In this document: positions 1 to 64,000 of the stretch, piece after piece
Numbering within the stretch: the stretch's first letter is position 1
Layout of the letters: each line of letters begins with the position of its first letter
NCBI RefSeq assembly: GCF_016798325.1
Contig: NZ_JAERVO010000003.1
Coordinates: forward strand, 455,608-519,607
Length of the DNA stretch: 64,000 nt
Reading direction: 5' to 3'
Origin: Marinobacter mangrovi
GTDB taxonomy: Bacteria > Pseudomonadota > Gammaproteobacteria > Pseudomonadales > Oleiphilaceae
Notes under the pieces: model-generated
The model's input: the letters and a program-made list of their open reading frames with translations, nothing else
Database searches by the model: none
What the model was told of the DNA's origin: nothing
Position numbers and translations under genes: made by a program

Positions 1-1409
1 CCTACGCGTTGATGCACGAAGCCAATGCGGCCGACCTGGACAGCCAGCGCAGCGACTACGAACACTACGACTACCCGGGCCGCTTCAAGGGCGATGCCTC
101 CGGCCAGCCCTACACCGAAGCGAGACTGGACAGCCTGCGCAAGGACGCCAGCCTCGGAAGTGGCGAGAGCAACCGCCCGGACTTCAGCGCCGGGGCCAAG
201 GTCACCCTCTCCGGCCACAGCACCGACAGCCTCAACCGGGACTGGCTGATCACCACCGTCAAACACACCGGCAAGCAGCCCCAGGCGCTGGAAGAGGAAG
301 GCGGTTCCGAGCCCACCACCTACAGCAACACCTTCAAGAGTGTGCCGGGGGATACCGCCTGGCGGCCGGAGCCGCCCGCCAGACCGATCATGGACGGCCC
401 GCAGATCGCCATCGTCACCGGACCCCAAGGTGAAGAAATCCACTGCGACGAGCACGGCCGGGTCAAGGTCCGGTTCCCCTGGGACCGTTACAGCCAGAAC
501 GACGAACACAGCAGCGCCTGGCTGCGGGTCAGCCAGGGCTGGGCCGGGGGCAGCTACGGCTTCATGGCGTTACCCCGCATCGGCCACGAGGTCATCGTCT
601 CCTTCCTCGATGGCGATCCGGACCAGCCGATCATCACCGGGCGCACCTACCACGCCACCAACACGCCGCCGTATGCGCTGCCGGAGCACAAGACCCGCAC
701 GACCTTAAAGACCCAGACCCACAAGGGCGAGGGCAGCAACGAACTGCGCTTCGAGGACGAGGCGGACAAGGAACAGATCTACGTCCACGCCCAGAAGGAC
801 CTGGACCTGCTGACCGAGAACGACCGCACCGAGGTGGTCCACAACAACAGCCACCTGACCGTCGACAACGACCGCTACGCCCACATCCAGGCCAACGACC
901 ACAGCACCATCGATGGGGAGAAGCGGGAGAAGGTGTGCCAGGACCACAGCTTCGACGTCACCGGAACGATCCACCTCAAAGCCGGCAGCGCCTGGCTCAG
1001 CGAATCCGGACAGGAACTGCACATCAAGGCGGGCCAGAAAGCCGTCATCGAAGCCGGCGCCGAAATCACCCTCAAAGGCGGCGGCAGCTTCGTCAAGATC
1101 GACCCCAGCGGCGTGGCCCTGAGTGGTCCGGCGATTAACCTCAATGCGGGTGGTTCGGCGGGGAGTGGATCGGGGCAGGGCGTTAAGGTGCCGGACGCGC
1201 CCCAGACCCTGGAAGCGCATAAGGGCGAGAAGGTCGAGCCCGAGGTTCTGGCTGAAGTCGGTCAACGCCCTGTGGCCAAGCCCGTGGTCATACACCGCCT
1301 TAAACAGGCGCGAATTCAACGCTCAGCTTTGGTGGAGCAATGCCAGGAGCAGCCCGATGGTACCTGCCCTCTGAGTGACTGCCCTTGCGGCAAGTCTTCA
1401 GTCGTATAG
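1..1409 (+). CDS. vgrG: T6SS spike protein VgrG, C-terminal portion (5' end lies upstream of window)
   Basis: ORF 9..1409 open to window edge; VgrG C-terminal region with 'GRTYHATNTPPYALP', 'LRFEDEADKEQIYVHAQKDLDL' and later VgrG-like repeats; Gly/Ser-rich tail. Confidence 0.85.
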   Translation, partial: YALMHEANAADLDSQRSDYEHYDYPGRFKGDASGQPYTEARLDSLRKDASLGSGESNRPDFSAGAKVTLSGHSTDSLNRDWLITTVKHTGKQPQALEEEGGSEPTTYSNTFKSVPGDTAWRPEPPARPIMDGPQIAIVTGPQGEEIHCDEHGRVKVRFPWDRYSQNDEHSSAWLRVSQGWAGGSYGFMALPRIGHEVIVSFLDGDPDQPIITGRTYHATNTPPYALPEHKTRTTLKTQTHKGEGSNELRFEDEADKEQIYVHAQKDLDLLTENDRTEVVHNNSHLTVDNDRYAHIQANDHSTIDGEKREKVCQDHSFDVTGTIHLKAGSAWLSESGQELHIKAGQKAVIEAGAEITLKGGGSFVKIDPSGVALSGPAINLNAGGSAGSGSGQGVKVPDAPQTLEAHKGEKVEPEVLAEVGQRPVAKPVVIHRLKQARIQRSALVEQCQEQPDGTCPLSDCPCGKSSVV

Positions 1410-1421
1410 GCGAGGGCGATC

Positions 1422-1985
1422 ATGAAACCAAAGCTGAACAGCAAGACTGTATTCGTCATTATCGAGGGTCATCCGAAGCGGCCTGTTCTGCCAGGACTGT
1501 ATGACCTTGAGCCGCAGCCCCATTGGCAGTACCTGTTTGCGGATACGGAGTGGGCCTCCTACCAATCGGAAAGCCCTTTAGTGATAAAGATCGATGCCGG
1601 CTCACCGTTTTTGCGAAGCGTTATAGATGATATGCAAAGCCCGGAAGGCTGGCGTGGTCTGATCCTGGAGTCGCAGGACGATTTCGATACCGTATTGTCC
1701 TGGGCCCGGCAACGACTGACCGTCGTCTTCGACCCACCTCGAACCGGACTGCTGCGCTACTACGACCCACTGATTTGGCACGCTCTCTGTACAACCGGAG
1801 AAAGGATAGGGGAGACCATCCAGCACGGGCACTACTGGGTGGAAGACGTGGAATCAGGGGCATGGCACTCGTTGGAATATCCGGAGCCGGTAGCCGACCC
1901 TACCAGACCCAGCCTGAGTTCGTCGCAGCTTCAGGCGATTACAGTTCTAGCAAGTCGCCGCAACAACGGCCAGCCTCGCAGTTAA
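1422..1985 (+). CDS. DUF4123-family T6SS effector adaptor/chaperone (Tap/Tec-like)
   Basis: 187 aa directly after vgrG; motifs matching DUF4123 ('SPLVIKI', 'WARQRL', 'LRYYDPLIW'); canonical position between vgrG and cargo effector. Confidence 0.7.
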   Translation: MKPKLNSKTVFVIIEGHPKRPVLPGLYDLEPQPHWQYLFADTEWASYQSESPLVIKIDAGSPFLRSVIDDMQSPEGWRGLILESQDDFDTVLSWARQRLTVVFDPPRTGLLRYYDPLIWHALCTTGERIGETIQHGHYWVEDVESGAWHSLEYPEPVADPTRPSLSSSQLQAITVLASRRNNGQPRS

Positions 1986-1997
1986 AGGAAGACAAGG

Positions 1998-4900
1998 ATG
2001 TCAGAAAACCAAACGAACCAAGCTTCAGCCAGCACTGGCCCAGCCTGTGAAGGCGAGAACCTGATCATTGAAGTCATTGGTAAGAACCATCCTGAGGGTC
2101 AGTCATTTCGTCTTTTCGACACCACGAATATGGTTCAGCAGGAGTGGTTAGAGAATCAGGTCAAAACGGAAGAGTTGGACGACAGTATTCTCCATGTCTG
2201 GCCTATGAAAGGCGAAGATGACAAAAACGTCTGGTTGGAAATGGCCGCGGATGAAGGCGATCCAATCCGGGTACCGTTCCTGAAGGAGGAGGGGGCTGTC
2301 GAACGACAGTCTGAGCGCCAGAAGCATGTCATTCTCCCGGTAGTGCCGGCGACGTTGATCCAGGGGGTAACCCTGAAGGAAAGTAACCCGGCCCATCACG
2401 TCATGCTGCGTGCAGGATTTCTTTACATATTTCATGAAGGAAAGCTCTGGAGAGAAATTGAAGTCCGAATCTCTGAAAAAGGTGTGACGACTTACCACGA
2501 TGTACCGGTATCGCAGTATCGAGCAGAAGGCGGGTTTGAGTATGGTTCCCGGAAAGCGACGGGCACCGGTCTGACTGAGATTTGGTTGCCTGCTCGCATA
2601 AATGGTGCTTGGCTGGATATACAGGTGGCCTACAGTGAGTTTCAACTGCCTTCCGCCCGTTTGAGGTACTTCGAAAAATCGGGCCGAAATCGCGAAGACC
2701 GGTTCAACTTCATTCATCTTGAGCTTGAAAGGCCAGATACCGAGGAAGGTGAAACGCGTCTGTTTGGCACCGGACCTGATCATGCTTTCCTCGCCGAGAA
2801 TCTCAAACCCCAGCGCCCTCGCAAACCGGCAGTAGAGTGGCAATGTGACCGTCCTGGTCGCTACCTGTGTGACGTTAATGGTGAATATCCCAAAGCAAGT
2901 TGGAATGACGCCAAAACGATTCATCAACGGCAAGAGTCCCAAGAGCTCGAGGACGAGATATACGAGGACGAGCGTCCGGAAATGGGCGCTTTATCGCTTT
3001 GCCTTGAAAGAACCTTGGAAGAACTGGAAAGCAGCAACGACAACGCAGAGGAAGCAAGGCAAGAGGATCAGAGCGATAACGCCGGGTCTTCGGAGCCCTC
3101 ACTCTGGGAATCAGGCGGTCAGTGTGTTCCTGACGCTTTGCAGGATGCACGGGATCGAGGCATTGGATGCATCTCGGTAGACGATGGCATTTATCGTCTA
3201 CGCTATCTTACCCAGCGAAAGTTGATAGCTGACTGGTTCAACAGTGCGGCGGTAAGAAGGGCCAAATGTCGGCCCTATTTCGATTCGGCATTTCTTGTCC
3301 ATTCCACCATCGTGCCTTCCGACTTCGATGGTAAGCCAAACCCTCTCCACAAGTTTATTTCAGAGCTATCTTCGACGGGCCGCAATGAAATTGATCGTTC
3401 GGTTGCGAACTCTGAACGGACGATGGCGCAACGGTATTTTGAGCATCTCCAGCGTGACTTACTGGTCGCCGTTAACAATATTGGAATACAAAGCGCGTTG
3501 ACCGATATGTTTACGTGCGATGGTTTCGACTACGCCGGAGCGTTTCAGTTCGTCAGCGGTATCATGAAGGATCTGGTAAAAGACTCTCGCGAAGCCGATG
3601 CACTGAACCTGCACAAAGGCGACACCTCAGAAAACGATGCAAAGCAATGGTTTCGAGGCTTTTGTCGGGGCGAGAACAGTGCTTCGCTCTTTAGCATTCT
3701 TTTCCCCAAGGCAACTCCCGAAACGCTCGAATCCCCTTACGTTGTGCCAGATGAGCCGGAAGAAAACGATGGCAGCGGTCTGTTTCGCGGGACCGAACTG
3801 GCGAAGCTGGAGAATGCGGACTTGCCCAAAGTTGAAGACGTCCAAACATTTCACGGTCTCGAACTCGTTGCGGCCGCACATGAGGGCGTTTTTACGTCGA
3901 TGCTGGCATTTTACGTGCGGGCCGGTAGTGGGATTCTGATGAATATCCACGGCGAGCTTTGGTCAGCCATTCATGACGCTGAGAAAAAGCTGACCGATGA
4001 CCCTGAGTTCAAGAAGAAGCGCCAGGAGTTGGTCGATCTCGACAAGCAGCTGAACGAAGTCAATGACGAGCGAGGGAACCTCAGAAAACAAAGAGCGGCC
4101 GCCCGGAATACCGTCGCAAGAGTGGATGAACTGTATGAAGAGCTTGGCGAAAAAAAAAGGAACTTGCAGCAAGCCAGGCAAGTAAAGGCAAGACAACTGA
4201 ATGAGATCAATAGCAAGGCTGTAACCGCAAAGATGCGTTTGTACGCGGCGTCTCTCCAACAAATTCGAGCTTCACTCCCCAATTTTTGGGGTGAAATGAC
4301 TTTTGAGCGTCTGTCCAAAGCTCTACAAAGTGATTACTACGTGATCGGCTGGCTGGATGATTTGGGCGATGAATCGAACACCAATCAAGGTGTTCGGGTT
4401 TTTGGTGACATCTTTGATGAAAGCACCGAAGAACGAACGTCCGTCGCATCGACAAATAGAAGACGGGCAAACGCCCAAGGCATTGACTCGGAAGCGCCAG
4501 AAGAAGCGCGGCTTCTGGTTTTACCGAAGAGCGCCAAGGCGGCAAAGGCTCTGCTCGAACTCAGCAGCAAGGAAAGTGCGGTCATCGCGGCAGAGAAGCA
4601 AGCAGAGGCGGCCAAGAAGGCTTTCGTTGAAGGGGGGCACGCTGGTACCAACGCTCGGCAGCGTCTTCAAACTGCAACTGAACAACTTGATGAGGCAAAT
4701 AAAAAGTTCAAGGAGCTTACATCACGCATGGGGTCGCTGCGGGAGGATGTAGATGCCCCTCAAAAGGTCATTGCCGAGACGAAGGGTGGGGTGGCATATC
4801 GCTCTTTGAACACGCCTGTTTTACCTGCGTTTGTGATGTTGGTAGAAGTTTATAATTTTTCTGCCAACTATAGCAGTTACGACGCCCTAGAAAGGAAGCG

Positions 4901-6062
4901 AGGCGTAATAAGAGCTTTCGGGGGGCTAGGAAGTGCTGCATACGATTTAACTCTTACCGCAAGTATACTCGCAGAGCGATTTCAGAATGCGATACCCAAA
5001 CAGCTTGGCCGAACGAGTCGATTAGTTACTGCGATGTCTGCGAAGCTGGATAAGGAGGTTAGCGGTCGAATAGGCTTATTACTAGCGAGGTTGGCAGGCG
5101 GACCGGTTGTGATGAGAGCGGCGCTTGGTGCAGCAGGTGCTTTGGCTACCGGTTTTATATTTCTGTCCGACGCCTTCCATGCTTTTGATATGGGGAACAC
5201 AGGGGTTGGCATTGGTTACAGTTTGCTTGCAGCAGGCAGTTTTGCGATGGCCATCAGTAGTGTTGGGGCCACTCTTCTGTTTATCGGCCCCTTAGGGTGG
5301 ATGGCGATCGGCATTGCTCTATCCATTGCTGGAGCACTTGGCGTTTGGTGGTTCAGCGAAGACCCCATAGAGACCTGGATGAGTCAGGGGCCGTTTGGCG
5401 ATTCAACGGAGCTGTCTTTTCTTAAAGACCCTGACGAGTCGTACTACCGGTTGATTAGCCTGTTAATGGGCGTGCGAATCTCTTGGGAGTCCAACCAGAA
5501 ACGAGCCGAGGTGCTTAAGGGCACCATTGAGAGCGAAGGCAAGCTGCTGGAAGCGCAACTTGAAGCCGATTCCTGCCTACGGATTGAGAGTCCCATTCCC
5601 GGTTTGTTCGAGGATTCAGAGAAGAAAAGATTGGATGCTTACTTGCGTCTTGTAGAAAAAGTTGATGCGCACGTTGAATCCAGCCCTTCTGAAAAAACTG
5701 GGAGAGGTCGGTTTGAGTTGCCGCCAGGACAACGCCTTATTGAGGGCGAAGAATTGAAAAAGTACGCCTTGTTCAGGGAGAAGATAGATAACGGATGGTT
5801 GGTTTATTTAAAGACTCCCAAGCCTCATAGAGTTGAAAAGAAAAGCTGGTTCGGAGGCACGCGAACAAACTTGTATACCTATGCGTGGAGCGTAAGGGCT
5901 CAGATTCATGTTCAGGACGATGGGCGTGATGTGGTGTTCCCGGCACCGCCACCGGACGATCCGTTGACATATGATAAGGCTGATCCGGAGCATACAACGC
6001 CAGATTTTTCAGAAACAGATAAAGACTTTTGGTTCGATGAACAGGTTAATCAAGATGGATGA
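1998..6062 (+). CDS. Large T6SS cargo effector (1354 aa), VasX-like: MIX-like motif, central coiled coil, C-terminal glycine-zipper transmembrane cluster, conserved about 70-aa tail
   Basis: Follows vgrG + DUF4123; 'LRAGFLYIF' fits the hRxGhhYhh MIX core (nt 2406-2432); Lys/Glu/Gln-rich coiled coil about 3960-4750; hydrophobic Gly/Ala-rich helices about 5064-5355; last 70 aa recur as remnants at 17569-17797 and 43334-43540. Confidence 0.6.
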   Translation: MSENQTNQASASTGPACEGENLIIEVIGKNHPEGQSFRLFDTTNMVQQEWLENQVKTEELDDSILHVWPMKGEDDKNVWLEMAADEGDPIRVPFLKEEGAVERQSERQKHVILPVVPATLIQGVTLKESNPAHHVMLRAGFLYIFHEGKLWREIEVRISEKGVTTYHDVPVSQYRAEGGFEYGSRKATGTGLTEIWLPARINGAWLDIQVAYSEFQLPSARLRYFEKSGRNREDRFNFIHLELERPDTEEGETRLFGTGPDHAFLAENLKPQRPRKPAVEWQCDRPGRYLCDVNGEYPKASWNDAKTIHQRQESQELEDEIYEDERPEMGALSLCLERTLEELESSNDNAEEARQEDQSDNAGSSEPSLWESGGQCVPDALQDARDRGIGCISVDDGIYRLRYLTQRKLIADWFNSAAVRRAKCRPYFDSAFLVHSTIVPSDFDGKPNPLHKFISELSSTGRNEIDRSVANSERTMAQRYFEHLQRDLLVAVNNIGIQSALTDMFTCDGFDYAGAFQFVSGIMKDLVKDSREADALNLHKGDTSENDAKQWFRGFCRGENSASLFSILFPKATPETLESPYVVPDEPEENDGSGLFRGTELAKLENADLPKVEDVQTFHGLELVAAAHEGVFTSMLAFYVRAGSGILMNIHGELWSAIHDAEKKLTDDPEFKKKRQELVDLDKQLNEVNDERGNLRKQRAAARNTVARVDELYEELGEKKRNLQQARQVKARQLNEINSKAVTAKMRLYAASLQQIRASLPNFWGEMTFERLSKALQSDYYVIGWLDDLGDESNTNQGVRVFGDIFDESTEERTSVASTNRRRANAQGIDSEAPEEARLLVLPKSAKAAKALLELSSKESAVIAAEKQAEAAKKAFVEGGHAGTNARQRLQTATEQLDEANKKFKELTSRMGSLREDVDAPQKVIAETKGGVAYRSLNTPVLPAFVMLVEVYNFSANYSSYDALERKRGVIRAFGGLGSAAYDLTLTASILAERFQNAIPKQLGRTSRLVTAMSAKLDKEVSGRIGLLLARLAGGPVVMRAALGAAGALATGFIFLSDAFHAFDMGNTGVGIGYSLLAAGSFAMAISSVGATLLFIGPLGWMAIGIALSIAGALGVWWFSEDPIETWMSQGPFGDSTELSFLKDPDESYYRLISLLMGVRISWESNQKRAEVLKGTIESEGKLLEAQLEADSCLRIESPIPGLFEDSEKKRLDAYLRLVEKVDAHVESSPSEKTGRGRFELPPGQRLIEGEELKKYALFREKIDNGWLVYLKTPKPHRVEKKSWFGGTRTNLYTYAWSVRAQIHVQDDGRDVVFPAPPPDDPLTYDKADPEHTTPDFSETDKDFWFDEQVNQDG

Positions 6063-7110
6063 TGCGCCGGCAATGACAGGTGGGGATGGTCTTTATTATG
6101 GGAATGCAGCCTACCATCCGGAAAAGCTACCAAAGCAGCGACCGCAACTCTTGGATCCCAATCAGTCGGCTTTAAAGCGCATGGCGTCAGCCCGGTTGCC
6201 GTGGGGACATGCCGACAACGTCGTCCCTGACCGAGTCTTCTCAGTCGCTACCCCAAAGGCTCTGCGTGAAATTGAGCGACATGGCAGTCTGTTGGACAAT
6301 ATTGATGATCAAGGGGAAATGGATCATGAGTGCTTTCGCTTTGCGCCGTTAGCGAAAAGGGTTCAGATACTGGATTTGATGGAGGGTCTATCTAAGCTTG
6401 CTGTTAAAATTTTGGTTCCACTTACGATCGTTACGTTGCTATTAGCTTGGTCTGCAACTTCGAACGATGCTTACTGGCAAGATATCATCAATCACTGGTT
6501 TTTTTTCGCGTGTCTGCTTGGGATTCCTGGAGGAATCTGGTTGGTATCGGACTTGCTGATCAAGTACTGTCTCGGCTGGATTCTGAAATCCGGAAAAGGC
6601 CCGATATGGGAGTTCAATCGACGCACGGGCATGGTAACCGTCTGGAAATATCCATTTAAAATCCCGTTTATTCCTCGCGGCAAACCAGAGACCAAGCAGT
6701 TCCCGTTTATAGAGTTCGATGCCTGGGTCAGTGCCCGAGCCGACCGCTACGGCGCTTTGAATCGACTGCGGCTCTTTCATCGGTATAGCCCATGCGAGGT
6801 CGACATCGGAGCGGCTACCGGCGATCACAGCATGCCAGAGTCCTGTTATGCGATGTGGGATTTTATCCAGAACTATATGGACGTCACTCGGCCACTGCCC
6901 GATATCCCCGTGTTGGAACCCCATCGCCACAAGGACCCGGTGACTGTCGAATACGACCGTCGAACCAATCGCCCTGAACGTTATTGGCGTGATATGGACG
7001 ATGAGACATTCAAGGCGTGCGAAAACGAAATGAGCCTCAATGTGCGAATGATGAGCATGCAGAGCCGGGACAATATCATGGCCGGAAAGGTGGTTTACAC
7101 GAGCAGTTAG
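6037..7110 (+). CDS. Cognate immunity protein candidate (family A1), two TM helices + conserved C-terminal domain; start overlaps effector 3' end
   Basis: ATG 6037 inside the last codons of the effector (stop 6060-6062). N-terminal 'AAYHPEKLP' motif, two TM helices, then 'FIEFDAWVS' and 'YAMWDFIQNYMDVTRPLPDIPVLEPHRHKDPVT' shared by 7 paralogs in the window. The track start 5971 is an upstream extension. Confidence 0.55.
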   Translation: MNRLIKMDDAPAMTGGDGLYYGNAAYHPEKLPKQRPQLLDPNQSALKRMASARLPWGHADNVVPDRVFSVATPKALREIERHGSLLDNIDDQGEMDHECFRFAPLAKRVQILDLMEGLSKLAVKILVPLTIVTLLLAWSATSNDAYWQDIINHWFFFACLLGIPGGIWLVSDLLIKYCLGWILKSGKGPIWEFNRRTGMVTVWKYPFKIPFIPRGKPETKQFPFIEFDAWVSARADRYGALNRLRLFHRYSPCEVDIGAATGDHSMPESCYAMWDFIQNYMDVTRPLPDIPVLEPHRHKDPVTVEYDRRTNRPERYWRDMDDETFKACENEMSLNVRMMSMQSRDNIMAGKVVYTSS

Positions 7111-7145
7111 GTCATGAGCTTTTACTGCAAAGGGTAAAGGGCAGG

Positions 7146-7424
7146 TTAGCAGAACCCTGCTACGCCCTTTGGGACTTCGTACAAAACTACATGGATTTGA
7201 CCCAGCCCTTGCCCGATATCCCGATCTGGGAAGCCTACGGCCACCTGGACCCGGTCACAGCAGAGAACGACCGGCAAACCAATCGCCCGGAACGCTACTG
7301 GCGCGATATGGACGACGACACCTTCAAGGCCTGTGAGCGCGAGATGCACTATCGAGTCCACGCACTGCGCACCCTGAGCCGACCGAACATCATGGCCGAG
7401 AAGACGGTTTACGCGAGCTACTAG
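7146..7424 (+). pseudogene. 3' fragment (about 90 codons) of a displaced A1-type immunity gene
   Basis: From 'EPCYALWDFVQNYMD...' to '...KTVYASY*', near-identical to the C-termini of 17772..18848 and 43515..44588; no matching N-terminus; junction with upstream gene at 7111-7150. Confidence 0.6.
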
Positions 7425-7475
7425 CCGTTACACGGTTAATCGTTGAGTGGTTTCCCAGGGAAGGGAAACTGAAAT

Positions 7476-7511
7476 GCAAGCAAACCCTTAATTCACCACA
7501 AGGACCGTGAA
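7476..7511 (+). repeat. Conserved leader 'gcaagcaaacccttaattcaccacaaggaccgtgaaatgcc' preceding ligase gene (copy 1 of 4)
   Basis: Same about 36-40 nt ending at the ligase ATG, also at 10679-10704, 17038-17072 and 44640-44675. Confidence 0.8.
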
Positions 7512-8435
7512 ATGCCCACCCCGCTGTACCAGCGCTGGCTGCCAATTCTGTTTGGCCTCGCCCTGCTATTCCCCGCTTCCGAACTCCACGCCGAAAAACC
7601 ACAACTCACCCTGGCCCAGGTCTACGAAAAGGGCGATGCCCTCAAAGGCTACTGGGTCAGCGAAAAACTCGACGGTGTGCGGGCCTACTGGGACGGTGAG
7701 CACCTGATTTCGCGTCAGGGCCATGCGTTTCATCCGCCGACCTGGTTTACCCGGGATTTTCCGGAGGTACCTCTGGATGGCGAGCTGTGGATGGGACGCG
7801 GGACCTTTTCCGAGCTGTCCGGGGTGGTGCGCAAGCTGGAGCCGGTGGACAGCGAGTGGCGGCAGGTGCATTACGAGATTTTTGATCTGCCCGGGAGTGA
7901 TCGCCCGTTTTCGGAGCGGGTGGCGCGCATGCGGTCGCTGCTCAAGCCTTCGCCATCACCCTACCTCGTTATGATCGAACAGACGCCGGCAACCACGCGG
8001 GCGGCGTTGATGGCGCGTCTGGACGAGGTGGTTGATGAGGGCGGTGAAGGGCTGATGCTACATCGTGGCGGTGCCCTGTATGAAGCCGGTCGCTCGGACG
8101 ATTTGCTGAAGGTGAAGCGGTATCAGGATGCCGAGGCCACGGTGGTGGGCTATTCGCCGGGGCAGGGGAAATACGAGGGCATGCTGGGCGCACTGGTGGT
8201 GGAGCGTTCCGATGGCCGCCGGTTCAAGCTGGGTAGCGGGTTCAGTGATGAGCAGCGTGCGGATCCTCCGGCGATCGGGGCGACGGTGACTTACAAATAT
8301 TATGGGCTGACGTCGACCGGATTACCGCGGTTCGCGAGTTTTATGCGGGTCCGGAATGAAGAGCCGGTCGGAAATGGGGGCAGACTCTGCGCGGCATTCT
8401 GTTCGACAAAGTCGCCACATGATGCTGCTCGATGA
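7512..8435 (+). CDS. Periplasmic ATP-dependent DNA ligase, LigE-like (copy 1, intact)
   Basis: N-terminal signal peptide 'LPILFGLALLFPASELHA'; motif I 'KLDGVRAYWDG' (KxDG adenylation lysine), 'EGLMLH', 'LLKVKR'; about 300 aa, typical of signal-peptide-bearing minimal ligases. Confidence 0.75.
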   Translation: MPTPLYQRWLPILFGLALLFPASELHAEKPQLTLAQVYEKGDALKGYWVSEKLDGVRAYWDGEHLISRQGHAFHPPTWFTRDFPEVPLDGELWMGRGTFSELSGVVRKLEPVDSEWRQVHYEIFDLPGSDRPFSERVARMRSLLKPSPSPYLVMIEQTPATTRAALMARLDEVVDEGGEGLMLHRGGALYEAGRSDDLLKVKRYQDAEATVVGYSPGQGKYEGMLGALVVERSDGRRFKLGSGFSDEQRADPPAIGATVTYKYYGLTSTGLPRFASFMRVRNEEPVGNGGRLCAAFCSTKSPHDAAR

Positions 8436-8486
8436 GAGCAATACATCGCAATTCATGTGTCTGGTCCTGAGTGGTAAAGGAGTTTT

Positions 8487-9485
8487 ATGATGGAGGCATA
8501 CCAGCCAACGGCTTATCGGTTCGATGATATTCCGATTTTACCCAGCGGCGGGCATCCAAAGTTGGATAAGGTATTTGAGCGGCTCTCTTGGGGGCATTAT
8601 CAAACGCCAGTCGTACCTAATGCGGTGGAAGTGCAACTTGCCTATGCAAGTCTTTTCAGTAACGAAAATGACGCTGAGGATGGATTTCCTTGGAATGAAG
8701 AAAGTTTTTCTATAGGTAAAGGGTTTTTAAATGGTTTTCAGTCTTTGTTGTATATGATTCATATATGCGCTGTTCTTTTGTTTTATCTCGCTTTATTTCC
8801 CCTTTTTTTTAGCATTATTTTTTATTTTGTTGATGAATTGAGGTTGTCCGCGCTGTATACTATTGCTCAAAGTTTCACTATTATGTAGGTGGTTATAGCG
8901 GCGCTATACGTCCTAGGGAAGTATGGAAGGCTATTGTTGGCTCAAGTTTCCGAAAAAGCGCAAAGAGCAAATCCAACAGGTCTCTATCGTCGCGAAGGGT
9001 TGGTCCGCATAAAAAACCGGAAAGAGGTTTTTACCGCACCCTTTATCGAGTTCGATGCCTATTGTGTCCATTCCCCTTCCGGCCGTGGTAGTCGCTATTA
9101 CAATCTTGTCCTCCAGCATCGCTACAGCGAGGAACAGCTTTGGATGAAAGGACTGCTAACCAATGCGATGAATCCGCAAGATGTCTACGCCTACTGGGAC
9201 ATGGTCCAGCAGTTCATGGACGTGAGTCACCCTCTGCCGGACGTGCCGGTTTTTGAGCCCTTCCGTCATCGCGATCCAGTAACCGCCGAAGAGGACGCCC
9301 GTACCGGGCGTGATCCATTCCATTGGCGCAAAATCACGCCGGAATCCTGGCGGGAGCATTACGAATCAAAATATCGAGCGCGACTACTCAACGCAAATTG
9401 GAATCGCCCCTGCATTATGGATGCTCGTATTGAAGGCAGGGGGATACCCGCCAATGAACCGCCCCGCGGTAGTATCCTGGCCTGA
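8487..9485 (+). pseudogene. A2-type immunity paralog interrupted by an in-frame TAG (8886-8888)
   Basis: ORFs 8487..8888 and 8889..9485 are in the same frame, split by a single amber codon; together colinear with the intact paralog 42284..43309 ('DIPILPSGGHPKLDKVFERL', 'YAYWDMVQQFMDVSHPLPDVPVFEPFRHRDPVTAEEDARTGRDPFHWRKITPESWREHYESKYRAR'). Confidence 0.55.
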
Positions 9486-9588
9486 TCAATGATGGACGAT
9501 CTGGATGTTGAACAGCGGCAGTTGCGGCCTGTTTCTCTACGACTTTGGGGGGAGCATTCAATTTCAAAGATGATGGAGGATCAGGGGG

Positions 9589-10608
9589 TTGACTGATCCT
9601 GAGAAGAGTGAACATAGCGGGGCTTCATACTCGGAAACGGCCTATCGCTCCGATGCCTTGCCGCGCCAGGCCCCGCTGAGTGATCCGGGTGGTTTTGCTC
9701 GCACCCTGGAAGGGCTGAATTTTGTCGAGCGGCTGCCTACTGGCAGTTACGCTGGTTTAGACGGGGACGTTAGCCCAGACGTTGTGAAGCATTTTCAGGA
9801 TCGGGCACAAGGTGAAATGAACTTGGCTGGCCCTCCCTGGGATCATAAAGGGAAGCCGGCCAATCTCATTAAGACGCGCTGGGAAATTATACTAATGTTT
9901 GCCGGTACTCTTGGAGATAGGTTCGTTTTCGGTTTTTTTTCGTTCGCTTGTTTAGGCAGTTTTCTTATAGGCATATGCGTTGCTGATTTTTTTATTACAT
10001 TGAAACTTATTTCAATATTGTTTTTTGGTTTGGTAATTCTTCATATTACTTTTCGTTATCCCTTCATGTGGCTCTTGGAGCGCTATCCAGAGATCATGGT
10101 TCGCGATCTCGGTTGCGGTTTTTTCCGTACGACGGGAAAAATCAAATTCCGCACCTACTGGGGTAAGGAAACCTTCGAGGCCCCCTTCATCGAGTTCGAT
10201 CCTTATATCGCCTATCACGTCCAACCGAATGGCCCGGTGAGCTATAAGCTGGTTCTTCGACACCGTTATCGGGGGCGTCAGACGGAGGTGGCTACCGTTC
10301 CGCAGGGACGAAAGACCGAGCTCTATGCCGTCTGGGACCAGTTGCAGCGCTACATGGACGTGAGCCAGCCCCTGCCGGATATCCCGGCCCTGGAAGCCTA
10401 CCGGTCCCTCGACCCCACAACCGCGGCCTATGATGCCGCCGGTAAGCGGGGTCGACCTGCGGATTATTGGGTCACACTGGACCTGGACTGGTGGAAACGG
10501 GAAGGGTATCCCGAGCACATGACAAAGATCGCTGAATTCCCGTGGGACAGTCTCGAAGACAAGATGGAACAGAGTGTGCCAAACCTGCGCGAAGCGGCCA
10601 TGGTTTAA
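9589..10608 (+). CDS. Immunity-family paralog A3 (divergent member; TTG start likely)
   Basis: 'YSETAYRSDALP' N-motif, TM segment, 'FIEFDPYIAYH', 'YAVWDQLQRYMDVSQPLPDIPALEAYRSLDPTT'; preceded by the about 170-nt junction also found at 42170-42340. Confidence 0.5.
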   Translation: MTDPEKSEHSGASYSETAYRSDALPRQAPLSDPGGFARTLEGLNFVERLPTGSYAGLDGDVSPDVVKHFQDRAQGEMNLAGPPWDHKGKPANLIKTRWEIILMFAGTLGDRFVFGFFSFACLGSFLIGICVADFFITLKLISILFFGLVILHITFRYPFMWLLERYPEIMVRDLGCGFFRTTGKIKFRTYWGKETFEAPFIEFDPYIAYHVQPNGPVSYKLVLRHRYRGRQTEVATVPQGRKTELYAVWDQLQRYMDVSQPLPDIPALEAYRSLDPTTAAYDAAGKRGRPADYWVTLDLDWWKREGYPEHMTKIAEFPWDSLEDKMEQSVPNLREAAMV

Positions 10609-10678
10609 ACACTGACATCACCGCAAATAGCGTTACTCAATGACGTCCCATGGACGGGACGCTAAGTCGCAAGCAAAC

Positions 10679-10704
10679 CCTTAATTCACCACAAGGACCG
10701 TGAA
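10679..10704 (+). repeat. Ligase leader repeat (copy 2)
   Basis: 'gcaagcaaacccttaattcaccacaaggaccgtgaaatgcc' core. Confidence 0.75.
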
Positions 10705-10953
10705 ATGCCAACCCCGCTGTACCAGCGCTGGCTGCCAATTCTGTTTGGCCTCGCCCTGCTGTTCCCCGCGTCTGAACTCCACGCCGAAAAAACGCAACTC
10801 ACCCTGGCCCAGGTCTACGAAAAGGGCGATGCCCTCAAAGGCTACTGGGTTAGCGAAAAGCTGGACGGTGTGCGGGCCTATTGGGACGGCGAACACCTGA
10901 TTTCCCGCCAGGGCCATGCGTTTCATCCGCCGACCTGGTTTACCCGGGATTTT
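10705..10953 (+). pseudogene. LigE-like ligase copy 2, truncated after codon 83 by the IS21-family remnant
   Basis: Identical N-terminus through 'PPTWFTRDF'; nucleotide identity to copy 1 ends at 10953, where the track ORF (to 11067) runs on into unrelated IS-derived sequence. Confidence 0.7.
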
Positions 10954-11067
10954 GGCGGTGTTCCGGCCAGCGTCCTGGTCGATAACCAGAATGCCGCGGT
11001 GGTTCGACACGACCGGGATGGCAAGATCGTCTTCAACGCCGGCTTCCTGGAACTGGCCAACCATTAA

Positions 11068-11604
11068 GGCTTCGCCGCCCGGGCCTGCCGGCCCAGGACC
11101 AAGGGCAAGACCGAGCGCATGGTGAGCTACGTGAAGCACCACTTCTTCCAGCGCTATCGCAGCTTCGACAGCTACGCGCACCTGAACCAGTTACTGGAAC
11201 AGTGGTTGAGCAGCTATGCCCGTCAGCGGAGATTACGCCAGTTCCAGCAATCTGCGGCTCAGCGCTTCGAGGAAGAGCTCCACCAACTCAGCCCTCGTCC
11301 GGCAACGGACGTCGATACCCGCTATTACGACATCCGCCATGTGGGCTGGGATGCCTACATCGATGTGCGGGGCAAACGTTACAGCGTACCGGCCGAGTGT
11401 TGTGGTCAACGGGTCAACATCCTCATGAGCCTGGACGGTGAACTCACCGTCTACGACCTCCGGGGCCAGGAAGTCGCCCGTCACCGGATGACCGATCGCA
11501 GGCAAGGCTGGCAAACCGTCGCTGAACACCACGAGCCGCTGTGGCAAGAGGTGATGCCCGTGCAGCGCCGAAGCCTGGCGGTGTATGAGGAGGTGCTGCA
11601 ATGA
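11068..11604 (+). pseudogene. istA: IS21 transposase IstA, C-terminal fragment only
   Basis: In-frame region begins right after a stop at 11065-11067 with 'ASPPGPAGPGPRTKGKTERMVSY'; catalytic N-terminal region missing. Confidence 0.65.
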
Positions 11605-12402
11605 ACCTGGACCAACTCCTAGGCCGGCTCAAAATGGACCATCCGCAAGCCTCCCTGGATACCCTGTGCGAACACGCCAGCAAGAAGGACCTGAACTACC
11701 GGGAGTTCCTGGAACAGGCCCTGGCCCAGGAATGGGGTGGCCGCCACCAGAAAGGCCTGGACACGCGCCTCAAGCAGGCCCGGCTGCCCTGGATCAAAAC
11801 CCTGGAGCAGTTTGACTTCAGCTTCCAGCCGAGCATTGACCGCAAGCTGGTGCGGGAACTCTCCGGCCTGGGGTTCGTGGAGCGCAACGAGAGTGTGATC
11901 CTGCTGGGGCCACCGGGTGTGGGCAAAACCCACCTGGCCGTCGCCCTAGGCGTAAAGGCTGCTGAAGCGGGCCATCGCGTCCTGTTCATGACCCTGGATC
12001 GCCTGGTGAGCACACTGGTCAAAGCCCGGCAGGAAAACCGGCTGGACCGACAGCTTCAACAACTGATCTACCCAAAGGTGCTGGTGCTTGACGAGATCGG
12101 TTACCTGCCCATGACCCGGGAGGAGGTCAGCCTGTTCTTCCGTCTGATCAACCGGCGCTATGAGCGAGCCAGCACCATCCTGACCTCGAACAAGAGCTTT
12201 ATGGACTGGGGTGAGGTGTTGGGACCAGGTCATTGCCACCGCCATTCTGGATCGGCTGTTGCACCACTCAACGACTCTGAACATCAAGGGCGAGAGCTAC
12301 CGGCTAAAGGACAAACGGAAGGCCGGCCTTGTTCCCGGTACGAGCCAACAACAGGAGGTCTCTGACGACGCTGAGCCTCAAAAACCGGACACTGAAAACT
12401 GA
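11601..12402 (+). pseudogene. istB: IS21 helper ATPase IstB with a frameshift near codon 205
   Basis: ATG overlaps the istA stop (ATGA). The conserved C-terminus 'VIATAILDRLLHHSTTLNIKGESYRLK' continues in a different frame (ORF 12211..12402) after about nt 12215-12235. Confidence 0.65.
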
Positions 12403-12456
12403 TGAAAACCGGACAATCTAGACTGATAAAAAGCGGTCAAACTTCGCTGTTGTTGA

Positions 12457-13011
12457 CACTACTGGGATGAACAGTCCAGGCCATCGAACACGGAGCTGCT
12501 GGAGGACAGCAGAACCATCGCATCCCCGGACGATGGCGGGAAAGTTCGTAAATATTTTGAAGCGGAGCTGGATGCATTCTATTACATGCTGTTTTCGCCC
12601 ATAGTGCGAATAACCGAACACATGCCCAGGTATTGGGATACGACCCGGCAGGGGGAGCTTAAGGTCCTGTCGGAGTTCACGAGCTTTGCAGTGTACTTTC
12701 CGGGATACAGTGAAGGGACATGTGTCGTTTCTATAAAACTGTTCGAGGCGAATACCCACTGGTTCTCAGATGACGATTCAAATGAAATTAGCCACTTGTT
12801 CGATGACCGAAAGAGACAAGAGTCCGCTTCCCATGGTCTGCTTTACCGGTTTACTCACTACAATCACAACAAGTGGGAACAACTGGAAATGCTGATTGAA
12901 TACGAGAAGGATGGCCGGAAGGTTACCGGTGAAAACGGGCTCAGAATTATTCTGGACGGTAACGACGTGGAGGAACTGGGTGTCGATGAAAGACTCGCCT
13001 TTGAGGTGTGA
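12457..13011 (+). pseudogene. 3' fragment of a second (family-B-associated) effector-like gene, 5' part removed by the IS21 remnant
   Basis: Frame open without a start from 12457 (just after the IS end); first ATG 12586; its last about 35 codons ('...IEYEKDGRKVTGENGLRIILDGNDVEELGVDERLAFEV') recur upstream of each downstream tandem paralog. Confidence 0.4.
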
Positions 13012-13861
13012 TTTTCCGGAAACGGACCTGGAGCAACAGCTGGAAAAGAAGCGGTACCGTACTCATGGTGCACGGCTCGCCAGCCCCCCAGCCAGAAAGG
13101 TGGCGGGAGTGTCCGATTCTTCGGAAGATATGGACCAAGGCGTTGCTTTCATTAGTGAAGGGTTCATGGACATTAGGACTGCCTTCTTGTCTCTTCGAAG
13201 GGCCATACCAGCCATCATAAATCTGTTCATGATCATTGTCCTGCTGTTGGGCTGGGTCGTTAGCTTGTTCTTTTCAAAGGCTTTACTCGGAGTATTGATT
13301 GCTTTTGGTCCTGTCTGGGTGGCCGTCTACCTGTTCGAGATCTTCTTTCCGTACACGCTGCCGGTCCGGATCGACCTTAAGGAGGGGGTCGTCTACATAG
13401 GGCACCGCGGCACCTTCTACAGGATTCCCTGGGACGAGCTGGAAGTGACCTTTTCCTACAACTGGCAGTATCTGGGCTCTGGCGTAGTGTGGGAGCGGCA
13501 GTACTACGCCCACATATTCATGCGGGAAAAGCATTACTTTTGTGGGAAGCGCCCTAAGATGCCTCTGCAGCGCAAGAAGGTTTTTTCCGGGTTTAAGGAG
13601 GAGGATATGTATCGGAAATGGAACTTTATTGTCAGGTATTACAACGACGGGGTTGTTGAAAAAGACATCGATCATCTCGCCGGGATGAATTTTGACTCGC
13701 TTCGTAAGGATCTAGCTTCCAGTTCAATAGGAAAACGCATAGTCGAGTATTCTCTTCTCATTCTGCTTATTCCGACCATAATATGGTCGAAGTATACACC
13801 CTTAAAATACAAGTGGCCGAAAGAGATTGAAGAGATTTTTGGGAAGATTAACTATTACTGA
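12986..13861 (+). CDS. Family-B candidate immunity membrane protein (tandem copy 1 of 4)
   Basis: ATG 12986 overlaps the 3' end of 12457..13011; 'MKDSPLRCDFPETDLEQQLEKK', two TM helices, 'GHRGTFYRIPWDELEVTFSYNWQYLGSGVVWERQYY'. Confidence 0.5.
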   Translation: MKDSPLRCDFPETDLEQQLEKKRYRTHGARLASPPARKVAGVSDSSEDMDQGVAFISEGFMDIRTAFLSLRRAIPAIINLFMIIVLLLGWVVSLFFSKALLGVLIAFGPVWVAVYLFEIFFPYTLPVRIDLKEGVVYIGHRGTFYRIPWDELEVTFSYNWQYLGSGVVWERQYYAHIFMREKHYFCGKRPKMPLQRKKVFSGFKEEDMYRKWNFIVRYYNDGVVEKDIDHLAGMNFDSLRKDLASSSIGKRIVEYSLLILLIPTIIWSKYTPLKYKWPKEIEEIFGKINYY

Positions 13862-14001
13862 TCCAGTAATCGAGGTTTTCCTGACACTGCGTTCTGCCCT
13901 ATTGAACTGACGACTGAGTTAGAAGGATGGCCGGAAAGTCACGGGTGAAGACGGGCTCCGTATCATCCTGGTCGGTAACGATGTGGAGGAACTGGGTGTC
14001 G

Positions 14002-14877
14002 ATGAAAGACTCGCCTTTGAAGTGTGATTTTCCGGAAACAGATCTGGAACAACAGTTGGAAAAGAAGCTGTACCGCACTCATGATGCGCGACTCGCCAGC
14101 CCGCCAGCCAGGAAAGTGGCAGGGGTGTCGGCTTCCTCGGAAGGAATGGAGTATGGTGTCGCCTACATCAACCAACGGTTCATGGACATCCGCACGGCTT
14201 TCTTGATCTTTAGGCGATTCCAATTGGCTATTGTAAATCTGTTCATGATGATTGTCTTGACATTGGGCGGGGGGCTTAGCCTGTTTTTTTCAAAGGCACC
14301 GTTGGCAGTCTTGGTTACTTTTGGGCCTGTCTGGGCGGCCATCTACCTGTTCGAAATTTTCTTCCCGCTCACGCTGCCCGTGCGGATCGACCGCCAGGAA
14401 GGGGTTGTGTACGTAGGGCACCGGGGGACTTTTTACCGGATTCCCTGGGACGAACTGGAAGTGACCTTTTCCTACAACTGGCAGTATCTCGGCTCCGGGG
14501 TTGTATGGGAGCGGCAGTACTATGCCCATCTGTTTATGCGGGAGAAGCATTACTTTTGCGGGAAGTCCCCCAAGATGCCCTTGCAGCGTAAAAAAATCTC
14601 TTCCGGGTTTAAGGAAAAGGATATGTATCGGAAATGGAATTTTATTGTCAGGTATTATAACGAAGGAATGGTTGAGGAGGACGCTGACAATCTTGTTATG
14701 GCTAATTACGATACATACCGTAAATACATAACCCAAAAATCATTGGGGAGGCGTATTTTTAGTTACTTGTTGTTTCTTGTATTTATGCCAACCATGATTT
14801 GGTGGAAATTTACCCCTTTCAAGTACAAGTGGCCGAAAGAGGTTGAGGAGGTTTTTGGGAAGGCTAACAATTACTGA
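14002..14877 (+). CDS. Family-B candidate immunity membrane protein (tandem copy 2)
   Basis: Paralog of copy 1; preceded by the remnant 'KDGRKVTGEDGLRIILVGNDVEELGVDERLAFEV*' (13925-14029). Confidence 0.5.
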   Translation: MKDSPLKCDFPETDLEQQLEKKLYRTHDARLASPPARKVAGVSASSEGMEYGVAYINQRFMDIRTAFLIFRRFQLAIVNLFMMIVLTLGGGLSLFFSKAPLAVLVTFGPVWAAIYLFEIFFPLTLPVRIDRQEGVVYVGHRGTFYRIPWDELEVTFSYNWQYLGSGVVWERQYYAHLFMREKHYFCGKSPKMPLQRKKISSGFKEKDMYRKWNFIVRYYNEGMVEEDADNLVMANYDTYRKYITQKSLGRRIFSYLLFLVFMPTMIWWKFTPFKYKWPKEVEEVFGKANNY

Positions 14878-15018
14878 TTCCGGGTTGAAAATTTCCTGTC
14901 ACCGCGCTCTACCCCATTGGACTGCGGATCGAGTATGAGAAGCATGGCCGGAAAGTCACGGGTGAAGACAGGCTCCGAATTATTCTGGACGGCAACGATG
15001 TGGAGGAACTGGGTGTCG

Positions 15019-15891
15019 ATGAAAGACTCGCCTTTGAGGTGTGATTTTCCGGAAACGGACCTGGAGCAACAGCTGGTAAAGAAGCGGTACCTCACCCATG
15101 GTGCGCGGCTTGCCAGTCCGCCGGCTCGGAAAGTGGCGGGGGTGTCCGATTCCTCGAAAGAGATGGACTATGGAGTCGCCTGCATCAGCGAGAGGTTTAT
15201 GGATATCCGTACCACCTTCTTGTCTTTTAGAAGATCCATTCCAGTGATTGTGAGTATGTTCATGATTATTGCCTTGGCGGTAGGCTGGGTTGTTAGTCTG
15301 CTCTATTCAAAGGCACTGCTTGGGGTGCTGCTCGCCTTCAGCCCAGTCTGGGTAGCCGCCTATCTGTTTGAGTTTCTGTTTCCGTACACTCTGCCGGTCC
15401 GGATCGACCGGCAGGAGGGATTTGTTTACGTGGGGCACCGGGGTACCTTCTACCGGATTCCTTGGGACGAGCTGGAAGTGACTTTTTCTTATAATTGGCA
15501 GTATCTGGGCTCAGGTGTTGTGTGGGAGCGGCAATATTACTCCCACCTATTCATGCGGGAAAAGCATTACTTCTGCGGGAAGCCTCCCAAGATGCCCTTG
15601 CAACGCAAGAAAATTTCTTCCGGGTTTAAGGAAGGAGATATGTATCGAAAATGGAATTTTATTGTCAGATATTACAACGAAGGAGTTGTTGAAGAGGATG
15701 AAGAGAATCTCTATGGAGCAAATTTCGACTCTTACAATCAGCATGTGAAGGGCCAAACGGGACGACGTGTTTTCGGTAATGTACTCTTCTTATTATTTAT
15801 GCCGAGTATCGTATGGTCTAAATATAGTCCGTTTAAATATAGATGGCCGAAGGAAATTGAAAATATATTTGGAGAGTTTGATTATTACTGA
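15019..15891 (+). CDS. Family-B candidate immunity membrane protein (tandem copy 3)
   Basis: Paralog; preceded by the remnant 'IEYEKHGRKVTGEDRLRIILDGNDVEELGVDERLAFEV*'. Confidence 0.5.
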   Translation: MKDSPLRCDFPETDLEQQLVKKRYLTHGARLASPPARKVAGVSDSSKEMDYGVACISERFMDIRTTFLSFRRSIPVIVSMFMIIALAVGWVVSLLYSKALLGVLLAFSPVWVAAYLFEFLFPYTLPVRIDRQEGFVYVGHRGTFYRIPWDELEVTFSYNWQYLGSGVVWERQYYSHLFMREKHYFCGKPPKMPLQRKKISSGFKEGDMYRKWNFIVRYYNEGVVEEDEENLYGANFDSYNQHVKGQTGRRVFGNVLFLLFMPSIVWSKYSPFKYRWPKEIENIFGEFDYY

Positions 15892-16031
15892 TTTAGTAAT
15901 CGAAGTTTTCTTAACATTGCGCTCTGCCCTAGTGAACTGACGGCCGAGTGAGAAGGATAACCGGAAAGTCACGTTTGAAAACGGGCTCCGAATTATTCTG
16001 GATTGAAACGATGTAGAGGAACCGAGTGTCG

Positions 16032-16907
16032 ATGAGCGATTTACCTTTGAGTTGTGATTTTCCAAAAACTGAATTGGAACAGCAACTCGATATCCGTCGG
16101 TTTCGCACTTTCGGTGCCAGGCTTGCGAGTCCGCCAGCTCGAAAAGTGGATGGCATATCTGATTCCTCGGAAGATATGGACCATGCTGTTGCCTATGCGG
16201 ATGAACGATTCATGGATGTCCGGCCCGCTTTCTTAACTCTGAGGAGGGGGCTGCTCCCACTGATTAACTTATTCATGATTTTTGTTCTTTTTGTGATGTG
16301 GATGGTCGGTCAATTTTATTACGGAGTCTTCATGGCCACTGTAGCTTTGGTGGTGCCTCTATGGGTTGCGTTTTTTGTATACGAGATTTTTTTTCCACTG
16401 ACATTACCCATCCGTATTGATCGAAAAGAGGCGTTCGTATACGTAGGATATCGGGGAACTTTTTATCGTATTCCGTGGGAAAAGTTAGAGGTTACTTTTT
16501 CATATAGTCTTCAGTACTTTGGTTCTTGTGTTATGTGGGATCGGCAATATTATTCTCATTTGTATCTAAGAAGTGATTTTTATTTTTGCGGTAAGAAACC
16601 AAAGAGAAAACTGCAAAGATTGAGGTTTTCTTCATACTTTAAAGAAGACCATCTATATAGAAAGTGGAATTTTATAGTCAGATATTTTGATGAAGGTTTG
16701 GTGAGAGAGGACCGAGAAAATCTGGTTGCTGCCAACTACGATTCTTATGTTAAAAGTATGCGCAATAAATCATTGTTTATGTTTGTTGTTGATTATGTGA
16801 GTGTGCTTTTCTTGGTCCCCACTATTATTTGGGGTAAATTTTCACCGTTTAAATTTAAATGGCCCGAAAAAATTGAAGCCGTATTTGGGAAAAATAATTA
16901 TTACTAA
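16032..16907 (+). CDS. Family-B candidate immunity membrane protein (tandem copy 4, most divergent, lower GC)
   Basis: 'MSDLPLSCDFPKTELEQQLD', same architecture; preceded by a degenerate remnant with in-frame stops. Confidence 0.45.
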   Translation: MSDLPLSCDFPKTELEQQLDIRRFRTFGARLASPPARKVDGISDSSEDMDHAVAYADERFMDVRPAFLTLRRGLLPLINLFMIFVLFVMWMVGQFYYGVFMATVALVVPLWVAFFVYEIFFPLTLPIRIDRKEAFVYVGYRGTFYRIPWEKLEVTFSYSLQYFGSCVMWDRQYYSHLYLRSDFYFCGKKPKRKLQRLRFSSYFKEDHLYRKWNFIVRYFDEGLVREDRENLVAANYDSYVKSMRNKSLFMFVVDYVSVLFLVPTIIWGKFSPFKFKWPEKIEAVFGKNNYY

Positions 16908-17037
16908 GTTTGTTAGCAACAGAATGAGAAATATTTTGCGCGATAGACCGGCTATCTGCTCCTGATTTCGGTGCTTGAGTATCTAACCGTTGTAATCAAA
17001 TCTTCCGACATCCTCCCAAGGACGGGAATCCGACACA

Positions 17038-17072
17038 CAAGCAAACCCTTAATTCACCACAAGGACCGTGAA
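17038..17072 (+). repeat. Ligase leader repeat (copy 3)
   Basis: Same core sequence ending at ATG 17073. Confidence 0.75.
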
Positions 17073-17511
17073 ATGCCCACCCCGCTGTACCAGCGCTGGC
17101 TGCCAATTCTGTTTGGCCTTGCCCTGCTGTTCCCCGCGTCTGAACTCCACGCCGAAAAACCACAACTTACCCTGGCCCAGGTCTACGAAAAGGGCGATGC
17201 CCTCAAAGGCTACTGGGTCAGCAAAAAGCTCGACGGTGTGCGGGCCTACTGGGACGGTGAGCACCTGATTTCGCGTCAGGGCCATGCGTTTCATCCGCCG
17301 ACCTGGTTTACCCGGGATTTTCCGGAGGTACCTCTGGATGGCGAGCCGTGGATGGGACGCGGGACCTTTTCCGAGCTGTCTGGCGTAGTGCGCAAGCTGG
17401 ACCCGGTGGACAGCGCCGAGCACATGACAAAGATCGCTGAATTCCCGTGGGACAGTCTCGAAGACAAGATGGAGCAGAGTGTGCCAAACCTGCGCGAAGC
17501 GGCCATGGTTC
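17073..17511 (+). pseudogene. Mosaic fragment: LigE-like ligase codons 1-114 fused in frame to the last 32 codons of an A3-type immunity gene
   Basis: Ligase identity through 'VVRKLDPVDS', then 'AEHMTKIAEFPWDSLEDKMEQSVPNLREAAMV' (the C-terminus of 9589..10608). The track ORF 16971..17630 overextends on both sides. Confidence 0.6.
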
Positions 17512-17568
17512 AAACACTGACATCACCGCAGAAAGGTAGACCCCTTAGGTCTCAGGCAGACCCAGAGC

Positions 17569-17797
17569 TGAAAAGAAAAGCCGGTTCGGAGGCACGCGAA
17601 CAAACTTGTATACCTATGCGTGGAGCGTAAGGGCTCAGATTCATGTTCAGGACGAGGGGCGTGATGTGGTGTTCCCGGCACCGCCACCAGACGATCCGTT
17701 GACATATGATAAGGCGGATCCAGAGCATACAACGCCGGATTTTTCGGAAACGGGTAAAGATTTCTGGTTCGATGAAAAGGTGGTTCAACGTGGGTAG
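17569..17797 (+). pseudogene. Remnant of the last about 75 codons of an effector gene homologous to 1998..6062
   Basis: 'EKKSRFGGTRTNLYTYAWSVRAQIHVQDEGRDVVFPAPPPDDPLTYDKADPEHTTPDFSETGKDFWFDEKVVQRG*' against the effector C-terminus; no upstream effector body. Confidence 0.7.
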
Positions 17798-18848
17798 TGT
17801 TTTCGAGAAGCAGAACCAAGCCGCTGTTCATTACGCGGAAACAGCATACCGGCCAGAGTGCATACCAGAGCAACCTTCACAGCGGGAGGATTATAACCAA
17901 TCAGCTTTGGGGCGCGTCGGCACTGCACGTTTGCCATGGGGATACACCGAAACAGTTATCCCTTTGACCATTTTTTCTCAAGCTTCACCGGGTTTACTTC
18001 GTCGACATGAAAAACATGGAGATCCGTTAGAAGGGACTGGTTACCAGGGAAAAATGGATCATGAATGCTTTCGATATGCGCCTTTGGCCAAGCGATTTCA
18101 GATATTAAATTTAACTGAAATCATTTCCAGATTTATTATTATTATTTTTGGTCCTCTAATGATTTTGGGTTTTATTATAGGATCATTTCTTACATCCAAA
18201 AGTGATTACTGGCATAGTCTAATATACGATGACTGGCGCTCAAATGCTTTAATGTTTGGAGTTCCAATTGGAGTTTGGGTTAGTTCTTGGGTTTTAGGTA
18301 AGCTGTGTTTAGGCTGGTTTTTGAAGGCAGGAAAAGGCCCTCTATGGGAGCTGAAACGCCGCACCGGCATGGTCACCGTGTGGTCCTACCCTCCAAAATT
18401 TCCATTTATTCCCCGTGGCAAGCCTGAGGTTTTTAAAGCCCCCTTTGTGGAATTTGACGCCTGGGTCAGTACCCGTGGTGACCGGGCCGGGATTCTGAAC
18501 CGTCTCCATTTGTTCCATCGTTACAGCAAGTGTGAAGCAGGTGTGGGGGCTGTCGGTGGAGCGACCAGTATGCCTGAGCCCTGCTACGCCCTTTGGGACT
18601 TCGTCCAGAACTACATGGACGTGACCCAGCCCTTGCCCGATATCCCGATCTGGGAAGCCTGCCGCCACCTGGACCCGGTCACGGCCGAGCACGACCGGCA
18701 AACCAACCGCCCGGAACGCTATTGGCGCGATATGGACGACGACACGTTCAAGGCCTGCGAGCGCGAGATGCACTATCGAGTCCACGCACTGCGCACCCTG
18801 AGCCGGCCGAACATCATGGCTGAGAAGACGGTTTACGCGAGCTACTAG
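17772..18848 (+). CDS. A1-type candidate immunity protein (orphan copy), start overlapping the effector-tail remnant
   Basis: Same overlap geometry as 6037..7110; 'YAETAYRPECIP', two TM helices, 'FVEFDAWVSTRGDRAGILNRLHLFHRYS', 'YALWDFVQNYMDVTQPLPDIPIWEACRHLDPVTAEHDRQTNRPERYWRDMDDDTFKACE'. Confidence 0.55.
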   Translation: MKRWFNVGSVFEKQNQAAVHYAETAYRPECIPEQPSQREDYNQSALGRVGTARLPWGYTETVIPLTIFSQASPGLLRRHEKHGDPLEGTGYQGKMDHECFRYAPLAKRFQILNLTEIISRFIIIIFGPLMILGFIIGSFLTSKSDYWHSLIYDDWRSNALMFGVPIGVWVSSWVLGKLCLGWFLKAGKGPLWELKRRTGMVTVWSYPPKFPFIPRGKPEVFKAPFVEFDAWVSTRGDRAGILNRLHLFHRYSKCEAGVGAVGGATSMPEPCYALWDFVQNYMDVTQPLPDIPIWEACRHLDPVTAEHDRQTNRPERYWRDMDDDTFKACEREMHYRVHALRTLSRPNIMAEKTVYASY

Positions 18849-18940
18849 CTGGGGAGTCGTCGTTGTATAGTCGGAACGTTCATCAAGGAAATGGAACAAA
18901 CAACCACAGGGATTGAGAGGTGGTTTCCCCATTGCGTAGT

Positions 18941-19747
18941 CTAAGTTCGCTGCCGATCCTCTGCGATTGGGGCATGATCGCTGGCCTCCAGTGGAAGCTC
19001 CATCGGGACGCTCCACGTTCGGGCCAGCCTGTGCCTTCCAACCTGTCCCTCAAGTTCAAGCGACCAGCGAAATTCAAACATGTCGTTGGGAGGGAGGTCG
19101 GCAGGGACGTCAAAGCTGAAGAAGAATGCCTGCTTGCTCTGGTCGTTCTGGAGGCGGGTGCTGTAATCGGCACGCCAGTACTCGACATAATCCGTTCTTG
19201 AGCCAGAGGTGGTGTTGCGTTTGACGCCCTCGTAACAGATGAGCTTGAGTTTGATCGGCTGGTTCTTTGGGAGATCCCTCACGAATGCAATGCGACCAGA
19301 AAGTTTCTTTCCAATGACGGGGGCGGCTTCCAGTCTAAGTCGGGTAGCGCCGAACCGGTGCAAGCCCAGGCTGTTTCTGAGCGATTTCACAAGGAAAATA
19401 GAGCCGATAAAGGTGCCGAACCAAAGGTTGGGGTTTGTATATTCGCCCATCGAGAAGACATAGACGATCCCGGGCAATAACAGCAGTAGCAGCGAAACGA
19501 CGTAGTTGAAATCGGAAGACCTTGTCTGGGAGCTGAGCTCTCCTTCCCCCTGATAGAGGCTGTTGCCGTTCTCGTCTGGATCAAGTCGCTGCTTCAGGAA
19601 CGGTATTGGAATACTCCAAGAGTAAGATACAGAGCGATCAATGCGTCCACCAGGGGCGCCGTGGGAAACCATTCGGTAGCCGCTGGGCGCGTCTGCACCG
19701 TTTGTGTGGTCTGGTGAGTCATCGTTCTGAGCTGATTCTGGCATCAT
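18941..19747 (-). CDS. Hypothetical membrane protein
   Basis: 268-aa ORF with central hydrophobic segment 'VVSLLLLLLPGIVYVF'; no recognisable family. Confidence 0.4.
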   Translation of the reverse strand: MMPESAQNDDSPDHTNGADAPSGYRMVSHGAPGGRIDRSVSYSWSIPIPFLKQRLDPDENGNSLYQGEGELSSQTRSSDFNYVVSLLLLLLPGIVYVFSMGEYTNPNLWFGTFIGSIFLVKSLRNSLGLHRFGATRLRLEAAPVIGKKLSGRIAFVRDLPKNQPIKLKLICYEGVKRNTTSGSRTDYVEYWRADYSTRLQNDQSKQAFFFSFDVPADLPPNDMFEFRWSLELEGQVGRHRLARTWSVPMELPLEASDHAPIAEDRQRT

Positions 19748-19890
19748 TCCTTACCTTCGCTGGCAAGCTTGTATACACGAGCTATGAGGCTGTTTTAACT
19801 GAAAATTGAAGCGATTTCCTGATTTGAAAACCAGAGTGCGAAACGTTATAGCCACTGCAAAGGTCTTTCTTGCACCCAGGTTCGAGACGG

Positions 19891-20382
19891 CTACGACGGT
19901 TTCGTGGTTTCTGCTTCCGCCCCGGAGGGATCTTCGGTTTGAGGCGCTGTATCAGTCAGGGGGATACGATGTAGGATGAGGCCGCCATCGGGGCGCATCT
20001 CGCCGGCGAGGATGGCATCCGTTGCCGTATTCCCGTCTTCATCGCAGAGCACATAGTGCTCTTTGATGTGGTTTTCCACTTTTGATGGGCCGTCGGCACC
20101 GATGTGAGAGCTTATGAAGACAATCAGGAAGCCGACGGAGGTGATCGGGCCTGGATACAGAAGAATGAACTGGGAAAAGGTCGGTCCGGAATAGCTGACC
20201 CGTACCGAATCAGGACCGAGGAGTAGCGTCAGGCCGCCGATGGCGAGAACAATGTAGCCGATGGCCGCGATGACCGCTGAGGCGCTCTTCTGACTTTGAT
20301 ACGTCTTGACGACGTCGACCCGGTCTATTTCGTAGGGGCAGTCTGACGGTGTCAGCTGTTTGGAGGAGTAAGACATACGCAA
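19891..20382 (-). CDS. Hypothetical membrane protein
   Basis: 163 aa, two predicted TM helices; no family recognised. Confidence 0.4.
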   Translation of the reverse strand: MRMSYSSKQLTPSDCPYEIDRVDVVKTYQSQKSASAVIAAIGYIVLAIGGLTLLLGPDSVRVSYSGPTFSQFILLYPGPITSVGFLIVFISSHIGADGPSKVENHIKEHYVLCDEDGNTATDAILAGEMRPDGGLILHRIPLTDTAPQTEDPSGAEAETTKPS

Positions 20383-20542
20383 TCCTTGGCAGAGAAATCT
20401 TGGCGGCCCTTCCTGGGCGCATCTAGAGCGCGACAGTTTAGCGCTTGATGTATCGTCATGGAAGTCAGTTTAATGCCGCATTGACTTATGGCGGGTCGAT
20501 CAATAAATTGCCACCTGATTTCCAGATTGAACAGGGACGTTC

Positions 20543-21268
20543 ATGACACCTTCCAAGAATGAGCATTCAACGCTTGTTTCGACGTCGCGTCGGCAAAAAA
20601 GAGCCAGCCAACTCGCTCTGGTTTTGATGGGGGCGACGCCTTTTGTCATTTTCAATTGGGATCCGCTTTATTCAGAGTTCCGTGTATTACGCAGTGTAGC
20701 TGATTGCAGTGAACAAACGGATCTGAAGCCTGACGTGTGCCAGGCTTTGTGGGCAGAGGCACGAAGCCGGCATAAGGCCGTATCTCCTCAATACAAGAAG
20801 ATGGAAGCATGCGAGTCCGACTTTGGACACTTTGTCGATCGGAAGAGTTGCGACGGGAGTTGGTGCCCTGCAGACAGCTTTTCCGGATGTGAGTGGGACG
20901 GAGAGGGCGTGGCGCACCCAGAAATGGCTGGCCTGCTGGTCGATACCGCGGTTCTGAAGCGTTTGGCTGATGGGGAAACACTGACCCTGGCCCAAGTGAG
21001 TGAGGATGACTTGCAGCCGGTGTACGGGATGTCCGACGAGGCACTGGAGTCGTCGTCGGATTCCGGTAATGGTCATTATTATTCCTCATACGGCTGGCAC
21101 TTCTTTACGGCAGGCGGCGGCTATGTGGGGCGGTCGAATGTTAAGGGGGCCTTGCGCCGGTCCACGTCAATGGTCGCCGGGCGCACAACGCCTCTTTCCG
21201 GGTTGTCGGCGCAGCGGGGCGGCTTTGGGGCAACAGCGCGAACCTACATGGCCAGGGCCACGGGATAA
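20543..21268 (+). CDS. DUF1190-family protein (YgiB/YjfM-like)
   Basis: Cys pattern 'ADCS...CQALW...ACESDFG...C' and C-terminal 'RGGFGATART' as in E. coli YgiB/YjfM. Confidence 0.6.
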   Translation: MTPSKNEHSTLVSTSRRQKRASQLALVLMGATPFVIFNWDPLYSEFRVLRSVADCSEQTDLKPDVCQALWAEARSRHKAVSPQYKKMEACESDFGHFVDRKSCDGSWCPADSFSGCEWDGEGVAHPEMAGLLVDTAVLKRLADGETLTLAQVSEDDLQPVYGMSDEALESSSDSGNGHYYSSYGWHFFTAGGGYVGRSNVKGALRRSTSMVAGRTTPLSGLSAQRGGFGATARTYMARATG

Positions 21269-21600
21269 TGGGGTGTCTCTTTGATCGATTGACCGCGTTG
21301 ATGTCATCCGGCGACATGTTGGTTGAAAGCGGCGGTATGGCGGGTATGTATGCGTTTCGCAAGGCCTTCTCTGAACTTCCGTTGCCCCCTGTCGCTCAAG
21401 GTATTGCCAAGCTTCGCTGGCAGCGCTACGAAGATAAAGAGCGAGCACCGATCACAACGCTTTTGCTGGAACATTTCTCGAACCCCAGTGGCCACCACGC
21501 TATCGTTGCACTGCCCGCTGGGGCGCCGGAACGGCAATATCTCGATGAAACACTCCTGAAGGACGCGTCCATGGAGGTTCGCTTTGTCAGACTCAAATGA
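21268..21600 (+). CDS. Hypothetical protein
   Basis: 110-aa ORF, start overlaps previous stop (TGATG... arrangement); no family recognised. Confidence 0.35.
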   Translation: MGCLFDRLTALMSSGDMLVESGGMAGMYAFRKAFSELPLPPVAQGIAKLRWQRYEDKERAPITTLLLEHFSNPSGHHAIVALPAGAPERQYLDETLLKDASMEVRFVRLK

Positions 21601-22471
21601 AGGAGGCAGCCTCATGGATGGGAAGGCATCCGGTTCGGGGTCGAAGGCGCGGTCGGCACGCCAGGTTCCGCCCGACAATTTGATCATCGTCGATCAGCGT
21701 CCGGTCGAGATAAAGGCGGAAGATCAACGGGCAAACGTCCGGGATATTGCGAAAGAGCAAGCGAAAAAGATGGCGTACTTTGCCCATGCGCCGGAAACTG
21801 GCGAATATTGGTACCTGGGAAAGTGCTTCGCAAGCTACTATTGGATACTGCTGGCCTGTCCCATCATTGCCTCGATGATCATCGCGTTCAATTACCTGTT
21901 GTGGGCCTCCATACTGCCTGTCGGTAACCTGTTGTTGTCCCTCGCCGTCATGGCCGTCATCTGGTTCGGGCTCGTTCTATGGACCCGATGGACAGGTATC
22001 TACGCCCATGTCTATAGGTTTAATGTCAGGGAGCGAACACTCTGGCACCTCAACTCCAGTACGTATTCTGCCTTGCCTAGCCAGGAAGAGGTGGGAGCCA
22101 TGACGGGAACCGAAATCAACGACGACGTGACCGCCAACTCCCTTGATCATCATTCATCGATTGGCACGGCGGTGCTGTCCGTCATGACGGAAGAGGATCT
22201 GGCTGCGAAGGCTTCGCGGTGGAAACCAAGAACGTTAAAGCAGCAGTTTACAGATCTTTTTGGCGACGGCGGCGGTTGGTGGGCTATTGGCTTCCTTCAG
22301 CTTTTTCTTTTGCCGGGCCTGTTCGCAACGGGTCAATTCGTGGGGTATTTGCTCGCCAACCTGTCCCTGCTGGTGGGTTGGGGCCTCTCACGCCTGGTGG
22401 CTTACTGGTTGGAAACCGGGTTGGCGTCGGCGCTTTCCCGGCTTCCGGAAACCGAAGGGGTCACCCGATAA
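21584..22471 (+). CDS. Hypothetical polytopic membrane protein
   Basis: 295 aa with at least 4 hydrophobic helices; no family recognised. Confidence 0.4.
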   Translation: MSDSNEGGSLMDGKASGSGSKARSARQVPPDNLIIVDQRPVEIKAEDQRANVRDIAKEQAKKMAYFAHAPETGEYWYLGKCFASYYWILLACPIIASMIIAFNYLLWASILPVGNLLLSLAVMAVIWFGLVLWTRWTGIYAHVYRFNVRERTLWHLNSSTYSALPSQEEVGAMTGTEINDDVTANSLDHHSSIGTAVLSVMTEEDLAAKASRWKPRTLKQQFTDLFGDGGGWWAIGFLQLFLLPGLFATGQFVGYLLANLSLLVGWGLSRLVAYWLETGLASALSRLPETEGVTR

Positions 22472-23612
22472 TACAGTGTGGCACAAAGCGTGAACTGTCG
22501 CGGGTAATGGCTGTATCGTCCTCGCGGATGCTCATACCAACGGCGTCCCTGCCAACGAGCCAGCTTCCAATCAGCGTAAAATGGCCGGCAAACTGTGTGG
22601 GTGGGTGCCACGCTTGAAAAATGTGCGGTCCCGAATCGTAGGGGCCCTCGACGGAAGTCTCCACGCCCTGGGGTGTTTCCACCTGTATGTTGGCACCTTC
22701 CCGGGAAAAGAAGGGCTTTCTCACCCATCGTGTTGCTTGCTGGCGGGTGCCCATCTCGTCTGTGGTGAACCAGGCGGGCAGGAGATTCGGATGCCCGCGA
22801 TGGCGCTCCCATAACAAGGGAAGGATGCCTTTATTGGAGAGAATCGCTTTCCAGGGCGGCTCTATGAACTGGGTGCCCGCCGTGGCGATCGATGTCGCGA
22901 ATGCCTCTTCCCAGATCCATTCCCAAGGGTACAGCTTGAACAGCTGATCGATCGGTTTGTCCTCCAAGTCAACGAAGCGTCCGGCACCGGACAGGCCGAT
23001 ATCGTCCATATAGAGCTCCACCGGCGAAAGCCCGGCCTGGGTCGCCAAATCGGCCAGGTACGAAATGGTTCCCCGGTCTTCGTCATGTCCGCGTGTGCAG
23101 GCAATGTGCAAGGGCTTTCCCGCGACTCCAAGATAAGCTAACCGCTCAATCAGGGCTTCCTGCAGGCTGTTGAATTGATCCGCTTCAGGTGGCAACTGCC
23201 CCAGGGATTTACACTCTTCCAGCCAGATCCACTGGAAAAAGCCGGTTTCATAAAGCGATGTTGGCGTGTCGGCGTTGTATTCGTAGAGCTTGGCTGGATT
23301 AACGCCGTCATAGGCCAGGTCGATCCGGCCGTAGAGACTGGGTTCGCCATCGCGCCAGCTGGTTCGGATCAGATCCCAGTGGGCTTCCGGCAGGGCAAGC
23401 TTTCTCATGAGCCTATCGCTTTTGACGACCTCATCGACCAGTTCCAGGCACATGCCATGAATCTCGGCGGTTGGGTCTTCGATATCCCGTTCAATCTGCT
23501 GCAGGGTGAAGCGGTAGCAGGCGGATTCGTCCCAATAGGGTTCGCCGTCTATCGTATGGAAATGGAATCCGAGCTCCTTGGCCCGTGAACACCAATTATG
23601 GCGAGGTTGCAT
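22461..23612 (-). CDS. Glutathionylspermidine-synthase-like ATP-grasp protein (YgiC/YjfC family)
   Basis: 'ELGFHFHTIDGEPYWDESACYRFTLQQIE', 'YEYNADTPTSLYE', 'LWERHRGHPNLLPAWF' match the E. coli YgiC family. Start placed at ATG 23612 ('MQPRHNW'); the track ORF extends to 23843. Confidence 0.75.
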   Translation of the reverse strand: MQPRHNWCSRAKELGFHFHTIDGEPYWDESACYRFTLQQIERDIEDPTAEIHGMCLELVDEVVKSDRLMRKLALPEAHWDLIRTSWRDGEPSLYGRIDLAYDGVNPAKLYEYNADTPTSLYETGFFQWIWLEECKSLGQLPPEADQFNSLQEALIERLAYLGVAGKPLHIACTRGHDEDRGTISYLADLATQAGLSPVELYMDDIGLSGAGRFVDLEDKPIDQLFKLYPWEWIWEEAFATSIATAGTQFIEPPWKAILSNKGILPLLWERHRGHPNLLPAWFTTDEMGTRQQATRWVRKPFFSREGANIQVETPQGVETSVEGPYDSGPHIFQAWHPPTQFAGHFTLIGSWLVGRDAVGMSIREDDTAITRDSSRFVPHCIIG

Positions 23613-23997
23613 CCTGTTGCGTTGCACGATGTTCCTTTCCTGGAGGGCTTCAACGAGGTTGTCCGATCCGGTAATGCCGGACGATTGCAAAACTTTACCG
23701 GTTCTGCGGCTGAACTGAAATACGGACGACACGGACTGTATAAAATGGACGCGTCTCGATAGACTATCCGCCTTCAATGGCAGGGTTCCAGGCTTCTTCA
23801 GGGAGAGGATGCATGATGAACGACAGCAGGCGGCTCTGGGCATACGCTCGGAATCACCTATGCCGCTCTGGCTTACCCGTCTTCCGGTTTTTCCATACCC
23901 AGTTGTTCGCCTGTCCTATGATGTTTGAATCCAGATGTTTGGAAATCAATGCTCGTCGGGCTCCGGTGCCCGGCCCGTTCAGTTCAGGTGAGGTGGT

Positions 23998-24438
23998 ATG
24001 TCATTCTTCATCCAGCGACCTATGAGTCTCGCTGTTAATCCGTTTGCCGCGGCATTCCTTGCCATTCTCATTCCAACGGGCCTGTCTGCCCAAGAGCAGG
24101 ACCCCTGCAAGGTCACCAATGGAGGCGCCATGGCCGGCGCTATGTGTGTGAGCAAGAAAATCGAAGTGGCGGACAGGGAGCTCAATCGAACTTACCAGGC
24201 GGCGTTGAAGCGAATAAGGGCCGAAGAGGCGTTCGAGCAGGCACACGTTTCCGGCGTGGAATACGAAGAGCCATTTCGTGCGGCCCAGCGAGCCTGGCTT
24301 AAATTCAAGGACGCCGAATGCGAATTTCGCGGGGGTATAACGACCTCGTCCCCCTGGCAAACCGTGCAGATCGAGCAATGTAAGCTCGAGATGATCCTTG
24401 AGCGAATCGAATACTTCAAAACCGTGTTCGTTGGTTGA
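23998..24438 (+). CDS. DUF1311/LprI-family (lysozyme-inhibitor-like) periplasmic protein
   Basis: Signal peptide; 'LNRTYQAALKRI...AQRAWLKFKDAECEF' as in DUF1311. Confidence 0.55.
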   Translation: MSFFIQRPMSLAVNPFAAAFLAILIPTGLSAQEQDPCKVTNGGAMAGAMCVSKKIEVADRELNRTYQAALKRIRAEEAFEQAHVSGVEYEEPFRAAQRAWLKFKDAECEFRGGITTSSPWQTVQIEQCKLEMILERIEYFKTVFVG

Positions 24439-24572
24439 GCTGATCTGTGGGCGCCGGTTGTTGGGAGGGCACACGGACCGGCGACGGGTGTTCAATGGAA
24501 CAGGAAAGGCCGGTCGCCGTGGGCCAGTCTCTCCCGAGCTAGATGCTCAGCGATTCTGCGCGCTTCTCGCTT

Positions 24573-27500
24573 CTAGAAGGTGACTCCTTTGTCCAGCAGC
24601 CAGCGAACGACTCGCTCATTATTTTGAGACAAGGCGCGATCAAGGTAAGGCGATCGGGAAAATCCGGGCCATTCTTTATGGTTCTCGAGGTAATGGGTGA
24701 TGGCCCGGTTTTCACCCACATAGGCCGACTTGATCAAGTTCCTGTCCACCCATGTATAGTCCAACGAGGCGCCCGCATCCAGAAGTCGTTCTAAAACGCG
24801 GACTCCGGCATAAGTTGCCGCAGTCAGGATGGTATGGGCTTTCATGTGTGCACTGACGCCACTCGGGTCAGCACCGGCATTGAGTAGTACATCCACCATA
24901 TCCTCGTCGTTGTTTTTGACTGCCATGTACAGAGGACTTGAATGATCCTCATCATAAACATCTACCCAGGCGCCTTGTGCCAACAACGCACGTGCCATGG
25001 TGGCGTCGCCACTCATGACAGCCACCATCAGGGGAGTGCGGCCTTTGGCGTTTCTGGGATTAATATCGAGCAGATGTCCCTGGAGTGATTTGAAGCGGTC
25101 TGTATTGCCTGATGACACCGCAATAAACAATGCTCGGTTGCTGACCCGGGCATCATGGTCGAGCAGGAACCGCAGTGCTGGATCGTTATCGGATAGGATC
25201 GCAGCCTCCACCGCGCTCATTTGAGTGTTTTCATCGGTGGCATTGATCTTTTCAGGCGTGGTATCCGTTGGCAGGCTTCCCTCCAGGACCCCAGCAACGA
25301 CGGGGTTGACGATCTTGCCACTCTTCAGGAGCAGCTGCGCCAATGCTTTTCTGACGGCAAACGGCGTCGACGCTGCGTCGTTTTCGAGAGCGAGATCTGC
25401 CGGTGTCTTGCCATCGTTGTTGGTCGTATCCAGGTCTGTGCCTGCATCGAGCAGTAGTTGGATCAGCGTGCCATCCGTGTTGGCTTTGATGGCTCTGTGC
25501 AGGAGGGTGTCTCCCAAAAGCCCACGATCGTTGATGTCCAGGTCGTCGATCACCCCTGCCAGCCAGAGGGCCGGTGCGTCAGCTGCAATGCCCTCGATGT
25601 GCTCCTCCAGGTAGTCATCACGATCCCACCAGCCGATCGAGTCAATCAACCGATCGGCCAGGGCCGTGTCGCCATTGCGTAGGGCCACAGAAACGGGTTC
25701 CACGCCATTGAATAGATCATCGTCTACCTTGACCTCCACATCGGCCTCGAGCAGCGTGCGCATGGCTTTCAGGTTGTTGTACTGATCGGCGATGGATAGG
25801 AGTCCCTGATTCATATAGCCCTTGTTGAGGTCCAGGTTCTGCCCGATCAGGGTCTCTAAACGGGATTGGTCGTGGGTGGCGAGGGCAGCAACGAGCATAC
25901 CCATGACGGGGTCCTGATTCAGGTTTCTCTGGCTAACCGCCTGGCGATGCTCTGAAAGATAGGCTTTCACGCCGTCCAGCCTGTACAGCTCGCTTAGCAG
26001 GCCCGCCCGTATCGGGGGGTGTATGCCCCGCTGAATCAAAGCCAGTGCATTGTTGTCATTGGTGTGAAGCGCAATGTCGAGAGCGGTTTTTCCTGACGCA
26101 TCTTTTGCGTCTGTGTTTGCGCCCATGTCGATCACTTTGTCGAGCAGCTGCGGTGTTCCATAGGCTGCGGCGAGATGAATGATCTGCCGTCCCCGACTGT
26201 CCGCCTTTTTTATGATCGCAGGTACCACGAGTTTAGAGGCGATCTCGGCATCACCCGCACGAAGCGCAATATGAGCCGCCGTCTCGCCATTGTTGTTTGT
26301 CAGGGTCGGATCTGCACCGGCCTTGAGCAGCGCACCAACAACCGGGTCTTTCTGATGCTTGGCAGCGAGCATCAACGCGGTATTGCCAAGCTCATCGGTG
26401 GAATCCAGCGAAACAGGATCACCGATGAATGACTGAACTTGATTGAGGTCGCCTTGGGCGGCTGCCGCTCGAAATCGCATAGCGCCTGACTTGGTCTCAC
26501 TGTCCCTTTTAAGGGACGGTTGCGTTCCGTTGTTATCAGCCGATGTCCCCGATGCCGAGGCAAGAACATCGTGTATAAACTGGAAATCCTCTCTTTCCGA
26601 GATGAGTAGAGGTGAGCGGTCCGCCGAATGGCCGATTCTGGAGGGCGACGCTCCATGCTTTAACAGCAGCCGGACCGTGCGAATATCGGCATGTTCCACC
26701 GCAGTCGACAGGGGGCTCTCATAATCCCGGGGACCGCCTTCCGGGAGGGCTCCGTTCTCAAGTAGGATCCTGGCAACCTCGGAATCCCCCTTTTCGACAG
26801 CCTTGGCAAGCAGGCTGTAACCGCCCGGGGCCAGGGGGGCGCCGGCCTCGATCATTGTTTTCAGAAGATCTGGATTAGAATGAGTGATCGCTAGGGCGGG
26901 AGCCGAGCAGAGGGGGGTGTTCACGTTGGCTCCCAATTCAAGAAGATCCACAGCCAGAGACGTATTACCTGCAAAAAGGGCTGCACACAGTAGCGGATCT
27001 TTCTTTGCTCCGTAGGATTTCGCCAAGTCCAGCGTTGTCTGGTTCCAGGCTGGCATTTCCGCAGCGGCCTTCAGAACAGCGGCATGTCGTGATGCGATTT
27101 CCTTGCCGGGCCAAACCTGCTTGGCCAGTTCAACGTTGCCTTCCTGCGCGGCCTCTTCAAAGGGAGTGGTTCCGTATTCGCCGGTTTCGGAAACGGATAG
27201 ACCCTGCTGGATGGCCCACTCGCCAGCCTCTTGGTTGCCGGCATCCGCGGCGTACTTAAAAAATTTGGATAAGGGAACACCTTGGGCGTGAAGCCAATCC
27301 AATAACTTTAGGTGATGGCTGTTGACGGCCGCACGAGCAACCTCGGACGGATCGAAGTAGCCGCGCTGAATGGCTGCCCTGACGATGTCGGGCTGTCCTG
27401 CATCAAGCAGCCAGACGGCTTTATCGTAGGTTCTGAACTGCCATGACTGTTGCGGGTTGGCGCGAGCCAACAGAAGGGCATTTGCATCGTGTTGACCGTG

Positions 27501-28415
27501 GTGAAAGCCGTTGGCCAGGACTGTGCCATCTATTTCGGCGCCGGCATCCAGCAGGGCTTTTACAGTCTGAGCGTCGTTACCTCGAGCGGCCAGCCTTAGT
27601 GGTGTCCACCACTCCTGGCAGGAACGAGTCGCGGCTTCGTCTACGTTGAGCGAGAGCAGCTTTATGACGGCTTGGGTCTGTTTACCAATGAGCGCCCAGT
27701 GCAGCGCATTACAGTTCTTCGTCTGCAAATTGGTGCGCAACGCCTCATTCGTCAGCGGGGACAGGTTCCCCGTATAGGCGAGCCAGTTTGTCAAGCCGAG
27801 CACGGGCGGGGGCGTCCAGTTGCCTTGGGCCTTCCAGTACTCGACCAGTTTGATCTGGTGTAGCAGCTTGTCTTTGGCTGACAGAAATGCTGTGCCCTCA
27901 GTTCCATGATCAAGGGGGTTGGCGCCGAGTGTCAGCAGTAACTCGGTGGTGGCCGGTTCGGCATAATTGATTGCAATCTGCAAGACGCTGTGGGTAGCCG
28001 ATGGCGGCCTGGCATTGAGGTTCATTCCCTGTGCCTGGAACCACCGGATGGCATCGGTCCTGTTCGAGGCGACGGCATGGAAAAGAGGCGACCAGCCTGT
28101 TCCATCGAACTCGTTCAGGGCGACCCCTTCTTCGGATAACAACTCAAGGACGTCAATGTGACCTGAGTCGACGGCTGCGGAGACCAGCCGACTGGCATCG
28201 GCGCCGACTTTGGGTAGAGGCAGTCCCTCATGAACCAAAGCCTTCAGGCCCTCGACGTCACCATTGCGTGCGAGCGTGAATAAGGCCGTTTCCGCCGAGG
28301 CGGGCGCACCCTGCAGAAGCAGGGATAGCAGCAGAGCCTGTCGTAACAGGGCGTTGCTCTTGGCGGCGAGTTTCTGTCCGATCGAAGAAAAAGAGGGGCA
28401 GTTACTTGGTCCCAT
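24573..28415 (-). CDS. Giant ankyrin-repeat protein (1280 aa) with N-terminal signal peptide
   Basis: Signal peptide 'LLLSLLLQGAPASA'; more than 25 ANK-type repeats throughout ('GNTALMLAAKHQKDPVVGALLKAGADP', 'GRTPLMVAVMSGDATMARALLAQGAWVDVYDEDHSSPLYMAV'). Confidence 0.8.
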   Translation of the reverse strand: MGPSNCPSFSSIGQKLAAKSNALLRQALLLSLLLQGAPASAETALFTLARNGDVEGLKALVHEGLPLPKVGADASRLVSAAVDSGHIDVLELLSEEGVALNEFDGTGWSPLFHAVASNRTDAIRWFQAQGMNLNARPPSATHSVLQIAINYAEPATTELLLTLGANPLDHGTEGTAFLSAKDKLLHQIKLVEYWKAQGNWTPPPVLGLTNWLAYTGNLSPLTNEALRTNLQTKNCNALHWALIGKQTQAVIKLLSLNVDEAATRSCQEWWTPLRLAARGNDAQTVKALLDAGAEIDGTVLANGFHHGQHDANALLLARANPQQSWQFRTYDKAVWLLDAGQPDIVRAAIQRGYFDPSEVARAAVNSHHLKLLDWLHAQGVPLSKFFKYAADAGNQEAGEWAIQQGLSVSETGEYGTTPFEEAAQEGNVELAKQVWPGKEIASRHAAVLKAAAEMPAWNQTTLDLAKSYGAKKDPLLCAALFAGNTSLAVDLLELGANVNTPLCSAPALAITHSNPDLLKTMIEAGAPLAPGGYSLLAKAVEKGDSEVARILLENGALPEGGPRDYESPLSTAVEHADIRTVRLLLKHGASPSRIGHSADRSPLLISEREDFQFIHDVLASASGTSADNNGTQPSLKRDSETKSGAMRFRAAAAQGDLNQVQSFIGDPVSLDSTDELGNTALMLAAKHQKDPVVGALLKAGADPTLTNNNGETAAHIALRAGDAEIASKLVVPAIIKKADSRGRQIIHLAAAYGTPQLLDKVIDMGANTDAKDASGKTALDIALHTNDNNALALIQRGIHPPIRAGLLSELYRLDGVKAYLSEHRQAVSQRNLNQDPVMGMLVAALATHDQSRLETLIGQNLDLNKGYMNQGLLSIADQYNNLKAMRTLLEADVEVKVDDDLFNGVEPVSVALRNGDTALADRLIDSIGWWDRDDYLEEHIEGIAADAPALWLAGVIDDLDINDRGLLGDTLLHRAIKANTDGTLIQLLLDAGTDLDTTNNDGKTPADLALENDAASTPFAVRKALAQLLLKSGKIVNPVVAGVLEGSLPTDTTPEKINATDENTQMSAVEAAILSDNDPALRFLLDHDARVSNRALFIAVSSGNTDRFKSLQGHLLDINPRNAKGRTPLMVAVMSGDATMARALLAQGAWVDVYDEDHSSPLYMAVKNNDEDMVDVLLNAGADPSGVSAHMKAHTILTAATYAGVRVLERLLDAGASLDYTWVDRNLIKSAYVGENRAITHYLENHKEWPGFSRSPYLDRALSQNNERVVRWLLDKGVTF

Positions 28416-28621
28416 AGAAACAGACTATCCTTGTCAAATTGAGCCGTCTTTTCGGTTACCGGGAATGTGTCCCCATTGCGCGGGCGTGATGCCGACCTGG
28501 CTGTCCATTCGTGATGGCGTCGTCCGTTCAAAACCATGGCCGTGCTGTCAGGGACAGCAACCTCGGATCGCGATCAGGTGTTGGGGAATTTACCCGAAGA
28601 TCCTGAGCCCGGGAAGACGGG

Positions 28622-28954
28622 TTAATCCCCATGATCCGGAAGGAAGGTTTTGGCAAACGTGCCCAATTCTTTGGAAACTCTCTCGCGAATCGCCGCGCGG
28701 TCTTCCGGAGACAGGTCGTACCTTTCTGCCAAAGCGACGAAATCGTCTTCATGCAGCGTAACGGTCAGGCGGGGTCTGGCGCGTTTTTTGCGGTAGGACA
28801 GGCCAAGCACCTTGCGAACCATGTCCGACGGGTTGAGGTCCTGCATGACGGCAGCAACCCTGAAGGCCCGCTGGATATCGCTGGAAAGGTCAAAGGCCAT
28901 TTGGACAGCCCTGACGGCTTTATATTCACGCGACCAGTCGGATTGCTTCTTCAT
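28622..28954 (-). CDS. Hypothetical small protein
   Basis: 110-aa ORF; no family recognised. Confidence 0.3.
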   Translation of the reverse strand: MKKQSDWSREYKAVRAVQMAFDLSSDIQRAFRVAAVMQDLNPSDMVRKVLGLSYRKKRARPRLTVTLHEDDFVALAERYDLSPEDRAAIRERVSKELGTFAKTFLPDHGD

Positions 28955-29017
28955 CTTGACTCCGAAGGGAAAGCACCGGCTGCAGAGGCAGCCGGATAGA
29001 AGTAGAGCGATAACAGG

Positions 29018-29707
29018 TTATTGAGATTGCTTCAGACGTGCCAGCACGTTGTCGACAGCTTCGTTGCCGCCATCGATCCCGGCGGCCTGCAGTTTTTCGT
29101 CCAGATCTTCGCCAGTCATTTCTTTTTCCAGCTGACTCCGGGCGGATTGCCGGTCTTCCTCGCGGGCCTGCCTCTCACGAATGCGTTCAAGCGTTTCCTT
29201 GGCGGTGCTGAGGGAGGATTGGTTGCTGTTGATGTTGGTATCGATTTGGGCCGTTGTCCGAAGCACCCGCTCATTGGTCTTAACGACCTGCAGCTCTCGC
29301 CGATATTCGCCCAATTGCTTTTCAGCTCGCTTAACGCGTTCTTTCAAACCGTTGATGCGCTCTCTAAGCAGGCTGTGGGCTTTAGTGAGTTCTTGCTTGC
29401 GCTGCTCGTGGCCGACGATACGTTCGGCCACTTCCCGTGCAAGTGCCTCCTGGCCGGCTGAGAGGGCCTTGCGGGCGTCTTCTTCCCGTCTTTCGGAGTT
29501 GGTCTGTTCCGTATCGATCTGACGTGACAGGGAGGCGGCTTCAGCCATCAGGGCGGCGAGTTCCTGTTTTGCCTGCTTGAGCTCGTGCTCACCGTCTCGC
29601 AGTTCCTGCTCCAGGATGCGGCTACCCTGGCTGTCCACAACAGCCTCGCCCACTTCGTTGACGCTTCCGCGAACGGCGGTCAGCAATTTCTTGAGTACGG
29701 CTTTCAT
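29018..29707 (-). CDS. PspA/IM30-family protein (YjfJ-like)
   Basis: All-coiled-coil 229-aa protein with PspA-like N-terminus and heptad-rich body. Confidence 0.7.
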   Translation of the reverse strand: MKAVLKKLLTAVRGSVNEVGEAVVDSQGSRILEQELRDGEHELKQAKQELAALMAEAASLSRQIDTEQTNSERREEDARKALSAGQEALAREVAERIVGHEQRKQELTKAHSLLRERINGLKERVKRAEKQLGEYRRELQVVKTNERVLRTTAQIDTNINSNQSSLSTAKETLERIRERQAREEDRQSARSQLEKEMTGEDLDEKLQAAGIDGGNEAVDNVLARLKQSQ

Positions 29708-29722
29708 GTCATCGTCCCCTGA

Positions 29723-30178
29723 TCAGTCCAGAAAGTCTTCAAATGTCTGTAACAGGTCAATTGCATTGTCGGCGAGGGTGACCAACTCCTGCATCACCTC
29801 GGCTTCACTCGAGGTTGGTGTCAGCGCGCCGTAAACGACGTAGTGCTGGTCGACCTTGCCGAGAGAGCTGAGGGGCATGGGCACGCTCAGTCGCAGCATG
29901 TTCTCGTGCAGGTCGGCCAGCTGGCCACTGCGAATTTCACGCTCTTCGAAGAGGTAGACAAGGCACAGTATCTGGGTGTCGGTGATTGTGAGGTAGACAG
30001 GTGTCTCTTCAGCACCGGAAACGACAATTTGCAGCACGGGCTCTTCCCCGGCAACGAGCATGACGTTGAAAGTCCGCCCCGCATGGGAGGCTTCGCCCAG
30101 GGCAAGAATGAGGGATTGGGTGTCCACATTAAGCTCCTTTTTCCGTGGCTCGTACAACTGCGGCTCCGGCTGAAGCAT
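29723..30178 (-). CDS. DUF2170-family protein (YjfI-like)
   Basis: About 150 aa immediately upstream of the PspA-like gene, as in E. coli yjfIJ. Start set at 'MLQPEPQL'; the track ORF extends to 30286. Confidence 0.45.
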   Translation of the reverse strand: MLQPEPQLYEPRKKELNVDTQSLILALGEASHAGRTFNVMLVAGEEPVLQIVVSGAEETPVYLTITDTQILCLVYLFEEREIRSGQLADLHENMLRLSVPMPLSSLGKVDQHYVVYGALTPTSSEAEVMQELVTLADNAIDLLQTFEDFLD

Positions 30179-30374
30179 GCCAAATCGCGGTTGTAACTGA
30201 ATGACATAAAATGTCACAAAGCTGAGTCTATACCTTAAAATTAATTTCTTGCAATAAAATATTTTGTTGCGGTATAACGTCTCCACCGTGACAGATTATG
30301 TCGTGTTTGTGTGTCGCGACCGCTTCAGGAAGGAGCGAAGCTGTCGTCGCCAGAGCCAGGGACGCCAAGAAAAC

Positions 30375-31001
30375 ATGGAAGCCTTTCTTTCAATCACTTT
30401 TTCCTTCCCGACTGCGATTTTTACTGTTCTTCTGATTGTGGCGGTCGCCTACTGGCTTATTTCGATGGTGGGGTTGCTCGATATCGATACGGTCGACGCG
30501 GATGTTGATGGTTCGGTCGACCTGGGGGGGCTGATGGTTACTCTGGGACTTCAGGGCGTCCCCCTGCCACTTGTTCTGACCGTGTTGTTTCTCGTCTGCT
30601 GGTTGTTTACCTATTTCTGTGACCTGTTCCTCGGGCCGGTCGTTGGTGATGGTTGGCCGCACATCCTGTTCGGTGTGATCGTCATTTCTATTGCCCTGGT
30701 GATCAGCCTCCTGATTACGGCCGTGCTCGTCCGCCCCCTGCGACCTCTGTTTCGACGGGCTTATCGCCGCCCACAGCAAAAGCAGCTGGTTGGAGCACCC
30801 TGCGTGGTCCTGGCCTTCAATTCGAAAAAGGGGCGAGGGCGTGCTGAAGTCGTTCGTGATGGCGCCCACCTCATTCTTCAGATTCGAAGCGATGCTCGAT
30901 TCGGTCGTCGCGAACGTGCGGTTCTGGTGGAATACCTGCCTGACCAGCAAGCCTACTGGGTGGTCCCAGAGGTTGATTTTCAAACCGGCGACGCCGGTTA
31001 A
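30375..31001 (+). CDS. NfeD-like/YqiJ-family (DUF1449) inner-membrane protein
   Basis: Three TM helices then a C-terminal OB-like soluble domain; directly upstream of a flotillin gene (yqiJK-like pair). Start at 'MEAFLS'. Confidence 0.55.
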   Translation: MEAFLSITFSFPTAIFTVLLIVAVAYWLISMVGLLDIDTVDADVDGSVDLGGLMVTLGLQGVPLPLVLTVLFLVCWLFTYFCDLFLGPVVGDGWPHILFGVIVISIALVISLLITAVLVRPLRPLFRRAYRRPQQKQLVGAPCVVLAFNSKKGRGRAEVVRDGAHLILQIRSDARFGRRERAVLVEYLPDQQAYWVVPEVDFQTGDAG

Positions 31002-31027
31002 CTTGCCCAGCAACTCAGGAGAGAATC

Positions 31028-32968
31028 GTGGATATGGACTTGTCTTGGATCATGCCGGTGCTGGTATCTGCCGGGATACTGGTGGTCGTGCTACTGGCGA
31101 TTTTGACGCTGTTCAAGGCGTTCTATCGAAAGGTGGATCAGGGAGAGGCGCTAATCGTCAACGACCTGTCCGCCACACCGAAGGTGTACTTTACCGGCGC
31201 GATGGTGCTGCCAGTCATCCACCGCTCGGAAACCATGAAAATTTCCGTGATTACGTTGGAGCTGAACCGGACCGGCAATGAAGGCCTGATTTGTAAGGAC
31301 AACCTGCGAGCGGACATCACCGTTGCCTTCTACCTGCGGGTGAATGAGACAGCGGAAGATGTCCTCCGGGTTGCCAAATCGGTGGGAGTGGGGCGCGCCT
31401 CGGACCGTACGGCAGTCAATGAGCTGTTCAACGCGAAGTTCAGCGAAGCATTAAAAACCGTCGGTAAGAAGATGGAATTCATGCAGCTCTTTGAGGAGCG
31501 GCAGCGGTTTCGGGATGCCATCGTCGAGACCATTGGCGAGGATCTTAACGGCTATATCCTGGAAGACGTGGCCATCGACTACCTGGAGCAAACGCCGAAG
31601 AGCGCGCTGGATCCGAACAATATCCTGGATTCCGAAGGCATTCGCCGGATCACCGAAATTACGGCGATGCATAATGTGGAAACCAATCGCTTGGAGCGGG
31701 ATCAGCAGCTTGAGATCCAGCGGAAGAATGTATCGGCCCGGGAAGCGTCGCTGGAACTGGAGCGTACCCAGGCGGATGCCGAGGCTCGCCAGCAGCGCGA
31801 GATTGAAACCCTGAAAGCCCGTGAGGCTTCCGAGACGGAGCAGGTGCGTCAACAGGAGCGTGCTAAAGCTGAGGCCGCACGGATCAAAACCGACGAAGAA
31901 GTCGAGATTGCCGAAGAGAACAAGCGTCGCCAGACCGAAATGGCCGTCAAGGCGCGTGAGCGTGCGGTGCAGATTGAAGAGGTCCGTATCCAGCAGGCGC
32001 GTGAACTGGAGGACGTGAACCGCGAACGCGCGGTGGAAATCGAGCGCATCGGTATGGAGAAATCGCTGGAGGAAGAGCGTAAGGAGATTGCGGTCATTAC
32101 CAGCGAACGCATTGCGGTTGAGCGCGGTGTGGCTGAGGAAGAAGAGAACATCAAGGATGTTCGTAACCGTTCCGAGGCTGAGCGCCTGAAAGTGCAGAGC
32201 GTGATTGCGGCGGAAGCGGATGCCGAAGAGAACAAGCTCAAAGAGGTCAAAGCTGCAGAAGCCGCCTATGAGCGGGCTAAGCTGGAAGCTGACGAAGTCG
32301 TGATACGCGCTCAGTCGGATCTGGATTCGGCGGAGAAGAAAGCCGCTGCGGACGAGAAGTCGGCCCGTGGTCGGCAGGCACTGGCAGCCGCCGACGGTCT
32401 TGCCCAGGCTCAGGTCATGGAGGCCCGTGCGACAGCTCAGCGGGCTGAAGGCTTGGCCCAGGCGGAAGTCAAAACCGCGACCGCCAAGGCTGACGAAGAG
32501 GCTGGCATGGCCGAGGTCCGCGTACTGGATCATCGCCTGGATACTGAAGCCCAAGGCGAAGAGAAGATGGGGCTGGCCAAGGCCCAGGCGCGCGAAGCCA
32601 TGGCCCGCGCCGAGGCCAATGGTCTGGTTGAGAAGCTCAAGGCCTACGACAACATGTCCGAAGAGGCTCGCCACTTCGAGCAGTTCCGCATGAACCTCGA
32701 GGTCCACGAAAAAGAAACCATGGCCACGATCGAAGCGCAGCGCATCGGCATGCTGGAGAATGGCAAGGTGATGTCGGCGGCCCTGAAGGACGCCAAGTTC
32801 GAGATGATCGGTGGCGATGGCGACATCTTCGAGAAATTCGCCAAGGGCCTGGGCTATGGCAAGACCGTACAAGGGGTTCTGGACAAGTCACCGGCACTAC
32901 AGGCCGCTCTGGCGGGAATTTCCGACCGTGCCCTGAACGGCAAGTCGAATTCCACCGAAAACGCCTGA
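31028..32968 (+). CDS. Flotillin-like SPFH/band-7 protein (YqiK-like)
   Basis: N-terminal TM, SPFH domain ('DNLRADITVAFYLRV'), long Glu/Ala/Arg-rich coiled-coil tail. Confidence 0.8.
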   Translation: MDMDLSWIMPVLVSAGILVVVLLAILTLFKAFYRKVDQGEALIVNDLSATPKVYFTGAMVLPVIHRSETMKISVITLELNRTGNEGLICKDNLRADITVAFYLRVNETAEDVLRVAKSVGVGRASDRTAVNELFNAKFSEALKTVGKKMEFMQLFEERQRFRDAIVETIGEDLNGYILEDVAIDYLEQTPKSALDPNNILDSEGIRRITEITAMHNVETNRLERDQQLEIQRKNVSAREASLELERTQADAEARQQREIETLKAREASETEQVRQQERAKAEAARIKTDEEVEIAEENKRRQTEMAVKARERAVQIEEVRIQQARELEDVNRERAVEIERIGMEKSLEEERKEIAVITSERIAVERGVAEEEENIKDVRNRSEAERLKVQSVIAAEADAEENKLKEVKAAEAAYERAKLEADEVVIRAQSDLDSAEKKAAADEKSARGRQALAAADGLAQAQVMEARATAQRAEGLAQAEVKTATAKADEEAGMAEVRVLDHRLDTEAQGEEKMGLAKAQAREAMARAEANGLVEKLKAYDNMSEEARHFEQFRMNLEVHEKETMATIEAQRIGMLENGKVMSAALKDAKFEMIGGDGDIFEKFAKGLGYGKTVQGVLDKSPALQAALAGISDRALNGKSNSTENA

Positions 32969-32986
32969 TCCACGCCTCGGACCCGT

Positions 32987-33013
32987 GTGCCGGCCTGTCT
33001 GACCGGCCGGCAC
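32987..33013 (+). terminator. Perfect 9-bp GC stem-loop (gtgccggcc-N9-ggccggcac) between flotillin and the downstream giant gene; no U tract
   Basis: Inverted repeat read directly; lies 18 nt after the flotillin stop and 42 nt before ATG 33055. Confidence 0.3.
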
Positions 33014-33054
33014 CGGGCCCACTCCCTTCTTCGATTTCGTATCCAGGATGATCC

Positions 33055-36000
33055 ATGTCGACGGACCGCAGCGAGCTTGAATCCATAGTCAGGGAAGGAA
33101 CCGCCTTTGAAACCATTCAGAAGCGACTGAAAGAACAGGGCCGCCAGCTCCGCTCATCGGTCGAATCCTTGAACACCACACGGTCGGAGCTTTTTGGCAG
33201 CGCCGGTATGCAGGTGCTAGGGCGTGGGCGTATCCGGACAGAGAACAACTCGGTGGCGCGGGATGTTGTGCGCATCGGGGATCGTCTGCTGTTCGGGTTC
33301 AATGTTCAGCTTGGGCTTCGCAAAGCCCTCGCGATTGGGGACGTCTTCCGCCTCTATGGTCTGAAGGACTCCGAGGACGGTTTCGAGGTGACCGAAGCGC
33401 CCATTGAGGGCAGCTTCCTGGAAGACCGTCGCTTCCAGACGGATTTCCGGGAACTACAGCAGTATTACAGCTACGCCACGCTGTCCCAGTTGGCGATCAT
33501 GAGCGGCATGCTGCTGATGTCCTTCCGTATTGGAGAGAAACTGAGCGATCGTCGGGTCTTTCGTTGGGAATTGGCGGCGAATGGGGAAGTCAGCCGCTAT
33601 GTGGACAATCGCGGCGAGCGTGATCTGGTGTTTCCCGGCCGGTTCAGCTTCCCGTGGGTGACCGCGGGGCGCGACAATCAGGTCCAGGGCCGGGCCCCGC
33701 ACCTCAACATCGCGGATACCCTTTTCATCGATAACCTGCGCGGCGACATTACCTTCAAGGTTGAAAACAACACCAAAACCGGCGAAGGCATCTTCTCTGA
33801 TCCGGTCGACTCTGACTCCCAGTCACTCGACGATGCGACTTTCGAGTATGCGGACCTCGGGGAGGTCATTCTGGTTCGCATCCTGCCATTCGGCGAAGAT
33901 CATTGGCGCTACTATCTGTTCAACCGCGTCACGAAACTGGTGGAGCGTAACGATGCCATGGGAGGATCCGTCGTGACCCTGCCGGAGAACCATGGCCTTA
34001 TTTTCCCGACCGGCTATTACCTGTCCAGCGGCGAGCTAAAGACGTTTGCCGTCCCCGATGTGGATCTCCGTTTCGAACGTGCGATCCGTTCGCCGAACGG
34101 CGAAGACGTTCTCTACGTGTTCTACGGGGAAGATGCGGGCGAGGTGGTGCTCTATCGCTACAACCTCATCCGAAAGGAAGCTGATGCGCCGATGATCGGG
34201 CATGGTTTTGCCCTGTTCGAAAATGGCCATCTCGCCATTTTCAACGCGGACAGCGAACCAACCCTCGTTCATCCGCTTCAGCTCTGGACGACGCCGTTCA
34301 TGTCCGAGAGCTATCACGCCCAGGACGCCGTGGGTAATGACACCCTCATGGGTCGTATTGGGAACCCGGAACTGGTCAGAGGCATCGCCGAGATTAATTC
34401 CATCGTCACTCTGGTGGAAAAGTCGACGGCTTCCGAACAGCACTACACCACACTGATCCGGACGTCCGACCGGGTACTCAATCAGTTCTACTGGATCGGA
34501 GAGCTTGGTGACGAGGTGCAGGGCAATGACCTTGCCGGTCAGTTGGCCCAGGTACGAAAGACCGCCGAGCTGATGCTGGACGAGTACGAAAAAGTCCAGA
34601 GCATTCGCAGCCAGACCGCTATGGCCGTCAGCGAAGCGGGTGAAGTCCAGGGAAAGCTGTTGCGGAGCCTCAAGCCTGACAGCTGGAAAACCCCCGACCA
34701 GTTCGTGGCGCACCTCAAGCAGGTGCGTGATCATCGCGGGGTCGTACGGACCTTGCGGGATCGTCGTTACATCGACGAATCGGCCATCGAGGCACTGGAG
34801 CAGGAACTGGACCAGGCCGAGCAGCGACTGACGGACCGTACGTTTAACTTCCTGGCGACGCCGGCGGCGCTGGATGGGTACCGCAAGACCCTGGCGGATC
34901 TCGCCCAGTCCGTGAACGACGCCTCGTCAAGGGACGAACTGGCCAAGTGCGTCGAACAGTACCGCGAACTTACCGCCGGGTTGGATATGATCCAGGGCAT
35001 GCTGGCTTCCCTGTCCGGCGACAATGCGAGCCTGGAAACCCAGATTACCGAGAACATCTCGGGCATCTACGCCCGGATCAACCAGCAGCGGTCCGAGGCC
35101 GAGATTCGCCTTAAGGAGCAAGGCAGCCAGGAGGCCAAGGCGCAGTTTGCGGCCCGTATGCGGCTGTTTGAGCAGAGTCTGTCCAACGGTGTCGGGGCGC
35201 TGACAGAACCGGACGCCTGCGATGGCCTGATGACCCGGATGCTGGATCAGCTTCAGGAACTGGAAAGCCAGTTCGGTGAGTATGATGAGTTCCTGGCCGC
35301 CATCCTGGAACAGCGGGAGGCTGCCCACGAGAGCATCGAGGCGCGCCGCCAGCAGTTGCAGGACCAGCGCCAACGTCGCATTAACACGCTGAACGATGCG
35401 GCGGATCGCATACTTCGCAACATCGCGCGCCGCACTGAGCGTTTCGAAAGTCAGGAAGAACTGCACGCCTTCTTTGCCTCCGACGCCATGGTGGCCAAGG
35501 TCCGCAGCATGGCCCAGGAGCTGCGCGATATGGGCGCCAGCATGGAGGCCGATGACTGCGAGGGGCGGTTGGCGTCGGAACGGGATTCGGCGTTACGCAG
35601 CGTTCGTGATCGTGCCGACATCTACGAGGATGGCGGGCAGGTCATACGCCTGGGGCCGCGTCACCGGTTTTCCGTCAATCGCCAGGAGGTGGACCTGACG
35701 CTGGTCCCCCGGGACGATCGGGTCTTGCTCCATATGACCGGTACGCAGTATTACGAGCCCATCGAGGACGCCGAGTTGGAATCCCTGAAGTCATACTGGG
35801 ACATGAGCCAGCCGTCGGAGTCGGAAGCCGTATACCGGGCGGAGTACCTGGCCTTTCTGGTGATGGGCGCCTTGCAGGAAGAGACCGAGGAATCCGTCAA
35901 CGTCGCCAACCGCGACGAACTTGCCGACTATATCCGGCGGTTCGCGTCGCCGAGGTACCGAGAAGGCTATGAGAAAGGCATCCACGATCACGACGCGGCA

Positions 36001-38292
36001 CTGATCGTCAGCACCCTGTGGCCGGCGATGCAGAGCGCAGGCCTACTTCGCTTTGGGCCGTTGCCGCGGGCGCTGGCGATGCTTTATTGGGCTCGGATTG
36101 AACCGGATCAGGGTGCTGCCCGGGTGTTGCGTTCGCGTTGCCTGTCGGCGGGCATCCTCAATCGCCTGATGAACGCGACCGAACTGATGACCACACTGGT
36201 CGAGGAAGTTCGCCCAGACCTCGCGGCGTTCGCCGCGCAGCATGACCTGCCGGCTGACGATGTGATTCTGGACAGTGCGGCGGAATACCTGGTCGTTCAA
36301 TTGGCTGATGAGACCGGTGACTTCGAGGTGACCCAGTACGCCAGCAGTCTGGCCAACGGGTTCGCGGAGGGCATGAAACAGAAGGGTCAGTACAGTCAGT
36401 TCGAGGAAGCGCTGGCCGTGGTGGCCGATCAGCCGGGCCCACGCTGGCGTATTACATCGCACTGGCTGACGGCCTGGGCAAAACAGTTTGGTGATGCCGC
36501 CACATTGCATTATCTGCCAGAAGCAATCGCTATGCTCAATGTGGGCGCTCGTCTGTCATTTCACGCCCGCAACGTAGAGTTGGCGTTTACGATTGAGGGG
36601 TTGCTGGGTCAGCACCCGCGCATTCAGGACCGCACGCTATCCCTGCAGCTTGATGAAGTCGATCAGCGCCTCCGCCATCACCGCGATGTGGTCATTCCTG
36701 GATGGAATCGATTGCAGGAAGTTCGTCAGGATGTGTTGGCCCGCTGGCGGGATCGCCTCCGACTGGAGGAATTCAAGCCGCGTCCACTGTCCTCGTTCGT
36801 GCGCAACAAGCTGATCAGCGAGAGTTATTTGCCCTTGATTGGTGACAACCTGGCCAAGCAGATGGGCACGGTGGGCGAGGATCGCCGCACCGACCTGATG
36901 GGCCTGCTGATGATGATCTCCCCGCCGGGCTACGGTAAGACCACTCTGATGGAATACGTCGCCAGCCGGCTGGGCCTGATCTTCATGAAGATCAACTGCC
37001 CGAGCCTGGGCCATGACGTTATCTCTCTGGACCCGGAAAAGGCTCCGCATTCCACCGCGGAAGCCGAGCTGATCAAGCTAAATTTGGCGCTGGAGATGGG
37101 CAACAACGTCATGCTGTACCTGGACGATATCCAGCACACGCATCCTGAGTTCCTGCAAAAATTCATCTCTCTCTGCGATGGCAGTCGACGAATTGAAGGG
37201 GTCTGGCGCGGGCGCACTCGAACGTACGATATGCGTGGAAAACGCTTCTGTGTGGTCATGGCCGGTAATCCCTACACCGAGAGCGGTGACGTATTCCAGG
37301 TGCCGGATATGCTTGCCAACCGGGCGGATATCTACAACCTCGGTGATGTGCTCAGCGGTATGGAAGATGTATTCGCCCTGTCCTATATCGAGAACAGTCT
37401 CAGCTCCAATAAGGTTCTGGCGCCGCTGGCCACGCGGGGTATGGACGACTTCTACCGATTTGCCGATCTGGCCGGGGGCCGGGAGGTGCCCAGTTCTGAG
37501 TTCGAACATGATTACAGCGGCGCTGAGCGAGAGGAAATTGTCAGTCTGTTGCAGAAAATGATTCGGGTGCGTGAAGTCGTCTTGAAAGTGAACCAGGCGT
37601 ATATCGCGTCCAGCGCGCAGGCAGAGGCCTATCGAACCGAGCCGCCATTCCGGCTTCAGGGCAGTTACCGCAATATGAACAAACTGGCTGAGAAGCTCTC
37701 CCCGGTCATGAGTGACGATGAGCTGGAAGACCTCATTGACGATCACTATCTCGGGGAAGCGCAGTTGCTGACTCAGGGCGCCGAGGAAAACCTGCTCAAG
37801 CTGAAGCACTTGCGGGGCACTCTGACAGAAGAAGAAAGCGGGCGCTGGCTCTCGATCTGCGAGGAATTCCAGCGCCGCCAGATGGCCGGTGGTGACGAGG
37901 AGACCGGCGCCAAGGTTGTGCGGCAACTTGGGCTGATCGTCGAAACTCTGGCTAAGCTGCGTGACTCGATTCCCGGCCAGGAAGGGGCGTCGAATGTCAT
38001 CCGGGACATCCTGTCGGCACAGCAGGCCGACTTTGGTCGTTTTGCAGAGACGCTTCGGGATGGCCTAAAGGGGGTTAACGTCGAGCCCGCAGTCACGGTC
38101 AATGTCGCCAGCCCGGCCGGATTGGGCGAAGCCCTGCAGGCGTTCGCCGACGTTTTTGAGCAGACTGTAGTGCCGCTTGTGCAACTCATGGACGGCAAGC
38201 TGGGCCTGGATCTCAAAACCCAGACGGAGATGAGCCGGGTATTGCGCACTGTGGAGGCCCTGCAGGCTCAGATCGAGGCGCGTGCGGAGTAA
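33055..38292 (+). CDS. Giant protein (1745 aa) with C-terminal MoxR/AAA_5-like ATPase domain
   Basis: Walker A 'SPPGYGKTTLMEY', Walker B 'VMLYLDDIQH', 'VVMAGNPYTESGDVFQVPDMLANRADIY' (MoxR-like sensor region); long helical N-terminal 1200 aa. Confidence 0.6.
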   Translation: MSTDRSELESIVREGTAFETIQKRLKEQGRQLRSSVESLNTTRSELFGSAGMQVLGRGRIRTENNSVARDVVRIGDRLLFGFNVQLGLRKALAIGDVFRLYGLKDSEDGFEVTEAPIEGSFLEDRRFQTDFRELQQYYSYATLSQLAIMSGMLLMSFRIGEKLSDRRVFRWELAANGEVSRYVDNRGERDLVFPGRFSFPWVTAGRDNQVQGRAPHLNIADTLFIDNLRGDITFKVENNTKTGEGIFSDPVDSDSQSLDDATFEYADLGEVILVRILPFGEDHWRYYLFNRVTKLVERNDAMGGSVVTLPENHGLIFPTGYYLSSGELKTFAVPDVDLRFERAIRSPNGEDVLYVFYGEDAGEVVLYRYNLIRKEADAPMIGHGFALFENGHLAIFNADSEPTLVHPLQLWTTPFMSESYHAQDAVGNDTLMGRIGNPELVRGIAEINSIVTLVEKSTASEQHYTTLIRTSDRVLNQFYWIGELGDEVQGNDLAGQLAQVRKTAELMLDEYEKVQSIRSQTAMAVSEAGEVQGKLLRSLKPDSWKTPDQFVAHLKQVRDHRGVVRTLRDRRYIDESAIEALEQELDQAEQRLTDRTFNFLATPAALDGYRKTLADLAQSVNDASSRDELAKCVEQYRELTAGLDMIQGMLASLSGDNASLETQITENISGIYARINQQRSEAEIRLKEQGSQEAKAQFAARMRLFEQSLSNGVGALTEPDACDGLMTRMLDQLQELESQFGEYDEFLAAILEQREAAHESIEARRQQLQDQRQRRINTLNDAADRILRNIARRTERFESQEELHAFFASDAMVAKVRSMAQELRDMGASMEADDCEGRLASERDSALRSVRDRADIYEDGGQVIRLGPRHRFSVNRQEVDLTLVPRDDRVLLHMTGTQYYEPIEDAELESLKSYWDMSQPSESEAVYRAEYLAFLVMGALQEETEESVNVANRDELADYIRRFASPRYREGYEKGIHDHDAALIVSTLWPAMQSAGLLRFGPLPRALAMLYWARIEPDQGAARVLRSRCLSAGILNRLMNATELMTTLVEEVRPDLAAFAAQHDLPADDVILDSAAEYLVVQLADETGDFEVTQYASSLANGFAEGMKQKGQYSQFEEALAVVADQPGPRWRITSHWLTAWAKQFGDAATLHYLPEAIAMLNVGARLSFHARNVELAFTIEGLLGQHPRIQDRTLSLQLDEVDQRLRHHRDVVIPGWNRLQEVRQDVLARWRDRLRLEEFKPRPLSSFVRNKLISESYLPLIGDNLAKQMGTVGEDRRTDLMGLLMMISPPGYGKTTLMEYVASRLGLIFMKINCPSLGHDVISLDPEKAPHSTAEAELIKLNLALEMGNNVMLYLDDIQHTHPEFLQKFISLCDGSRRIEGVWRGRTRTYDMRGKRFCVVMAGNPYTESGDVFQVPDMLANRADIYNLGDVLSGMEDVFALSYIENSLSSNKVLAPLATRGMDDFYRFADLAGGREVPSSEFEHDYSGAEREEIVSLLQKMIRVREVVLKVNQAYIASSAQAEAYRTEPPFRLQGSYRNMNKLAEKLSPVMSDDELEDLIDDHYLGEAQLLTQGAEENLLKLKHLRGTLTEEESGRWLSICEEFQRRQMAGGDEETGAKVVRQLGLIVETLAKLRDSIPGQEGASNVIRDILSAQQADFGRFAETLRDGLKGVNVEPAVTVNVASPAGLGEALQAFADVFEQTVVPLVQLMDGKLGLDLKTQTEMSRVLRTVEALQAQIEARAE

Positions 38293-38331
38293 ATTCGTCC
38301 CTCAGAGATCAGGGGCGACAATTAACAAGGA

Positions 38332-38535
38332 GTGTTTGTGAGCACATTGGAAGTGTTTCTCGAGAGCCGGGAGAAAGATGGCGTTTGGCTATTCAATCGC
38401 CGCTGGCGGGATTGCCCGTTCTACGGGATCTATGATGACGAACGCGGCGACGACGTATGGCAGTCGTCTTCGGATTTTTATCTGCAAAATGCCAGTTCTT
38501 GGGTGACTCTCAGCCGTTGCGATGCTGACGACTGA
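38332..38535 (+). CDS. Small hypothetical ORF
   Basis: 67-aa ORF right after the giant gene; weak support. Confidence 0.2.
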   Translation: MFVSTLEVFLESREKDGVWLFNRRWRDCPFYGIYDDERGDDVWQSSSDFYLQNASSWVTLSRCDADD

Positions 38536-38640
38536 AGGGTTGCTGCGTAGCATCCGGATATAGCGGAAGTGTTTTGATGAGCAGGCCCGTGCCTTTTGAA
38601 CACCATGGAATGGAAAAATAACCCAAAGGAGTGTGGCTGA

Positions 38641-39354
38641 ATGTACTTGGAGTACGTGCCGGCTGAGCAACAGTATGATTATTATGCGAAAGAGTGTTAT
38701 GCAAACTCAATGTCTGGGTCGAGTTTTCATGTTTTCCAGAAAAGCGTGCGGCTGGTTGATGATAAAGTCATTGCGGCCTCTTTCATTAAAGGCATAACGG
38801 TACTTCGACTTAAAGATATAAAATTCATCGAGTTGAGAGTCGACCATTCTGACGCTTCGGTCTGCTGTAATATATGGGGGCATTCCGGAACAGGTTATAT
38901 CACGCTTTGTGATTACAGCCTCGTTAATGGGTTAAATGCCGTCGCGGAGGTCAAAAGAAAGGAGTTCGTATCGTTCATCGAGACTTTGCTTGGACGTTTG
39001 AAGGAATTGGATCTGGCACAGCAAGTGGAATGCAAATATGTTGGACCAGAAACGATAAAAATTGAACTGATCGAGATGTTTTGGTCTTTTCTCTTTGCGC
39101 CAATCGTTATGACTATTCTTATGACGCTCATGATAGTGGTAGGCGTTCCAAGTTCTTCGACCGTAATGACGACAATATGCGTTGTACTCGTTTTCCCGCT
39201 CATGTTTTTGGGATGGTATATCAGCCCCCGCGTTGTGGATTCTCTGTGTGAAACGTGTGTGATTACTTATCCGGTGCTTCCGGAACGGCTATTCGAACTG
39301 GCCGACGGCGTCATCACCAGAGATTTATCGAAAGAAGACGAGGATAAAAAGTGA
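38641..39354 (+). CDS. Hypothetical membrane protein (low-GC gene)
   Basis: 237 aa, two C-terminal TM helices, AT-rich codon usage unlike neighbours. Confidence 0.4.
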   Translation: MYLEYVPAEQQYDYYAKECYANSMSGSSFHVFQKSVRLVDDKVIAASFIKGITVLRLKDIKFIELRVDHSDASVCCNIWGHSGTGYITLCDYSLVNGLNAVAEVKRKEFVSFIETLLGRLKELDLAQQVECKYVGPETIKIELIEMFWSFLFAPIVMTILMTLMIVVGVPSSSTVMTTICVVLVFPLMFLGWYISPRVVDSLCETCVITYPVLPERLFELADGVITRDLSKEDEDKK

Positions 39355-40586
39355 GGGGTTGCGCCTAGTCGGCGAGTCGATACGGCGCTGGCCCCTGTCG
39401 TTCGGTGGATGATGTGCGGCTTTTGGGCTGATTTTCGAAGTTTCATATTTAGCGAGAGATTATATCTCAAACTATTCATGAGAGTTCATCGGGTGGCGTG
39501 CTCACCCTGTTGTTATCGCTGCTCATAGGCATTTCTTTGTTTCCGTTGTGCGCGATGGACAAGGATTAACGGTAGGCTCTGCGTCTGACCCGAACCTTGC
39601 CATTCCGTTCTGTTCGTCACCAAGCTGGCTCTTCGTAGAATGAAGGTTCGAATCAAAGCGCGGTATTAAAGTTCAGCTTGATCTCCAGAGAATGCAAGCA
39701 TGACACCCATGCTGGGAAAAGCGTCGTCGTCCGACTCATCGAAAGAGGTGTTTGGGGCGTCGGCCTTGCAGCTGGAAACCGCCAAGCGACGGGATAACCG
39801 TTGGTACTTGGTGGGGCTCAGAGCCGCCAGCGAAGATCGTCTTGGGTCGGATAACGAGAATCCGGGACGACTCGTTAAGAGGCCTTTTGCCCCGAGCTAG
39901 ACCCAATTTGGAGCCGATGCGAGGTGATGTCTCTGTTGTAGGCGAGCCAGTGACTGACTTGCCAGCTGCGCCCACTGTGATTTCACGGTTCCATTCCGTA
40001 TAGTCACGGCTGTCTGAAAGCCCGTGTGGTATTATGGCAAGCGCGTAAGCATACAGCGCCTGGCGGAATTCTGCGTTCTTGGTCTCTTCGTCGGCATGCG
40101 AGATCCGCGACTGGTCCAGCGACACCGTCCTGCGGACCGAAACGTCTTCGTCCGCCTCCAATGTCTGTTCTTCAATCTGTTCGTACCCTTAGGCGGAGAT
40201 CACTCTTCTGCGAGTCGATATTTGCGGACGCTAACGAGTCGGCCATCGGGAAAAATGGGCGCTACGATGGCGCCAGTCAGGGATTCCAACTGATCAAACG
40301 TGATGGCCTCTATATCCCGGTACAGATGTCCGTCAACGAAACCGGAGAGACCTACGCGGCAATCAGGTGTCCAAGCGGGCGTTTTTCAGTCGCTGGGTGA
40401 GTAAGAGTAAAAGAGTTCCCACAATCGTGGTCGGGCACCGATGCCGTATCGGTTGGCCGAGCGATCGCTACATCGTTTAGGCAGCGAAATCGGAAAAAGC
40501 TGCAAAACGCGTACTTGATGCGGGAGCCAGTTGGCGTAAGGGCGGCCTGAGCTTTTGCCACTTGCAGACGATTTCAGTTTTGTAAT

Positions 40587-41291
40587 GTGTGTTGTATCAT
40601 TTGTCCCGCAGTCATCCTGCAGGAGGCAGGGTGTGGAAACCATGGAAAGGATTCGATGTTATTACCCCCCGAAATTTGCTTCGCGGCTATGTCCCTCGAA
40701 GTGCTCGAAGACCTGTCTTACGATGTAGTGCGTAAAAATCCAACGGCAACGGTGACGCCGATAAACGCTCGAGGGCGTCCAGCCGACTGGTCGTCTGGAA
40801 AGGTTTTTGCGTTTAAGGTCCAGGAGGATGGCCAGAACAAACCCTTCATGATCGTTACGACCAAGTCCGCGATGCTCATGCCGGAAAGAGCCTCTCCCGA
40901 CGTGTTTGACGTATCGGTCCGTATAGTGCGTGCCCGTGTCAACTACACGGAGCCTCAGCCCGAAATCGCCGTGGGCTTGTTGGCGACGGCCGGTTTTGCA
41001 GCTTTGTTTTACTACACGCTAATTCATCAAATCGTCCCACGTGGGCCTTTGATTACCTGCATCGTGCTGGTGGCGGTGTGCTTGCTCTTGGCTGGGCTGA
41101 TTCTGCTTGTGATGCGGTTGTATAAGGCTCCAGAGCGCGGCCGCAGTAAGTTGGGTGTAGTCTTGCTGCTCCCGGGCCTGTTTGCGGTTATGCCAATAGG
41201 CCTCCTTAACCTCCCGTTGCTCCATTACATCCGTCGCAAGCACGGTGAGCAATTGTTGCCCACTCGGGTTGTTTCGACGGAGATCAACTGA
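40587..41291 (+). CDS. Hypothetical membrane protein
   Basis: 234 aa, TM helices in C-terminal half; start uncertain. Confidence 0.35.
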   Translation: MCCIICPAVILQEAGCGNHGKDSMLLPPEICFAAMSLEVLEDLSYDVVRKNPTATVTPINARGRPADWSSGKVFAFKVQEDGQNKPFMIVTTKSAMLMPERASPDVFDVSVRIVRARVNYTEPQPEIAVGLLATAGFAALFYYTLIHQIVPRGPLITCIVLVAVCLLLAGLILLVMRLYKAPERGRSKLGVVLLLPGLFAVMPIGLLNLPLLHYIRRKHGEQLLPTRVVSTEIN

Positions 41292-41529
41292 GAGCGATCC
41301 TAAACCAGACCTGGCAGTCGCGCTGTGACTCGGTGTGATGAATCCGGCCGAGCACGGCAGCGCACTCCGGAATAGTCTGCAATGTGTAGACAGGGCGCAT
41401 CAAAAGGATCAGCTGTCCCGTGTGCCCGAGACATTAAATGTGATTGATTCCAGAAATCATAACCGGGAATTTGCTGCCCCAACTCTGATGAGGCTTGGGT
41501 TCAAGAGATAAGCCATCAAGGATGAAATA

Positions 41530-41868
41530 GTGAGTGACGAAACTAAAGCCATGTGTATGTCGTGCCAAGGTCCTAATCAGCTTTCCCAGGAAGATCTGGC
41601 GCAACTCGGTAAGTCCGAACCGATCGCCTGCGGTGAATGCGGCGCAATGGTAAAAATCAAGCCTGACCCGGATGGAGAGCGGAAGGCGATGTTGTCGGTT
41701 TTGACCTTGACCGCCGGAGCTTTGATCGTTTGCGTCGTGGCCTTGATCAATCTATTTGGTGATGCCGGTTTCCCGACTTACTTTGTGGCCATTCCATTCA
41801 TTTTGATTTCAACGCTTTTGGTGTCGATCCAGAGCGCTAATGTGATCAAACTGCAGCCCGTCGACTGA
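41530..41868 (+). CDS. Zinc-ribbon (CxxC...CxxC) membrane protein
   Basis: 'CMSCQG' and 'CGECG' pairs followed by two TM helices. Confidence 0.4.
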   Translation: MSDETKAMCMSCQGPNQLSQEDLAQLGKSEPIACGECGAMVKIKPDPDGERKAMLSVLTLTAGALIVCVVALINLFGDAGFPTYFVAIPFILISTLLVSIQSANVIKLQPVD

Positions 41869-42034
41869 GGTCACCGGCCTAAGAGGAGGGTGGCCCGCAT
41901 GTTTGGGACCTCAAGGAGAAACCATCAGTCTTTCAAACCTGCACCTTAATTCCCTTGATATCCGCTCAATTCTGGCCCTTTAAAACTTAACTTGACCTAG
42001 GATTTTTCATGTTCAAGTTTTTGCTTCTTTCAAG

Positions 42035-42217
42035 TTGTACTCGAAGGTTTATAAAGGCTGGCTTCTCCAAGGTGACAATAATACTGACTATGCTGTTTCC
42101 GCGGATGGCCAGTGGCTGGCAGGTCATAACGTAAAGGCTTGGGACCGTTCCCGCGAAGCGTATGTGGATCAAAAGGTTTCACACACGATGGACGATCTGG
42201 ATGTTGAGCAGCGGTAG
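42035..42217 (+). pseudogene. Remnant of the 3' end of an A2-cognate effector gene (tail '...SHTMDDLDVEQR*')
   Basis: The same tail 'MMDDLDVEQRQ' and the following about 170 nt recur at 9486-9660 upstream of the other A2/A3 paralogs. Confidence 0.45.
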
Positions 42218-42283
42218 TCGCGGCCTGTTTCTCTAGGACTTTGGGGGAACATTCAATTTCAAAGATGGTGGAGGAGCAGGGGG

Positions 42284-43309
42284 TTGACTGATCTTGAGAA
42301 GAGTGAACATAGCGGGGCTCCATACTCGGAAACGGCCTATCGCTCCGATGATATTCCCGTTCTGCCCACCGGTGGGCACCCCAAGTTGGATAAGGTATTT
42401 GAACGGCTCCCTTGGGGGAATTATCAAACACCGGTCGTTCCCAATACAGTAGAGACTCAACTTGCCTATGCCAGTCTTTTCAAAGATGAAAAGGACACTG
42501 AAGATGGGTTTCCGTGGGGTGAAGAAAAGATAGCCATTGGGAAAGGTTTTCTGAACGGGTTTCAGGCATTTTTGTACATTACGTATATGTGTGCTTGGTT
42601 GGCTTCGTTAGTTGCTTTGATACCGCTAACAATTAGCTTTTTCTCACTATTTTTACATGGATTCAGCGTCGCCAGCCTTTATAATATTCTATCCGCTTAT
42701 GGGGTTATGTATGCAATCATAGGGGGGCTTTTTTTCGGAGGAAAATACGGTCGCTTGATGTTGGCTTATCTTACCGAAAAACGCCAAAGAGCAAACCCAA
42801 CCGGCCTCTATCGCCGCGAAGGGTTGGTCCGCATAAAAACCCGAAAAGAGGTTTTTTCCGCACCCTTTATTGAGTTCGATGCGTATTGTGTCCATTCCCC
42901 TTCCGGTCGTGGTGGCCGTTATTACAACCTTGTCCTCCAGCATCGCTACAGCGACGAACAGCTCTGGATGAAGGGGATGGTGGCCGATGTGATGAATCGG
43001 CAAGACGTCTACGCGTACTGGGACATGGTCCAGCAGTTCATGGACGTGAGTCACCCTCTGCCGGACGTACCGGTCTTTGAGCCCTTCCGTCATCGCGATC
43101 CAGTGACCGCCGAAGAGGACGCCCGTACCGGGCGTGATCCATTCCATTGGCGCAAAATCACGCCGGAATCTTGGCGGGAGCATTACGAATCAAAATATCG
43201 AGCGCGGCTACACAATGCGAACTGGAATCGCCCCTGCATTATGGACGCTCGTATTGAAGGGCGCGGGATACCGATCAAGGATGAACCTCAGGGCCGCATG
43301 TTGGCTTAG
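42284..43309 (+). CDS. A2-type candidate immunity protein (intact copy)
   Basis: 341 aa; colinear with the pseudogene 8487..9485; 'FIEFDAYCVHSPSGRGGRYYNLVLQHRYS', 'YAYWDMVQQFMDVSHPLPDVPVFEPFRHRDPVT'. Confidence 0.55.
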   Translation: MTDLEKSEHSGAPYSETAYRSDDIPVLPTGGHPKLDKVFERLPWGNYQTPVVPNTVETQLAYASLFKDEKDTEDGFPWGEEKIAIGKGFLNGFQAFLYITYMCAWLASLVALIPLTISFFSLFLHGFSVASLYNILSAYGVMYAIIGGLFFGGKYGRLMLAYLTEKRQRANPTGLYRREGLVRIKTRKEVFSAPFIEFDAYCVHSPSGRGGRYYNLVLQHRYSDEQLWMKGMVADVMNRQDVYAYWDMVQQFMDVSHPLPDVPVFEPFRHRDPVTAEEDARTGRDPFHWRKITPESWREHYESKYRARLHNANWNRPCIMDARIEGRGIPIKDEPQGRMLA

Positions 43310-43333
43310 GAGCAAAAGGGCCTGTTCGGAAAC

Positions 43334-43540
43334 GTGGTCAGTCGGGAGATCGTGAAGTACTCGTGGAGCGCCCGTGTCCAGATCCGCATTGGCAAGAAGG
43401 ACGACCTGATGGTTTTCCCTGCGCCCTTGCCGGACTCTTCATTAACGTACGATAAAAACAATGAAGAACACACCAAGCCGGATTTCTCCGAAACGGACAG
43501 GGTTTTCTGGTTCGATGAAAAGGTGGTTCAACGTGGATAG
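43334..43540 (+). pseudogene. Remnant of the last about 68 codons of an effector gene (divergent homolog of the 1998..6062 tail)
   Basis: 'VKYSWSARVQIRIGKKDDLMVFPAPLPDSSLTYDKNNEEHTKPDFSETDRVFWFDEKVVQRG*'. Confidence 0.6.
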
Positions 43541-44588
43541 TGTTGTAGAAATGCCGAGGCAGACAACTGGTTATTATGCCGATACCGCCTATCGACCGGA
43601 TCGCATACCGGAGCAACCTCCCCAGCATGAGGACCACAACCAATCCGCGCTGGGGCGTTTTGGCACCGCGCGCTTGCCGTGGGGGCATACGGAACCGGTT
43701 GTACCGATTATTGTTTTCGCGAAGGCCCCCCCAAAACTACTGCGTTGGCATGAAGAGCAGGGGGATCCCCTCGAGGGCACTGGCTATCAGGGGCGGATGG
43801 ATCATGAGTGCTTTCGGTATGCACCGCTGGCTAGGCGTTTTCAGGTTTTAAATTTGTCCGAGATTTTTTCCAGATTAACGGTCCTTATTTTTGGCCCTTT
43901 GATGATATTGACGCTGATTATTGGATCGTTTATTTCGTCAGACAAGAATTACTGGCATAGCTTAATTGACGAGTGGCAATCCTTTGCCATGATGTTTGGA
44001 ATTCCAATCGGAATCTGGGTTGTTTCCCGGGTTTTGGGGAAGTTATTTTTAGGTTGGTTCTTGAAAGCAGGAAAAGGCCCTCTATGGGAGCTGAACCGCC
44101 GCACCGGCATGGTCACCGTATGGACCTACCCTCCAAAATTCCCCTTCATTCCGCGCGGCAAGCCAGAGGTCTTCAAGGTGCCATTTGTGGAGTTTGACGC
44201 CTGGGTCAGTACCCGTGGTGACCGGGCCGGGATCCTGAACCGTCTCCATCTGTTCCATCGTTACAGCAAGTGCGATGCGGGCGTTGGTGCCATCGGTGGT
44301 AACACCAGCATGCCCGAACCCTGCTATGCCCTTTGGGACTTCGTACAAAACTACATGGACGTGACCCAGCCCTTGCCCGATATCCCGATCTGGGAAGCCC
44401 ACCGCCACCTGGACCCGGTCACGGCCGAGCACGACCGGCAAACCAACCGCCCGGAACGCTACTGGCGCGATATGGACGACGACACCTTCAAGGCCTGTGA
44501 GCGCGAGATGCACTATCGAGTCCACGCACTGCGCATCCTGAGCCGGCCGAACATTATGGCCGAGAAGACGGTTTACGCGAGCTACTAG
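43515..44588 (+). CDS. A1-type candidate immunity protein (orphan copy)
   Basis: Overlaps the remnant as in the other A1 cassettes; the 3' half is nearly identical in nucleotide sequence to 18330-18848 and 7146-7424. Confidence 0.55.
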   Translation: MKRWFNVDSVVEMPRQTTGYYADTAYRPDRIPEQPPQHEDHNQSALGRFGTARLPWGHTEPVVPIIVFAKAPPKLLRWHEEQGDPLEGTGYQGRMDHECFRYAPLARRFQVLNLSEIFSRLTVLIFGPLMILTLIIGSFISSDKNYWHSLIDEWQSFAMMFGIPIGIWVVSRVLGKLFLGWFLKAGKGPLWELNRRTGMVTVWTYPPKFPFIPRGKPEVFKVPFVEFDAWVSTRGDRAGILNRLHLFHRYSKCDAGVGAIGGNTSMPEPCYALWDFVQNYMDVTQPLPDIPIWEAHRHLDPVTAEHDRQTNRPERYWRDMDDDTFKACEREMHYRVHALRILSRPNIMAEKTVYASY

Positions 44589-44639
44589 CCGGTACACGGT
44601 TCATCGTTGAGTGGTTTCCCAGGGAAGGGAAGCTGAAAT

Positions 44640-44675
44640 GCAAGCAAACCCTTAATTCACCACAAGGACTGTGAA
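44640..44675 (+). repeat. Ligase leader repeat (copy 4)
   Basis: Same core; the wider match 44585-44675 equals 7425-7511. Confidence 0.75.
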
Positions 44676-45542
44676 ATGCCCACCCCGCTGTACCAGCGCT
44701 GGCTGCCATTCCTGTGCAGCCTCGCCCTGCTATTCCCCGCGTCTGAACTCCACGCCGAAAAACCACAACTCACCCTGGCCCAGGTCTACGAAAAGGGCGA
44801 TGCCCTCAAAGGCTACTGGGTCAGCGAAAAACTCGACGGTGTGCGGGCCTATTGGGACGGTGAGCACCTGATTTCGCGTCAGGGCCATGCGTTTCATCCG
44901 CCGACCTGGTTTACCCGGGATTTTCCGGAGGTACCTCTGGATGGCGAATTGTGGATGGGACGCGGGACGTTTTCCGAGCTGTCCGGGGTGGTGCGCAAGC
45001 TCGAGCCGGTGGACAGCGAGTGGCGGCAGGTGCATTACGAGATTTTTGATCTGCCCGGGCGTGATCGCCCGTTTTCGGAGCGGGTGGCTCGCATGCGGTC
45101 GATGCTCAAGCCTTCGCCGTCACCCTACCTCGTTATGATCGAACAGACGCCGGCAACCACGCGGGAGGCGTTGATGGCGCGTCTGGACGAGGTGGTTGAT
45201 GAGGGCGGTGAAGGGCTGATGCTACATCGGGGCGGCGCCCTGTATGAAGCCGGTCGCTCGGACGATTTGCTGAAGGTGAAGCGGTATCAGGATGCCGAGG
45301 CCACGGTGGTGGGCTATTCGCCGGGGCAGGGGAAATACGAGGGCATGCTGGGGGCGCTGGTGGTGGAGCGTTCCGATGGCCGCCGGTTCAAGCTGGGTAG
45401 CGGGTTCAGTGATGAGCAGCGTGCGGATCCTCCGGCGATCGGGGCGACGGTGACCTACAAATATTATGGGCTGACGTCGACCGGGTTGCCTCGGTTCGCG
45501 AGTTTTATGCGGGTTCGGGATGAGGAGCCGGTGGCGGAATAG
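44676..45542 (+). CDS. Periplasmic ATP-dependent DNA ligase, LigE-like (copy 4, intact, 288 aa)
   Basis: Near-identical to copy 1 up to 'MRVRDEEPVAE*'; signal peptide, KxDG motif. Confidence 0.75.
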   Translation: MPTPLYQRWLPFLCSLALLFPASELHAEKPQLTLAQVYEKGDALKGYWVSEKLDGVRAYWDGEHLISRQGHAFHPPTWFTRDFPEVPLDGELWMGRGTFSELSGVVRKLEPVDSEWRQVHYEIFDLPGRDRPFSERVARMRSMLKPSPSPYLVMIEQTPATTREALMARLDEVVDEGGEGLMLHRGGALYEAGRSDDLLKVKRYQDAEATVVGYSPGQGKYEGMLGALVVERSDGRRFKLGSGFSDEQRADPPAIGATVTYKYYGLTSTGLPRFASFMRVRDEEPVAE

Positions 45543-45594
45543 GAGACGGGGCCCGATGCGGTTCGCTGGGTTCACCGGCATCCTGCGTGTTGCT

Positions 45595-46302
45595 TTATTT
45601 GAGCCCTTCCAGGGTTTTAAGCCATTGCTGGCCGCGGTTGGAGGCCAGGCCATCCGCCCAGCGGGTGGTTTCCGGGAGCCGGTATCGGGTAATGCAGGCC
45701 ATGACGTGGTCGATGGCGGTGGGCAGGCTGATGCGGTGGCCGGGTGAGATGAAGAGCGGCTTCACACCCGAGCGAGTGCGCAGGACCGCGCCGATGGTTT
45801 CGTCGCCATCAACCAGTGGCGTCCATTCGCCTTTGGTGTCGGGCACGGGGCCGTGGGTGCCGGTCAGGCGGCTCTTGCCGACGCCGATGCTGGGTAATCC
45901 GGTGAGCAGGCCGATGTGGGTGGCGATGCCGAGCCGTCGGGGATGGGCGATGCCCTGGCCGTCGCAGAGCAGCAGATCGGGCATGGTCTTCAACTGCCTT
46001 AACGCGTCCAGAATGACCGGGCACTCCCGGAAGGAGAGCAGGCCCGGCACGTAGGGAAACCGCGTCGGCAACCGGGCCAGTGCGTAATCGACCGGCGTCA
46101 GGTCTTCCCGATCCAGCACGACGATGGCTGCCCGTGCCGTCTGGCCATGGTCCTCGAACCCCACATCCACACCCGCCACGGTCCGGACCTCGGGGAGGTC
46201 GTCGTCCGTGTTGACTCGGGCACGCAACGACCGCTGCAAAGCAATCGCATCCTTGGGCGTGAGATCGGCCCACTCGGCGCTGAGGTCCGGCAGCATGACC
46301 AC
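45595..46302 (-). CDS. nfi: Endonuclease V (deoxyinosine 3' endonuclease)
   Basis: '[10 protein letters not shown]', '[11 protein letters not shown]', '[25 protein letters not shown]', '[10 protein letters not shown]', '[15 protein letters not shown]' match E. coli Nfi throughout. Confidence 0.85.
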
Positions 46303-46374
46303 TCCTTGACGATTCGTTAATGGCGCGTTGATCGAAAATCCGACAGAGTATCAGCCTCTTGCCCGGTTTCGATC

Positions 46375-47520
46375 GTGTCGGAGCCGGGGAATCCCGATCA
46401 GCAATCAAAGGAGTGTGCCGCGATGGCGGATGCTGGCGCAATCAGAAAGACAGGCCAACGGTTTGTTTTGATCCTGCTGGGCCTGTTCGTCTTGAATTCA
46501 ATGGCCTGGGCCGACAGCCGGAATGCGTGCAGCCGCAGAGTGACGACGGGCGAGGATCTCCAGGTCGCCCTGGACGGTTTGCCGGAAAACGGCAGTCACC
46601 AAATCGTCTGTCTCGATGCGGGCACGTTTCACCTGCAGGACATGGTGGTCCTGGAGCGCAACAACCTGACGCTTCGCGGGGCCGGCCCCGACAAGACGAT
46701 CCTGCAGATGGCCTCCGGGGTCTCCAGTCCAGTGCTGGTCCTGGGCGATGCCCATCACCAGGAACCCCAGCGCCCGATTCGTCAGGTAATCGTCGAAGGC
46801 CTGGGCATTCACGGCGGCGGCCACAGCGACAGTGAATTCCGGCCGGACCTGCCATACCTGAGCAACAGTGGCCTGATTGTCCGTCGCGGTGAGCAGATCA
46901 CGCTGCGTAACCTCGAGCTGAATGACTGCCGCAGCGCCTGCCTGCTGACGGAATACCACAGCAAGGACGTGCTGATGGAAAACAATCACGTCAGTGGTGC
47001 GGAATGGGACGGCATCTCCCTCAACCGGGCCGGTCCGACGCGGATTATCGGCAACACCATCGAGAACAACACGGCGGCCGGGATTACTGTGGAATTCATG
47101 GAAGGCAGTGAGATCCGCAACAATGTGATTGCCAACAACGGCTCCCATGGCCTCTATCTGGCGGATGCCGAGCACAACCGGTTTGAGAAGAACATGATCC
47201 GGACCAATGCCGGGGCCGGGGTGTTCCTGACCTGTTCGGTTCGCGATCGCGATCCGGTGCTGTGCTGGGACAACAGTTTCAGCCGGGACAACACGTTTGT
47301 GGATAACCGCTTCGAGCACAACCGCTTCGGCTACCAGGTGGCGGTGGACAAGGCGGCGAACTGTCTGGATTTCCCATCGCCTCCAAACGTCTCCCGGGGC
47401 GATACCTTTGTGGACAGCCCCAATCACGAGCCGGCCTGGGAGGAGTACGGGCATTGTCTCGCTTACGACGGCAGCAAGGCGGTGGAAACGGTCAGTCAAA
47501 AGGAAGCCGGGGCCCGGTAG
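46375..47520 (+). CDS. Secreted right-handed parallel beta-helix repeat protein
   Basis: Signal peptide; repeated 'N..I..N...G' turns ('IIGNTIENNTAAGITV', 'NNVIANNGSHGLYL'). Confidence 0.55.
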   Translation: MSEPGNPDQQSKECAAMADAGAIRKTGQRFVLILLGLFVLNSMAWADSRNACSRRVTTGEDLQVALDGLPENGSHQIVCLDAGTFHLQDMVVLERNNLTLRGAGPDKTILQMASGVSSPVLVLGDAHHQEPQRPIRQVIVEGLGIHGGGHSDSEFRPDLPYLSNSGLIVRRGEQITLRNLELNDCRSACLLTEYHSKDVLMENNHVSGAEWDGISLNRAGPTRIIGNTIENNTAAGITVEFMEGSEIRNNVIANNGSHGLYLADAEHNRFEKNMIRTNAGAGVFLTCSVRDRDPVLCWDNSFSRDNTFVDNRFEHNRFGYQVAVDKAANCLDFPSPPNVSRGDTFVDSPNHEPAWEEYGHCLAYDGSKAVETVSQKEAGAR

Positions 47521-47553
47521 TCCAACAGCTCCAGACTCCGGCTCGACACGTGT

Positions 47554-47958
47554 TCAGTGGTGGACGGCCCGCGGTAGCGCCTTGGCCTGTTTAATCCAGT
47601 CTTCCACCTGACTCATTCCGGGCAGTTGGCGGACCAGATTCCGTTCTTCGTTCACCTCGGCCATTTTGGCGTGCAGGTTGTCGGCCTTTCGCTGGGCCAG
47701 TTCCGGGACGGTATCGACACCGGCGTATTCGAGAAGGTCGGCATACTGGGTGCTGATGCCGTTGATCCGCGCCAGGTCCGCCCGGTTCACCCAGCCCAGG
47801 ATAAGTTTTTCGCTGATGCCGGTTTGCTCGGCGGTGGCCCGGCGCCCCTTGGGATCGCCGCAGGTCTTCAGCAGATCGGCCAGGGAATGGATATCGACCC
47901 GTTCCAGCTTGCCGGCGTAGGTCTCGCCGATGCCCTCGATTTCGGAAAGTTTGCTCAT
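47554..47958 (-). CDS. DUF4332-like helix-hairpin-helix protein
   Basis: 'LSEIEGIGETYAGKL', 'LARINGISTQYADLLEYAGVDT'. Start at ATG 47958 ('MSKLSE'); the longer track ORF to 48267 lacks a plausible start context. Confidence 0.45.
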   Translation of the reverse strand: MSKLSEIEGIGETYAGKLERVDIHSLADLLKTCGDPKGRRATAEQTGISEKLILGWVNRADLARINGISTQYADLLEYAGVDTVPELAQRKADNLHAKMAEVNEERNLVRQLPGMSQVEDWIKQAKALPRAVHH

Positions 47959-48232
47959 GGTATTGCTCCCGTAGCAGTCGCTGGACTGTTCTGACAGTCC
48001 GCAAACCGGCTGCAACGGGCGGGTATCCGCGACGGGGCGTCCACCAGGCAGCCGAGTGACCGCGAAGCCAAGTGTCCCATCTGGCCTAATACCGCATTTT
48101 AAATTTAGCCGACGCCAGCCAAAGTGAAAGGCCGTGATCACGCCGTAACCAGACGGTAACTGGCCGGGGGTATCGGCCAGTGCTAATCTCCTGAAAACCT
48201 TTTGATAATCGACGCACCGCCAGGGAATTGCG

Positions 48233-49543
48233 ATGCCATCCGAAGCCAGTCCGACTGCAGTACCCACCGCCGGGAGTCGGCGCGCCCTCTGGTCCTGGGC
48301 CTTCTACGATTGGGCCAACAGCGCCTTCTTTACCATTATCCTCACCTTCGTGTTTGCCCGTTATTTCAGTCAGTCCGTGGTTCAGGACGATGTGGCCGGC
48401 ACCGAGGCATGGGGCAACATCATAGGGATTTCCGGCCTGTTTATAGCGGTCCTGGCGCCGATTCTCGGGGCCATAGCGGACCAGTCCGGCCGTCTCAAAC
48501 CCTGGCTGGTGACGTTTACCCTGCTGTGTGTGTTCGCCAGCGGTATGCTCTGGTTCATCACTCCGAGTGCCGATCAGTTCTGGCCGGCGGCGATCTGGGT
48601 GGGCCTGGGTGTCCTCGGCGCCGAGTTTGCCTTTATCTTCTACAACGCCATGCTGCCCGAACTGGCGCCGCCGGATCATGTCGGGCGCTGGTCCGGTTGG
48701 GGCTGGGGCCTGGGTTATGTGGGCGGCGTGCTCAGTCTGGTGGTGGCCCTTTACGCCTTCATCGAGCCGGAAGGGGCCTGGCTGGGGCTGGATGCAGCGC
48801 AGGCGGAGCCGGTCCGGGCTACGTTCGTGTTGGTCGCGATCTGGTATCTGGTGTTTTCACTGCCCATTTTCTTCCTCACACCGGATCGTCCGCCGACCGG
48901 AATACCGGCGGGTCAGGCCGTGCGCGGGGGGCTGCGCCAGATTGCCGAGTCCATCCGGCACGTGCGCCAGTACCGGCACATCCTGCGCTTTCTGATCGCG
49001 CGCATGATCTATACCGACGGCCTGGCGACGGTCTTCACGTTTGGCGGCGTCTATGCCGCGGGCACCTTCGGGATGGAGCAGACCCAGGTGCTGCAGTTCG
49101 CCATCGCCCTGAACATCACGGCCGGGCTGGGCGCCGTGGGCTTTGCCTGGGTCGACGATGCCATTGGCGGGCGCAACACCGTGCTGCTGTCCCTGGTGGG
49201 CCTGGGGGCCAGCGCGCTGGCGATCCTGGTGGTGGAGTCCGTGGCCGGCTTCTGGACCTGGGGGATGATTCTGGGGATTTTTGTGGGGCCGCTGCAATCC
49301 GCCAGCCGCTCGTTCCTGGCGCGCATCGCGCCGGAACATCTGCAGACGGAAATGTTTGGCCTGTTTGCCTTCTCCGGCAAGGCGACGGCGTTCGCCGGGC
49401 CGCTGCTGGTAGGCGCGGTGACCGCTGCAACGGGCAGTCAACGCTGGGGTATGGCGACGATCCTGGCTTTCCTGCTGATCGGTTTCCTGCTGATGCTGAC
49501 CGTCCCGCCGGCCGACCGCGTGAAGGCGGAAGCGGCGGCTTGA
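48233..49543 (+). CDS. MFS transporter (UMF1/Atg22-like)
   Basis: 'WAFYDWANSAF' signature and about 12 TM helices. Confidence 0.7.
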   Translation: MPSEASPTAVPTAGSRRALWSWAFYDWANSAFFTIILTFVFARYFSQSVVQDDVAGTEAWGNIIGISGLFIAVLAPILGAIADQSGRLKPWLVTFTLLCVFASGMLWFITPSADQFWPAAIWVGLGVLGAEFAFIFYNAMLPELAPPDHVGRWSGWGWGLGYVGGVLSLVVALYAFIEPEGAWLGLDAAQAEPVRATFVLVAIWYLVFSLPIFFLTPDRPPTGIPAGQAVRGGLRQIAESIRHVRQYRHILRFLIARMIYTDGLATVFTFGGVYAAGTFGMEQTQVLQFAIALNITAGLGAVGFAWVDDAIGGRNTVLLSLVGLGASALAILVVESVAGFWTWGMILGIFVGPLQSASRSFLARIAPEHLQTEMFGLFAFSGKATAFAGPLLVGAVTAATGSQRWGMATILAFLLIGFLLMLTVPPADRVKAEAAA

Positions 49544-49597
49544 TACCCGCCTGCCGAGCGTTCACTCTGGAGGTGTGCACGATTCCGGAGGGCCCAC

Positions 49598-50566
49598 ATG
49601 ACTCAGACCCCGATACCGGATGCGCAGGCCATCCACGATGCCGAGGCCCGTATCCGGCCTTACCTGTCCGAAACGCCCCTGCTCCGGGTGCCCGACCTGG
49701 ACGCCATGATGGGCGTGCCGCTCCACCTCAAACTGGAAACCCTGCAGCGAACCGGCAGCTTCAAGGCTCGCGGCGCCCTCAACTGGGTTCTAACGGCCGA
49801 ACCGGAAGAGTTGCGACGGGGGCTGGTGACGGTCTCCGCCGGCAACCACGCTCTCGCACTGGCCTGGGCCGCGGCGAAGCGTGAGGTACCTGTGACGGTG
49901 GTGATGCCCGAAGGCTCCAGCCCGCTGAAAGTCCGCGGTACGGAATCGCTGGGGGCGACGGTGATTGTCCAGGGCACGATCCAGGAGGCGGTGTCTCATT
50001 GCCATCGCCTGCGCGACGAGTCCGGGCTGACGCTGGTCCACCCCTATAACGATCCGCGTGTGATGGCCGGGCAGGGCACCGTGGGTCTGGAGCTGCTGCG
50101 TCAGTGCCCGGACATGCGGCGTGTGCTGTGCCCGATTGGTGGCGGCGGCCTGATTTCCGGGCTGGGTTTGGCGTTGAAAGCGGCCCGGCCAGAGCTTGAG
50201 TTGATCGGTGTGGAGCCGGCGGGTGCGCCGACCATGCGCCATGCCTGGGATTGCCAGGATGCCGCCGCCGCACTGGATCAGGTCGACACCTGGGCGGCCA
50301 GCCTGGCGCCGGCGGTGGTGGGCGAAAACACCTACGCCGTGAGCCGGCGAGTGGTGGATGACATCCTGACGGTCAGCGAGGCGTCGATCCGGCAGGCGAC
50401 GCGATACCTGCTCTCCTGCGGCCACCTGATGGTGGAGCCGGGGGCCGCCGTTGGCCTGGCGGCGTTGATCGAGCATCGTCTGCCGTCGGTCGACGGCGAT
50501 ACCGTGCTGGTGCTGACCGGCGCGAATCTGGACCTGGAGCAGGTCGAGCGCTGCCTGGATGACTGA
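49598..50566 (+). CDS. PLP-dependent threonine/serine dehydratase family (fold-type II)
   Basis: PLP lysine motif 'TGSFKARGALN'; Gly-rich 'IGGGGLISG' loop. Confidence 0.7.
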   Translation: MTQTPIPDAQAIHDAEARIRPYLSETPLLRVPDLDAMMGVPLHLKLETLQRTGSFKARGALNWVLTAEPEELRRGLVTVSAGNHALALAWAAAKREVPVTVVMPEGSSPLKVRGTESLGATVIVQGTIQEAVSHCHRLRDESGLTLVHPYNDPRVMAGQGTVGLELLRQCPDMRRVLCPIGGGGLISGLGLALKAARPELELIGVEPAGAPTMRHAWDCQDAAAALDQVDTWAASLAPAVVGENTYAVSRRVVDDILTVSEASIRQATRYLLSCGHLMVEPGAAVGLAALIEHRLPSVDGDTVLVLTGANLDLEQVERCLDD

Positions 50567-51889
50567 TCACTGCTGACGGGCCATCTTCAGGAAACGGTGA
50601 TGGATCCGTCGAACCCCCAGGAAGACACCGCCCAGTACAACCGGTATGGCGATTCCCAGCACCAGCGATTTGTTGAACGTCCAGCCGTTGTCGTGGGCCG
50701 CATCCAGGCCCAGCTTCAACAGGCCGATCAGGTAGTAGCTGATTGCCACCACCGACAGCCCTTCCACCGTGTGCTGCATCATCAACTGGATTTTCGAACG
50801 CCGGTCCATGGAGCTCAGCAGTTCCTGGTTCTGGCTCTGGATGGCCAGCTCGACCCGGGTCCGCATCATCTCCGACGCCCGATCGACACGACGAGACAGA
50901 TCCTCCAACCGGTCGCCCACGGACTGGCAGGTTTCCACCGCCGGGGTCAGGCGCCGCGTCATGAATTCGGTGAGGGTCAGGTGGCCGCTCAACTCGTCTT
51001 CCCGCAGGGCTGCGAGTCGGGACAGCACCAACTGGTGATAGGCCCGTGTTGCCGTAAACCGGAACGTGGAGCGGGCGCGGAAGGCCTCGATGCGGGCGGC
51101 GATGTCGGTCAGTCGGGCCAGAATCGCCGGTTCGTCCACGTCCGCGTTGTCGGCCAGTGTCTGGGTGATGGCCGCCAGGGTCTGATCCATATCCGCCAGG
51201 CCGGGCGATATGTCCCGGGCCAGGGGCAGCGCCAGAAGCGCCATCAGCCGATAAGTCTCGATTTCCATGACCCGTTGGGTCAGCCGCCCCAACTGGCTGT
51301 CGGACATGTGGTGGTTGAGGATCATGAAACGGCCGAAGCCATCGCTGTGCAGCCGGAACGTCCCCCAGATCCGGGCCGCACCTTCCTGCGGGCTGCTGCC
51401 CACCAGGCGCAGCTCTTCAAACCAGGGCCGCACCCGCGCCAGGTCGACGTCCGGGCCGCCGGCCACCTGCTGCACGTCCAGGTGAAACGCCGCAACAACG
51501 GTTCCCTGTAATTGTTCCAGCCAGCCTTTGGGCAGATGGGTGATGCCGGTCGACGTAAACGGATCGGCCTCGGGATCGGCCCGACTGGTGAAGGTGTAGG
51601 AGGCAAATTCAAGGTGCATTTCCCGCCGGATGCGCAGGGTGCCGAAGTCCTTCTCGTAGCAGCTGACTTCATGGACGGGCGCCTCGAACCCCAACAGGCG
51701 GTGCAGGTGCTGCAGGTGTCGGAACTGTTCGCGACGCTGGCCCGGTGTGGTTAACAGCGCGATATGAGTTACCCGGGCCGGACAGGACAACACCTGGAAC
51801 GGCCGTGAATGCAGCTCGTTGTAGAGCTCATCGCGCAGCGGGTGCAAATCGAGACGGCCAAGTGACGGGTGCAAGGCAATGTTCCTCAA
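50567..51889 (-). CDS. Hypothetical protein with C-terminal TM helices (possibly DUF3422-like)
   Basis: 440 aa; family assignment from memory only. Confidence 0.35.
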   Translation of the reverse strand: MRNIALHPSLGRLDLHPLRDELYNELHSRPFQVLSCPARVTHIALLTTPGQRREQFRHLQHLHRLLGFEAPVHEVSCYEKDFGTLRIRREMHLEFASYTFTSRADPEADPFTSTGITHLPKGWLEQLQGTVVAAFHLDVQQVAGGPDVDLARVRPWFEELRLVGSSPQEGAARIWGTFRLHSDGFGRFMILNHHMSDSQLGRLTQRVMEIETYRLMALLALPLARDISPGLADMDQTLAAITQTLADNADVDEPAILARLTDIAARIEAFRARSTFRFTATRAYHQLVLSRLAALREDELSGHLTLTEFMTRRLTPAVETCQSVGDRLEDLSRRVDRASEMMRTRVELAIQSQNQELLSSMDRRSKIQLMMQHTVEGLSVVAISYYLIGLLKLGLDAAHDNGWTFNKSLVLGIAIPVVLGGVFLGVRRIHHRFLKMARQQ

Positions 51890-52151
51890 CGGGTTTTATG
51901 ACGGTCCTGTGATGACCATAGGCCAAAGCGGTGTTACCGGGAAGGCGACGATGGGAGGAGGTTGATCATCATGAATATGTGTCGAAAAAATTCACACACC
52001 TTGTTCATGCTTCTGAATAACCAGTGATTTTTTCACCTAAAGCGACTGATTTAGGGCATGAATTCCGTTTGTGGATCGCATATTGCTGCTGTCGGCGTCG
52101 GCCCGGATGGGCCCATGGATATGGACAGGATTCTAACGATAAGGAGTTGTT

Positions 52152-52739
52152 ATGAAGACGGGAGCAGTGTTGTTGGCTGGATGCCTGATGGCGGCGAATG
52201 CCGGCGCCGCAACGATTCACTTCACCGGTAACATCGAGTACCACAACGATGTCGTCTACACCTACTTCACCCTGGATAACGACGCGGACAACGTGCGTAT
52301 CTGGACGGATTCGTATCAGGATGGGACCAACTTTGATCCGATCACGGCCCTCTGGAATGCAGACGGATCACTGATTGATGAAAACGACGACAACAGTGGC
52401 ATCAACCCGTCGACCCAGACCCGTTATGACTCAGGGTTTTCACTGAGCAGCCTGGCGGCGGGGAATTACATCTTTACCATCGCCACCTTTAACAACGCGG
52501 CGCAAGGCAACATGCTGTCCGACGGGTTCGCATACGACGGCCTGGATCCGATTCCCCTGGCCGAATGGGATCAGCCCGCCAGTCACGAGGGCATGGGGCC
52601 GAACTGGAGCCTTTGGCTGGACGGCGTCGACAGCGCTTCCAACCCGGACGATGCGGCGTCCGTCCCCGAGCCGTCCTCCGTCGCCCTGTTGGGGCTGGGT
52701 CTGCTGGGCCTGGGACTGCGTCGCGCCCGTCGCGGTTGA
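52152..52739 (+). CDS. PEP-CTERM sorting-domain secreted protein
   Basis: Signal peptide; C-terminal 'VPEPSSVALLGLGLLGLGLRRARRG'. Confidence 0.7.
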   Translation: MKTGAVLLAGCLMAANAGAATIHFTGNIEYHNDVVYTYFTLDNDADNVRIWTDSYQDGTNFDPITALWNADGSLIDENDDNSGINPSTQTRYDSGFSLSSLAAGNYIFTIATFNNAAQGNMLSDGFAYDGLDPIPLAEWDQPASHEGMGPNWSLWLDGVDSASNPDDAASVPEPSSVALLGLGLLGLGLRRARRG

Positions 52740-52745
52740 GTCCCT

Positions 52746-52775
52746 GCGAGCTGGCGTGACAGAACGCCAGCTCGC
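52746..52775. terminator. 11-bp stem hairpin (gcgagctggcg-N8-cgccagctcgc) between convergent genes
   Basis: Perfect inverted repeat read directly; lies 7 nt after the PEP-CTERM gene stop and before the 3' end of the minus-strand gene; weak U tract. Confidence 0.4.
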
Positions 52776-52788
52776 TCAGAGCATCTTC

Positions 52789-53493
52789 CTAGATATACTC
52801 CCAAAGCCACTGCTCGACCTGTCGCTTGTCCTTGCGCGAGGTCAGGCGCTCGGTATCCAGTGACATCGGCTGGATCTGTGGGCATTGCACATCGCTGCAG
52901 TCCAGGCTGAAGGTCCGTGCCGCACCGAACGGGTGGTCTTCCGGTCCGTAGATGGAGATGATGGTCAGCCGCAGTGACAGGAAGTCCACCTCCCGGTCCC
53001 GGGGTAAGCCGTCATCCACCTGGACACCGCCGGCAACCGCAGCCCGCTCGATCAACTCCCGGAAACTCTTCACCTCGATACAGGCGCCACTGTGCAGCGG
53101 CCCCTGCCGCGTGCGTTCGCGGACGGGTTTGCGGTTCTCGTCATCGTCCAGGCTTTCGTCCGGGTCGGTGGCGGTGGTGCAGAAAACCCCTTCCGACGTT
53201 TCCAGCTCCACCACCAGGCACTGGATGAAGATGGGCTCCTTGCTCATGTTGCAGATCAGGCAGGGGGAATCCAGGTCGTCCTTGCCCACGCCCTTGTTGA
53301 TCAGCAGGCGCGGCCGGGTATCCCGCCGGTAGGTTGTGTAGAGGAGTTGCGCGTAGAACAGCCAGATGGCCAGCGTGCAGACGCTGGTGATGACCTGTAA
53401 TACGCCACTGTGTTGGTTGAGCCAGTCAATCAAAGACGCTCTCCTTGTCCTGATGGGCCCCGCGCGGGCGTTGCCTTCGAAACCGTCCAGCAT
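52789..53493 (-). CDS. Hypothetical membrane protein
   Basis: 234-aa ORF with one N-terminal TM helix. Confidence 0.35.
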   Translation of the reverse strand: MLDGFEGNARAGPIRTRRASLIDWLNQHSGVLQVITSVCTLAIWLFYAQLLYTTYRRDTRPRLLINKGVGKDDLDSPCLICNMSKEPIFIQCLVVELETSEGVFCTTATDPDESLDDDENRKPVRERTRQGPLHSGACIEVKSFRELIERAAVAGGVQVDDGLPRDREVDFLSLRLTIISIYGPEDHPFGAARTFSLDCSDVQCPQIQPMSLDTERLTSRKDKRQVEQWLWEYI

Positions 53494-53588
53494 GAACTTT
53501 CATCGATTCGACGACAAGCAAGGCCGGCCGAAGGGCTTTCCTGGTCTACGAATGATAGTCTGTACGGCTATTTAACGGGGACATCGAG

Positions 53589-54308
53589 ATGGGCGTACTC
53601 TTCGAAGAGATTGATAGCCAGCCGTCCGACATCGGCGAGATCACACTCCGGCGGCGACGCATTCCGGCGTTGGGCGACCGCGATATCTACGAAGTGAAAC
53701 TGGGCGAGGAATTCCTCATGTCCAGCATGTTCGTGGACGCCGAAATGGCGCTGGCGGACCTGGGCCTGGGTGCGTTGACCGGCGATGACTTTGCAGTGGT
53801 TGTGGGCGGTCTGGGGCTGGGTTATACCGCCGACGCCGCGCTGCGCGACAAGCGCGTGGGTGAGCTGCTGGTGGTGGAAATGCTGGAACCGGTCATCCGC
53901 TGGCACCAGCAGGAAAAAGTCCCGCTGGGCGCCGTGTTCAACCGGGACGATCGCTGCCGCTTCGTGAACGGCAGTTTCTTCGACCTGGCCGTCGAGGGTG
54001 GGTTTGATCCGTCGCAACCCGGGCGCCAGTTCGACGCCATCCTGCTGGACATCGACCATTCCCCGAGCGATTTCCTGGACGAGGGCAACGCCAGCTTCTA
54101 CCAGCCGGACAGCCTGCGCCTGATGAGCCGGCAGCTCAAGCCGGGTGGCATTTTCGCGGTCTGGTCCAATGAGCCGCCGGCAGACGCCTTCATGGCGGAT
54201 CTGGGGGCCGTCTTCACGGGTGTCGAGGCGAAGGTCGTCAGCTTCTTCAATCCGTTCCAGAACGGCGAATCGTCGAACACCGTCTACCTGGCCCGCCAGC
54301 CGGCCTGA
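53589..54308 (+). CDS. Spermidine-synthase-like (class I SAM-dependent fold) protein
   Basis: 'VVGGLGLGYTA', 'ILLDIDHSP' resemble aminopropyltransferase-like Rossmann motifs; tentative. Confidence 0.4.
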   Translation: MGVLFEEIDSQPSDIGEITLRRRRIPALGDRDIYEVKLGEEFLMSSMFVDAEMALADLGLGALTGDDFAVVVGGLGLGYTADAALRDKRVGELLVVEMLEPVIRWHQQEKVPLGAVFNRDDRCRFVNGSFFDLAVEGGFDPSQPGRQFDAILLDIDHSPSDFLDEGNASFYQPDSLRLMSRQLKPGGIFAVWSNEPPADAFMADLGAVFTGVEAKVVSFFNPFQNGESSNTVYLARQPA

Positions 54309-54317
54309 GCGATCGGT

Positions 54318-54761
54318 TCAGCGCCAGCTCACCAGGCAGCCACCGCGCACCCTGTAGCGCCCGGTTTCCTTGCCGCGGCGCTCGTAGACCCACCACTGGC
54401 CTTCCTTGTGGTCTGGATCCCCCAGCACGTAATTGAGTTGTTGAGCGCTCATGCCCGTCTTGACTTGCCGCCGCGCTCGCCAGGTGCGCAGCTGCGTTGA
54501 CTGGATGTAACCGAGATCGCAGCCATCGGTTGATGTCTTGCGGCTGGCGTGGTGGGCGGGTTGCCAGACGTCGACGTCGGTGCCGGTATCCAGTCGACCG
54601 CCGGTGGTCACCGGATGGACCTCGACCTCTTTTGCATGCTTCGAGCAAGCCGAGTCGGAAAAGATCACCTGGCCGTTGGGACCCTGACATTGATAGATGG
54701 CGGCGGACACCGCCGGACAGACACCCATGCCGAGCATGAGTATCAGTAGGGACGTGCGCAT
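54318..54761 (-). CDS. DUF4124-domain periplasmic protein
   Basis: Signal peptide then 'IYQCQGPNGQVIFSDSAC'. Confidence 0.55.
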   Translation of the reverse strand: MRTSLLILMLGMGVCPAVSAAIYQCQGPNGQVIFSDSACSKHAKEVEVHPVTTGGRLDTGTDVDVWQPAHHASRKTSTDGCDLGYIQSTQLRTWRARRQVKTGMSAQQLNYVLGDPDHKEGQWWVYERRGKETGRYRVRGGCLVSWR

Positions 54762-54842
54762 CCTGCGTTCTCCTGCCCGATCCGTGGGCGTTGGTTGTTC
54801 TCTTAACGCATCAGCCTACCAGAAAGGACCGATGGCTGCCCG

Positions 54843-56897
54843 TCAGCTCTGGGGTGGATGGGGCCGGTGACGCGGCAGGAGCAGGTCGAACACCACACCG
54901 TCGGGATCGCTGACGTTGCGGGCGCTGATGTGCCCGCCGTGGTAGTCGGTAATCAGCCGCACGATCTGCAGCCCCTGGCCCAGGTGGCCATCCTGTTGGC
55001 CTTCGCGCAGGGAGACAAACGGGCTGAAGATTTCGCTGGTCAGGTGAGCGGGCAGCGGCGCTCCCGCATTGAACACCTGCAGGTGCCAGACCGCGTCCCG
55101 ATCCTCCAGCCGCACTTCGATCAGGCCGCCGGTCGGGGTGAAATCCCGGGCATTGTCCACCAGCTTGTCCAGCAACTGGACCAGCAGTTCCGGTGAGCCC
55201 TCAAACGGACAGCCCGATGTCGGTCCCTCGTAACGAATCGTGTGGTCCGGATCCAGGCTCTGGTAGGCCGCGGTGGCCTGGGCGGCCACGTCGGCCAGGT
55301 CGAAGGATTCCCGCTCGGCCTGCTCGAAACTCTTTTCCAGCCGCGCGGCCTCGCTCATGCCCTGCAGGATCTGGCTGAGGCGGTCGGTGGCCTGGTTAGC
55401 CCGGTCGATGTAGGGCGAGTTGGCCACCTCCGGGTTATCGTGGCGCAGGTTTTCCAGCGACGAGCGCACCACCGCCACCGGTGTTTTCAGCTCGTGGGAC
55501 AGGCGACGGGCAAAACTCTCGAGATAGTCCGTATAGCCGTGCAGGTTGTCGATCAGCCGGCTGAACTGGCGGGACAGTTCTCCCAGTTCATCGCCGGCAC
55601 GGCTCTCCGGAATCCGCTTGAGCAGGCGTCCATCGGCGTCCACCGTCGCCGCCACGCTGCGTTGCAGCCGCGTGATCCGCCAGGACAGCCAACTGGCGTA
55701 GCCAAGCAGCGTCAGCACCAGCAGACCCACGAACAGCACGCTGCGGACGATCACCCGGCCCAGCGTATCGCCGGACAGGGCCAGGATGTCCTTCAGCGAT
55801 TGTTCGAGCACCAGCGTGACCGGCGCGCCGGACGGTGTCGTCAGGGTGCGTCGATACACCAGTGCAGACTCTTCGTCACCGTGACGCACCAGTCCCTGCT
55901 CGGGGATGGTGGGCACCGCGTAACGTGGCGACGCCTCCGGAAGCGGTGCCGGATCGGGTTGGAAGCGACGCAGCAGGGCGCGCAGGCCATTGAGGGCGAT
56001 CTGTTCGACGATCTGCCCCGGCCCCAGGCTGTCGAAATCCGTAGTGTCTTCCTGCAGCGGTCCGTGGCTGTCCACCAGGACCCAGCCCTTGTCGTGCAGC
56101 AAGAGCACCCGCTGGCCCGAGCCCAGCAATGGCTGGATCTCGCCGCCCAGAACGGTCAGCGGATACAGCAGGTGGGGCAGGTGGTGGCCGGCGTCGTAAC
56201 CCATATGCCCAAGGAGGCGGTAGCCGCCGCTCAGGCTCGGGTCCGGGTGCCAGACTTCGAAGCCGATTTCGCTGTTCAGGGCGGGGCGGGGCATTCGCAG
56301 CTCCACCTGATAACCCTGCGCCGTGGCCTGCCAGACGCCGGTGACCCGGTAGTCGCCGGGGCCGCCACCGGGTGCGGCGCCCACCACCGGGCCGGGCGCC
56401 GGCGTGCGGATTTCCCGGGTGATGGCGTGGCCGTTGTCGTTGAGGTAGAGGCGCAGGTGAGCGTGTGGCGCCTCGGGATCACCCGGATCGAAATAGCGGC
56501 CCGGCGCCTGGCGTACGCGGATCAGCAGATACAGGGACTGGCCGTCCACGGCCGCGCGCCACTGCACCGGATCGTCTGCCGAGATCGGGCTGGCGTAGGC
56601 GGAATCCGTGTCCTCGTCCCAACTGGGCCAGTCGTCGCCGTAACCGTCGATGAACAGGTGCCGGGTCAACGGTTGGGCGTACAGCAGCCGTTGGTCCGGG
56701 GCGGGCAGGACGTTGAGGCTGGCGCGGTCGTTCTCGATCAGGTGCTGCAGCCGGGCGGACTGCCGGGCCAGCTGCTCGGTGGCCTGGGCACGCAGCGCCG
56801 AGTCGAGCTCCAGCACGAACTGCAGGCCCGCCCAGGGAATCAGCAACACCAGCAGGCAGGCGATCAGCAGCTGGCGTTTGAGGGTCAGGCGGACCAT
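54843..56897 (-). CDS. Sensor histidine kinase with large periplasmic domain
   Basis: TM1, periplasmic region, TM2, H-box 'SHELKTPVAVV', HATPase region with 'DNARDF', 'GHLGQGLQIV'. Confidence 0.8.
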   Translation of the reverse strand: MVRLTLKRQLLIACLLVLLIPWAGLQFVLELDSALRAQATEQLARQSARLQHLIENDRASLNVLPAPDQRLLYAQPLTRHLFIDGYGDDWPSWDEDTDSAYASPISADDPVQWRAAVDGQSLYLLIRVRQAPGRYFDPGDPEAPHAHLRLYLNDNGHAITREIRTPAPGPVVGAAPGGGPGDYRVTGVWQATAQGYQVELRMPRPALNSEIGFEVWHPDPSLSGGYRLLGHMGYDAGHHLPHLLYPLTVLGGEIQPLLGSGQRVLLLHDKGWVLVDSHGPLQEDTTDFDSLGPGQIVEQIALNGLRALLRRFQPDPAPLPEASPRYAVPTIPEQGLVRHGDEESALVYRRTLTTPSGAPVTLVLEQSLKDILALSGDTLGRVIVRSVLFVGLLVLTLLGYASWLSWRITRLQRSVAATVDADGRLLKRIPESRAGDELGELSRQFSRLIDNLHGYTDYLESFARRLSHELKTPVAVVRSSLENLRHDNPEVANSPYIDRANQATDRLSQILQGMSEAARLEKSFEQAERESFDLADVAAQATAAYQSLDPDHTIRYEGPTSGCPFEGSPELLVQLLDKLVDNARDFTPTGGLIEVRLEDRDAVWHLQVFNAGAPLPAHLTSEIFSPFVSLREGQQDGHLGQGLQIVRLITDYHGGHISARNVSDPDGVVFDLLLPRHRPHPPQS

Positions 56898-56903
56898 GCA
56901 GAC

Positions 56904-57605
56904 TCAGGATTCATGGGCGTTCCAGCGGTAGCCGAAGCCGTAGGCCGTCTGCACGGCGTCGAACGCCGGATCGGTCTGCTGGAATTTGCGCCGGATGCGT
57001 TTGATGTGGGAGGTCACCGTGTTGTCGTCGAGGACGGTGTTGGCCGCCTCCATCAGTTGGGTGCGGCTGCGAACGTGGCCCGGGTGCTGGACCAGCGAGT
57101 GCAGCATCCAGAATTCGGTGACGGTCAGCTCCACGGCCTGGCCGTCCCATTCCGCGGTCATGCGATCGACATTCAGCGCCAGGCGGCCCCGTTGCAGTTT
57201 CTCATCGGCCTGCTGGCTGCTCTGGGACCAGGCGTCCGCCCGACGCAGCAAGGCGGCGATACGGGCGAACAGATGGTCCAGGCTCATGTCCTTGGTGACG
57301 TAGTCGTCCGCGCCCAGGCGCAGGCCGGCAACCGAGTCCGCGTCGCTGTCGCGGGCGGTCAGGAAAATGATGGGCAGCAGCGCCGAACGCTGGCGCAGGG
57401 CCTGGCAGAGGTCGAAACCGCCCTCGATTTCTTCACCCAGGCCCACGTCGATGATGGCCAGGTCGGGCAGCGGGCCTTTCAGACCCTCCAGGGCTTCCGG
57501 GCGGCCGGCGTAGACCGTCACCTCGTACCCCCGTCGTTGCAGGGCGTCCCGGTAATTTTCCCGGATCGCGGGTTCGTCCTCGACTAGCACGATATGGCGT
57601 TTCAT
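56904..57605 (-). CDS. OmpR-family response regulator
   Basis: Receiver 'IVLVEDEP...DLAIIDVGL' plus winged-helix C-terminus 'YGFGYRW'. Confidence 0.85.
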   Translation of the reverse strand: MKRHIVLVEDEPAIRENYRDALQRRGYEVTVYAGRPEALEGLKGPLPDLAIIDVGLGEEIEGGFDLCQALRQRSALLPIIFLTARDSDADSVAGLRLGADDYVTKDMSLDHLFARIAALLRRADAWSQSSQQADEKLQRGRLALNVDRMTAEWDGQAVELTVTEFWMLHSLVQHPGHVRSRTQLMEAANTVLDDNTVTSHIKRIRRKFQQTDPAFDAVQTAYGFGYRWNAHES

Positions 57606-57792
57606 ACATCCGGCTCACAGCTTCCCTAAAGACTGACGGCTATTTAAACATGCCGGGGGCCCCTCGCAAGCATTGACGGTCCATTTGCCACAATTGATCA
57701 CGATTGACCCGCAATCCCGACAGGTTCTCCCACGGCTTTGCCTTTCCCGGACGGTGTAATAGCCAAAAATCGAATGGCAAAGAGGACATGCT

Positions 57793-59904
57793 GTGCAAAA
57801 CCTGACCCTGTCTCGGCCCTGTGGCCTGCGCTCGAAAACGACCTCCCGGCCCCGTTTATTGCGGGTGATGGAAGGCATCAGTCTGTGGCTGGCGGTGGCG
57901 TTGTTTTTCGTCCTGCAATCGGCGGCTGCGCGGGCGAGTGAGTCGCCCGGTACCGGCGAACTGCGCCTGATGACGCCGTCAGGGCAAATCGAAACGGCGC
58001 TGGCGCTGAACACCGATTACCGCGTCAACGTCAGCGCATTACTGGCCGATACCCGCCTCAAACAGACCTTCCGCAACACCAGCGACGACTGGCGCGAGGG
58101 TACCTATGTCTTCCCCCTGCCGGAGAAGGCCAGCGTGTACGCCATGCGCCTGCATATCGGTGAGCGGGTCATCGTGGGCGAGATCAAGACCCGGGAGGAC
58201 GCCCGCAAGACCTACGAAAAGGCCAAGTCCGAAGGCAAGCAGGCCGCCCAGGTGGAACAGCAACGGCCCAACCTGTTCACCACGCGCGTGGCCAATATCC
58301 CGCCGGGCGAAACGGTCACCGTGGAACTGCGCTACCAGCAGCGGGTGACCTACCGGGATGGCGAATTCAGCCTGCGCCTGCCCACCACCCTGACGCCCCG
58401 TTACATGCCGGGCGAACCGCTGGTGGATGATCCCAAACCGGTCGCCTGGCAACAGGGCTGGGCGGTGCCCACCACCGAGGTGCCGGATGCCGACGCCATC
58501 AGTCCCTACACCGTCACTCCCGGCGATGTGCCGGCGGGGAGTCATCGGGCCCAGGTGCACCTGACCCTGAACGCCGGCCTGCCGATCGAGCAGGTGGTCA
58601 GCCCCAGTCACGCGCTGGATTCGGTCTGGCGCGGCCAGCAGGTGGAGGTGAGCCCCAAGGGCGACGGCGTCACCATGGACCGGGACGTGGTGGTGCGTTG
58701 GCGCCCGAAGCGGGAGCAGACGCCTTCCGCGGCCGTCTTCCACGAACAGTACGACGGCGAAGACTATCTGTTGGCGATGGTCGTCCCCGGCCTGAACGGC
58801 GGACAGTCGTTATCGCGGGAGCTGATCTTTGTGGTGGACACTTCCGGCTCCATGGCGGGTGAATCCATCCGCCAGGCGCGTGAGGCCCTGCTGGCCGGGC
58901 TGGAAACACTGAAACCCGGGGACCGCTTCAACATCATCCAGTTCAACAGCACCACGTCGGCCCTGTTCGGCAGCGCTCGCGATGTGAGTGCTGACTCACT
59001 GCGGGCGGCGCGTCAGTATGCGGCCAACCTGTCGGCCAACGGCGGAACGGAAATGTCACCGGCCCTGGACCGGGCCTTGCGCCAGCAGGGGCCCGCCAGT
59101 GAAAAACCGTCCACCCAGGTACGTCAGGTGCTGTTCATGACCGACGGTGCCGTCGGTAACGAGCAGGCGCTGTTCCAGCAGATTCACGACCAGTTGGGCG
59201 GCACTCGACTGTTCACCGTGGGCATCGGTTCGGCCCCCAATATGCACTTTATGCGCGAGGCGGCCCGCTTCGGCCGGGGGACGTTCACCGCGGTGGGCAG
59301 TGGCGCTGAAATCGGCAGCCAGTTGGGGAGCCTGCTGGATCGCATGGCCGCTCCGGTGCTGGGCCATCTCTCGGCGAGCTGGCCGGACCAGCCGACGGCG
59401 TTTCCCGAACGTCCCGGCGATCTGTTCCAGGGGGAGCCCTTGGTACTGGTGGCCCGTGGTCAGGCGCCGGCCGGTGAACTCAGGCTGAGCGGCGAGTTGC
59501 CGGACGGCACGCCCTGGCAACGCGCCCTGAATCTGGACGCTGCGGCACCCGGCCAGGGCCTGCATCGCTACTGGGCGCGTCAGCAGATCGACCAGATCAG
59601 TGACCAGCGCATCTACGGAGCCTCCGAAGCGGATATCCGTGCCGAAGTCACGCCGCTGGCGCTCGCCCACGGTCTGGTGACGCCCTATACCAGTTTCGTG
59701 GCCGTGGATCAGACACCGGTCCGGACCCGGGAAGACAAGCTCAAAGCGGAGTCGGTTCCGACCCTGCTGCCGGCGGGCAGCACTCCGGGCATGCTGCGCT
59801 ACCCGCAAACCGCCACGCCCTCGTCGCTGCTGATCCTGATCGGCCTGGCGGGCCTGATGCCGGCGTTTGGCGTGTTCCTGGCCCGGCGGAGGGTCTTCGG
59901 ATGA
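57793..59904 (+). CDS. VIT + von Willebrand A domain protein with C-terminal sortase-sorting signal (marine proteobacterial sortase target type)
   Basis: MIDAS 'VVDTSGSM'; C-terminal 'LPAGSTPG...' then hydrophobic helix then 'RRRVFG'; sortase gene overlaps the 3' end. Confidence 0.7.
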   Translation: MQNLTLSRPCGLRSKTTSRPRLLRVMEGISLWLAVALFFVLQSAAARASESPGTGELRLMTPSGQIETALALNTDYRVNVSALLADTRLKQTFRNTSDDWREGTYVFPLPEKASVYAMRLHIGERVIVGEIKTREDARKTYEKAKSEGKQAAQVEQQRPNLFTTRVANIPPGETVTVELRYQQRVTYRDGEFSLRLPTTLTPRYMPGEPLVDDPKPVAWQQGWAVPTTEVPDADAISPYTVTPGDVPAGSHRAQVHLTLNAGLPIEQVVSPSHALDSVWRGQQVEVSPKGDGVTMDRDVVVRWRPKREQTPSAAVFHEQYDGEDYLLAMVVPGLNGGQSLSRELIFVVDTSGSMAGESIRQAREALLAGLETLKPGDRFNIIQFNSTTSALFGSARDVSADSLRAARQYAANLSANGGTEMSPALDRALRQQGPASEKPSTQVRQVLFMTDGAVGNEQALFQQIHDQLGGTRLFTVGIGSAPNMHFMREAARFGRGTFTAVGSGAEIGSQLGSLLDRMAAPVLGHLSASWPDQPTAFPERPGDLFQGEPLVLVARGQAPAGELRLSGELPDGTPWQRALNLDAAAPGQGLHRYWARQQIDQISDQRIYGASEADIRAEVTPLALAHGLVTPYTSFVAVDQTPVRTREDKLKAESVPTLLPAGSTPGMLRYPQTATPSSLLILIGLAGLMPAFGVFLARRRVFG

Positions 59905-60560
59905 TGCGCGCGCTGATGACGCTGACCGTCGCCGCCGCCATCACCCTGGTGGCCGGCCTTTGGATTCCCCTGAAAGCGCAGCTGGCCCAGGAGCTGCTCA
60001 ACATGGCCTGGGCCCAGAGCCAGGCCGAACAGGCCCGCAACCGTCCCTGGCCCTGGGCGGATACCTGGCCCGTGGGACGGCTGCGGTTGCCGGATGGGAA
60101 CGACCCCATGGTGGTGCTGGCGGGCACCAGCGGCGAAAGCCTGGCCTTCGGGCCGGGCCACGTCACCGCTTCGGCGCTGCCAGGCCATGCCGGCACTGTG
60201 ATTCTGGCCGGCCACCGCGATACCCATTTCAGTGTGCTGCAGGAAATCCGGGTGGGAGATCGGTTGGCGCTGCAGGGCCTCGACGGCGATTGGCATCGCT
60301 ATCAGGTGGTGAACGAACGGGTGGTGGATTCCCGGCAGTCACGCCTGGATTACCGGCCGGACGGCACCAATCGGCTGATCCTGGTGACTTGCTACCCATT
60401 CGACGCACTCGATCCCCACGGACCGCTGCGTTATGTCATTGAAGCTGAGGATCTGGAGGGGTTGAAAACAGACAGCCAGATCGCCGTCAGGCCGGCCCAA
60501 AAGCAGGCAACGAACCCGCCCGGAAGTGATCTATTGACCTCTGCCAACGTAGGACTTTGA
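59901..60560 (+). CDS. Class GN (marine proteobacterial type) sortase
   Basis: N-terminal TM, 'LAGHRDTHF' (His), 'LVTCYPF' (catalytic Cys). Confidence 0.8.
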   Translation: MMRALMTLTVAAAITLVAGLWIPLKAQLAQELLNMAWAQSQAEQARNRPWPWADTWPVGRLRLPDGNDPMVVLAGTSGESLAFGPGHVTASALPGHAGTVILAGHRDTHFSVLQEIRVGDRLALQGLDGDWHRYQVVNERVVDSRQSRLDYRPDGTNRLILVTCYPFDALDPHGPLRYVIEAEDLEGLKTDSQIAVRPAQKQATNPPGSDLLTSANVGL

Positions 60561-60622
60561 CATTGTTTGACAAAAGTCAGATTCCGGCGCACATTTGATG
60601 CACACTAATCGGAGACAGTGTC

Positions 60623-60913
60623 ATGTTCCTGCAGAAACGGCAAGGAGAGCACGGGCCATTGCCGCCCCGGTCAAGCCGCTATTTCGCGGCAGGGCGGCGT
60701 TGGTATTTCACGACGCGGGAAAAAACCACGCTGGGGCCTTTCGAGTCTTTCGAACAGGCGGAGCAATCGGTGAAGGCCTACATCGAGGATGTGGACGCCC
60801 ATCGCCGGGGGGCTTCCGTGGATTACAGCTACGGCGTCGTGCTGCACGACTATGAAACCTGCACCGCCGCCCATTGTCAGCAGTGCCGGGAAATGGCCCG
60901 ACTCCTGTCCTGA
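60623..60913 (+). CDS. Hypothetical small protein
   Basis: 96-aa ORF; no family recognised. Confidence 0.3.
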   Translation: MFLQKRQGEHGPLPPRSSRYFAAGRRWYFTTREKTTLGPFESFEQAEQSVKAYIEDVDAHRRGASVDYSYGVVLHDYETCTAAHCQQCREMARLLS

Positions 60914-61006
60914 CGGGCTACTGGCCTGTTTATCACGGTTCCAATAAACGACCCGGATCGATATCCTATGCGGTCCGGCGCACAGGTGTGCGCCGTTTGG
61001 TGAGCT

Positions 61007-61738
61007 GTGGAGTCTGTCCCGATGCGTTTTTTACGAGCACTGCTGGCGTGGCTGTCGGTGCCTGTCCTCTGCCTGCTGGGCCTGTTTCTTTGCCTGGCGC
61101 GGCCTTTCAATCCCGATAACACCCGTATCCTGGGCTGGGCGATCGCCCACACCGGCCGCTGTCTGCTGGGGCTGGAGCGCCCTCTGGATGGTTACGACAA
61201 CATGCCCCTGAACCGGCCGACCGTGATCATTGCCAACCACCAGCACAACGACGACCTGTTCCTGATGGGCGATCTGCTGCCGCCGCGCACCGTGGCGATC
61301 GGTAAGGCGTCCCTGCGCTGGATTCCCTTCTTCGGGCAGGTGTTCTGGCTGGGCGGCAATGTCCTGATCGACCGCAAGCGCTCCAGCCGCGCTGTCGCCG
61401 TGATCCAGACCACGGCGGAGGCGATGACCCGGGAACGCAAGAGCCTGTGGATCTTTCCCGAAGGCACACGCAGCCACGGTGAAAACCTGCAGCCGTTCAA
61501 GAAAGGGGCCTTCTACGCGGCCATCGCCGCCAATACGCCCATCACCATGGTCTGTGCCGAGGCTTACCGCTCGGAAGCCCGGGGACGGCTCGGCCGACGC
61601 CGCCCGGTGCGGTTACGGGTGCTGCCGCCCGTCGAAACCCGCGACCTGTCCTCCGACGATGTTCCCGAGCTGATGGCCCGTTGCCATCGAGAGATGAGCC
61701 AGGCCATCCACGAGATGGGAACCGGGGAATGGGCGTGA
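61007..61738 (+). CDS. plsC: Lysophospholipid (1-acyl-sn-glycerol-3-phosphate) acyltransferase family
   Basis: HX4D 'NHQHNDD' and 'FPEGTRS' motifs. Confidence 0.75.
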   Translation: MESVPMRFLRALLAWLSVPVLCLLGLFLCLARPFNPDNTRILGWAIAHTGRCLLGLERPLDGYDNMPLNRPTVIIANHQHNDDLFLMGDLLPPRTVAIGKASLRWIPFFGQVFWLGGNVLIDRKRSSRAVAVIQTTAEAMTRERKSLWIFPEGTRSHGENLQPFKKGAFYAAIAANTPITMVCAEAYRSEARGRLGRRRPVRLRVLPPVETRDLSSDDVPELMARCHREMSQAIHEMGTGEWA

Positions 61739-61871
61739 GGTCTTTACCTTCGTCGTGACTGCTTGACTTCGCAGCGCTTTTCCTTCGGTATGTGGGGGAT
61801 TGTCGCATGGGGCGGCAAGGTGCAGCCGGGCCACGGTGTCCGGCTTCAGAGTGGCGAAAGGGAGTGATGCG

Positions 61872-62114
61872 ATGAATCTGATTCTGTTTCTGATCATTGG
61901 CGGCGTCGCCGGATGGCTGGCCGGTTTGATCATGAAAGGGCGTGGTTTTGGCGTACTCGCCAATATCGGCATTGGTATTGTCGGCTCGTTGATCGGTGGC
62001 TTCCTGTTCAGTCTGTTGGGGCTGTCTTCCCACGGCACCATCGGCTCGCTGGTGACCGCAACCGTGGGTGCCATCGTATTGTTATGGATCGTGAGCGCCA
62101 TCAAGAAGGCGTGA
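61872..62114 (+). CDS. GlsB/YeaQ/YmgE-family small membrane protein
   Basis: 'LIIGGVAGWLAGLIMKG...GIVGSLIGGF'. Start about 61872 ('MNLILF'); the track ORF begins at 61800. Confidence 0.65.
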   Translation: MNLILFLIIGGVAGWLAGLIMKGRGFGVLANIGIGIVGSLIGGFLFSLLGLSSHGTIGSLVTATVGAIVLLWIVSAIKKA

Positions 62115-62181
62115 ACGCCGCCATGGAGCCTCCGGGAATGTCCCGGGGCTCCCTCACTGCCGTTGTGGAGATTCCTGGAGA

Positions 62182-62583
62182 ATGATCGTACCGGTTACCG
62201 CCGTCTTTGCCGCCATCACGGCCATCCTGATGCTGTTCCTCGCCCTGCGGGTGTCGCTGTTCCGTCGCAAGCTCAATGTGGGTATGGGCGATGGTGGTCA
62301 GAAGGATATCCAGGTGGCGATCCGTGCCCACGCCAATCTGGTGGAATACGCCCCGATCACACTGATCCTGATGGGGTTGGGCGAGCTGAACGGGGTCTAC
62401 GTGATTTACGTTTACGCCATCGGCATGCTGTTTATCGTAGGGCGCTTGCTGCACGCCTGGGGCTTTATCCGCAGTCGCGGTGGCTATGCGCTGAGCCGCA
62501 TGTTCGGCACGCTGTTCACCTGGCTGTCGATCCTGGTCATGGCGGCACTGACGCTGCTTAACGTGGTCCAGGTTTCCCTCTAA
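62182..62583 (+). CDS. MAPEG-family membrane protein (YecN-like)
   Basis: 133 aa, 3-4 TM helices, 'RAHANLVEYAPI' motif. Confidence 0.6.
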   Translation: MIVPVTAVFAAITAILMLFLALRVSLFRRKLNVGMGDGGQKDIQVAIRAHANLVEYAPITLILMGLGELNGVYVIYVYAIGMLFIVGRLLHAWGFIRSRGGYALSRMFGTLFTWLSILVMAALTLLNVVQVSL

Positions 62584-62593
62584 CCCGGTATCC

Positions 62594-63004
62594 TCAGAGC
62601 CGTTTGCGGCGGAGGGTGTAGTTCAGCTTCGACTGGATGCGCTCGCCGTCGCGGTTCAGCATTTCCAGATCCCCTTCCGGAAGCCGCCGGTACATCCGGA
62701 CGACCTTGCCATTGTCACCCTGCAGGCTGATGCGCCCCAGATCCATCGGATCGGTGGGCGTCAGGACCTGCCACTGACCTTCCCGTTCCGTGACATCGCC
62801 GTTGCGCTCCTGATAGGTCTCGGTCAGTTTGTAGGTGTCCGGTTCCCGGTAGAGGGTCAGGCGGGTCTCGATCCCCGGGCAATCCGCGCAGGGCAGGGTG
62901 CCTTCCCAGACGCCGTACGGTGAGCGTTCCGTTTCCGGTGTCTGACTGGCACACCCGGTCAGCAGAACCGCGGTCATCAGGGCACTGAGCGTCATTGGGC
63001 GCAT
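62594..63004 (-). CDS. NlpE-N-domain (copper-resistance/CutF-like) lipoprotein
   Basis: Lipobox 'LLTGC'; 'CADCPGIETRLTL' motif. Confidence 0.55.
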   Translation of the reverse strand: MRPMTLSALMTAVLLTGCASQTPETERSPYGVWEGTLPCADCPGIETRLTLYREPDTYKLTETYQERNGDVTEREGQWQVLTPTDPMDLGRISLQGDNGKVVRMYRRLPEGDLEMLNRDGERIQSKLNYTLRRKRL

Positions 63005-63126
63005 GGGTCGCCTCCTTGGCAAGGGGTAGCGGGTCAGGAAAGGGGAAAGAATCGCAGGTTCGCTGGGCGGGTTCAATCCGGCGTATCAGGCGACACGCCG
63101 GATTGAGAGGAGGCAGGGAGAATCGA

Positions 63127-63852
63127 TTACTGGGCCTTCGCCATCTGCTCACTGTGGTAGTCCAGATCCAGGCGGCGGTTGGCGGCGCTGTCTTCCGGGT
63201 TGGTCAGCGGCTTGTGACTGCCCCAGCCGACCACCTCGATGCGGCTCTCGTCGATGCCTTCGCTCTTGAGGATCTTGGCCGCGCTGTTGGCCCGCAGGCG
63301 GGACAGGAAGGCGTTGTACTCTTCCGGACCGTGGCTGTCGGTATGGCCGTTGATGCTGACGGTCACTTCCGGGTGGGCCTTCATGTAGGCGGCGTGCTTG
63401 CGCAGGATGGCCTGGTCTTCCTCCGACAGACGATGCTTGTCGAAGCCGAAGTAGAACTTCATCTGGTGCGGCTTGCGGGGGCTGTCATCCATCGCATTCA
63501 CCTGTGCGTTGCTGGCTTGTACCTGGGCCGCATGGGCCATCAGTTCCGGGTTGTCCAGGACGAGAACGGTCATATCTTTTTCCTCAGGTGCATCGGCGAT
63601 GCGATCATCCGTTTTGGGCTCACTATTGTCGGCTGCTGCCTGTGTCGCAATTGGCCGTTGGTCGATGTGTTGCCGGGTGTCGGCGACGGCCGGCTGGGCC
63701 GAAGTCGCCGTGGTCGCCTCGTTTTCCGGTCCGCCGCTGGAGGCGCAGCCGCTGATAACGCCCAGCAGCAGGGCGCCTGCGGCGAACCGCCATCGGCCCG
63801 CCTCAGATTGAATGCGGACTGTGTGAAAGGGGTGTGACAAACGCTGTGGCAT
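63127..63852 (-). CDS. OmpA-family peptidoglycan-binding lipoprotein
   Basis: C-terminal OmpA domain 'VSINGHTDSHGPEEYNAFLSRLRANSAAKIL'. Lipobox 'ISGCAS' after ATG 63852; the track ORF extends to 63933. Confidence 0.7.
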   Translation of the reverse strand: MPQRLSHPFHTVRIQSEAGRWRFAAGALLLGVISGCASSGGPENEATTATSAQPAVADTRQHIDQRPIATQAAADNSEPKTDDRIADAPEEKDMTVLVLDNPELMAHAAQVQASNAQVNAMDDSPRKPHQMKFYFGFDKHRLSEEDQAILRKHAAYMKAHPEVTVSINGHTDSHGPEEYNAFLSRLRANSAAKILKSEGIDESRIEVVGWGSHKPLTNPEDSAANRRLDLDYHSEQMAKAQ

Positions 63853-64000
63853 GGAAAAACTCCTGATCGTCGGTTGGGGGCGCCGGCCCCGTCTCTGTCT
63901 CTCAGGATCTATTTCAGCGCGATAATCTGGCACCGCTGTGGTAAAAAGCAGACCGGATCGGATGAAATGTGATGAAATCGGGCAGGACCTGCGACGGCTG

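Follow-up and report, generated by a model that had tools for sequence, protein, structure and literature searches.

A divergent VasX/BTH_I2691-type effector cassette and orphan immunity arrays in Marinobacter mangrovi

The first 7,110 bases of a 64,000-nucleotide stretch of the M. mangrovi genome (the window) hold four genes which, at a probability of about 0.82, make up a functional VgrG-dependent T6SS cargo module, with a VasX-type pore toxin and a membrane immunity protein. The cassette is a divergent member of the known VasX/BTH_I2691-type contact-killing systems. Proteins encoded in the window match M. mangrovi sequences at 100% identity.

Organization of the module

The genes of the module are the following:

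1..1409, + strand: 3' part of vgrG, in frame from base 3 (TIGR03361 and Pfam)
1422..1985, + strand: DUF4123 adaptor (Tap), 187 aa (Pfam)
1998..6062, + strand: cargo effector, 1354 aa
6055..7110, + strand: immA, candidate cognate immunity gene, 351 aa (alternative starts at 6037 and 5971)

All four ORFs are present where an earlier note on this DNA had placed them. The order which it proposed, vgrG, DUF4123 adaptor, MIX cargo effector and overlapping membrane immunity gene, is borne out, and is conserved in Marinobacter (M. bohaiensis, and over 20 vgrG loci with related effectors in the genus), Pseudomonas chlororaphis and Halomonas. Successive genes are spaced by 12, 12 and -8 nt, and Shine-Dalgarno-like sequences are found at the junctions. 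Effector and immA each have a dN/dS of 0.13 against the M. bohaiensis orthologues, denoting purifying selection, and are therefore real genes rather than chance ORFs.

The vgrG gene is cut by the left edge of the window, and 468 codons of its 3' part are visible, up to the stop at 1407-1409. The encoded residues match TIGR03361 (1.4e-117, 393.5 bits, cut-off 186) and the Pfam families Phage_GPD, Phage_base_V and Gp5_trimer_C, all above cut-off, and are 64-92% identical to other Marinobacter VgrG copies. The protein ends with a Gly/Ser linker followed by a Cys-rich C-terminal tail (…CQEQPDGTCPLSDCPCGKSSVV). The adaptor is encoded between the vgrG stop (1409) and the effector start (1998), an arrangement found also in relatives. 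It features a DUF4123 domain (PF13503; 1.4e-12, 48.3 bits, cut-off 25.8) over aa 11-125, matches NCBIfam Tla1 under cut-off (1.5e-13), and shares 72% identity with its counterpart in M. bohaiensis. Adaptors measure 176-189 aa in Marinobacter loci carrying relatives of the 1354-aa effector, 252-264 aa in P. chlororaphis and Halomonas. Tap3 (307 aa) and Tap6 are bilobed adaptors with a variable C-terminal helical lobe, and the 187-aa M. mangrovi protein has about the length of the N-terminal domain of Tap3 alone (residues 1-198; PMC12909789).

Domain structure of the effector

The effector is diagrammed as a series of six regions:

1998..2327, + strand: N-terminal extension, aa 1-110, conserved, ahead of the MIX motifs
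2328..2732, + strand: MIX domain, aa 111-245, core motif at nt 2406-2432
2733..3917, + strand: alpha-helical scaffold, aa 246-640 (AF2 helices, pLDDT mostly 75-90)
3918..4802, + strand: predicted coiled-coil stalk and tip, aa 641-935 (AF2 secondary structure, pLDDT 55-79)
4803..5387, + strand: putative pore-forming domain, Gly/Ala-rich hydrophobic helices, aa 936-1130 (hydropathy and composition)
5388..6059, + strand: beta-rich C-terminal domain, aa 1131-1354 (AF2 strands, pLDDT 75-88)

The domain plan, consisting of MIX domain, alpha-helical scaffold with Gly/Ala-rich helices and beta-rich C-terminal domain, is drawn from hydropathy and from an AF2 model of moderate confidence (overall pLDDT 72, pTM 0.59), which covers the protein from aa 155 on. 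The stalk and tip are an insertion beyond the VasX/BTH_I2691 plan. The VasX-like build suggested earlier, meaning a MIX motif, a long coiled coil and Gly/Ala hydrophobic helices, is recognizable in all three of its elements.

Residues C17, E18, L22, V26, G28, H31, E58, H66, W68, W79 and P89 of the N-terminal extension are invariant in 24 relatives, and the extension is 98% identical to that of relative P0003, against 55% for the whole protein. The MIX motif, as defined in PMC12909789, was searched by regular expression. Its core (hRxGhhYhh) is found as LRAGFLYIF at aa 137-145, in agreement with the MIX-like motif reported by the note about 140 residues from the N-terminus; R138, G140 and Y143 are invariant among the 24 relatives. 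The N-flank reads VILPVV (aa 111-116) in place of the expected shhPhR, with P114 invariant and no Arg. The C-flank reads VAYSEFQLP (aa 210-218) in place of hhF/YSxxxWS/T, the Y-S pair being kept and Trp changed to Leu; the consensus across the family is AYSExQWP.

Against M. bohaiensis, dS is lowest in the scaffold (0.19). In the AF2 model the stalk is made of antiparallel arms (aa 641-740 and 846-935), and aa 741-845 form a beta-rich domain at its tip. Shorter homologues have both arms reduced together (37-80% gaps) and retain the tip (3-10% gaps). Residues 936-1130 are 27% Gly+Ala, feature Kyte-Doolittle hydrophobic helices at aa 1025-1120, and have the highest dN of the effector against M. 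bohaiensis (0.165).

Family of the effector

The effector matches NCBIfam NF041559 (BTH_I2691_fam; E 5.8e-15, 54.9 bits) below the curated cut-off of 150, the match being limited to model positions 544-841 and including aa 936-1130. The same model is matched by all 24 relatives (best 1.6e-19), always under cut-off, and because of this NCBI names the relatives "hypothetical protein". Residues 134-239 match Pfam VasX_N (PF20249) at 21.6 bits, against a gathering score of 27 (E 2.4e-4), as do 17 of the 24 relatives (best 2.9e-7). Precomputed PF20249 annotation is found on three distant relatives, and one relative (P0034) is annotated "toxin VasX". By these profiles and motifs, the protein is a divergent subfamily of VasX/BTH_I2691 MIX pore-forming toxins. 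Matches to Rad50, SMC and CCDC22 are spurious, being drawn by the A/E/K/R-rich coiled coil (aa 650-935).

In colicin Ia (PDB 1CII), a long antiparallel coiled-coil hairpin bears the receptor-binding domain at its tip, and the pore-forming helical domain sits at its base. The low-confidence stalk in the effector model would similarly set a stalk and a tip ahead of the hydrophobic domain; this is an analogy, as structural and sequence comparison of the two proteins gave no significant match (Foldseek E 1.7), and colicin Ia uses a secretion and uptake system separate from that of a T6SS effector.

The superfamily includes characterised members of solved structure, Tke5 (PDB 9R8G) and Ptx2 (PDB 9QPV) (PMC12909789; bioRxiv 10.1101/2025.04.30.651342). 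The Tke5-Tki5-Tap3 system of Pseudomonas putida KT2440, of the BTH_I2691 family, has the same order of VgrG, DUF4123 adaptor, MIX effector and membrane immunity genes; like the M. mangrovi effector, Tke5 combines a MIX domain, a large alpha-helical region with Gly/Ala-rich predicted TM helices and a beta-rich C-terminal domain. The effector profile matches the Tke5 TMD in chain 9r8g_A weakly and not significantly (E 0.3). Ptx2, from the Ptx2-Pti2-Tap6 system of P. aeruginosa PA14 (VasX family), has no direct sequence match to the effector, and its deposited chain (9qpv_A, 1192 aa) differs in lacking the coiled-coil/tip insertion. In both Tke5 and Ptx2 the position of aa 1131-1354 is held by an Ig-like membrane-binding domain (PMC12909789; bioRxiv 10.1101/2025.04.30.651342). 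Comparison of the effector subfamily by hhalign with 969-aa canonical-like Marinobacter effectors revealed no direct link (probability 3.9%).

The immunity protein

The immA ORF is open from 5971 and ends, as claimed in the note, at 7110. The note took the ATG at 6037 as the start; translation most likely begins at the ATG at 6055, where most homologues, and the 351-aa NCBI protein P0046, to which immA is 100% identical, begin. From this start the gene overlaps the effector stop by 8 nt (ATGGATGA). The product had been described as a two-TM protein, and the 351-aa form indeed has hydrophobic helices, one at aa 111-137 and one at aa 149-170. In the AF2 model (pLDDT 85, pTM 0.81) this TM hairpin is flanked by soluble N- and C-terminal domains. 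A Pfam search found no domain in immA or in its 198 homologues, and no structural relative of the soluble domain was found among solved chains. The family numbers 527 clusters at 50% identity, and in every relative examined a member lies directly 3' of the effector. Effector and immunity protein, which the note had supposed might both be new, are a divergent branch of VasX/BTH_I2691 and a member of a large family, respectively.

Divergence of immA from M. bohaiensis peaks in the TM hairpin (dN 0.266) and is low in the C-terminal domain (0.046). The pattern points to the immunity TM hairpin and the effector hydrophobic domain, unlike in Pti2, whose predicted contact, made through a beta-sheet, is with a "sensor region" of the toxin scaffold (bioRxiv 10.1101/2025.04.30.651342). 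Tki5, in turn, an immunity protein of about 35 kDa inserted in the membrane, binds the TM region of Tke5 there (PMC13133200).

DUF6708 is the reported annotation of Tsi3a, a 38.7-kDa immunity protein for a BTH_I2691 effector of Stenotrophomonas rhizophila (PMC13340143). This Pfam domain (PF20455) is not matched by immA, nor by any of its four intact family paralogues in the window, even at E<=10, nor by 34 remote family members at E<=0.1. Remote immA-family members, compared by hhalign with the DUF6708-like paralogues of the window, gave a probability of 89% (E 2e-6, 168 columns), a score which TM segments may inflate and which falls to 10.6% with the closer immA set A2. The 89% alignment spans the TM hairpin and the motif pairs NRRTGMVT/IDRKEGVVYV, PFxEFD/IPWDEL and WDFLQxYMD/WNFIVRYYN. 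Genes of the immA type, as membrane proteins following BTH_I2691-type effectors directly and often arrayed, share this context, and the immA family is probably a distant relative of the DUF6708 family; in contrast to Tsi3a, immA is related to it at the profile-profile level only.

Genomic position of the module

The module had been called auxiliary, a label which synteny in relatives does not support. ClpV-VasH-VasI-TssA-TssM directly precedes the homologous vgrG in other Marinobacter genomes, at least 14 in number, at the 3' end of the main T6SS cluster, and in five of these the same ligase found in the window lies downstream too; a ligase follows the immunity genes in loci L001, L008-L011 and L024-L030. 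The upstream core order in Marinobacter relatives, VasH-VasI-VasJ(TssA)-TssM-VgrG, is that of the large cluster of Vibrio cholerae. The M. mangrovi module probably closes the main T6SS cluster, a placement made by synteny, because the DNA upstream of vgrG falls outside the window. No T6SS core gene (tssA-M, hcp, clpV) is present within the 64 kb; TssM is widespread in Marinobacter, and no M. mangrovi protein is among the best 120 TssM matches. The genome scan for vgrG loci covers relatives, M. mangrovi itself not being among the genomes returned.

VasX, with TsiV2 and VasW in V. cholerae, is the founder of the family, a MIX effector served by a DUF4123 adaptor and loaded on VgrG, which compromises the inner membrane. 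VasX measures 1085 aa and is encoded in an auxiliary cluster with VgrG-2, in contrast to the probable main-cluster end of M. mangrovi.

Downstream immunity genes and remnants

Orphan immunity genes and effector remnants, overlooked by the earlier note, mark the DNA downstream of the module up to 19 kb and reappear at 42-45.5 kb:

7152..7425, + strand: C-terminal fragment, immB/immC-type immunity pseudogene (94% nt identity to 18576-18849)
7512..8435, + strand: LigE-type ATP-dependent DNA ligase (NF006592, 4.2e-114), conserved right flank of the effector slot
8487..9485, + strand: split immD-type gene, probable pseudogene (ORFs 8487..8888 and 8889..9485)
9589..10608, + strand: orphan immunity gene immE, 339 aa, 28% identical to immA
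10646..10965, + strand: ligase N-terminal fragment, recombination scar (93% nt identity to 7453-7760)
11119..12365, + strand: IS21 remnant, IstA C-terminal fragment and IstB (Pfam Mu-transpos_C_2, 2.6e-13; IstB_IS21, 2.2e-65)
12460..13008, + strand: 183-aa effector 3' remnant, BTH_I2691-like 969-aa type (72% identical to aa 788-969 of the L026 effector)
12896..13861, 13927..14877, 14917..15891 and 16026..16907, + strand: four tandem DUF6708-like orphan immunity genes, 55-76% mutual identity
17014..17530, + strand: fusion of ligase N-terminal and immE C-terminal sequences, junction 17415/17416
17564..17794, + strand: effector 3' remnant, last 77 codons, same subfamily (91% aa identity to effector aa 1278-1354)
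17706..18848, + strand: orphan immunity gene immB, 56% identical to immA, true start probably near 17772
42284..43309, + strand: orphan immunity gene immD, 341 aa
43310..43537, + strand: related-effector 3' remnant (53% aa identity to effector aa 1280-1354)
43461..44588, + strand: orphan immunity gene immC, 57% identical to immA, corresponding to the P0049 cluster
44676..45542, + strand: second full-length ligase copy (97% aa identity to 7512..8435)

The window totals nine intact immunity-like genes (five of the immA family and the four DUF6708-like orphans), three 3' remnants of effectors and repeated pieces of the ligase gene. The region 7152-8373, including the pseudogene fragment and the ligase, is repeated at 44316-45539 with 96% nt identity. 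The split immD-type gene is 81% identical at the nt level to 42331-43272, within the intact immD. In the fusion at 17014..17530, the ligase segment 17014-17415 is 95% identical at the nt level to 7453-7854, and the immE segment 17416-17530 is 98% identical to 10511-10625.

For every orphan type, an intact cognate effector is encoded in other species of Marinobacter, and the effector types in loci L014, L021 and L026 all match BTH_I2691_fam. The immE product is 50-72% identical to immunity proteins encoded behind 1132-1176-aa BTH_I2691-like effectors (L007, L021, L022, L027, L029), the immD product 58-63% to those encoded behind 1236-1285-aa effectors (L014, L016, L018, L019). Homologues of the tandem DUF6708-like genes lie behind 969-aa effectors in L024-L030 and related loci, and the 969-aa BTH_I2691-like protein is their cognate toxin type; that of L026 matches NF041559 (9e-37) and the Ptx2 MIX domain (6e-6). 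Pfam DUF6708 is detected, just under cut-off (1.6e-5 to 1e-2), in three of the four tandem genes, and not in 12896..13861. Each is preceded by an effector tail of 34-40 aa.

The effector stubs at 12460-13008, 17564-17794 and 43310-43537 lie directly upstream of orphan immunity genes. Orphan T6SS immunity genes of V. cholerae are likewise preceded by 3' stubs of displaced effectors (Kirchberger et al. 2017, PMC5361080), a layout expected from sequential recombinational replacement at conserved flanks. The nine intact immunity-like genes, three remnants and ligase fragments together point to such sequential displacement of cassettes. In contrast to the V. cholerae arrays, the right-hand recombination anchor appears to be the LigE-type ligase gene, itself duplicated and fragmented, and the arrays are split, with 24 kb between the two places (at 18.8 kb and at 42.3 kb). 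The Tse3-Tsi3a locus of S. rhizophila has the same vgrG, tap and BTH_I2691 effector genes, and behind them a DUF6708 immunity gene with its long array of 12 tsi3 homologues (PMC13340143); the M. mangrovi arrays differ in mixing at least five immunity types and in carrying effector and ligase remnants.

Mode of action and alternative explanations

By analogy with Tap3-Tke5 and Tap6-Ptx2, the DUF4123 adaptor would bind the MIX domain and tether the effector to the C-terminal tail of VgrG, and the spike would deliver it into the periplasm of a neighbour cell. There the beta-rich C-terminal domain, and possibly the tip of the stalk, would touch the inner membrane; the Gly/Ala-rich helices (aa 936-1130) would exit the scaffold, insert and form an ion-conducting pore, dissipating the membrane potential. 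Killing of this kind is suggested by homology to VasX, Tke5 and Ptx2. The immA product, an inner-membrane two-helix hairpin for which the positive-inside rule predicts that both soluble domains face the cytoplasm, would be the cognate immunity protein. It most likely binds the inserting helices and so blocks the toxin at the membrane or inside it, as Tki5 does with Tke5.

The module may be a genomic relic, with intact genes in a strain whose T6SS does not work or never fires this VgrG, so that only the immunity genes matter, as a defence against neighbours. Remnants, pseudogenes and the IS21 fragment surround it, no M. mangrovi core gene was met in the 64-kb window or among the best 120 TssM matches, and the window opens inside vgrG, the 5' half and promoter lying beyond the edge. 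This reading is very unlikely, since the four module ORFs are intact with coupled junctions, a dN/dS of 0.13 holds over the whole 1354 aa against M. bohaiensis, and TssM is widespread in the genus, at least 14 genomes having it beside the homologous vgrG.

The activity of the effector may also differ from that of an ion channel. Neither Tke5 nor Ptx2 has an equivalent of the 300-aa stalk/tip insertion, and family scores stay below curated thresholds; coiled coil and tip could give a lipid-binding or membrane-remodelling toxin, or one aimed at eukaryotic grazers, VasX having been first described against Dictyostelium. This is highly improbable, as it is the hydrophobic domain that BTH_I2691_fam matches, its divergence runs parallel to that of the immunity TM hairpin, and a dedicated membrane immunity gene and orphan immunity arrays argue for use by bacterium against bacterium. 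That immA is an accessory factor, such as a membrane chaperone or regulator, is barely plausible. It has no Pfam family or structural relative, and its C-terminal domain is unusually conserved whatever the effector type (dN 0.046), which is atypical for a specificity-determining immunity protein. Yet genes of this type always lie immediately 3' of the effector and overlap it, they recur in tandem orphan arrays behind effector remnants, and immA, distantly similar to DUF6708 immunity proteins, is a membrane-bound protein which at 351 aa approaches Tki5 and Tsi3a in size.

A pore-toxin cassette with its own immunity gene remains the preferred reading. It probably fills a variable slot between tssM-vgrG and the LigE-type ligase, where the main T6SS cluster has its 3' end; the downstream immunity-like genes, effector remnants and ligase fragments would be relics of older cassettes displaced by homologous recombination. 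The orphan immunity genes retained in this process plausibly protect M. mangrovi against other Marinobacter strains.

The vgrG module and its genomic setting

The left end of the window (1-7110) had been read by the earlier note as a vgrG gene followed by genes for an adaptor, an effector and an immunity protein. All four genes were reproduced by an ORF map and translations, and this reading is real and correct in outline.

Genes of the module
Open from base 3, stop at 1407-1409: vgrG, C-terminal 468 residues (TIGR03361, 1.4e-117; Phage_GPD, Phage_base_V, Gp5_trimer_C)
1422..1985: DUF4123 adaptor (tap), 187 aa (DUF4123, 48.3 bits versus a cut-off of 25.8)
1998..6062: effector, 1354 aa (ORF map and translation)
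Open from 5971 to 7110: downstream immunity ORF (two hydrophobic helices)

The immunity ORF itself stood, and its proposed start at ATG 6037 was replaced by ATG 6055, which is favoured by the alignment of homologues and by a 351-aa NCBI protein. From this start the gene, called immA, overlaps the effector stop as ATGGATGA. Successive genes are spaced by 12, 12 and -8 nt, and Shine-Dalgarno-like sequences are present; promoter and terminator counts in the region 1-8600 were no higher than chance. The gene order (hcp)-vgrG-tap-effector-immunity is kept in M. bohaiensis, P. chlororaphis and Halomonas, as in Marinobacter vgrG loci carrying related effectors, for a total of >20 loci.

The adaptor is short, and this is one of the distinguishing points of the module. 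The hypothesis that an N-terminal extension of the effector makes up for it was not supported, since in P. chlororaphis relatives the extension coexists with an adaptor of 264 aa. VgrG ends, after a Gly/Ser linker, in a Cys-rich tail (window 1200..1409), CQEQPDGTCPLSDCPCGKSSVV, a piece of which, EQCQEQPD, served as search pattern in a scan of Marinobacter vgrG genes. The tail may be an adaptor-docking or metal-binding element.

The module had been regarded as an auxiliary T6SS module. In at least 14 Marinobacter genomes the homologous vgrG is preceded by genes encoding ClpV, VasH, VasI, TssA (ImpA/VasJ) and TssM, and in five of these (loci L009, L011, L024, L028, L030) the same locus is ended by a gene for a LigE-type ATP-dependent DNA ligase. 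Because core genes adjoin the homologous vgrG in these relatives, the module of M. mangrovi probably forms the 3' end, a variable part, of its main T6SS cluster, rather than a stand-alone auxiliary one. No M. mangrovi TssM was found among the best 120 of 755 TssM matches, and M. mangrovi was not among the genomes returned by a genome scan with VgrG; given the genus-wide picture, absence of the T6SS core from this bacterium is unlikely. Past the ligase, no synteny with M. bohaiensis was detected at the DNA or protein level.

A divergent branch of the VasX/BTH_I2691 superfamily

The sequence features on which the effector had been recognized were all recovered: a MIX core (LRAGFLYIF, aa 137-145), a coiled coil (an A/E/K/R-rich region, aa 650-935, matched by Rad50, SMC and CCDC22 coiled-coil models) and a hydrophobic Gly/Ala cluster (aa 936-1130, 27% Gly+Ala), as well as the two TM-like segments of the downstream protein, which correspond to two hydrophobic helices. 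The effector sequence is shared in full (100% identity) by a 'hypothetical protein' of M. mangrovi; for one from M. bohaiensis the identity is 88%. Homologues form only 45 clusters, the majority from Marinobacter; remoter relatives reside in Pseudomonas chlororaphis, P. citronellolis, Pseudoalteromonas (one named 'toxin VasX') and Halomonas/Billgrantia.

The effector matches NCBIfam BTH_I2691_fam (E 5.8e-15, aa 814-1140) and Pfam VasX_N (E 2.4e-4, aa 134-239), both with scores under the curated cut-offs. BTH_I2691_fam is matched by all 24 aligned relatives (best 1.6e-19), VasX_N by 17 of them, so that, judged by profile matches, the subfamily makes up a coherent and divergent branch within the VasX/BTH_I2691 superfamily, uncaptured by curated models. 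The effector, thought to be possibly new, thus sits in a known superfamily. Homology spans the full length (hhalign, 100% probability) with the 1200-aa-type effectors and with those of the immD and immE types, immD and immE being immA paralogues in the window. No link was found by hhalign to the 969-aa DUF6708-type effectors of Marinobacter (3.9% probability), which are joined to the subfamily only via the NCBIfam model. A phmmer search of the PDB with the effector N-terminus gave no match, and one with the family profile returned just coiled-coil noise plus 9r8g_A (E 0.3). Overall, we assign a probability of about 0.8 to the identification of the module as a divergent addition to a known type of T6SS toxin system.

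Predicted structure of the effector

Residues 155-1354 were modelled with AF2 from a 44-sequence alignment (pLDDT 72, pTM 0.59).

Elements of the AF2 model (effector residues)
275-640: helical scaffold
642-739: very long helix
742-843: beta-rich domain (tip)
847-916: returning long helices
941-1130: hydrophobic helices
1145-1350: beta-rich domain (C-terminal)

The predicted stalk is backed independently of the model, because in shorter homologues its two arms (aa 641-740 and 846-935) shorten together, jointly losing 37-80% of the columns, and the tip domain (aa 741-845) is retained. The stalk/tip insertion and a conserved 110-aa N-terminal extension, both features of the effector, are the main differences from characterised VasX/BTH_I2691 members. 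Foldseek found no match for the effector model in the PDB (best E 0.21).

The candidate immunity protein

ImmA (351 aa) has 198 homologues at 90% clustering, none of which carries a Pfam domain. At 50% clustering the family includes 527 representative clusters, chiefly from Marinobacter, Stutzerimonas, Pseudomonas and Halopseudomonas. In the AF2 model, which is confident (pLDDT 85, pTM 0.81), the chain starts with an N-terminal region, runs through a long TM hairpin (H101-134, H148-171) into an antiparallel sheet of five strands, and ends in a helical part. The charge distribution (+3 ahead of TM1, none in the loop, +5 past TM2) supports a predicted N-in/C-in topology, in which the acidic 13-residue loop would lie in the periplasm.

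In S. rhizophila, Tsi3a, which protects against a BTH_I2691 effector and has 12 homologues behind it, is annotated as DUF6708 (PMC13340143). Four tandem genes in the window (12896..16907) are DUF6708-like, three of them matching the Pfam model slightly under threshold. Remote members of the immA family align with these genes over 168 columns (hhalign 89%, E 2e-6), sharing the hairpin and three motifs; the closer immA set gave a weak signal (10.6%). A distant relationship of the immA family to DUF6708 is probable but not proven.

A block at aa 260-330, WDFIQNYMDVTRPLPDxPxxExxRxxDPVTAEHDxxTxRPxxYWRDMDD, is near-invariant across the family, and occurs in members paired with very dissimilar effectors. 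Because it is so conserved although the paired effectors differ greatly, the block suggests a conserved partner or activity, and would be unexpected if the domain gave specificity alone. Among remote family members, one carries an FGE-sulfatase domain (9.3e-44), another ankyrin repeats; since an FGE-fold protein is reported to be a widespread T6SS immunity type (PMC13340143), two immunity modules may have been fused in these proteins. The unnamed immunity family, whose predicted cytoplasmic domain is strikingly conserved, is another of the points that distinguish the module.

Divergence and signs of recombination

Compared with M. bohaiensis, dN/dS is 0.13 for both the effector and immA. dN peaks in the hydrophobic domain of the effector (0.165) and in the TM hairpin of ImmA (0.266), and the ImmA C-terminal domain is very conserved (0.046). 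This pattern points to the toxin hydrophobic domain and the immunity TM hairpin as the sites of specificity. In the same comparison (M. bohaiensis locus L001, 1659-5723) effector dS is very uneven, ranging from 0.19 at aa 241-640 to 1.14 at aa 936-1130, which indicates that the history is mosaic and that the hydrophobic and C-terminal domains would move together with the immunity gene. The metagenomic relative P0003 is 98% identical to the effector over aa 1-110, 55% over the whole protein. The uneven dS and these identities together indicate recombination within the effector gene.

Orphan immunity genes, effector stubs and ligase copies

Downstream of the module the window carries orphan immunity genes, effector stubs and ligase copies, a context overlooked by the earlier note.

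Features identified by self-comparison of the window
6055..7110: immA, intact
7152-7425: immA-family C-terminal fragment
7512..8435 and 44676..45542: full LigE-type ligase genes (97% aa identity; enclosing repeat 96% nt identity)
8487..9485: split immA-family copy
9589..10608: immE, intact immA-family gene
10646-10965 and 17014-17415: ligase N-terminal fragments
11119..12365: IS21 remnant (IstA C-terminal fragment and intact-looking IstB), immediately upstream of the stub at 12460-13008
12460-13008: effector 3' stub, 72% to the tail of a 969-aa BTH_I2691-like effector, directly 5' of an orphan immunity gene
12896..16907: four DUF6708-like genes
17564-17794: effector 3' stub, 91% to the last 77 aa of the effector, directly 5' of an orphan immunity gene
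17706..18848: immB, intact immA-family gene
42284..43309: immD, intact immA-family gene
43310-43537: effector 3' stub, 53% to the effector tail, directly 5' of an orphan immunity gene
43461..44588: immC, intact immA-family gene

ImmB and ImmC are 56-57% identical to ImmA. For every orphan immunity type, an intact cognate effector occurs elsewhere in Marinobacter, in other species, and each of these effectors matches BTH_I2691_fam; carriers of such effector types include M. iranensis (L026), Marinobacter sp. CHS3-4 (L014) and Marinobacter sp. DUT-3 (L021). The window fits the stepwise displacement of effectors that has been described for V. cholerae (PMC5361080), with the difference that the ligase gene, on the right-hand side of the effector slot, appears to act as the recombination anchor and to have been duplicated by cassette turnover. 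The IS21 remnant probably marks the event that destroyed the 969-aa-type effector.

The immunity/ligase blocks are split by ~23 kb of unrelated genes (window 18.9-42.2 kb).

Genes within 18.9-42.2 kb
Yjf-like set: DUF1190, glutathionylspermidine synthase, PspA, DUF2170
24573..28415, minus strand: ankyrin-repeat protein, 1280 aa
31028..38292: 646-aa ORF with no family, then 1745-aa DUF3686/DUF7902/AAA ATPase

PADLOC, run on the large ORFs of this interval, returned no defence-system match except ankyrin-driven ones.

In Halomonas alkaliantarctica (locus L004, 13539-21125) immA-family matches occur at five positions behind the effector, as three ~330-aa ORFs and weaker matches over 150-aa ORFs, with 180-aa ORFs in between. 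From this array, orphan arrays appear to be a general feature of the effector-immunity superfamily. In a Marinobacter MAG (locus L012, 1998-11313) one vgrG is followed by two successive tap-effector modules of the superfamily, which may represent a cassette-displacement intermediate.

Discussion

The solved superfamily members Tke5 (P. putida, PDB 9R8G; PMC12909789) and Ptx2 (P. aeruginosa, PDB 9QPV; bioRxiv 10.1101/2025.04.30.651342) have a common plan, made by a MIX domain, a large alpha-helical scaffold around Gly/Ala-rich TM helices and an Ig-like C-terminal domain. A DUF4123 adaptor loads each of them, and they act from the periplasm and depolarise the inner membrane (same references). 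They are neutralised by immunity proteins encoded directly downstream, and Tki5 has been shown to be membrane-bound (PMC13133200). By analogy, the M. mangrovi adaptor would most likely load the effector on VgrG for delivery into the target periplasm, where the helices at aa 936-1130 would insert to form a depolarising pore. The immunity protein, itself resident in the membrane, would neutralise the toxin there. We infer every functional step of this scheme from homologues; the direct evidence is of sequence, structure and context.

A bolder joint reading can be formulated. The ~300-aa insertion (aa 641-935) would really form an antiparallel coiled-coil stalk, tunable in length and with a conserved beta tip, a colicin-Ia-like module for receptor recognition or reach, absent from characterised T6SS pore-formers; the immunity protein would act from the cytoplasmic face and the membrane interior, via its TM hairpin and a highly conserved cytoplasmic domain whose fold is not among solved structures. 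Taken as a whole this is improbable. If true, the target range of the subfamily would be set by a protein receptor, and not by lipids alone.

The VasX/BTH_I2691 superfamily, for which structures and mechanisms first became available only in 2025-2026, gains a marine subfamily missed by the curated NCBIfam and Pfam models, for which reason its members are named 'hypothetical'. An unnamed membrane-protein family of 527 clusters is connected, by a probable relation, to the DUF6708 immunity proteins. Current understanding is not overturned, and the variation found is useful and expected. The locus is a clear, unusually legible natural record of cassette turnover, with at least five immunity types, effector stubs and ligase scars, and is thus convenient for asking which parts of toxin and immunity protein set specificity. 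It also bears on a possible protective role of the orphan immunity genes against other Marinobacter strains.

What the first reader, a model, noticed from the sequence alone, without database searches (positions are those of the whole stretch)
5971..7424. Recombination scar: current immunity gene followed by the 3' stump of an older immunity gene
Gene 6037..7110 ends with a divergent C-terminus (...NEMSLNVRMMSMQSRDNIMAGKVVYTSS*). About 35 nt later (7111-7150) a second, in-frame-less copy of the last about 90 codons of an A1-type gene begins (EPCYALWDFVQNYMD...KTVYASY*). This copy is nearly identical to the orphan copies at 18.6 kb and 44.3 kb. This is the signature of an incoming effector/immunity pair replacing a resident one by recombination within the immunity gene. 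The old 3' end and the downstream ligase gene were left in place.
Basis: seen in the sequence. Interest (0 to 1): 0.55.

Follow-up and report, generated by a model that had tools for sequence, protein, structure and literature searches.

The report
Leftover stump of a displaced immunity gene
A Marinobacter bacterium swapped one toxin/antidote gene pair of its contact-killing (type VI secretion) system for a foreign pair, leaving the last quarter of the old antidote gene as a dead stump; this is a clear example of a process already described in other bacteria.

Summary
A complete 351-codon immunity gene (6055-7110) is followed by a unique 41-nt spacer. Then come the last 90 codons plus stop (7152-7424) of a second, "A1-type" immunity gene. 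This stump is 94% and 96% identical to the 3' ends of the intact copies at 17772-18848 and 43515-44588, and 70% identical to the tail of the gene just upstream.

The source is Marinobacter mangrovi. A 97%-identical relative (L003) carries the undisturbed layout: effector, full A1 immunity gene, ligase, endonuclease V. M. bohaiensis (L002) carries the incoming effector/immunity pair.

I mapped both ends of the replacement. Window 1995-2339 and 7152-8373 are L003-like. Window ~2349-7124 is M. bohaiensis-like. The left crossover lies in the conserved 5' part of the effector gene. The right join is non-homologous, at codon 268 of the old immunity gene.

This fits homology-facilitated illegitimate recombination, as proposed for Vibrio cholerae immunity arrays. 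Two points need correcting: the right join is not a homologous crossover, and the ligase is no longer next to its native flank. A 36-kb block and a second immunity-ligase copy now lie between them.

It is a new example of a known kind and of modest interest.

The parts
9..1409 (+). 3' part of vgrG, the T6SS spike gene, cut by the window start
   Evidence: TIGR03361 VgrG 393 bits; Gp5_trimer_C and Phage_base_V
1422..1985 (+). DUF4123 adaptor/chaperone gene
   Evidence: PF13503 E 1.4e-12. Close to neither L003 nor L002: 103 vs 73 informative sites over 1139-1994
1998..6062 (+). 1354-aa VasX/BTH_I2691-like membrane-targeting effector. It is chimeric: 1998-2339 is resident (L003-like), 2349-6062 is incoming (M. 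bohaiensis-like)
   Evidence: NF041559 E 5.8e-15 and VasX_N E 2.4e-4, both below the curated cut-offs. 88% aa identity to the M. bohaiensis protein P0122. Identity profiles
2340..2349 (.). Left (homologous) crossover point of the replacement
   Evidence: Informative sites: 49 L003-like / 13 L002-like over 1995-2339; 43 / 561 over 2342-4100
6055..7110 (+). Current immunity gene (Imm1), 351 aa, with a predicted two-helix membrane hairpin. It overlaps the effector stop by 8 nt
   Evidence: 100% identical to P0001; 84% and 80% to orthologues in Marinobacter sp. JSM 1782161 and M. bohaiensis. Hydropathy
7111..7151 (.). Unique 41-nt junction spacer, probably the native sequence downstream of Imm1
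   Evidence: BLAST collinearity with L002 and L001 runs to 7124. A gapped alignment continues weakly to about 7148. No other match anywhere
7152..7424 (+). Stump: codons 268-357 plus stop of a displaced A1-type immunity gene
   Evidence: 94.1% to 18576-18848, 95.6% to 44316-44588, 91% to L003, 93% to L081. 8 private substitutions, 5 synonymous and 3 non-synonymous
7512..8435 (+). Lig E-type ATP-dependent DNA ligase, copy 1. Its native last codons and stop are lost (homology ends at 8373), giving a 19-aa read-through
   Evidence: NF006592 380 bits. 97% aa identity to copy 2. 94.8% nt identity to L003 over 7152-8373
17416..17530 (+). A second stump: the last 31 codons of an Imm3-type immunity gene, fused directly to a 402-nt ligase 5' fragment (17014-17415)
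   Evidence: 98% identical to 10511-10625
17564..18848 (+). Orphan unit: effector 3' tail (17564-17794) plus an intact A1-type immunity gene (17772-18848)
   Evidence: Effector tail is 91% aa identical to the end of the window effector. The central part of the gene is 98-100% identical to an M. halodurans copy
43308..44588 (+). Orphan unit: the last ~232 nt of an Eff1372-type effector plus an intact A1-type immunity gene (43515-44588, = P0004)
   Evidence: Start of the 97% collinearity with L003 (43308-54588 = L003 4746-16029)
44676..45542 (+). Lig E-type ligase, copy 2, with the native downstream flank (endonuclease V, NosD-like protein and onward)

Best explanation
The stump is the scar of a module swap at the end of a type VI secretion vgrG cluster.

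The resident locus looked like the one still present in a 97%-identical relative: vgrG, DUF4123 adaptor, 1372-aa VasX-like effector, A1-type immunity gene, Lig E ligase.

Incoming DNA from a M. bohaiensis-like donor carried a related effector and its immunity gene. It paired with the resident locus in the conserved first ~115 codons of the effector gene; this is the homologous anchor, with the crossover at window 2340-2349. Its other end lay about 40 nt past the stop codon of the new immunity gene. That end was joined without homology to codon 268 of the resident immunity gene, at window 7151|7152.

About 4.5 kb of resident DNA was lost: most of the old effector and the first three quarters of its immunity gene. 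About 4.8 kb replaced it. The remaining 90 codons have no start codon or membrane segment, so they are most probably a non-functional remnant. The loss was tolerable because two intact A1-type copies remain elsewhere in the region.

Shown: both breakpoints, the identity of the flanks, and the undisturbed and donor-like layouts in relatives.
Inferred: the order of events, the recombination mechanism (homology-facilitated illegitimate recombination), which genome the event happened in, and the toxin/immunity roles of the proteins.
For: 1. Undisturbed layout. L003 has DUF4123, Eff1372, an intact A1 immunity ORF, ligase, endonuclease V and NosD. It is 97% identical to window 43308-54588 and 94.8% identical to 7152-8373. 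L081 and L082 show the same island at the end of a full T6SS cluster.
2. Donor-like layout. M. bohaiensis L002 is collinear with window 358-7124 (84% overall, 93-100% over 2955-4000), then diverges into a 4HBT thioesterase gene and a ligase that is only 76% identical.
3. Sharp left switch at 2340-2349: 49/13 against 43/561 informative sites.
4. Right join. There is no chimeric gene. The complete Imm1 gene, 41 unique nt and then A1 codon 268 follow one another.
5. The same architecture recurs: an immunity stop codon, 0-50 nt, then the remainder of older DNA. It is seen at 43309|43308 and ~17530|17564 in the window and in M. halodurans. C-terminal stumps are also seen in M. algicola (L057, with an internal stop codon), M. 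halodurans (L006) and a metagenome contig (L111).
6. The mechanism matches the model of Kirchberger et al. 2017 for V. cholerae (PMC5361080).
Against: - The parental sequences are only proxies, 84-97% identical. Microhomology at the right join therefore cannot be read, and the exact end of donor homology is uncertain (7124 to about 7148).
- The genome holds a second L003-like copy of effector tail, A1 immunity gene and ligase at 43.3-45.5 kb. At least one further large insertion or transfer has to be assumed, and the swap may have occurred in another lineage.
- The L003-like flanks next to the insert are 92-95% identical to L003, not 97%.
- vgrG-3'/DUF4123 (1139-1994) resembles neither proxy closely, so the left side has additional history.
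- No reads, expression data or experiments are available.
Confidence: 0.72

Rival explanations
1. Two-step origin. The incoming pair first displaced only the old effector, leaving an intact orphan (effector tail plus A1 immunity gene), as at 17.5 kb and 43.3 kb. A later deletion then removed the effector tail and the first 267 codons.
For: The two other A1 copies in the window, and the M. halodurans units, keep an effector tail and a full immunity gene. That is the usual outcome. Decayed arrays do occur: an in-frame stop in 8487-9485 and internally deleted copies in L025 and L026.
Against: The left end of such a deletion would have to fall within the few tens of nt after the Imm1 stop, exactly where incoming modules normally end (0-50 nt after the stop at three other junctions). 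This route needs one more event. No intermediate was found in the genome or metagenome scans.
Confidence: 0.17
2. Assembly artefact. The stump is a mis-join or a duplicated repeat produced by the assembler.
For: The region is rich in repeats. The 1.2-kb repeats 7152-8373 and 44316-45539 are 96% identical, with identical runs of up to 116 nt. The M. halodurans assembly breaks apart at such units.
Against: The stump differs from both other copies at 12 and 16 of 273 positions and has 8 private changes. The junction shares no repeat with any other place, so there is no k-mer path for a mis-join. Even if the arms downstream of the two ligase copies had been swapped, the 7111-7152 junction would be unchanged. 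Analogous stumps exist in independent assemblies.
Confidence: 0.03
3. The stump is kept for a function. It could be a silent cassette that replaces the C-terminal subdomain of the upstream immunity gene by recombination. It could also be a small expressed protein consisting of the C-terminal four-helix subdomain.
For: The stump starts exactly at the predicted boundary of a confident four-helix subdomain: residues 268-337 with pLDDT above 90, preceded by a disordered linker at 259-264. An ORF (7017-7424) spans it. Only 3 of its 8 private changes are non-synonymous. Two other stumps (L057, L111) begin within about 10 codons of the same position. A1-type genes are mosaics whose last ~280 nt are 87-100% identical between genomes while their centres are only 50-88% identical.
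Against: - There is no start codon in frame with a plausible ribosome-binding context.
- No membrane hairpin is encoded.
- The three private amino-acid changes hit positions that are conserved in the family (V to L, R to G, H to N).
- The longest exact match with the upstream gene's tail is 13 nt at 70% identity, which is poor substrate for recombination.
- The L057 stump has an internal stop codon.
- Other stumps start elsewhere (residues 309 and 312).
- The conserved block starts where tblastn can begin to detect divergent stumps, which biases the apparent coincidence of start positions.
Confidence: 0.05

Closest known systems
Orphan immunity gene arrays formed by sequential displacement of effector-immunity modules in Vibrio cholerae T6SS clusters (Kirchberger et al. 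2017, PMC5361080)
   Same: - A new effector/immunity module enters downstream of vgrG.
- It is anchored by homology on the conserved upstream side, and its non-homologous end is joined illegitimately.
- Old immunity genes, often with a piece of the old effector's 3' end, are pushed downstream and accumulate as arrays.
   Different: - Here the illegitimate end cut into the old immunity gene itself, leaving a 90-codon stump rather than a usable orphan.
- The genus (Marinobacter) and the immunity family (no Pfam or NCBIfam model) are different.
- Both breakpoints can be placed, to about 10 nt on the left and about 30 nt on the right.
Displaced C-terminal tips and orphan toxin/immunity modules of Rhs and CDI (CdiA-CT/CdiI) loci. 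This rests on my own knowledge and on their mention in PMC5361080
   Same: The constant 5' part of the toxin gene serves as the homology anchor. The variable 3' toxin part plus the immunity gene is exchanged, and fragments of earlier modules stay downstream.
   Different: The effector here is a VasX/BTH_I2691-like cargo effector loaded through a DUF4123 adaptor, not an Rhs or CdiA protein. The leftover is an immunity-gene fragment, not a toxin tip.
Tke5-Tki5 of Pseudomonas putida and VasX-TsiV2 of V. cholerae: BTH_I2691-family pore-forming T6SS toxins, each with a membrane immunity protein (PMC13133200)
   Same: - The gene order is vgrG, DUF4123 adaptor, large effector with a C-terminal hydrophobic region, then an immunity gene for a ~35-40 kDa membrane protein immediately downstream.
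- This suggests how the products work: a depolarising pore toxin neutralised by direct binding in the membrane.
   Different: - The effector matches the family models only below their curated cut-offs (54.9 bits against 150; 21.6 against 27).
- Homology of the immunity family to Tki5 or TsiV2 was not tested.
- Neither toxicity nor protection has been tested for the Marinobacter proteins.

Membership tests
E/I-module displacement scar / orphan immunity array (Kirchberger model) | Located directly 3' of a T6SS vgrG-adaptor-effector set | tested here: met
   vgrG, DUF4123 and effector lie upstream. In L081 the same island ends a full T6SS cluster
E/I-module displacement scar / orphan immunity array (Kirchberger model) | The leftover gene is homologous to an immunity gene that is paired with an effector in other genomes | tested here: met
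   L003, L004, L081 and L082 have Eff1372 followed by a full A1-type gene. The stump is 91-93% identical to their 3' ends
E/I-module displacement scar / orphan immunity array (Kirchberger model) | The new module is flanked on both sides by resident-type DNA, with a homologous crossover on the conserved upstream side | tested here: met
   1995-2339 and 7152-8373 are L003-like. 2349-7124 is M. bohaiensis-like, with a sharp switch at 2340-2349
E/I-module displacement scar / orphan immunity array (Kirchberger model) | Non-homologous (illegitimate) downstream junction, typically at a short microhomology | tested here: inconclusive
   The join is non-homologous: a complete gene, 41 unique nt, then codon 268. 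Microhomology cannot be judged because the parental proxies are too divergent
E/I-module displacement scar / orphan immunity array (Kirchberger model) | The old immunity gene is retained intact as an orphan | tested here: not met
   At this junction only 90 of 357 codons remain. The feature is met at 17772-18848 and 43515-44588
BTH_I2691 / VasX pore-forming effector with membrane immunity protein | Effector matches the family profile at the curated threshold | tested here: not met
   NF041559: 54.9 bits against a cut-off of 150. PF20249 VasX_N: 21.6 against 27. A homologue is named 'toxin VasX' by NCBI at 29% identity (P0154)
BTH_I2691 / VasX pore-forming effector with membrane immunity protein | DUF4123 adaptor upstream and a membrane immunity gene immediately downstream | tested here: met
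   PF13503. Two hydrophobic helices in Imm1 and in the A1-type protein. Helical hairpin at residues 107-184 in the model
BTH_I2691 / VasX pore-forming effector with membrane immunity protein | Toxicity of the effector and specific protection by the downstream gene | not testable with these tools
   Needs expression and competition assays
Lig E (periplasmic minimal ATP-dependent DNA ligase) | Matches the family model above the cut-off, with an N-terminal signal-peptide-like segment | tested here: met
   NF006592: 380 bits against a cut-off of 200. The N-terminus MPTPLYQRWLPILFGLALLFPASELHA is read from the sequence

The most novel reading that the evidence does not exclude
The last ~90 codons of this immunity family encode a separate four-helix subdomain. 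Between genomes, their DNA is far more conserved than the centre of the gene. These codons may behave as a recombination module of their own. Under this reading, stumps that begin at its boundary (window 7152, L057, L111) are preferred products or substrates of exchange rather than random debris, and could serve as silent donors for re-tailing the active immunity gene.
Probability: 0.06. Interest if true: 0.5.

Novelty: new member of a known kind. Interest (0 to 1): 0.3.

Why it matters
It gives a clean, breakpoint-resolved example of how T6SS toxin/immunity repertoires turn over outside Vibrio. The homologous anchor lies in the conserved effector N-terminus and the far end is ragged. The ragged end can destroy an immunity gene instead of preserving it.

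It also flags an uncharacterised and widespread immunity family: 324 hits in species-representative genomes, with no Pfam or NCBIfam model. The family has a hypervariable membrane hairpin. Finally, it shows a Marinobacter hotspot where the Lig E gene marks the right edge of the island.

None of this changes current understanding. It extends a known model to a new genus and a new gene family.

Tried and rejected
- Pfam, NCBIfam and PADLOC gave nothing for the immunity family, the stump or most island genes.
- PDB sequence searches and a Foldseek search of the AF2 model against the PDB found no relatives.
- An exact search for the junction in JGI metagenomes found nothing.
- A protein-anchored metagenome scan found no close relative of Imm1 (best 44%). 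No two-step intermediate came to light.
- Look-ups of the source contig by P0001 and P0121 returned nothing on record. The window's left context and the NCBI gene calls at the stump could therefore not be seen.
- The promoter/terminator scan of 5800-8700 was no better than shuffled sequence.
- I tested whether the 1.2-kb repeats 7152-8373 and 44316-45539 show the hybrid pattern expected from Campbell-type integration of a circle. The three-way site patterns are mosaic and uninformative.
- I considered a fixed recombination site at module ends. The sequences downstream of eight immunity-gene stops share no motif.
- No integrase was found in the 36-kb block among the ORFs scanned.
Full report
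**Observation**

The window comes from Marinobacter mangrovi: the protein encoded at 6055-7110 is 100% identical to an NCBI M. mangrovi entry (P0001).

The region opens with the 3' part of vgrG (9-1409). Next come a DUF4123 adaptor gene (1422-1985) and a 1354-aa effector gene (1998-6062). The effector matches the VasX_N and BTH_I2691 models weakly, below their curated cut-offs. A 351-codon gene at 6055-7110 overlaps the effector stop by 8 nt.

After a 41-nt spacer, 7152-7424 encodes 90 codons plus a stop, EPCYALWDFVQNYMD...KTVYASY*. This segment is in another reading frame and has no start codon of its own.

Self-BLAST gives:
- 7152-7425 = 18576-18849 at 94.2% (E 1.6e-118).
- 7152-8373 = 44316-45539 at 96.2%. 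This match runs on through the intergenic region and nearly the whole ligase gene.
- 7150-7418 vs 6836-7104, the upstream gene's own tail, at 71%.

The stump has 8 substitutions found in neither other copy. Its 41-nt junction matches nothing else in the window or in about 110 fetched loci. Only small corrections are needed: the gene starts at 6055 and the spacer is 41 nt.

**The gene family**

The 351-aa protein belongs to a family with no Pfam, NCBIfam or PDB relative. It is nevertheless common. A scan of species-representative genomes found 324 tblastn-confirmed stretches in Marinobacter, Pseudomonas, Halomonas-group genera, Oceanimonas and others.

Across the loci, members sit directly after vgrG, DUF4123 and a VasX-like effector, singly or in arrays of 2-8 copies.

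Hydropathy and an AlphaFold model (pLDDT 78.5) agree on the architecture:
- an N-terminal region;
- a helical membrane hairpin (residues 107-184);
- a beta domain (191-259);
- a disordered linker (259-264);
- a confident four-helix C-terminal subdomain (268-337).

Position, arrays and membrane topology fit an immunity protein to a membrane-targeting toxin. The characterised Tke5/Tki5 and VasX/TsiV2 pairs work this way (PMC13133200). For the Marinobacter proteins this is an inference; nothing has been tested.

**Related genomes**

- M. bohaiensis (L002) carries vgrG, DUF4123, a 1354-aa effector and a 351-aa immunity gene. These are collinear with window 358-7124. It then diverges into a short ORF, a 4HBT thioesterase gene and a Lig E ligase that is only 76% identical.
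- Marinobacter sp. JSM 1782161 has the same immunity type as a third-position orphan behind a different effector.
- A Logan metagenome contig (L003, with a second sample L004) is 97% identical to window 43308-54588. It shows the undisturbed layout: DUF4123, a 1372-aa effector, an intact A1-type immunity ORF, ligase, endonuclease V, a NosD-like gene and onward. Its immunity tail plus ligase is 94.8% identical to window 7152-8373.
- L081 and L082 show an A1-type effector/immunity pair at the end of a complete T6SS cluster in a more distant species.

**Both breakpoints**

A four-way alignment shows the window is 87-98% identical to L003 over 1995-2339, the first ~115 codons of the effector. It then drops to about 60-68%. 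Identity to M. bohaiensis rises to 82-100% from 2349 onward.

Counting sites where the two references differ:
- 1995-2339: 49 L003-like against 13 M. bohaiensis-like.
- 2342-4100: 43 L003-like against 561 M. bohaiensis-like.

The left crossover is therefore at 2340-2349, inside the conserved effector N-terminus.

On the right, BLAST collinearity with M. bohaiensis ends at 7124. A gapped alignment continues weakly to about 7148. L003-type sequence starts at 7152.

About 4.8 kb of M. bohaiensis-like DNA (effector codons ~117-1354, the immunity gene and up to 41 nt more) thus sits between two stretches of L003-like DNA. It replaces about 4.5 kb of the L003 arrangement.

**Mechanism**

The left end is a homologous crossover. 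The right end is not: no chimeric immunity gene was formed, and a complete gene plus spacer abuts codon 268 of the old gene.

This pattern is what Kirchberger et al. proposed for V. cholerae. In their model a conserved upstream stretch anchors the incoming module and the non-homologous end integrates illegitimately. The old effector is displaced and older immunity genes are shifted downstream (PMC5361080).

Elsewhere in this window the usual outcome is seen. At 17564 and at 43308 an effector 3' tail and a full immunity gene survive. At 7152 the cut went deeper.

The stump lacks a start codon and the membrane hairpin. Its three private amino-acid changes fall on residues conserved in the family. 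I read it as a pseudogene fragment. Its loss was tolerated because two intact A1 copies remain.

Comparable C-terminal stumps occur elsewhere:
- M. algicola DG893: after a different effector/immunity pair, upstream of a full immunity gene and the ligase, with an internal stop codon.
- M. halodurans.
- A metagenome contig.
- A second one in this window at 17416-17530.

**What remains open**

- A two-step route (intact orphan first, later deletion) gives the same structure. I rate it lower because the left end of the deletion would have to coincide with the normal end of an incoming module, and because it needs an extra event.
- The event may have taken place in another lineage and been imported.
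- The ligase next to the stump is not simply "in place". Its homology ends at 8373, two codons short of the native stop, giving a 19-aa read-through.
- That ligase is followed by 36 kb that L003 lacks. This block contains a nonsense-mutated immunity gene and another immunity gene. It also holds two ligase 5' fragments, an IS21 remnant and four low-GC paralogues. Further along are yjf-like genes, a DUF3686 ATPase and more orphan genes. Only then comes the second copy of effector tail, A1 immunity gene and ligase, with the native flank.
- The two 1.2-kb repeats are about as different from each other as from L003, and they are mosaic. At least one further acquisition must be assumed.
- The stump starts exactly at a predicted subdomain boundary and at the start of the most conserved DNA block. 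Two other stumps begin within about 10 codons of that point. With so few cases, and with a detection bias toward the conserved block, I treat this as unexplained rather than meaningful.

**Verdict**

The mechanism is refined to a homologous anchor in the effector 5' end plus an illegitimate right join. This is a well-resolved new example of a known process, in a genus and an immunity family where it had not been described. I found no Marinobacter paper on the subject. Interest is modest.

Noticed in passing
window 7512-8435, 10646-10953, 17014-17415, 44676-45542: There are two intact Lig E-type (periplasm-targeted) ligase genes and two 5' fragments within 45 kb. In at least ten Marinobacter loci the ligase gene lies downstream of the T6SS immunity array, directly or with one or a few genes between (L001-L004, L012, L013, L018, L022, L054, L057, L081/L082). 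Lig E has been reported to increase transformation with damaged extracellular DNA (bioRxiv 10.64898/2026.03.22.713542). Its position next to a locus that evolves by DNA uptake may be a coincidence or may not.
   Followed up: partly
window 7152-8373 and 44316-45539: These 1.2-kb direct repeats (96% identical, longest identical run 116 nt) bracket 36 kb that is absent from the 97%-identical relative L003. Recombination between them would restore a simple layout of Imm1, stump, ligase and endonuclease V, and would release a 37-kb circle. The origin of the block was not resolved, and no integrase was found among the ORFs scanned.
   Followed up: partly
window 17014-17530: Nucleotide ~402 of a ligase fragment is fused directly to the last 31 codons of an Imm3-type immunity gene (98% identical to 10511-10625, stop codon mutated TAA to CAA). 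This is the order expected at a tandem-duplication or circle junction of an 'Imm3-ligase' segment.
   Followed up: partly
window 43308-44590 and 17564-18852; L003, L005, L009, L081: A1-type immunity genes are mosaics. The effector tail plus the 5' end is 93-100% identical between genomes, the central membrane-hairpin region only 50-88%, and the last ~280 nt 87-100%. The centre of the 17.7-kb copy is 98-100% identical to an M. halodurans copy. The effector's hydrophobic region (4810-5700) and the Imm1 hairpin (6340-6520) are likewise the least conserved parts against M. bohaiensis. This suggests co-varying specificity regions.
   Followed up: partly
window 8487-9485: An immunity-family gene with an in-frame stop codon at 8886-8888 (81% identical to the intact 42284-43309). 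It is probably a pseudogene.
   Followed up: no
window 12896-16907: Four tandem paralogous genes of ~290-325 aa, 72-74% identical at the nucleotide level, with GC of 39-49% against ~62-66% in the core. They have no hit in Pfam, NCBIfam or PADLOC. They lie between an IS21 remnant (11119-12365) and a ligase fragment, and may be another orphan immunity array.
   Followed up: partly
window 31028-38292: A 646-aa protein with no family match is followed by a 1745-aa DUF3686/DUF7902/AAA ATPase. There is no PADLOC hit and the function is unknown.
   Followed up: partly
window 24573-28415 (-): A 1280-aa protein made largely of ankyrin repeats, next to a yjf-like cluster (PspA/IM30, DUF2170, DUF1190, glutathionylspermidine synthase-like) at 20.5-30.3 kb.
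   Followed up: no
L057 (M. algicola DG893) 7900-8264: Downstream of a 968-aa effector and its 294-aa partner lies a ~20-codon remnant resembling the end of that same effector type. It is fused to an Imm3-type C-terminal stump with an internal stop codon, which points to older nested displacement events.
   Followed up: partly

Follow-up and report, generated by a model that had tools for sequence, protein, structure and literature searches.

What are the repeated two-helix membrane proteins encoded behind a type VI secretion (T6SS) effector module of Marinobacter mangrovi, and why would one genome keep so many of them? We analysed the 64,000-nucleotide stretch that carries them (hereafter, the window) together with related loci from other genomes.

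Copies of the A family in the window

At least eight copies or fragments of one family had been proposed in the initial annotation, and all were recovered. Five members of what we call the A family are intact, one is interrupted by an amber codon and two are fragments (Table 1). Their mutual similarity is far beyond chance: with the effective database size set to 1e8, pairwise BLASTP comparisons gave E-values between 1e-11 and 0. Copies of subtype A1 share 56–83% amino acid identity and the two A2 copies 74%; across subtypes the value is 26–33%. A six-frame scan of the window with the A-family profile returned the listed copies only, the 38-residue A3 tail being too short to score.

Table 1. 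Features of the effector module, the A family and the DUF6708-like array in the window
Position	Strand	Feature	Evidence or remark
9-1409	+	VgrG spike protein, C-terminal part	Pfam Phage_GPD, Phage_base_V, Gp5_trimer_C
1422-1985	+	DUF4123 (Tap-type) adaptor	Pfam DUF4123, 48.3 bits, above cut-off
1998-6062	+	VasX/BTH_I2691-type effector, 1354 aa	Sub-cut-off VasX_N and BTH_I2691_fam matches; syntenic homologues
6037-7110	+	A1 copy	Directly behind intact effector; 26 nt overlap with effector 3' end
7146-7424	+	A1 C-terminal fragment	93% identical to end of A1_17772
8487-9485	+	A2 pseudogene	In-frame amber; 74% identical to A2_42284
9489-9518	+	A3-type effector-tail remnant, ten residues (MMDDLDVEQR)	Compared with L023 effector tail
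9589-10608	+	A3 copy (A3_9589)	TTG start behind GGAGGA motif; 252.8 bits against family profile
12986-13861, 14002-14877, 15019-15891, 16032-16907	+	Four tandem DUF6708-like genes	Pfam DUF6708 in 2/4
17416-17530	+	A3 C-terminal tail fragment	DNA 98% identical to 10511-10625
17564-17797	+	Effector C-terminus remnant, 77 residues	91% identical to aa 1278-1354 of intact effector
17772-18848	+	Orphan A1 copy (A1_17772)	AlphaFold2 model pLDDT 91.5, pTM 0.86
42131-42214	+	A3-type effector-tail remnant, 28 residues	VKAWDRSREAYVDQKVSHTMDDLDVEQR; similar to L023 effector tail
42284-43309	+	Orphan A2 copy (A2_42284), chimeric 5' end	First 22 codons common to A3_9589
43310-43540	+	Effector C-terminus remnant, 76 residues	Begins directly after A2 stop codon
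43515-44588	+	Orphan A1 copy, then ligase gene	383.7 bits against family profile

The first A1 copy (377.7 bits against the family profile; NCBI start at 6055) is 100% identical from Met7 to the NCBI M. mangrovi protein P0005 and is the candidate cognate immunity gene of the effector that precedes it. The fragment behind it, beside a ligase gene, is the leftover of an older A1 copy, and the segment with this A1 end and the ligase (7152-8373) is 96% identical to 44316-45539, where the last A1 copy ends and its ligase gene follows; that A1 copy is 100% identical to protein P0001. The A2 pseudogene has a single in-frame TAG (8886-8888) at a codon that reads TAT in A2_42284, and its two halves each match the family profile separately. 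Segmental duplications in the window take in the ligase gene, and IS21 remnants lie at 11119-12365.

Of the features ascribed to all copies, the PF[IV]EFD[AP][WY] motif was found in each of the six long ones, and two hydrophobic helices were observed or modelled in every copy. The remaining motifs are looser than first described: the strict ETAYRxxxIP form occurs in only two copies, with NAAYH, DTAYR or PTAYR in the others, and the C-terminal block is strict in only two, but a slightly relaxed form of it was found in all seven copies that reach this region.

Effector module and effector-tail remnants

The A1 copy at 6037 closes a vgrG - DUF4123 - effector module, the vgrG gene of which extends beyond the window start; the adaptor also has a weak match to NCBIfam Tla1. 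The effector, in which hydrophobic peaks mark a region around residues 1025-1120, scores 21.6 bits against VasX_N (cut-off 27) and 54.9 bits against BTH_I2691_fam (E 5.8e-15; cut-off 150).

The three subtypes had been described as following three different effector tails. This stands for A1, both orphan copies of which are preceded by A1-type tails (17564-17797; 43310-43540). The second of these is 53% identical to the tail of the window effector and 97% identical to that of an M. halodurans effector (L001), and M. halodurans has repeated cassettes of an effector tail plus an A1 gene. It does not extend to the other subtypes, where one and the same A3-type tail has left a short remnant ahead of both A2_42284 and A3_9589, and upstream of the A2 pseudogene there is a ligase gene with no detectable effector-tail remnant. 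A 165-bp block with the ten-residue A3-type remnant recurs at 42187-42350.

Genomic context of A-family genes

Among 547 genomic relatives found, 76 loci were read, at least two family hits occurring in 46 of them, and the synteny count was limited to the 58 loci with at least 4.5 kb of upstream DNA. In 56/58 loci the family gene is preceded, in the same orientation, by a VgrG gene and/or a homologue of the window effector, and in 46 of these the effector C-terminus directly abuts a family gene (-60 to +200 bp); upstream VgrG was found in 44/58 loci and DUF4123 in 33/58. VasX_N was detected in 17 of 20 adjacent effectors that are syntenic homologues (best 9e-29). An independent RefSeq annotation in Salinivibrio lists hcp-2, vgrG, DUF4123 and 'toxin VasX', followed by a protein of 318 aa with an A-family profile score of 344 bits. 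A2-type genes follow distinct effectors of about 1250 aa in four loci (L005, L006, L021 and L028), and A3-type genes a distinct 1132-aa effector in L023; the N-termini of these effectors are 22–25% identical to that of the window effector, and their C-terminal parts have no detectable match to the window. Orphan copies without any effector occur in the window as well as in L013 and L035, and IS elements adjoin family copies in L035 and L077.

Because A-family genes are almost always found directly behind VasX-type toxins, they very probably (about 0.8) encode immunity proteins of the inner membrane, which would protect against pore-forming T6SS effectors of the VasX/BTH_I2691 type. The genomic context lends this reading strong support. 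The data are consistent with one immunity fold for a family of related effectors. Two other explanations have to be weighed against it. The proteins might be membrane accessory factors of the producer that, for example, hold the hydrophobic helices of the effector at the cytoplasmic face before VgrG loading, as could be suggested by large conserved domains predicted to be cytoplasmic, the strongly conserved C-terminal block and the invariable location in the effector operon. We consider this improbable, since a dedicated DUF4123 adaptor is already there, orphan copies persist without an effector, diverged paralogues in tandem arrays typify immunity genes rather than chaperones (PMC5361080) and the gene in this slot is an immunity gene in characterized relatives of the effector (PMC13133200, PMC3857813). 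Even less credible is an incidental T6SS association of genes carried as cargo of a mobile or duplicated segment. The IS21 remnants, the ligase-containing duplications and the IS elements in L035 and L077 speak for such cargo, but the association with VgrG or VasX_N effectors in 56/58 loci extends over Marinobacter, Pseudomonas, Stutzerimonas, Halopseudomonas and Salinivibrio, and coincidence is therefore excluded.

Probable relationship to DUF6708

Pfam, NCBIfam, PADLOC and PDB contain no entry matching the window copies, and there was no characterized non-immunity family among the A-family profile and database matches. The sole recurrent family match among members was DUF6708 (PF20455), seen below threshold in 2/39 members and then in 7/105 relatives (best 24.7 bits, E 2.3e-5; cut-off 27). 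The hhalign probability for the two families climbed with alignment depth from 0.7% through 2.4% and 7.5% to 65.8% (E 5.7e-5), every alignment covering the same segment, collinear in the two families, from TM2 through the β-sheet to the first helix. AlphaFold2 models of an A-family and a DUF6708-like protein have a common order of TM hairpin, β-sheet and helix, and VasX_N effectors without an A gene behind them have DUF6708 in that position. On these grounds the A family is probably remotely homologous to DUF6708: an unannotated sister branch, of 546 clusters at 50% identity, in which a C-terminal block of its own is conserved. The earlier view that no named family or DUF applies holds insofar as the window copies lie beyond the reach of the Pfam and NCBIfam models, but not for their likely ancestry; likewise, the candidate T6SS immunity family is tied to VasX-like effectors, but is only partly new.

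In Stenotrophomonas, DUF6708 proteins form long paralogue arrays and have already been suggested to confer immunity to a pore-forming effector of the BTH_I2691 family (PMC13340143, PMC10777753). The four DUF6708-like genes of the window are 58–75% identical to each other; two match DUF6708 (25.2 and 22.7 bits), the other two have no Pfam match at E <= 0.001, and some of their database homologues carry precomputed PF20455. In locus L010 one homologue, at 28.3 bits, directly follows a VasX_N effector. The four genes (12986-16907) form a second array of putative orphan immunity genes, those of the sister family DUF6708.

It could also be argued, at somewhat less than even odds, that A proteins are merely divergent DUF6708, of the same family as Tsi3a-type immunity, and that a too narrow Pfam model has left an annotation gap and nothing more. 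Besides the recurrent matches, the rise in hhalign probability, the order of structural elements and the common genomic slot, one DUF6708-like gene of the window matches the A-family profile (E 2.3e-4). However, none of the five intact window copies matches PF20455 even at E 0.1, a probability of 65.8% is an insecure homology call, the similarity spans only about 100 residues and the agreement of the two models is one of element order. Moreover, the C-terminal block and an N-terminal region of about 105 residues have no DUF6708 counterpart, and the A family lacks the additional hydrophobic helix at the C-terminus of DUF6708-like proteins.

Predicted structure and putative mechanism

In the AlphaFold2 anatomy this N-terminal region is followed by two TM helices that form a long hairpin, the loop of which is short and acidic, then by a β-sheet of five strands and finally by a helical domain with the conserved block YMDVSxPLPDxP...DPxT...RYWRDM. 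Averaged over 30 sequences, K+R residues number 2.1 in the N-flank and 2.33 in the C-flank, against 0.57 in the loop; by the positive-inside rule, which is the only basis of this topology, both termini and thus the soluble domains would be cytoplasmic, and only the hairpin loop of 10-28 residues would face the periplasm. Variability is highest in the hairpin and loop (3.2–3.5 bits), and conservation is strongest in the C-terminal block (1.76 bits).

Under the immunity reading, the A1 copy at 6037 would be the partner of the intact module, and the other window copies would be orphan immunity genes, some with 77-residue stubs of former effectors. Incoming effector-immunity modules may have displaced older ones by recombination, leaving orphans that would protect the cell from related toxins fired by neighbours; orphan copies with such tail remnants fit the sequential-displacement model described for immunity arrays of V. 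cholerae (PMC5361080). The variable hairpin and loop might recognize the hydrophobic α-helical region of the toxin at or in the inner membrane and so block formation of a conducting channel, with the conserved cytoplasmic domain as a common scaffold. Several observations do not sit easily with this reading. The periplasm is the side from which VasX-type toxins act (PMC3857813; bioRxiv 10.1101/2025.04.30.651342), and soluble domains predicted to be cytoplasmic do not fit simple periplasmic capture. A strongly conserved charged C-terminal block is unusual for a surface tracking polymorphic toxins, effector/immunity covariation is high throughout (rho 0.67–0.91) and singles out no contact region, and the window effector is below the cut-off for both VasX_N and BTH_I2691_fam.

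Comparison with known immunity proteins

Among the closest counterparts is the DUF6708 protein Tsi3a of Stenotrophomonas rhizophila CFBP13503 (WP_141059345.1). Like A-family proteins, it has a size of about 39 kDa, its gene comes immediately behind that of a MIX/BTH_I2691 pore-forming effector within a vgrG-tap-effector operon, and it is followed by a long paralogue array (PMC13340143, PMC10777753), with 12 paralogues behind this effector (PMC13340143). By description, Tki5 of Pseudomonas putida (PP2611) is a similar membrane protein of about 35 kDa, located after the DUF4123-dependent BTH_I2691 effector Tke5. It co-purifies from membranes and neutralizes the α-helical pore-forming region of Tke5, not the C-terminal β-rich region (PMC13133200, PMC12909789), in agreement with the near-identical effector tails ahead of very different A1 copies. 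Tke5 has 996 aa, whereas A-linked effectors mostly have 1240-1560 aa; since DUF6708 rather than the A family stands behind the effectors of 955-972 aa found among the loci read, Tki5 may belong to DUF6708.

Pti2 of P. aeruginosa PA14 (PA14_69510), again compared by description, is membrane-bound and encoded after vgrG6-tap6-ptx2. A curved antiparallel β-sheet is the predicted contact surface of Pti2 for the toxin Ptx2 (bioRxiv 10.1101/2025.04.30.651342), and the A1 model likewise has a β-sheet beside the membrane hairpin; the published model places the Pti2-Ptx2 contact on the periplasmic side, whereas a cytoplasmic location is predicted for the A-family sheet. Tki5 and Pti2 are published precedents for immunity proteins of the membrane that bind toxins of this class. 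TpiX of P. aeruginosa PAO1 (PA5264) is an inner-membrane protein encoded after the VasX-like effector TpeX (bioRxiv 10.64898/2026.08.24.746647), with four predicted N-terminal TM helices in contrast to the two of the A family, which are flanked by soluble regions; TpeX has no DUF4123 adaptor, unlike the window module. Finally, TsiV2 of Vibrio cholerae (VCA0021), the immunity protein to VasX, shares the operon layout hcp-2, vgrG-2, vasW (DUF4123), vasX, tsiV2 (PMC3857813), and orphan immunity arrays of the V. cholerae aux-2 cluster, like the A-family orphans, are attributed to sequential displacement (PMC5361080). The likeness to TsiV2 is one of operon position, and in Salinivibrio an A-family member occupies the tsiV2 position itself.

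Copies of the A family in the window and their effector

The candidate immunity proteins of the A family (subtypes A1, A2 and A3) named in the initial annotation were all confirmed in ORF lists and translations (see the table), and when all six frames of the window were scanned with the family profile, the known copies and no others were recovered. Identity is 56–83% among the A1 copies, 74% among the A2 copies and 26–33% across subtypes, with BLASTP E-values ranging from 1e-11 to 0 among all copy pairs (database size of 1e8). Two window copies are 100% identical to Marinobacter mangrovi proteins at NCBI. As to the motifs described as common to the family, PF[IV]EFD[AP][WY] is indeed present in all six long copies, but exact matches to ETAYRxxxIP and to the long C-terminal block are limited to two copies each, with slightly degenerate versions in all copies.

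Features of the A-family arrays and their neighbourhood in the window
Feature	Position	Strand	Details
VgrG, C-terminal part	9-1409		First gene upstream of the first A copy
DUF4123 adaptor	1422-1985		Second gene
Effector	1998-6062	+	Third gene; 1354 aa
A1_6037	6037-7110	+	Intact
A1 fragment	7146-7424	+	C-terminal; 93% identity to end of 17772 copy
Lig E-type ligase	7512-8435		Full
A copy	8487-9485	+	Interrupted by a single in-frame TAG at 8886-8888; TAT in closest paralogue
A3_9589	9589-10608	+	Intact
Lig E-type ligase	10646-10953		Partial; 5' piece
IS21 remnant	11119-12365	+	IstA fragment, IstB
DUF6708-like genes	12986-16907	+	Four in tandem; 58-75% mutual identity; second orphan array beside A copies
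Lig E-type ligase	17014-17415		Partial; 5' piece
A3 tail fragment	17416-17530	+	98% DNA identity to end of A3_9589
Effector stub	17564-17797		Last 76-77 codons
A1_17772	17772-18848	+	Intact; orphan
Small membrane protein	18941-19747	-	Predicted
Small membrane protein	19891-20382	-	Predicted
Ankyrin-repeat protein	24573-28415	-	1280 aa
AAA protein neighbourhood	30264-38292	+	1745-aa DUF3686 + DUF7902 + AAA protein
Small membrane protein	38641-39354	+	Predicted
Small membrane protein	40587-41291	+	Predicted
Small membrane protein	41530-41868	+	Predicted
A2_42284	42284-43309	+	Intact
Effector stub	43310-43540		Last 76-77 codons
A1_43515	43515-44588	+	Intact; orphan
Lig E-type ligase	44676-45542		Full

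A1_6037 and the effector gene lie on the same strand, and the first 26 nt of A1_6037 are shared with the effector 3' end. The effector has a hydrophobic region at approximately residues 1025–1120 and scores below the family cut-offs, with 21.6 bits against VasX_N (PF20249; cut-off of 27 bits) and 54.9 bits (E 5.8e-15) against the NCBIfam BTH_I2691 family (NF041559; cut-off of 150 bits). Its membership in the VasX_N/BTH_I2691 family is supported at the family level by homology, because 17 of 20 homologues adjacent to A genes in syntenic loci match VasX_N (best E 9e-29). Pore-forming T6SS toxins of the VasX/BTH_I2691 class are widespread.

Distribution of the A family and linkage to T6SS effectors

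Database search returned 521 A-family relatives from Marinobacter, Stutzerimonas, Halopseudomonas, Pseudomonas and Halomonas-group bacteria; among the matches listed, those with a name are all called 'hypothetical protein' and carry no Pfam domain. When a Pseudomonas indica member was used as query, 539 relatives were found, which are widespread in fluorescent and plant-associated pseudomonads, with neither P. aeruginosa nor P. putida among the best 120 of these matches. The immunity proteins TsiV2, Tki5 and Pti2 were absent among the best 120 matches of either search. When 1.84 billion representatives were searched with a profile, 546 clusters (50% identity) passed E <= 0.001, of which 185 passed E <= 1e-30; Vibrio quintilis, Photobacterium, Shewanella and Marinomonas also have members. 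The 546 clusters define an unannotated family that spans Marinobacter, Pseudomonas, Stutzerimonas, Halomonas and Vibrionaceae, whose profile would enable the automatic annotation of hundreds of 'hypothetical proteins' and make orphan immunity arrays easy to spot. One 418-aa member from Motilimonas pumila (P0269) is annotated as ankyrin repeat-containing. The 1.3-Mb replicon of Pseudoalteromonas piscicida (NZ_CP074588; locus L078 at 852873-878056) carries eight A-family matches in an essentially unannotated record.

In a scan of one genome per species, 547 A relatives are encoded; 76 loci were read and queried with the VgrG, adaptor, effector and A proteins encoded in the window, and at least two A-family matches were found in 46 of them. 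Linkage was assessed in the 58 loci with 4.5 kb or more of sequence in front of the first A gene. A homologue of VgrG and/or of the effector lies upstream on the same strand in 56 of the 58, and in 46 the effector C-terminus is located -60 to +200 bp from an A gene; VgrG was found in 44 loci and a detectable DUF4123 protein in 33. Both exceptions are orphan-only loci, one syntenic with the third region of the window and the other adjoining an IS110 transposase. The A2 genes follow effectors of ~1250 aa and the A3 genes effectors of 1132 aa, whose N-terminal ~600 residues share 22–25% identity with the window effector; no match to the window was detectable for their C-terminal parts. The independent RefSeq annotation of a Salinivibrio replicon lists hcp-2, vgrG, DUF4123, 'toxin VasX' and then a 318-aa hypothetical protein, which scores 344 bits against the A-family profile; behind it lie pieces of additional copies disrupted by IS elements.

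This comparative context supports well the reading of the A family as candidate immunity proteins that was put forward in the initial annotation: linkage to T6SS effectors, mostly of the VasX_N type, is general, and no characterised non-immunity family was matched. An alternative, that the A genes are cargo of mobile elements, was ruled out by the synteny with VgrG or effector genes.

Relation to DUF6708 and to known immunity proteins

The window copies had no match in Pfam, NCBIfam or PADLOC, and the five intact ones gave nothing against DUF6708 (PF20455; gathering threshold of 27 bits) even at E 0.1. Sequence searches of the PDB with the family profiles, the effector and the effector profile gave compositional TM matches or none. 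To this extent the initial view that the family could not be assigned to a DUF stands, but the family is probably a distant relation of DUF6708. DUF6708 was the sole family matched repeatedly, with sub-threshold matches in two of 39 and then in seven of 105 A relatives; the best one (P0238) scored 24.7 bits (E 2.3e-5; model positions 26–131), below the 27-bit threshold. Alignment of 105 A sequences with 21 Marinobacter DUF6708-like sequences by hhalign gave 65.8% probability (E 5.7e-5) and paired A1 residues 168–283 with DUF6708-like residues 110–220. Shallower alignments gave 0.7%, 2.4% and 7.5%; at every depth, the second TM helix, the β-sheet and the next helix were aligned in one register. 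Compared by element order alone, the two AlphaFold2 models share a TM hairpin, β-strands and a helix. In the model of A1_17772 (pLDDT 91.5, pTM 0.86) these are helices 107–140 and 146–178, strands 192–249 and helix 269–282; in the DUF6708-like model (pLDDT 72, pTM 0.72), helices 66–92 and 99–120, strands 127–202 and helix 205–221.

Gene position is also similar, since genes of both families are located directly 3' of VasX_N/BTH_I2691 effectors. Where a VasX_N effector has no A gene behind it, a DUF6708 protein occupies this place (28.3 and 30.4 bits in two loci, weaker in three), and it is the 955–972-aa effectors, close in size to Tke5 (996 aa), that have DUF6708 behind them. In Stenotrophomonas rhizophila, Tsi3a (DUF6708) follows a BTH_I2691 effector, and twelve paralogues come after it (PMC13340143, PMC10777753). 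However, the ~105-residue N-terminal region and the strongly conserved C-terminal block belong to the A family, which in turn lacks the extra C-terminal hydrophobic helix of DUF6708-like proteins. Thus, the A family is a probable distant sister of DUF6708 rather than a member of it.

The A family resembles TsiV2, Tki5, Pti2 and Tsi3a in gene position, immediately 3' of a co-oriented effector gene within a vgrG–DUF4123–effector operon, and in its inner-membrane location, which for the A family is predicted only. It differs from the TpiX type (PA5264), which has four N-terminal TM helices, whereas the A family has two. The published accounts of Tki5, Pti2 and TsiV2 give no family assignment. To our knowledge, TsiV2, Tki5, Pti2 and Tsi3a have each been studied singly and never grouped into families. 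The A family is unannotated, belongs to a known kind of system and is probably distantly related to a DUF for which this role has been suspected before. It would take the immunity position behind the larger effectors of the class, with a tentative link to DUF6708.

Predicted topology and possible mechanism of immunity

Two hydrophobic helices were detected by a hydropathy scan in 30 of 39 A sequences, and the A1 model contains a long helical hairpin; in A1, the TM helices span approximately residues 107–178, after a soluble region of ~105 residues. The flanks of the hairpin have mean Lys+Arg counts of 2.1 and 2.33, as compared with 0.57 in the acidic 10–28-residue loop; therefore, by the positive-inside rule, an in-in topology is predicted, with the N- and C-terminus both cytoplasmic. 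The hairpin and its loop are the most variable part of the protein (3.2–3.5 bits, 24–26% identity among window copies), and the C-terminal block is the most conserved (1.76 bits, 61% identity).

VasX, Tke5 and Ptx2 cause depolarisation of the inner membrane and act on it chiefly from its periplasmic face (PMC3857813, PMC13133200, bioRxiv 10.1101/2025.04.30.651342). The membrane protein Tki5 is recovered together with Tke5 on purification and neutralises the α-helical region of this toxin rather than the β-rich region at its C-terminus (PMC13133200, PMC12909789). For the A family we infer a mechanism in which the variable hairpin and loop would recognise the hydrophobic helices of the toxin at or in the membrane and thereby prevent a conducting channel, with the conserved cytoplasmic domain acting as a scaffold or cap. 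A doubtful generalisation is that the β-sheet and C-terminal domains of the A family, and by extension those of DUF6708-type proteins, are cytoplasmic, so that VasX-type immunity would operate within the membrane and from its inner face, for example by a variable hairpin trapping inserted toxin helices or by a cytoplasmic cap blocking the channel. Such an inner-face reading differs from the Ptx2–Pti2 pair, for which toxin capture is currently drawn in the periplasm. The predicted in-in topology, with its variable hairpin and conserved cytoplasmic domain, poses a concrete and testable question about the mechanism of membrane immunity.

Another candidate for the immunity-specific partner was the last ~77 residues of the effector. 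The stub preceding A1_17772 is 91% identical to the intact effector tail, whereas A1_17772 itself is only 56% identical to A1_6037; a near-identical tail before a divergent A1 protein means that the tail is not the specificity partner, in agreement with the action of Tki5 on the α-helical region of Tke5 (PMC12909789). Effector–immunity covariation was likewise set aside as evidence: 100-residue effector windows correlated with immunity divergence everywhere (rho 0.67–0.91), with a shallow maximum at residues 400–600 and shared phylogeny uncontrolled.

Effector stubs and sequential displacement

The origin of the extra copies was traced by self-comparison of the window and by tblastn with effector proteins. 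Each of the two orphan A1 genes comes just after a stub of the effector gene. A 165-bp block, 94% identical between 9491-9655 (A3_9589) and 42187-42350 (A2_42284), comprises a 10–28-residue stub of a third effector-tail type, a Shine-Dalgarno motif, a TTG start and the first 22 codons. Because these codons are common to both genes, the 5' end of A2_42284 is chimeric, with the junction at the conserved TAYR motif. The proposal that the three subtypes follow three different tail remnants holds only in part: the orphan A1 genes follow effector tails, but A2_42284 and A3_9589 share one stub type. The stretch 7152-8373 (the A1 fragment and the adjacent Lig E-type ligase gene) is a 96% copy of 44316-45539, the end of the third region.

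In Vibrio cholerae, effector–immunity modules are displaced sequentially while old immunity genes are kept (Kirchberger et al. 2017; PMC5361080). The window contains diverged paralogues 3' of the module, effector 3' stubs and a duplicated downstream flank, and its arrangement, as read from the sequence, is the picture expected from such displacement with retained old immunity genes. It offers a clean example of an orphan immunity array outside Vibrio. In Marinobacter halodurans (contigs L001–L004), there are tandem cassettes of ~150 C-terminal effector residues plus an A1 gene, with stubs longer than those in the window.

Other neighbours of the arrays

An ATP-dependent DNA ligase of the Lig E type, whose N-terminus resembles a signal peptide, forms a conserved 3' flank of the immunity arrays and is also located downstream of arrays in four related loci (L006, L007, L013 and L014). 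Just after a ligase fragment, the first region is interrupted by the IS21 remnant, which consists of a C-terminal IstA fragment (Mu-transposase C-terminal domain) and, after it, an IstB that looks intact. Homologues of the DUF6708-like window array are located directly behind a VasX_N effector in another locus (L010).

Between the arrays, the 1280-aa protein, composed largely of ankyrin repeats, matches the PADLOC candidate defence model PDC-M72A (226 bits). Ahead of the 1745-aa AAA protein come a 646-aa protein without a Pfam match and a weakly Yip1-like membrane protein, none of the three having a PADLOC match. A related AAA protein is encoded upstream of the orphan A genes in L013, and this neighbourhood is therefore conserved in Marinobacter. 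Finally, the small predicted membrane proteins beside the orphan arrays, which have no family matches, could be products of further immunity-like genes.
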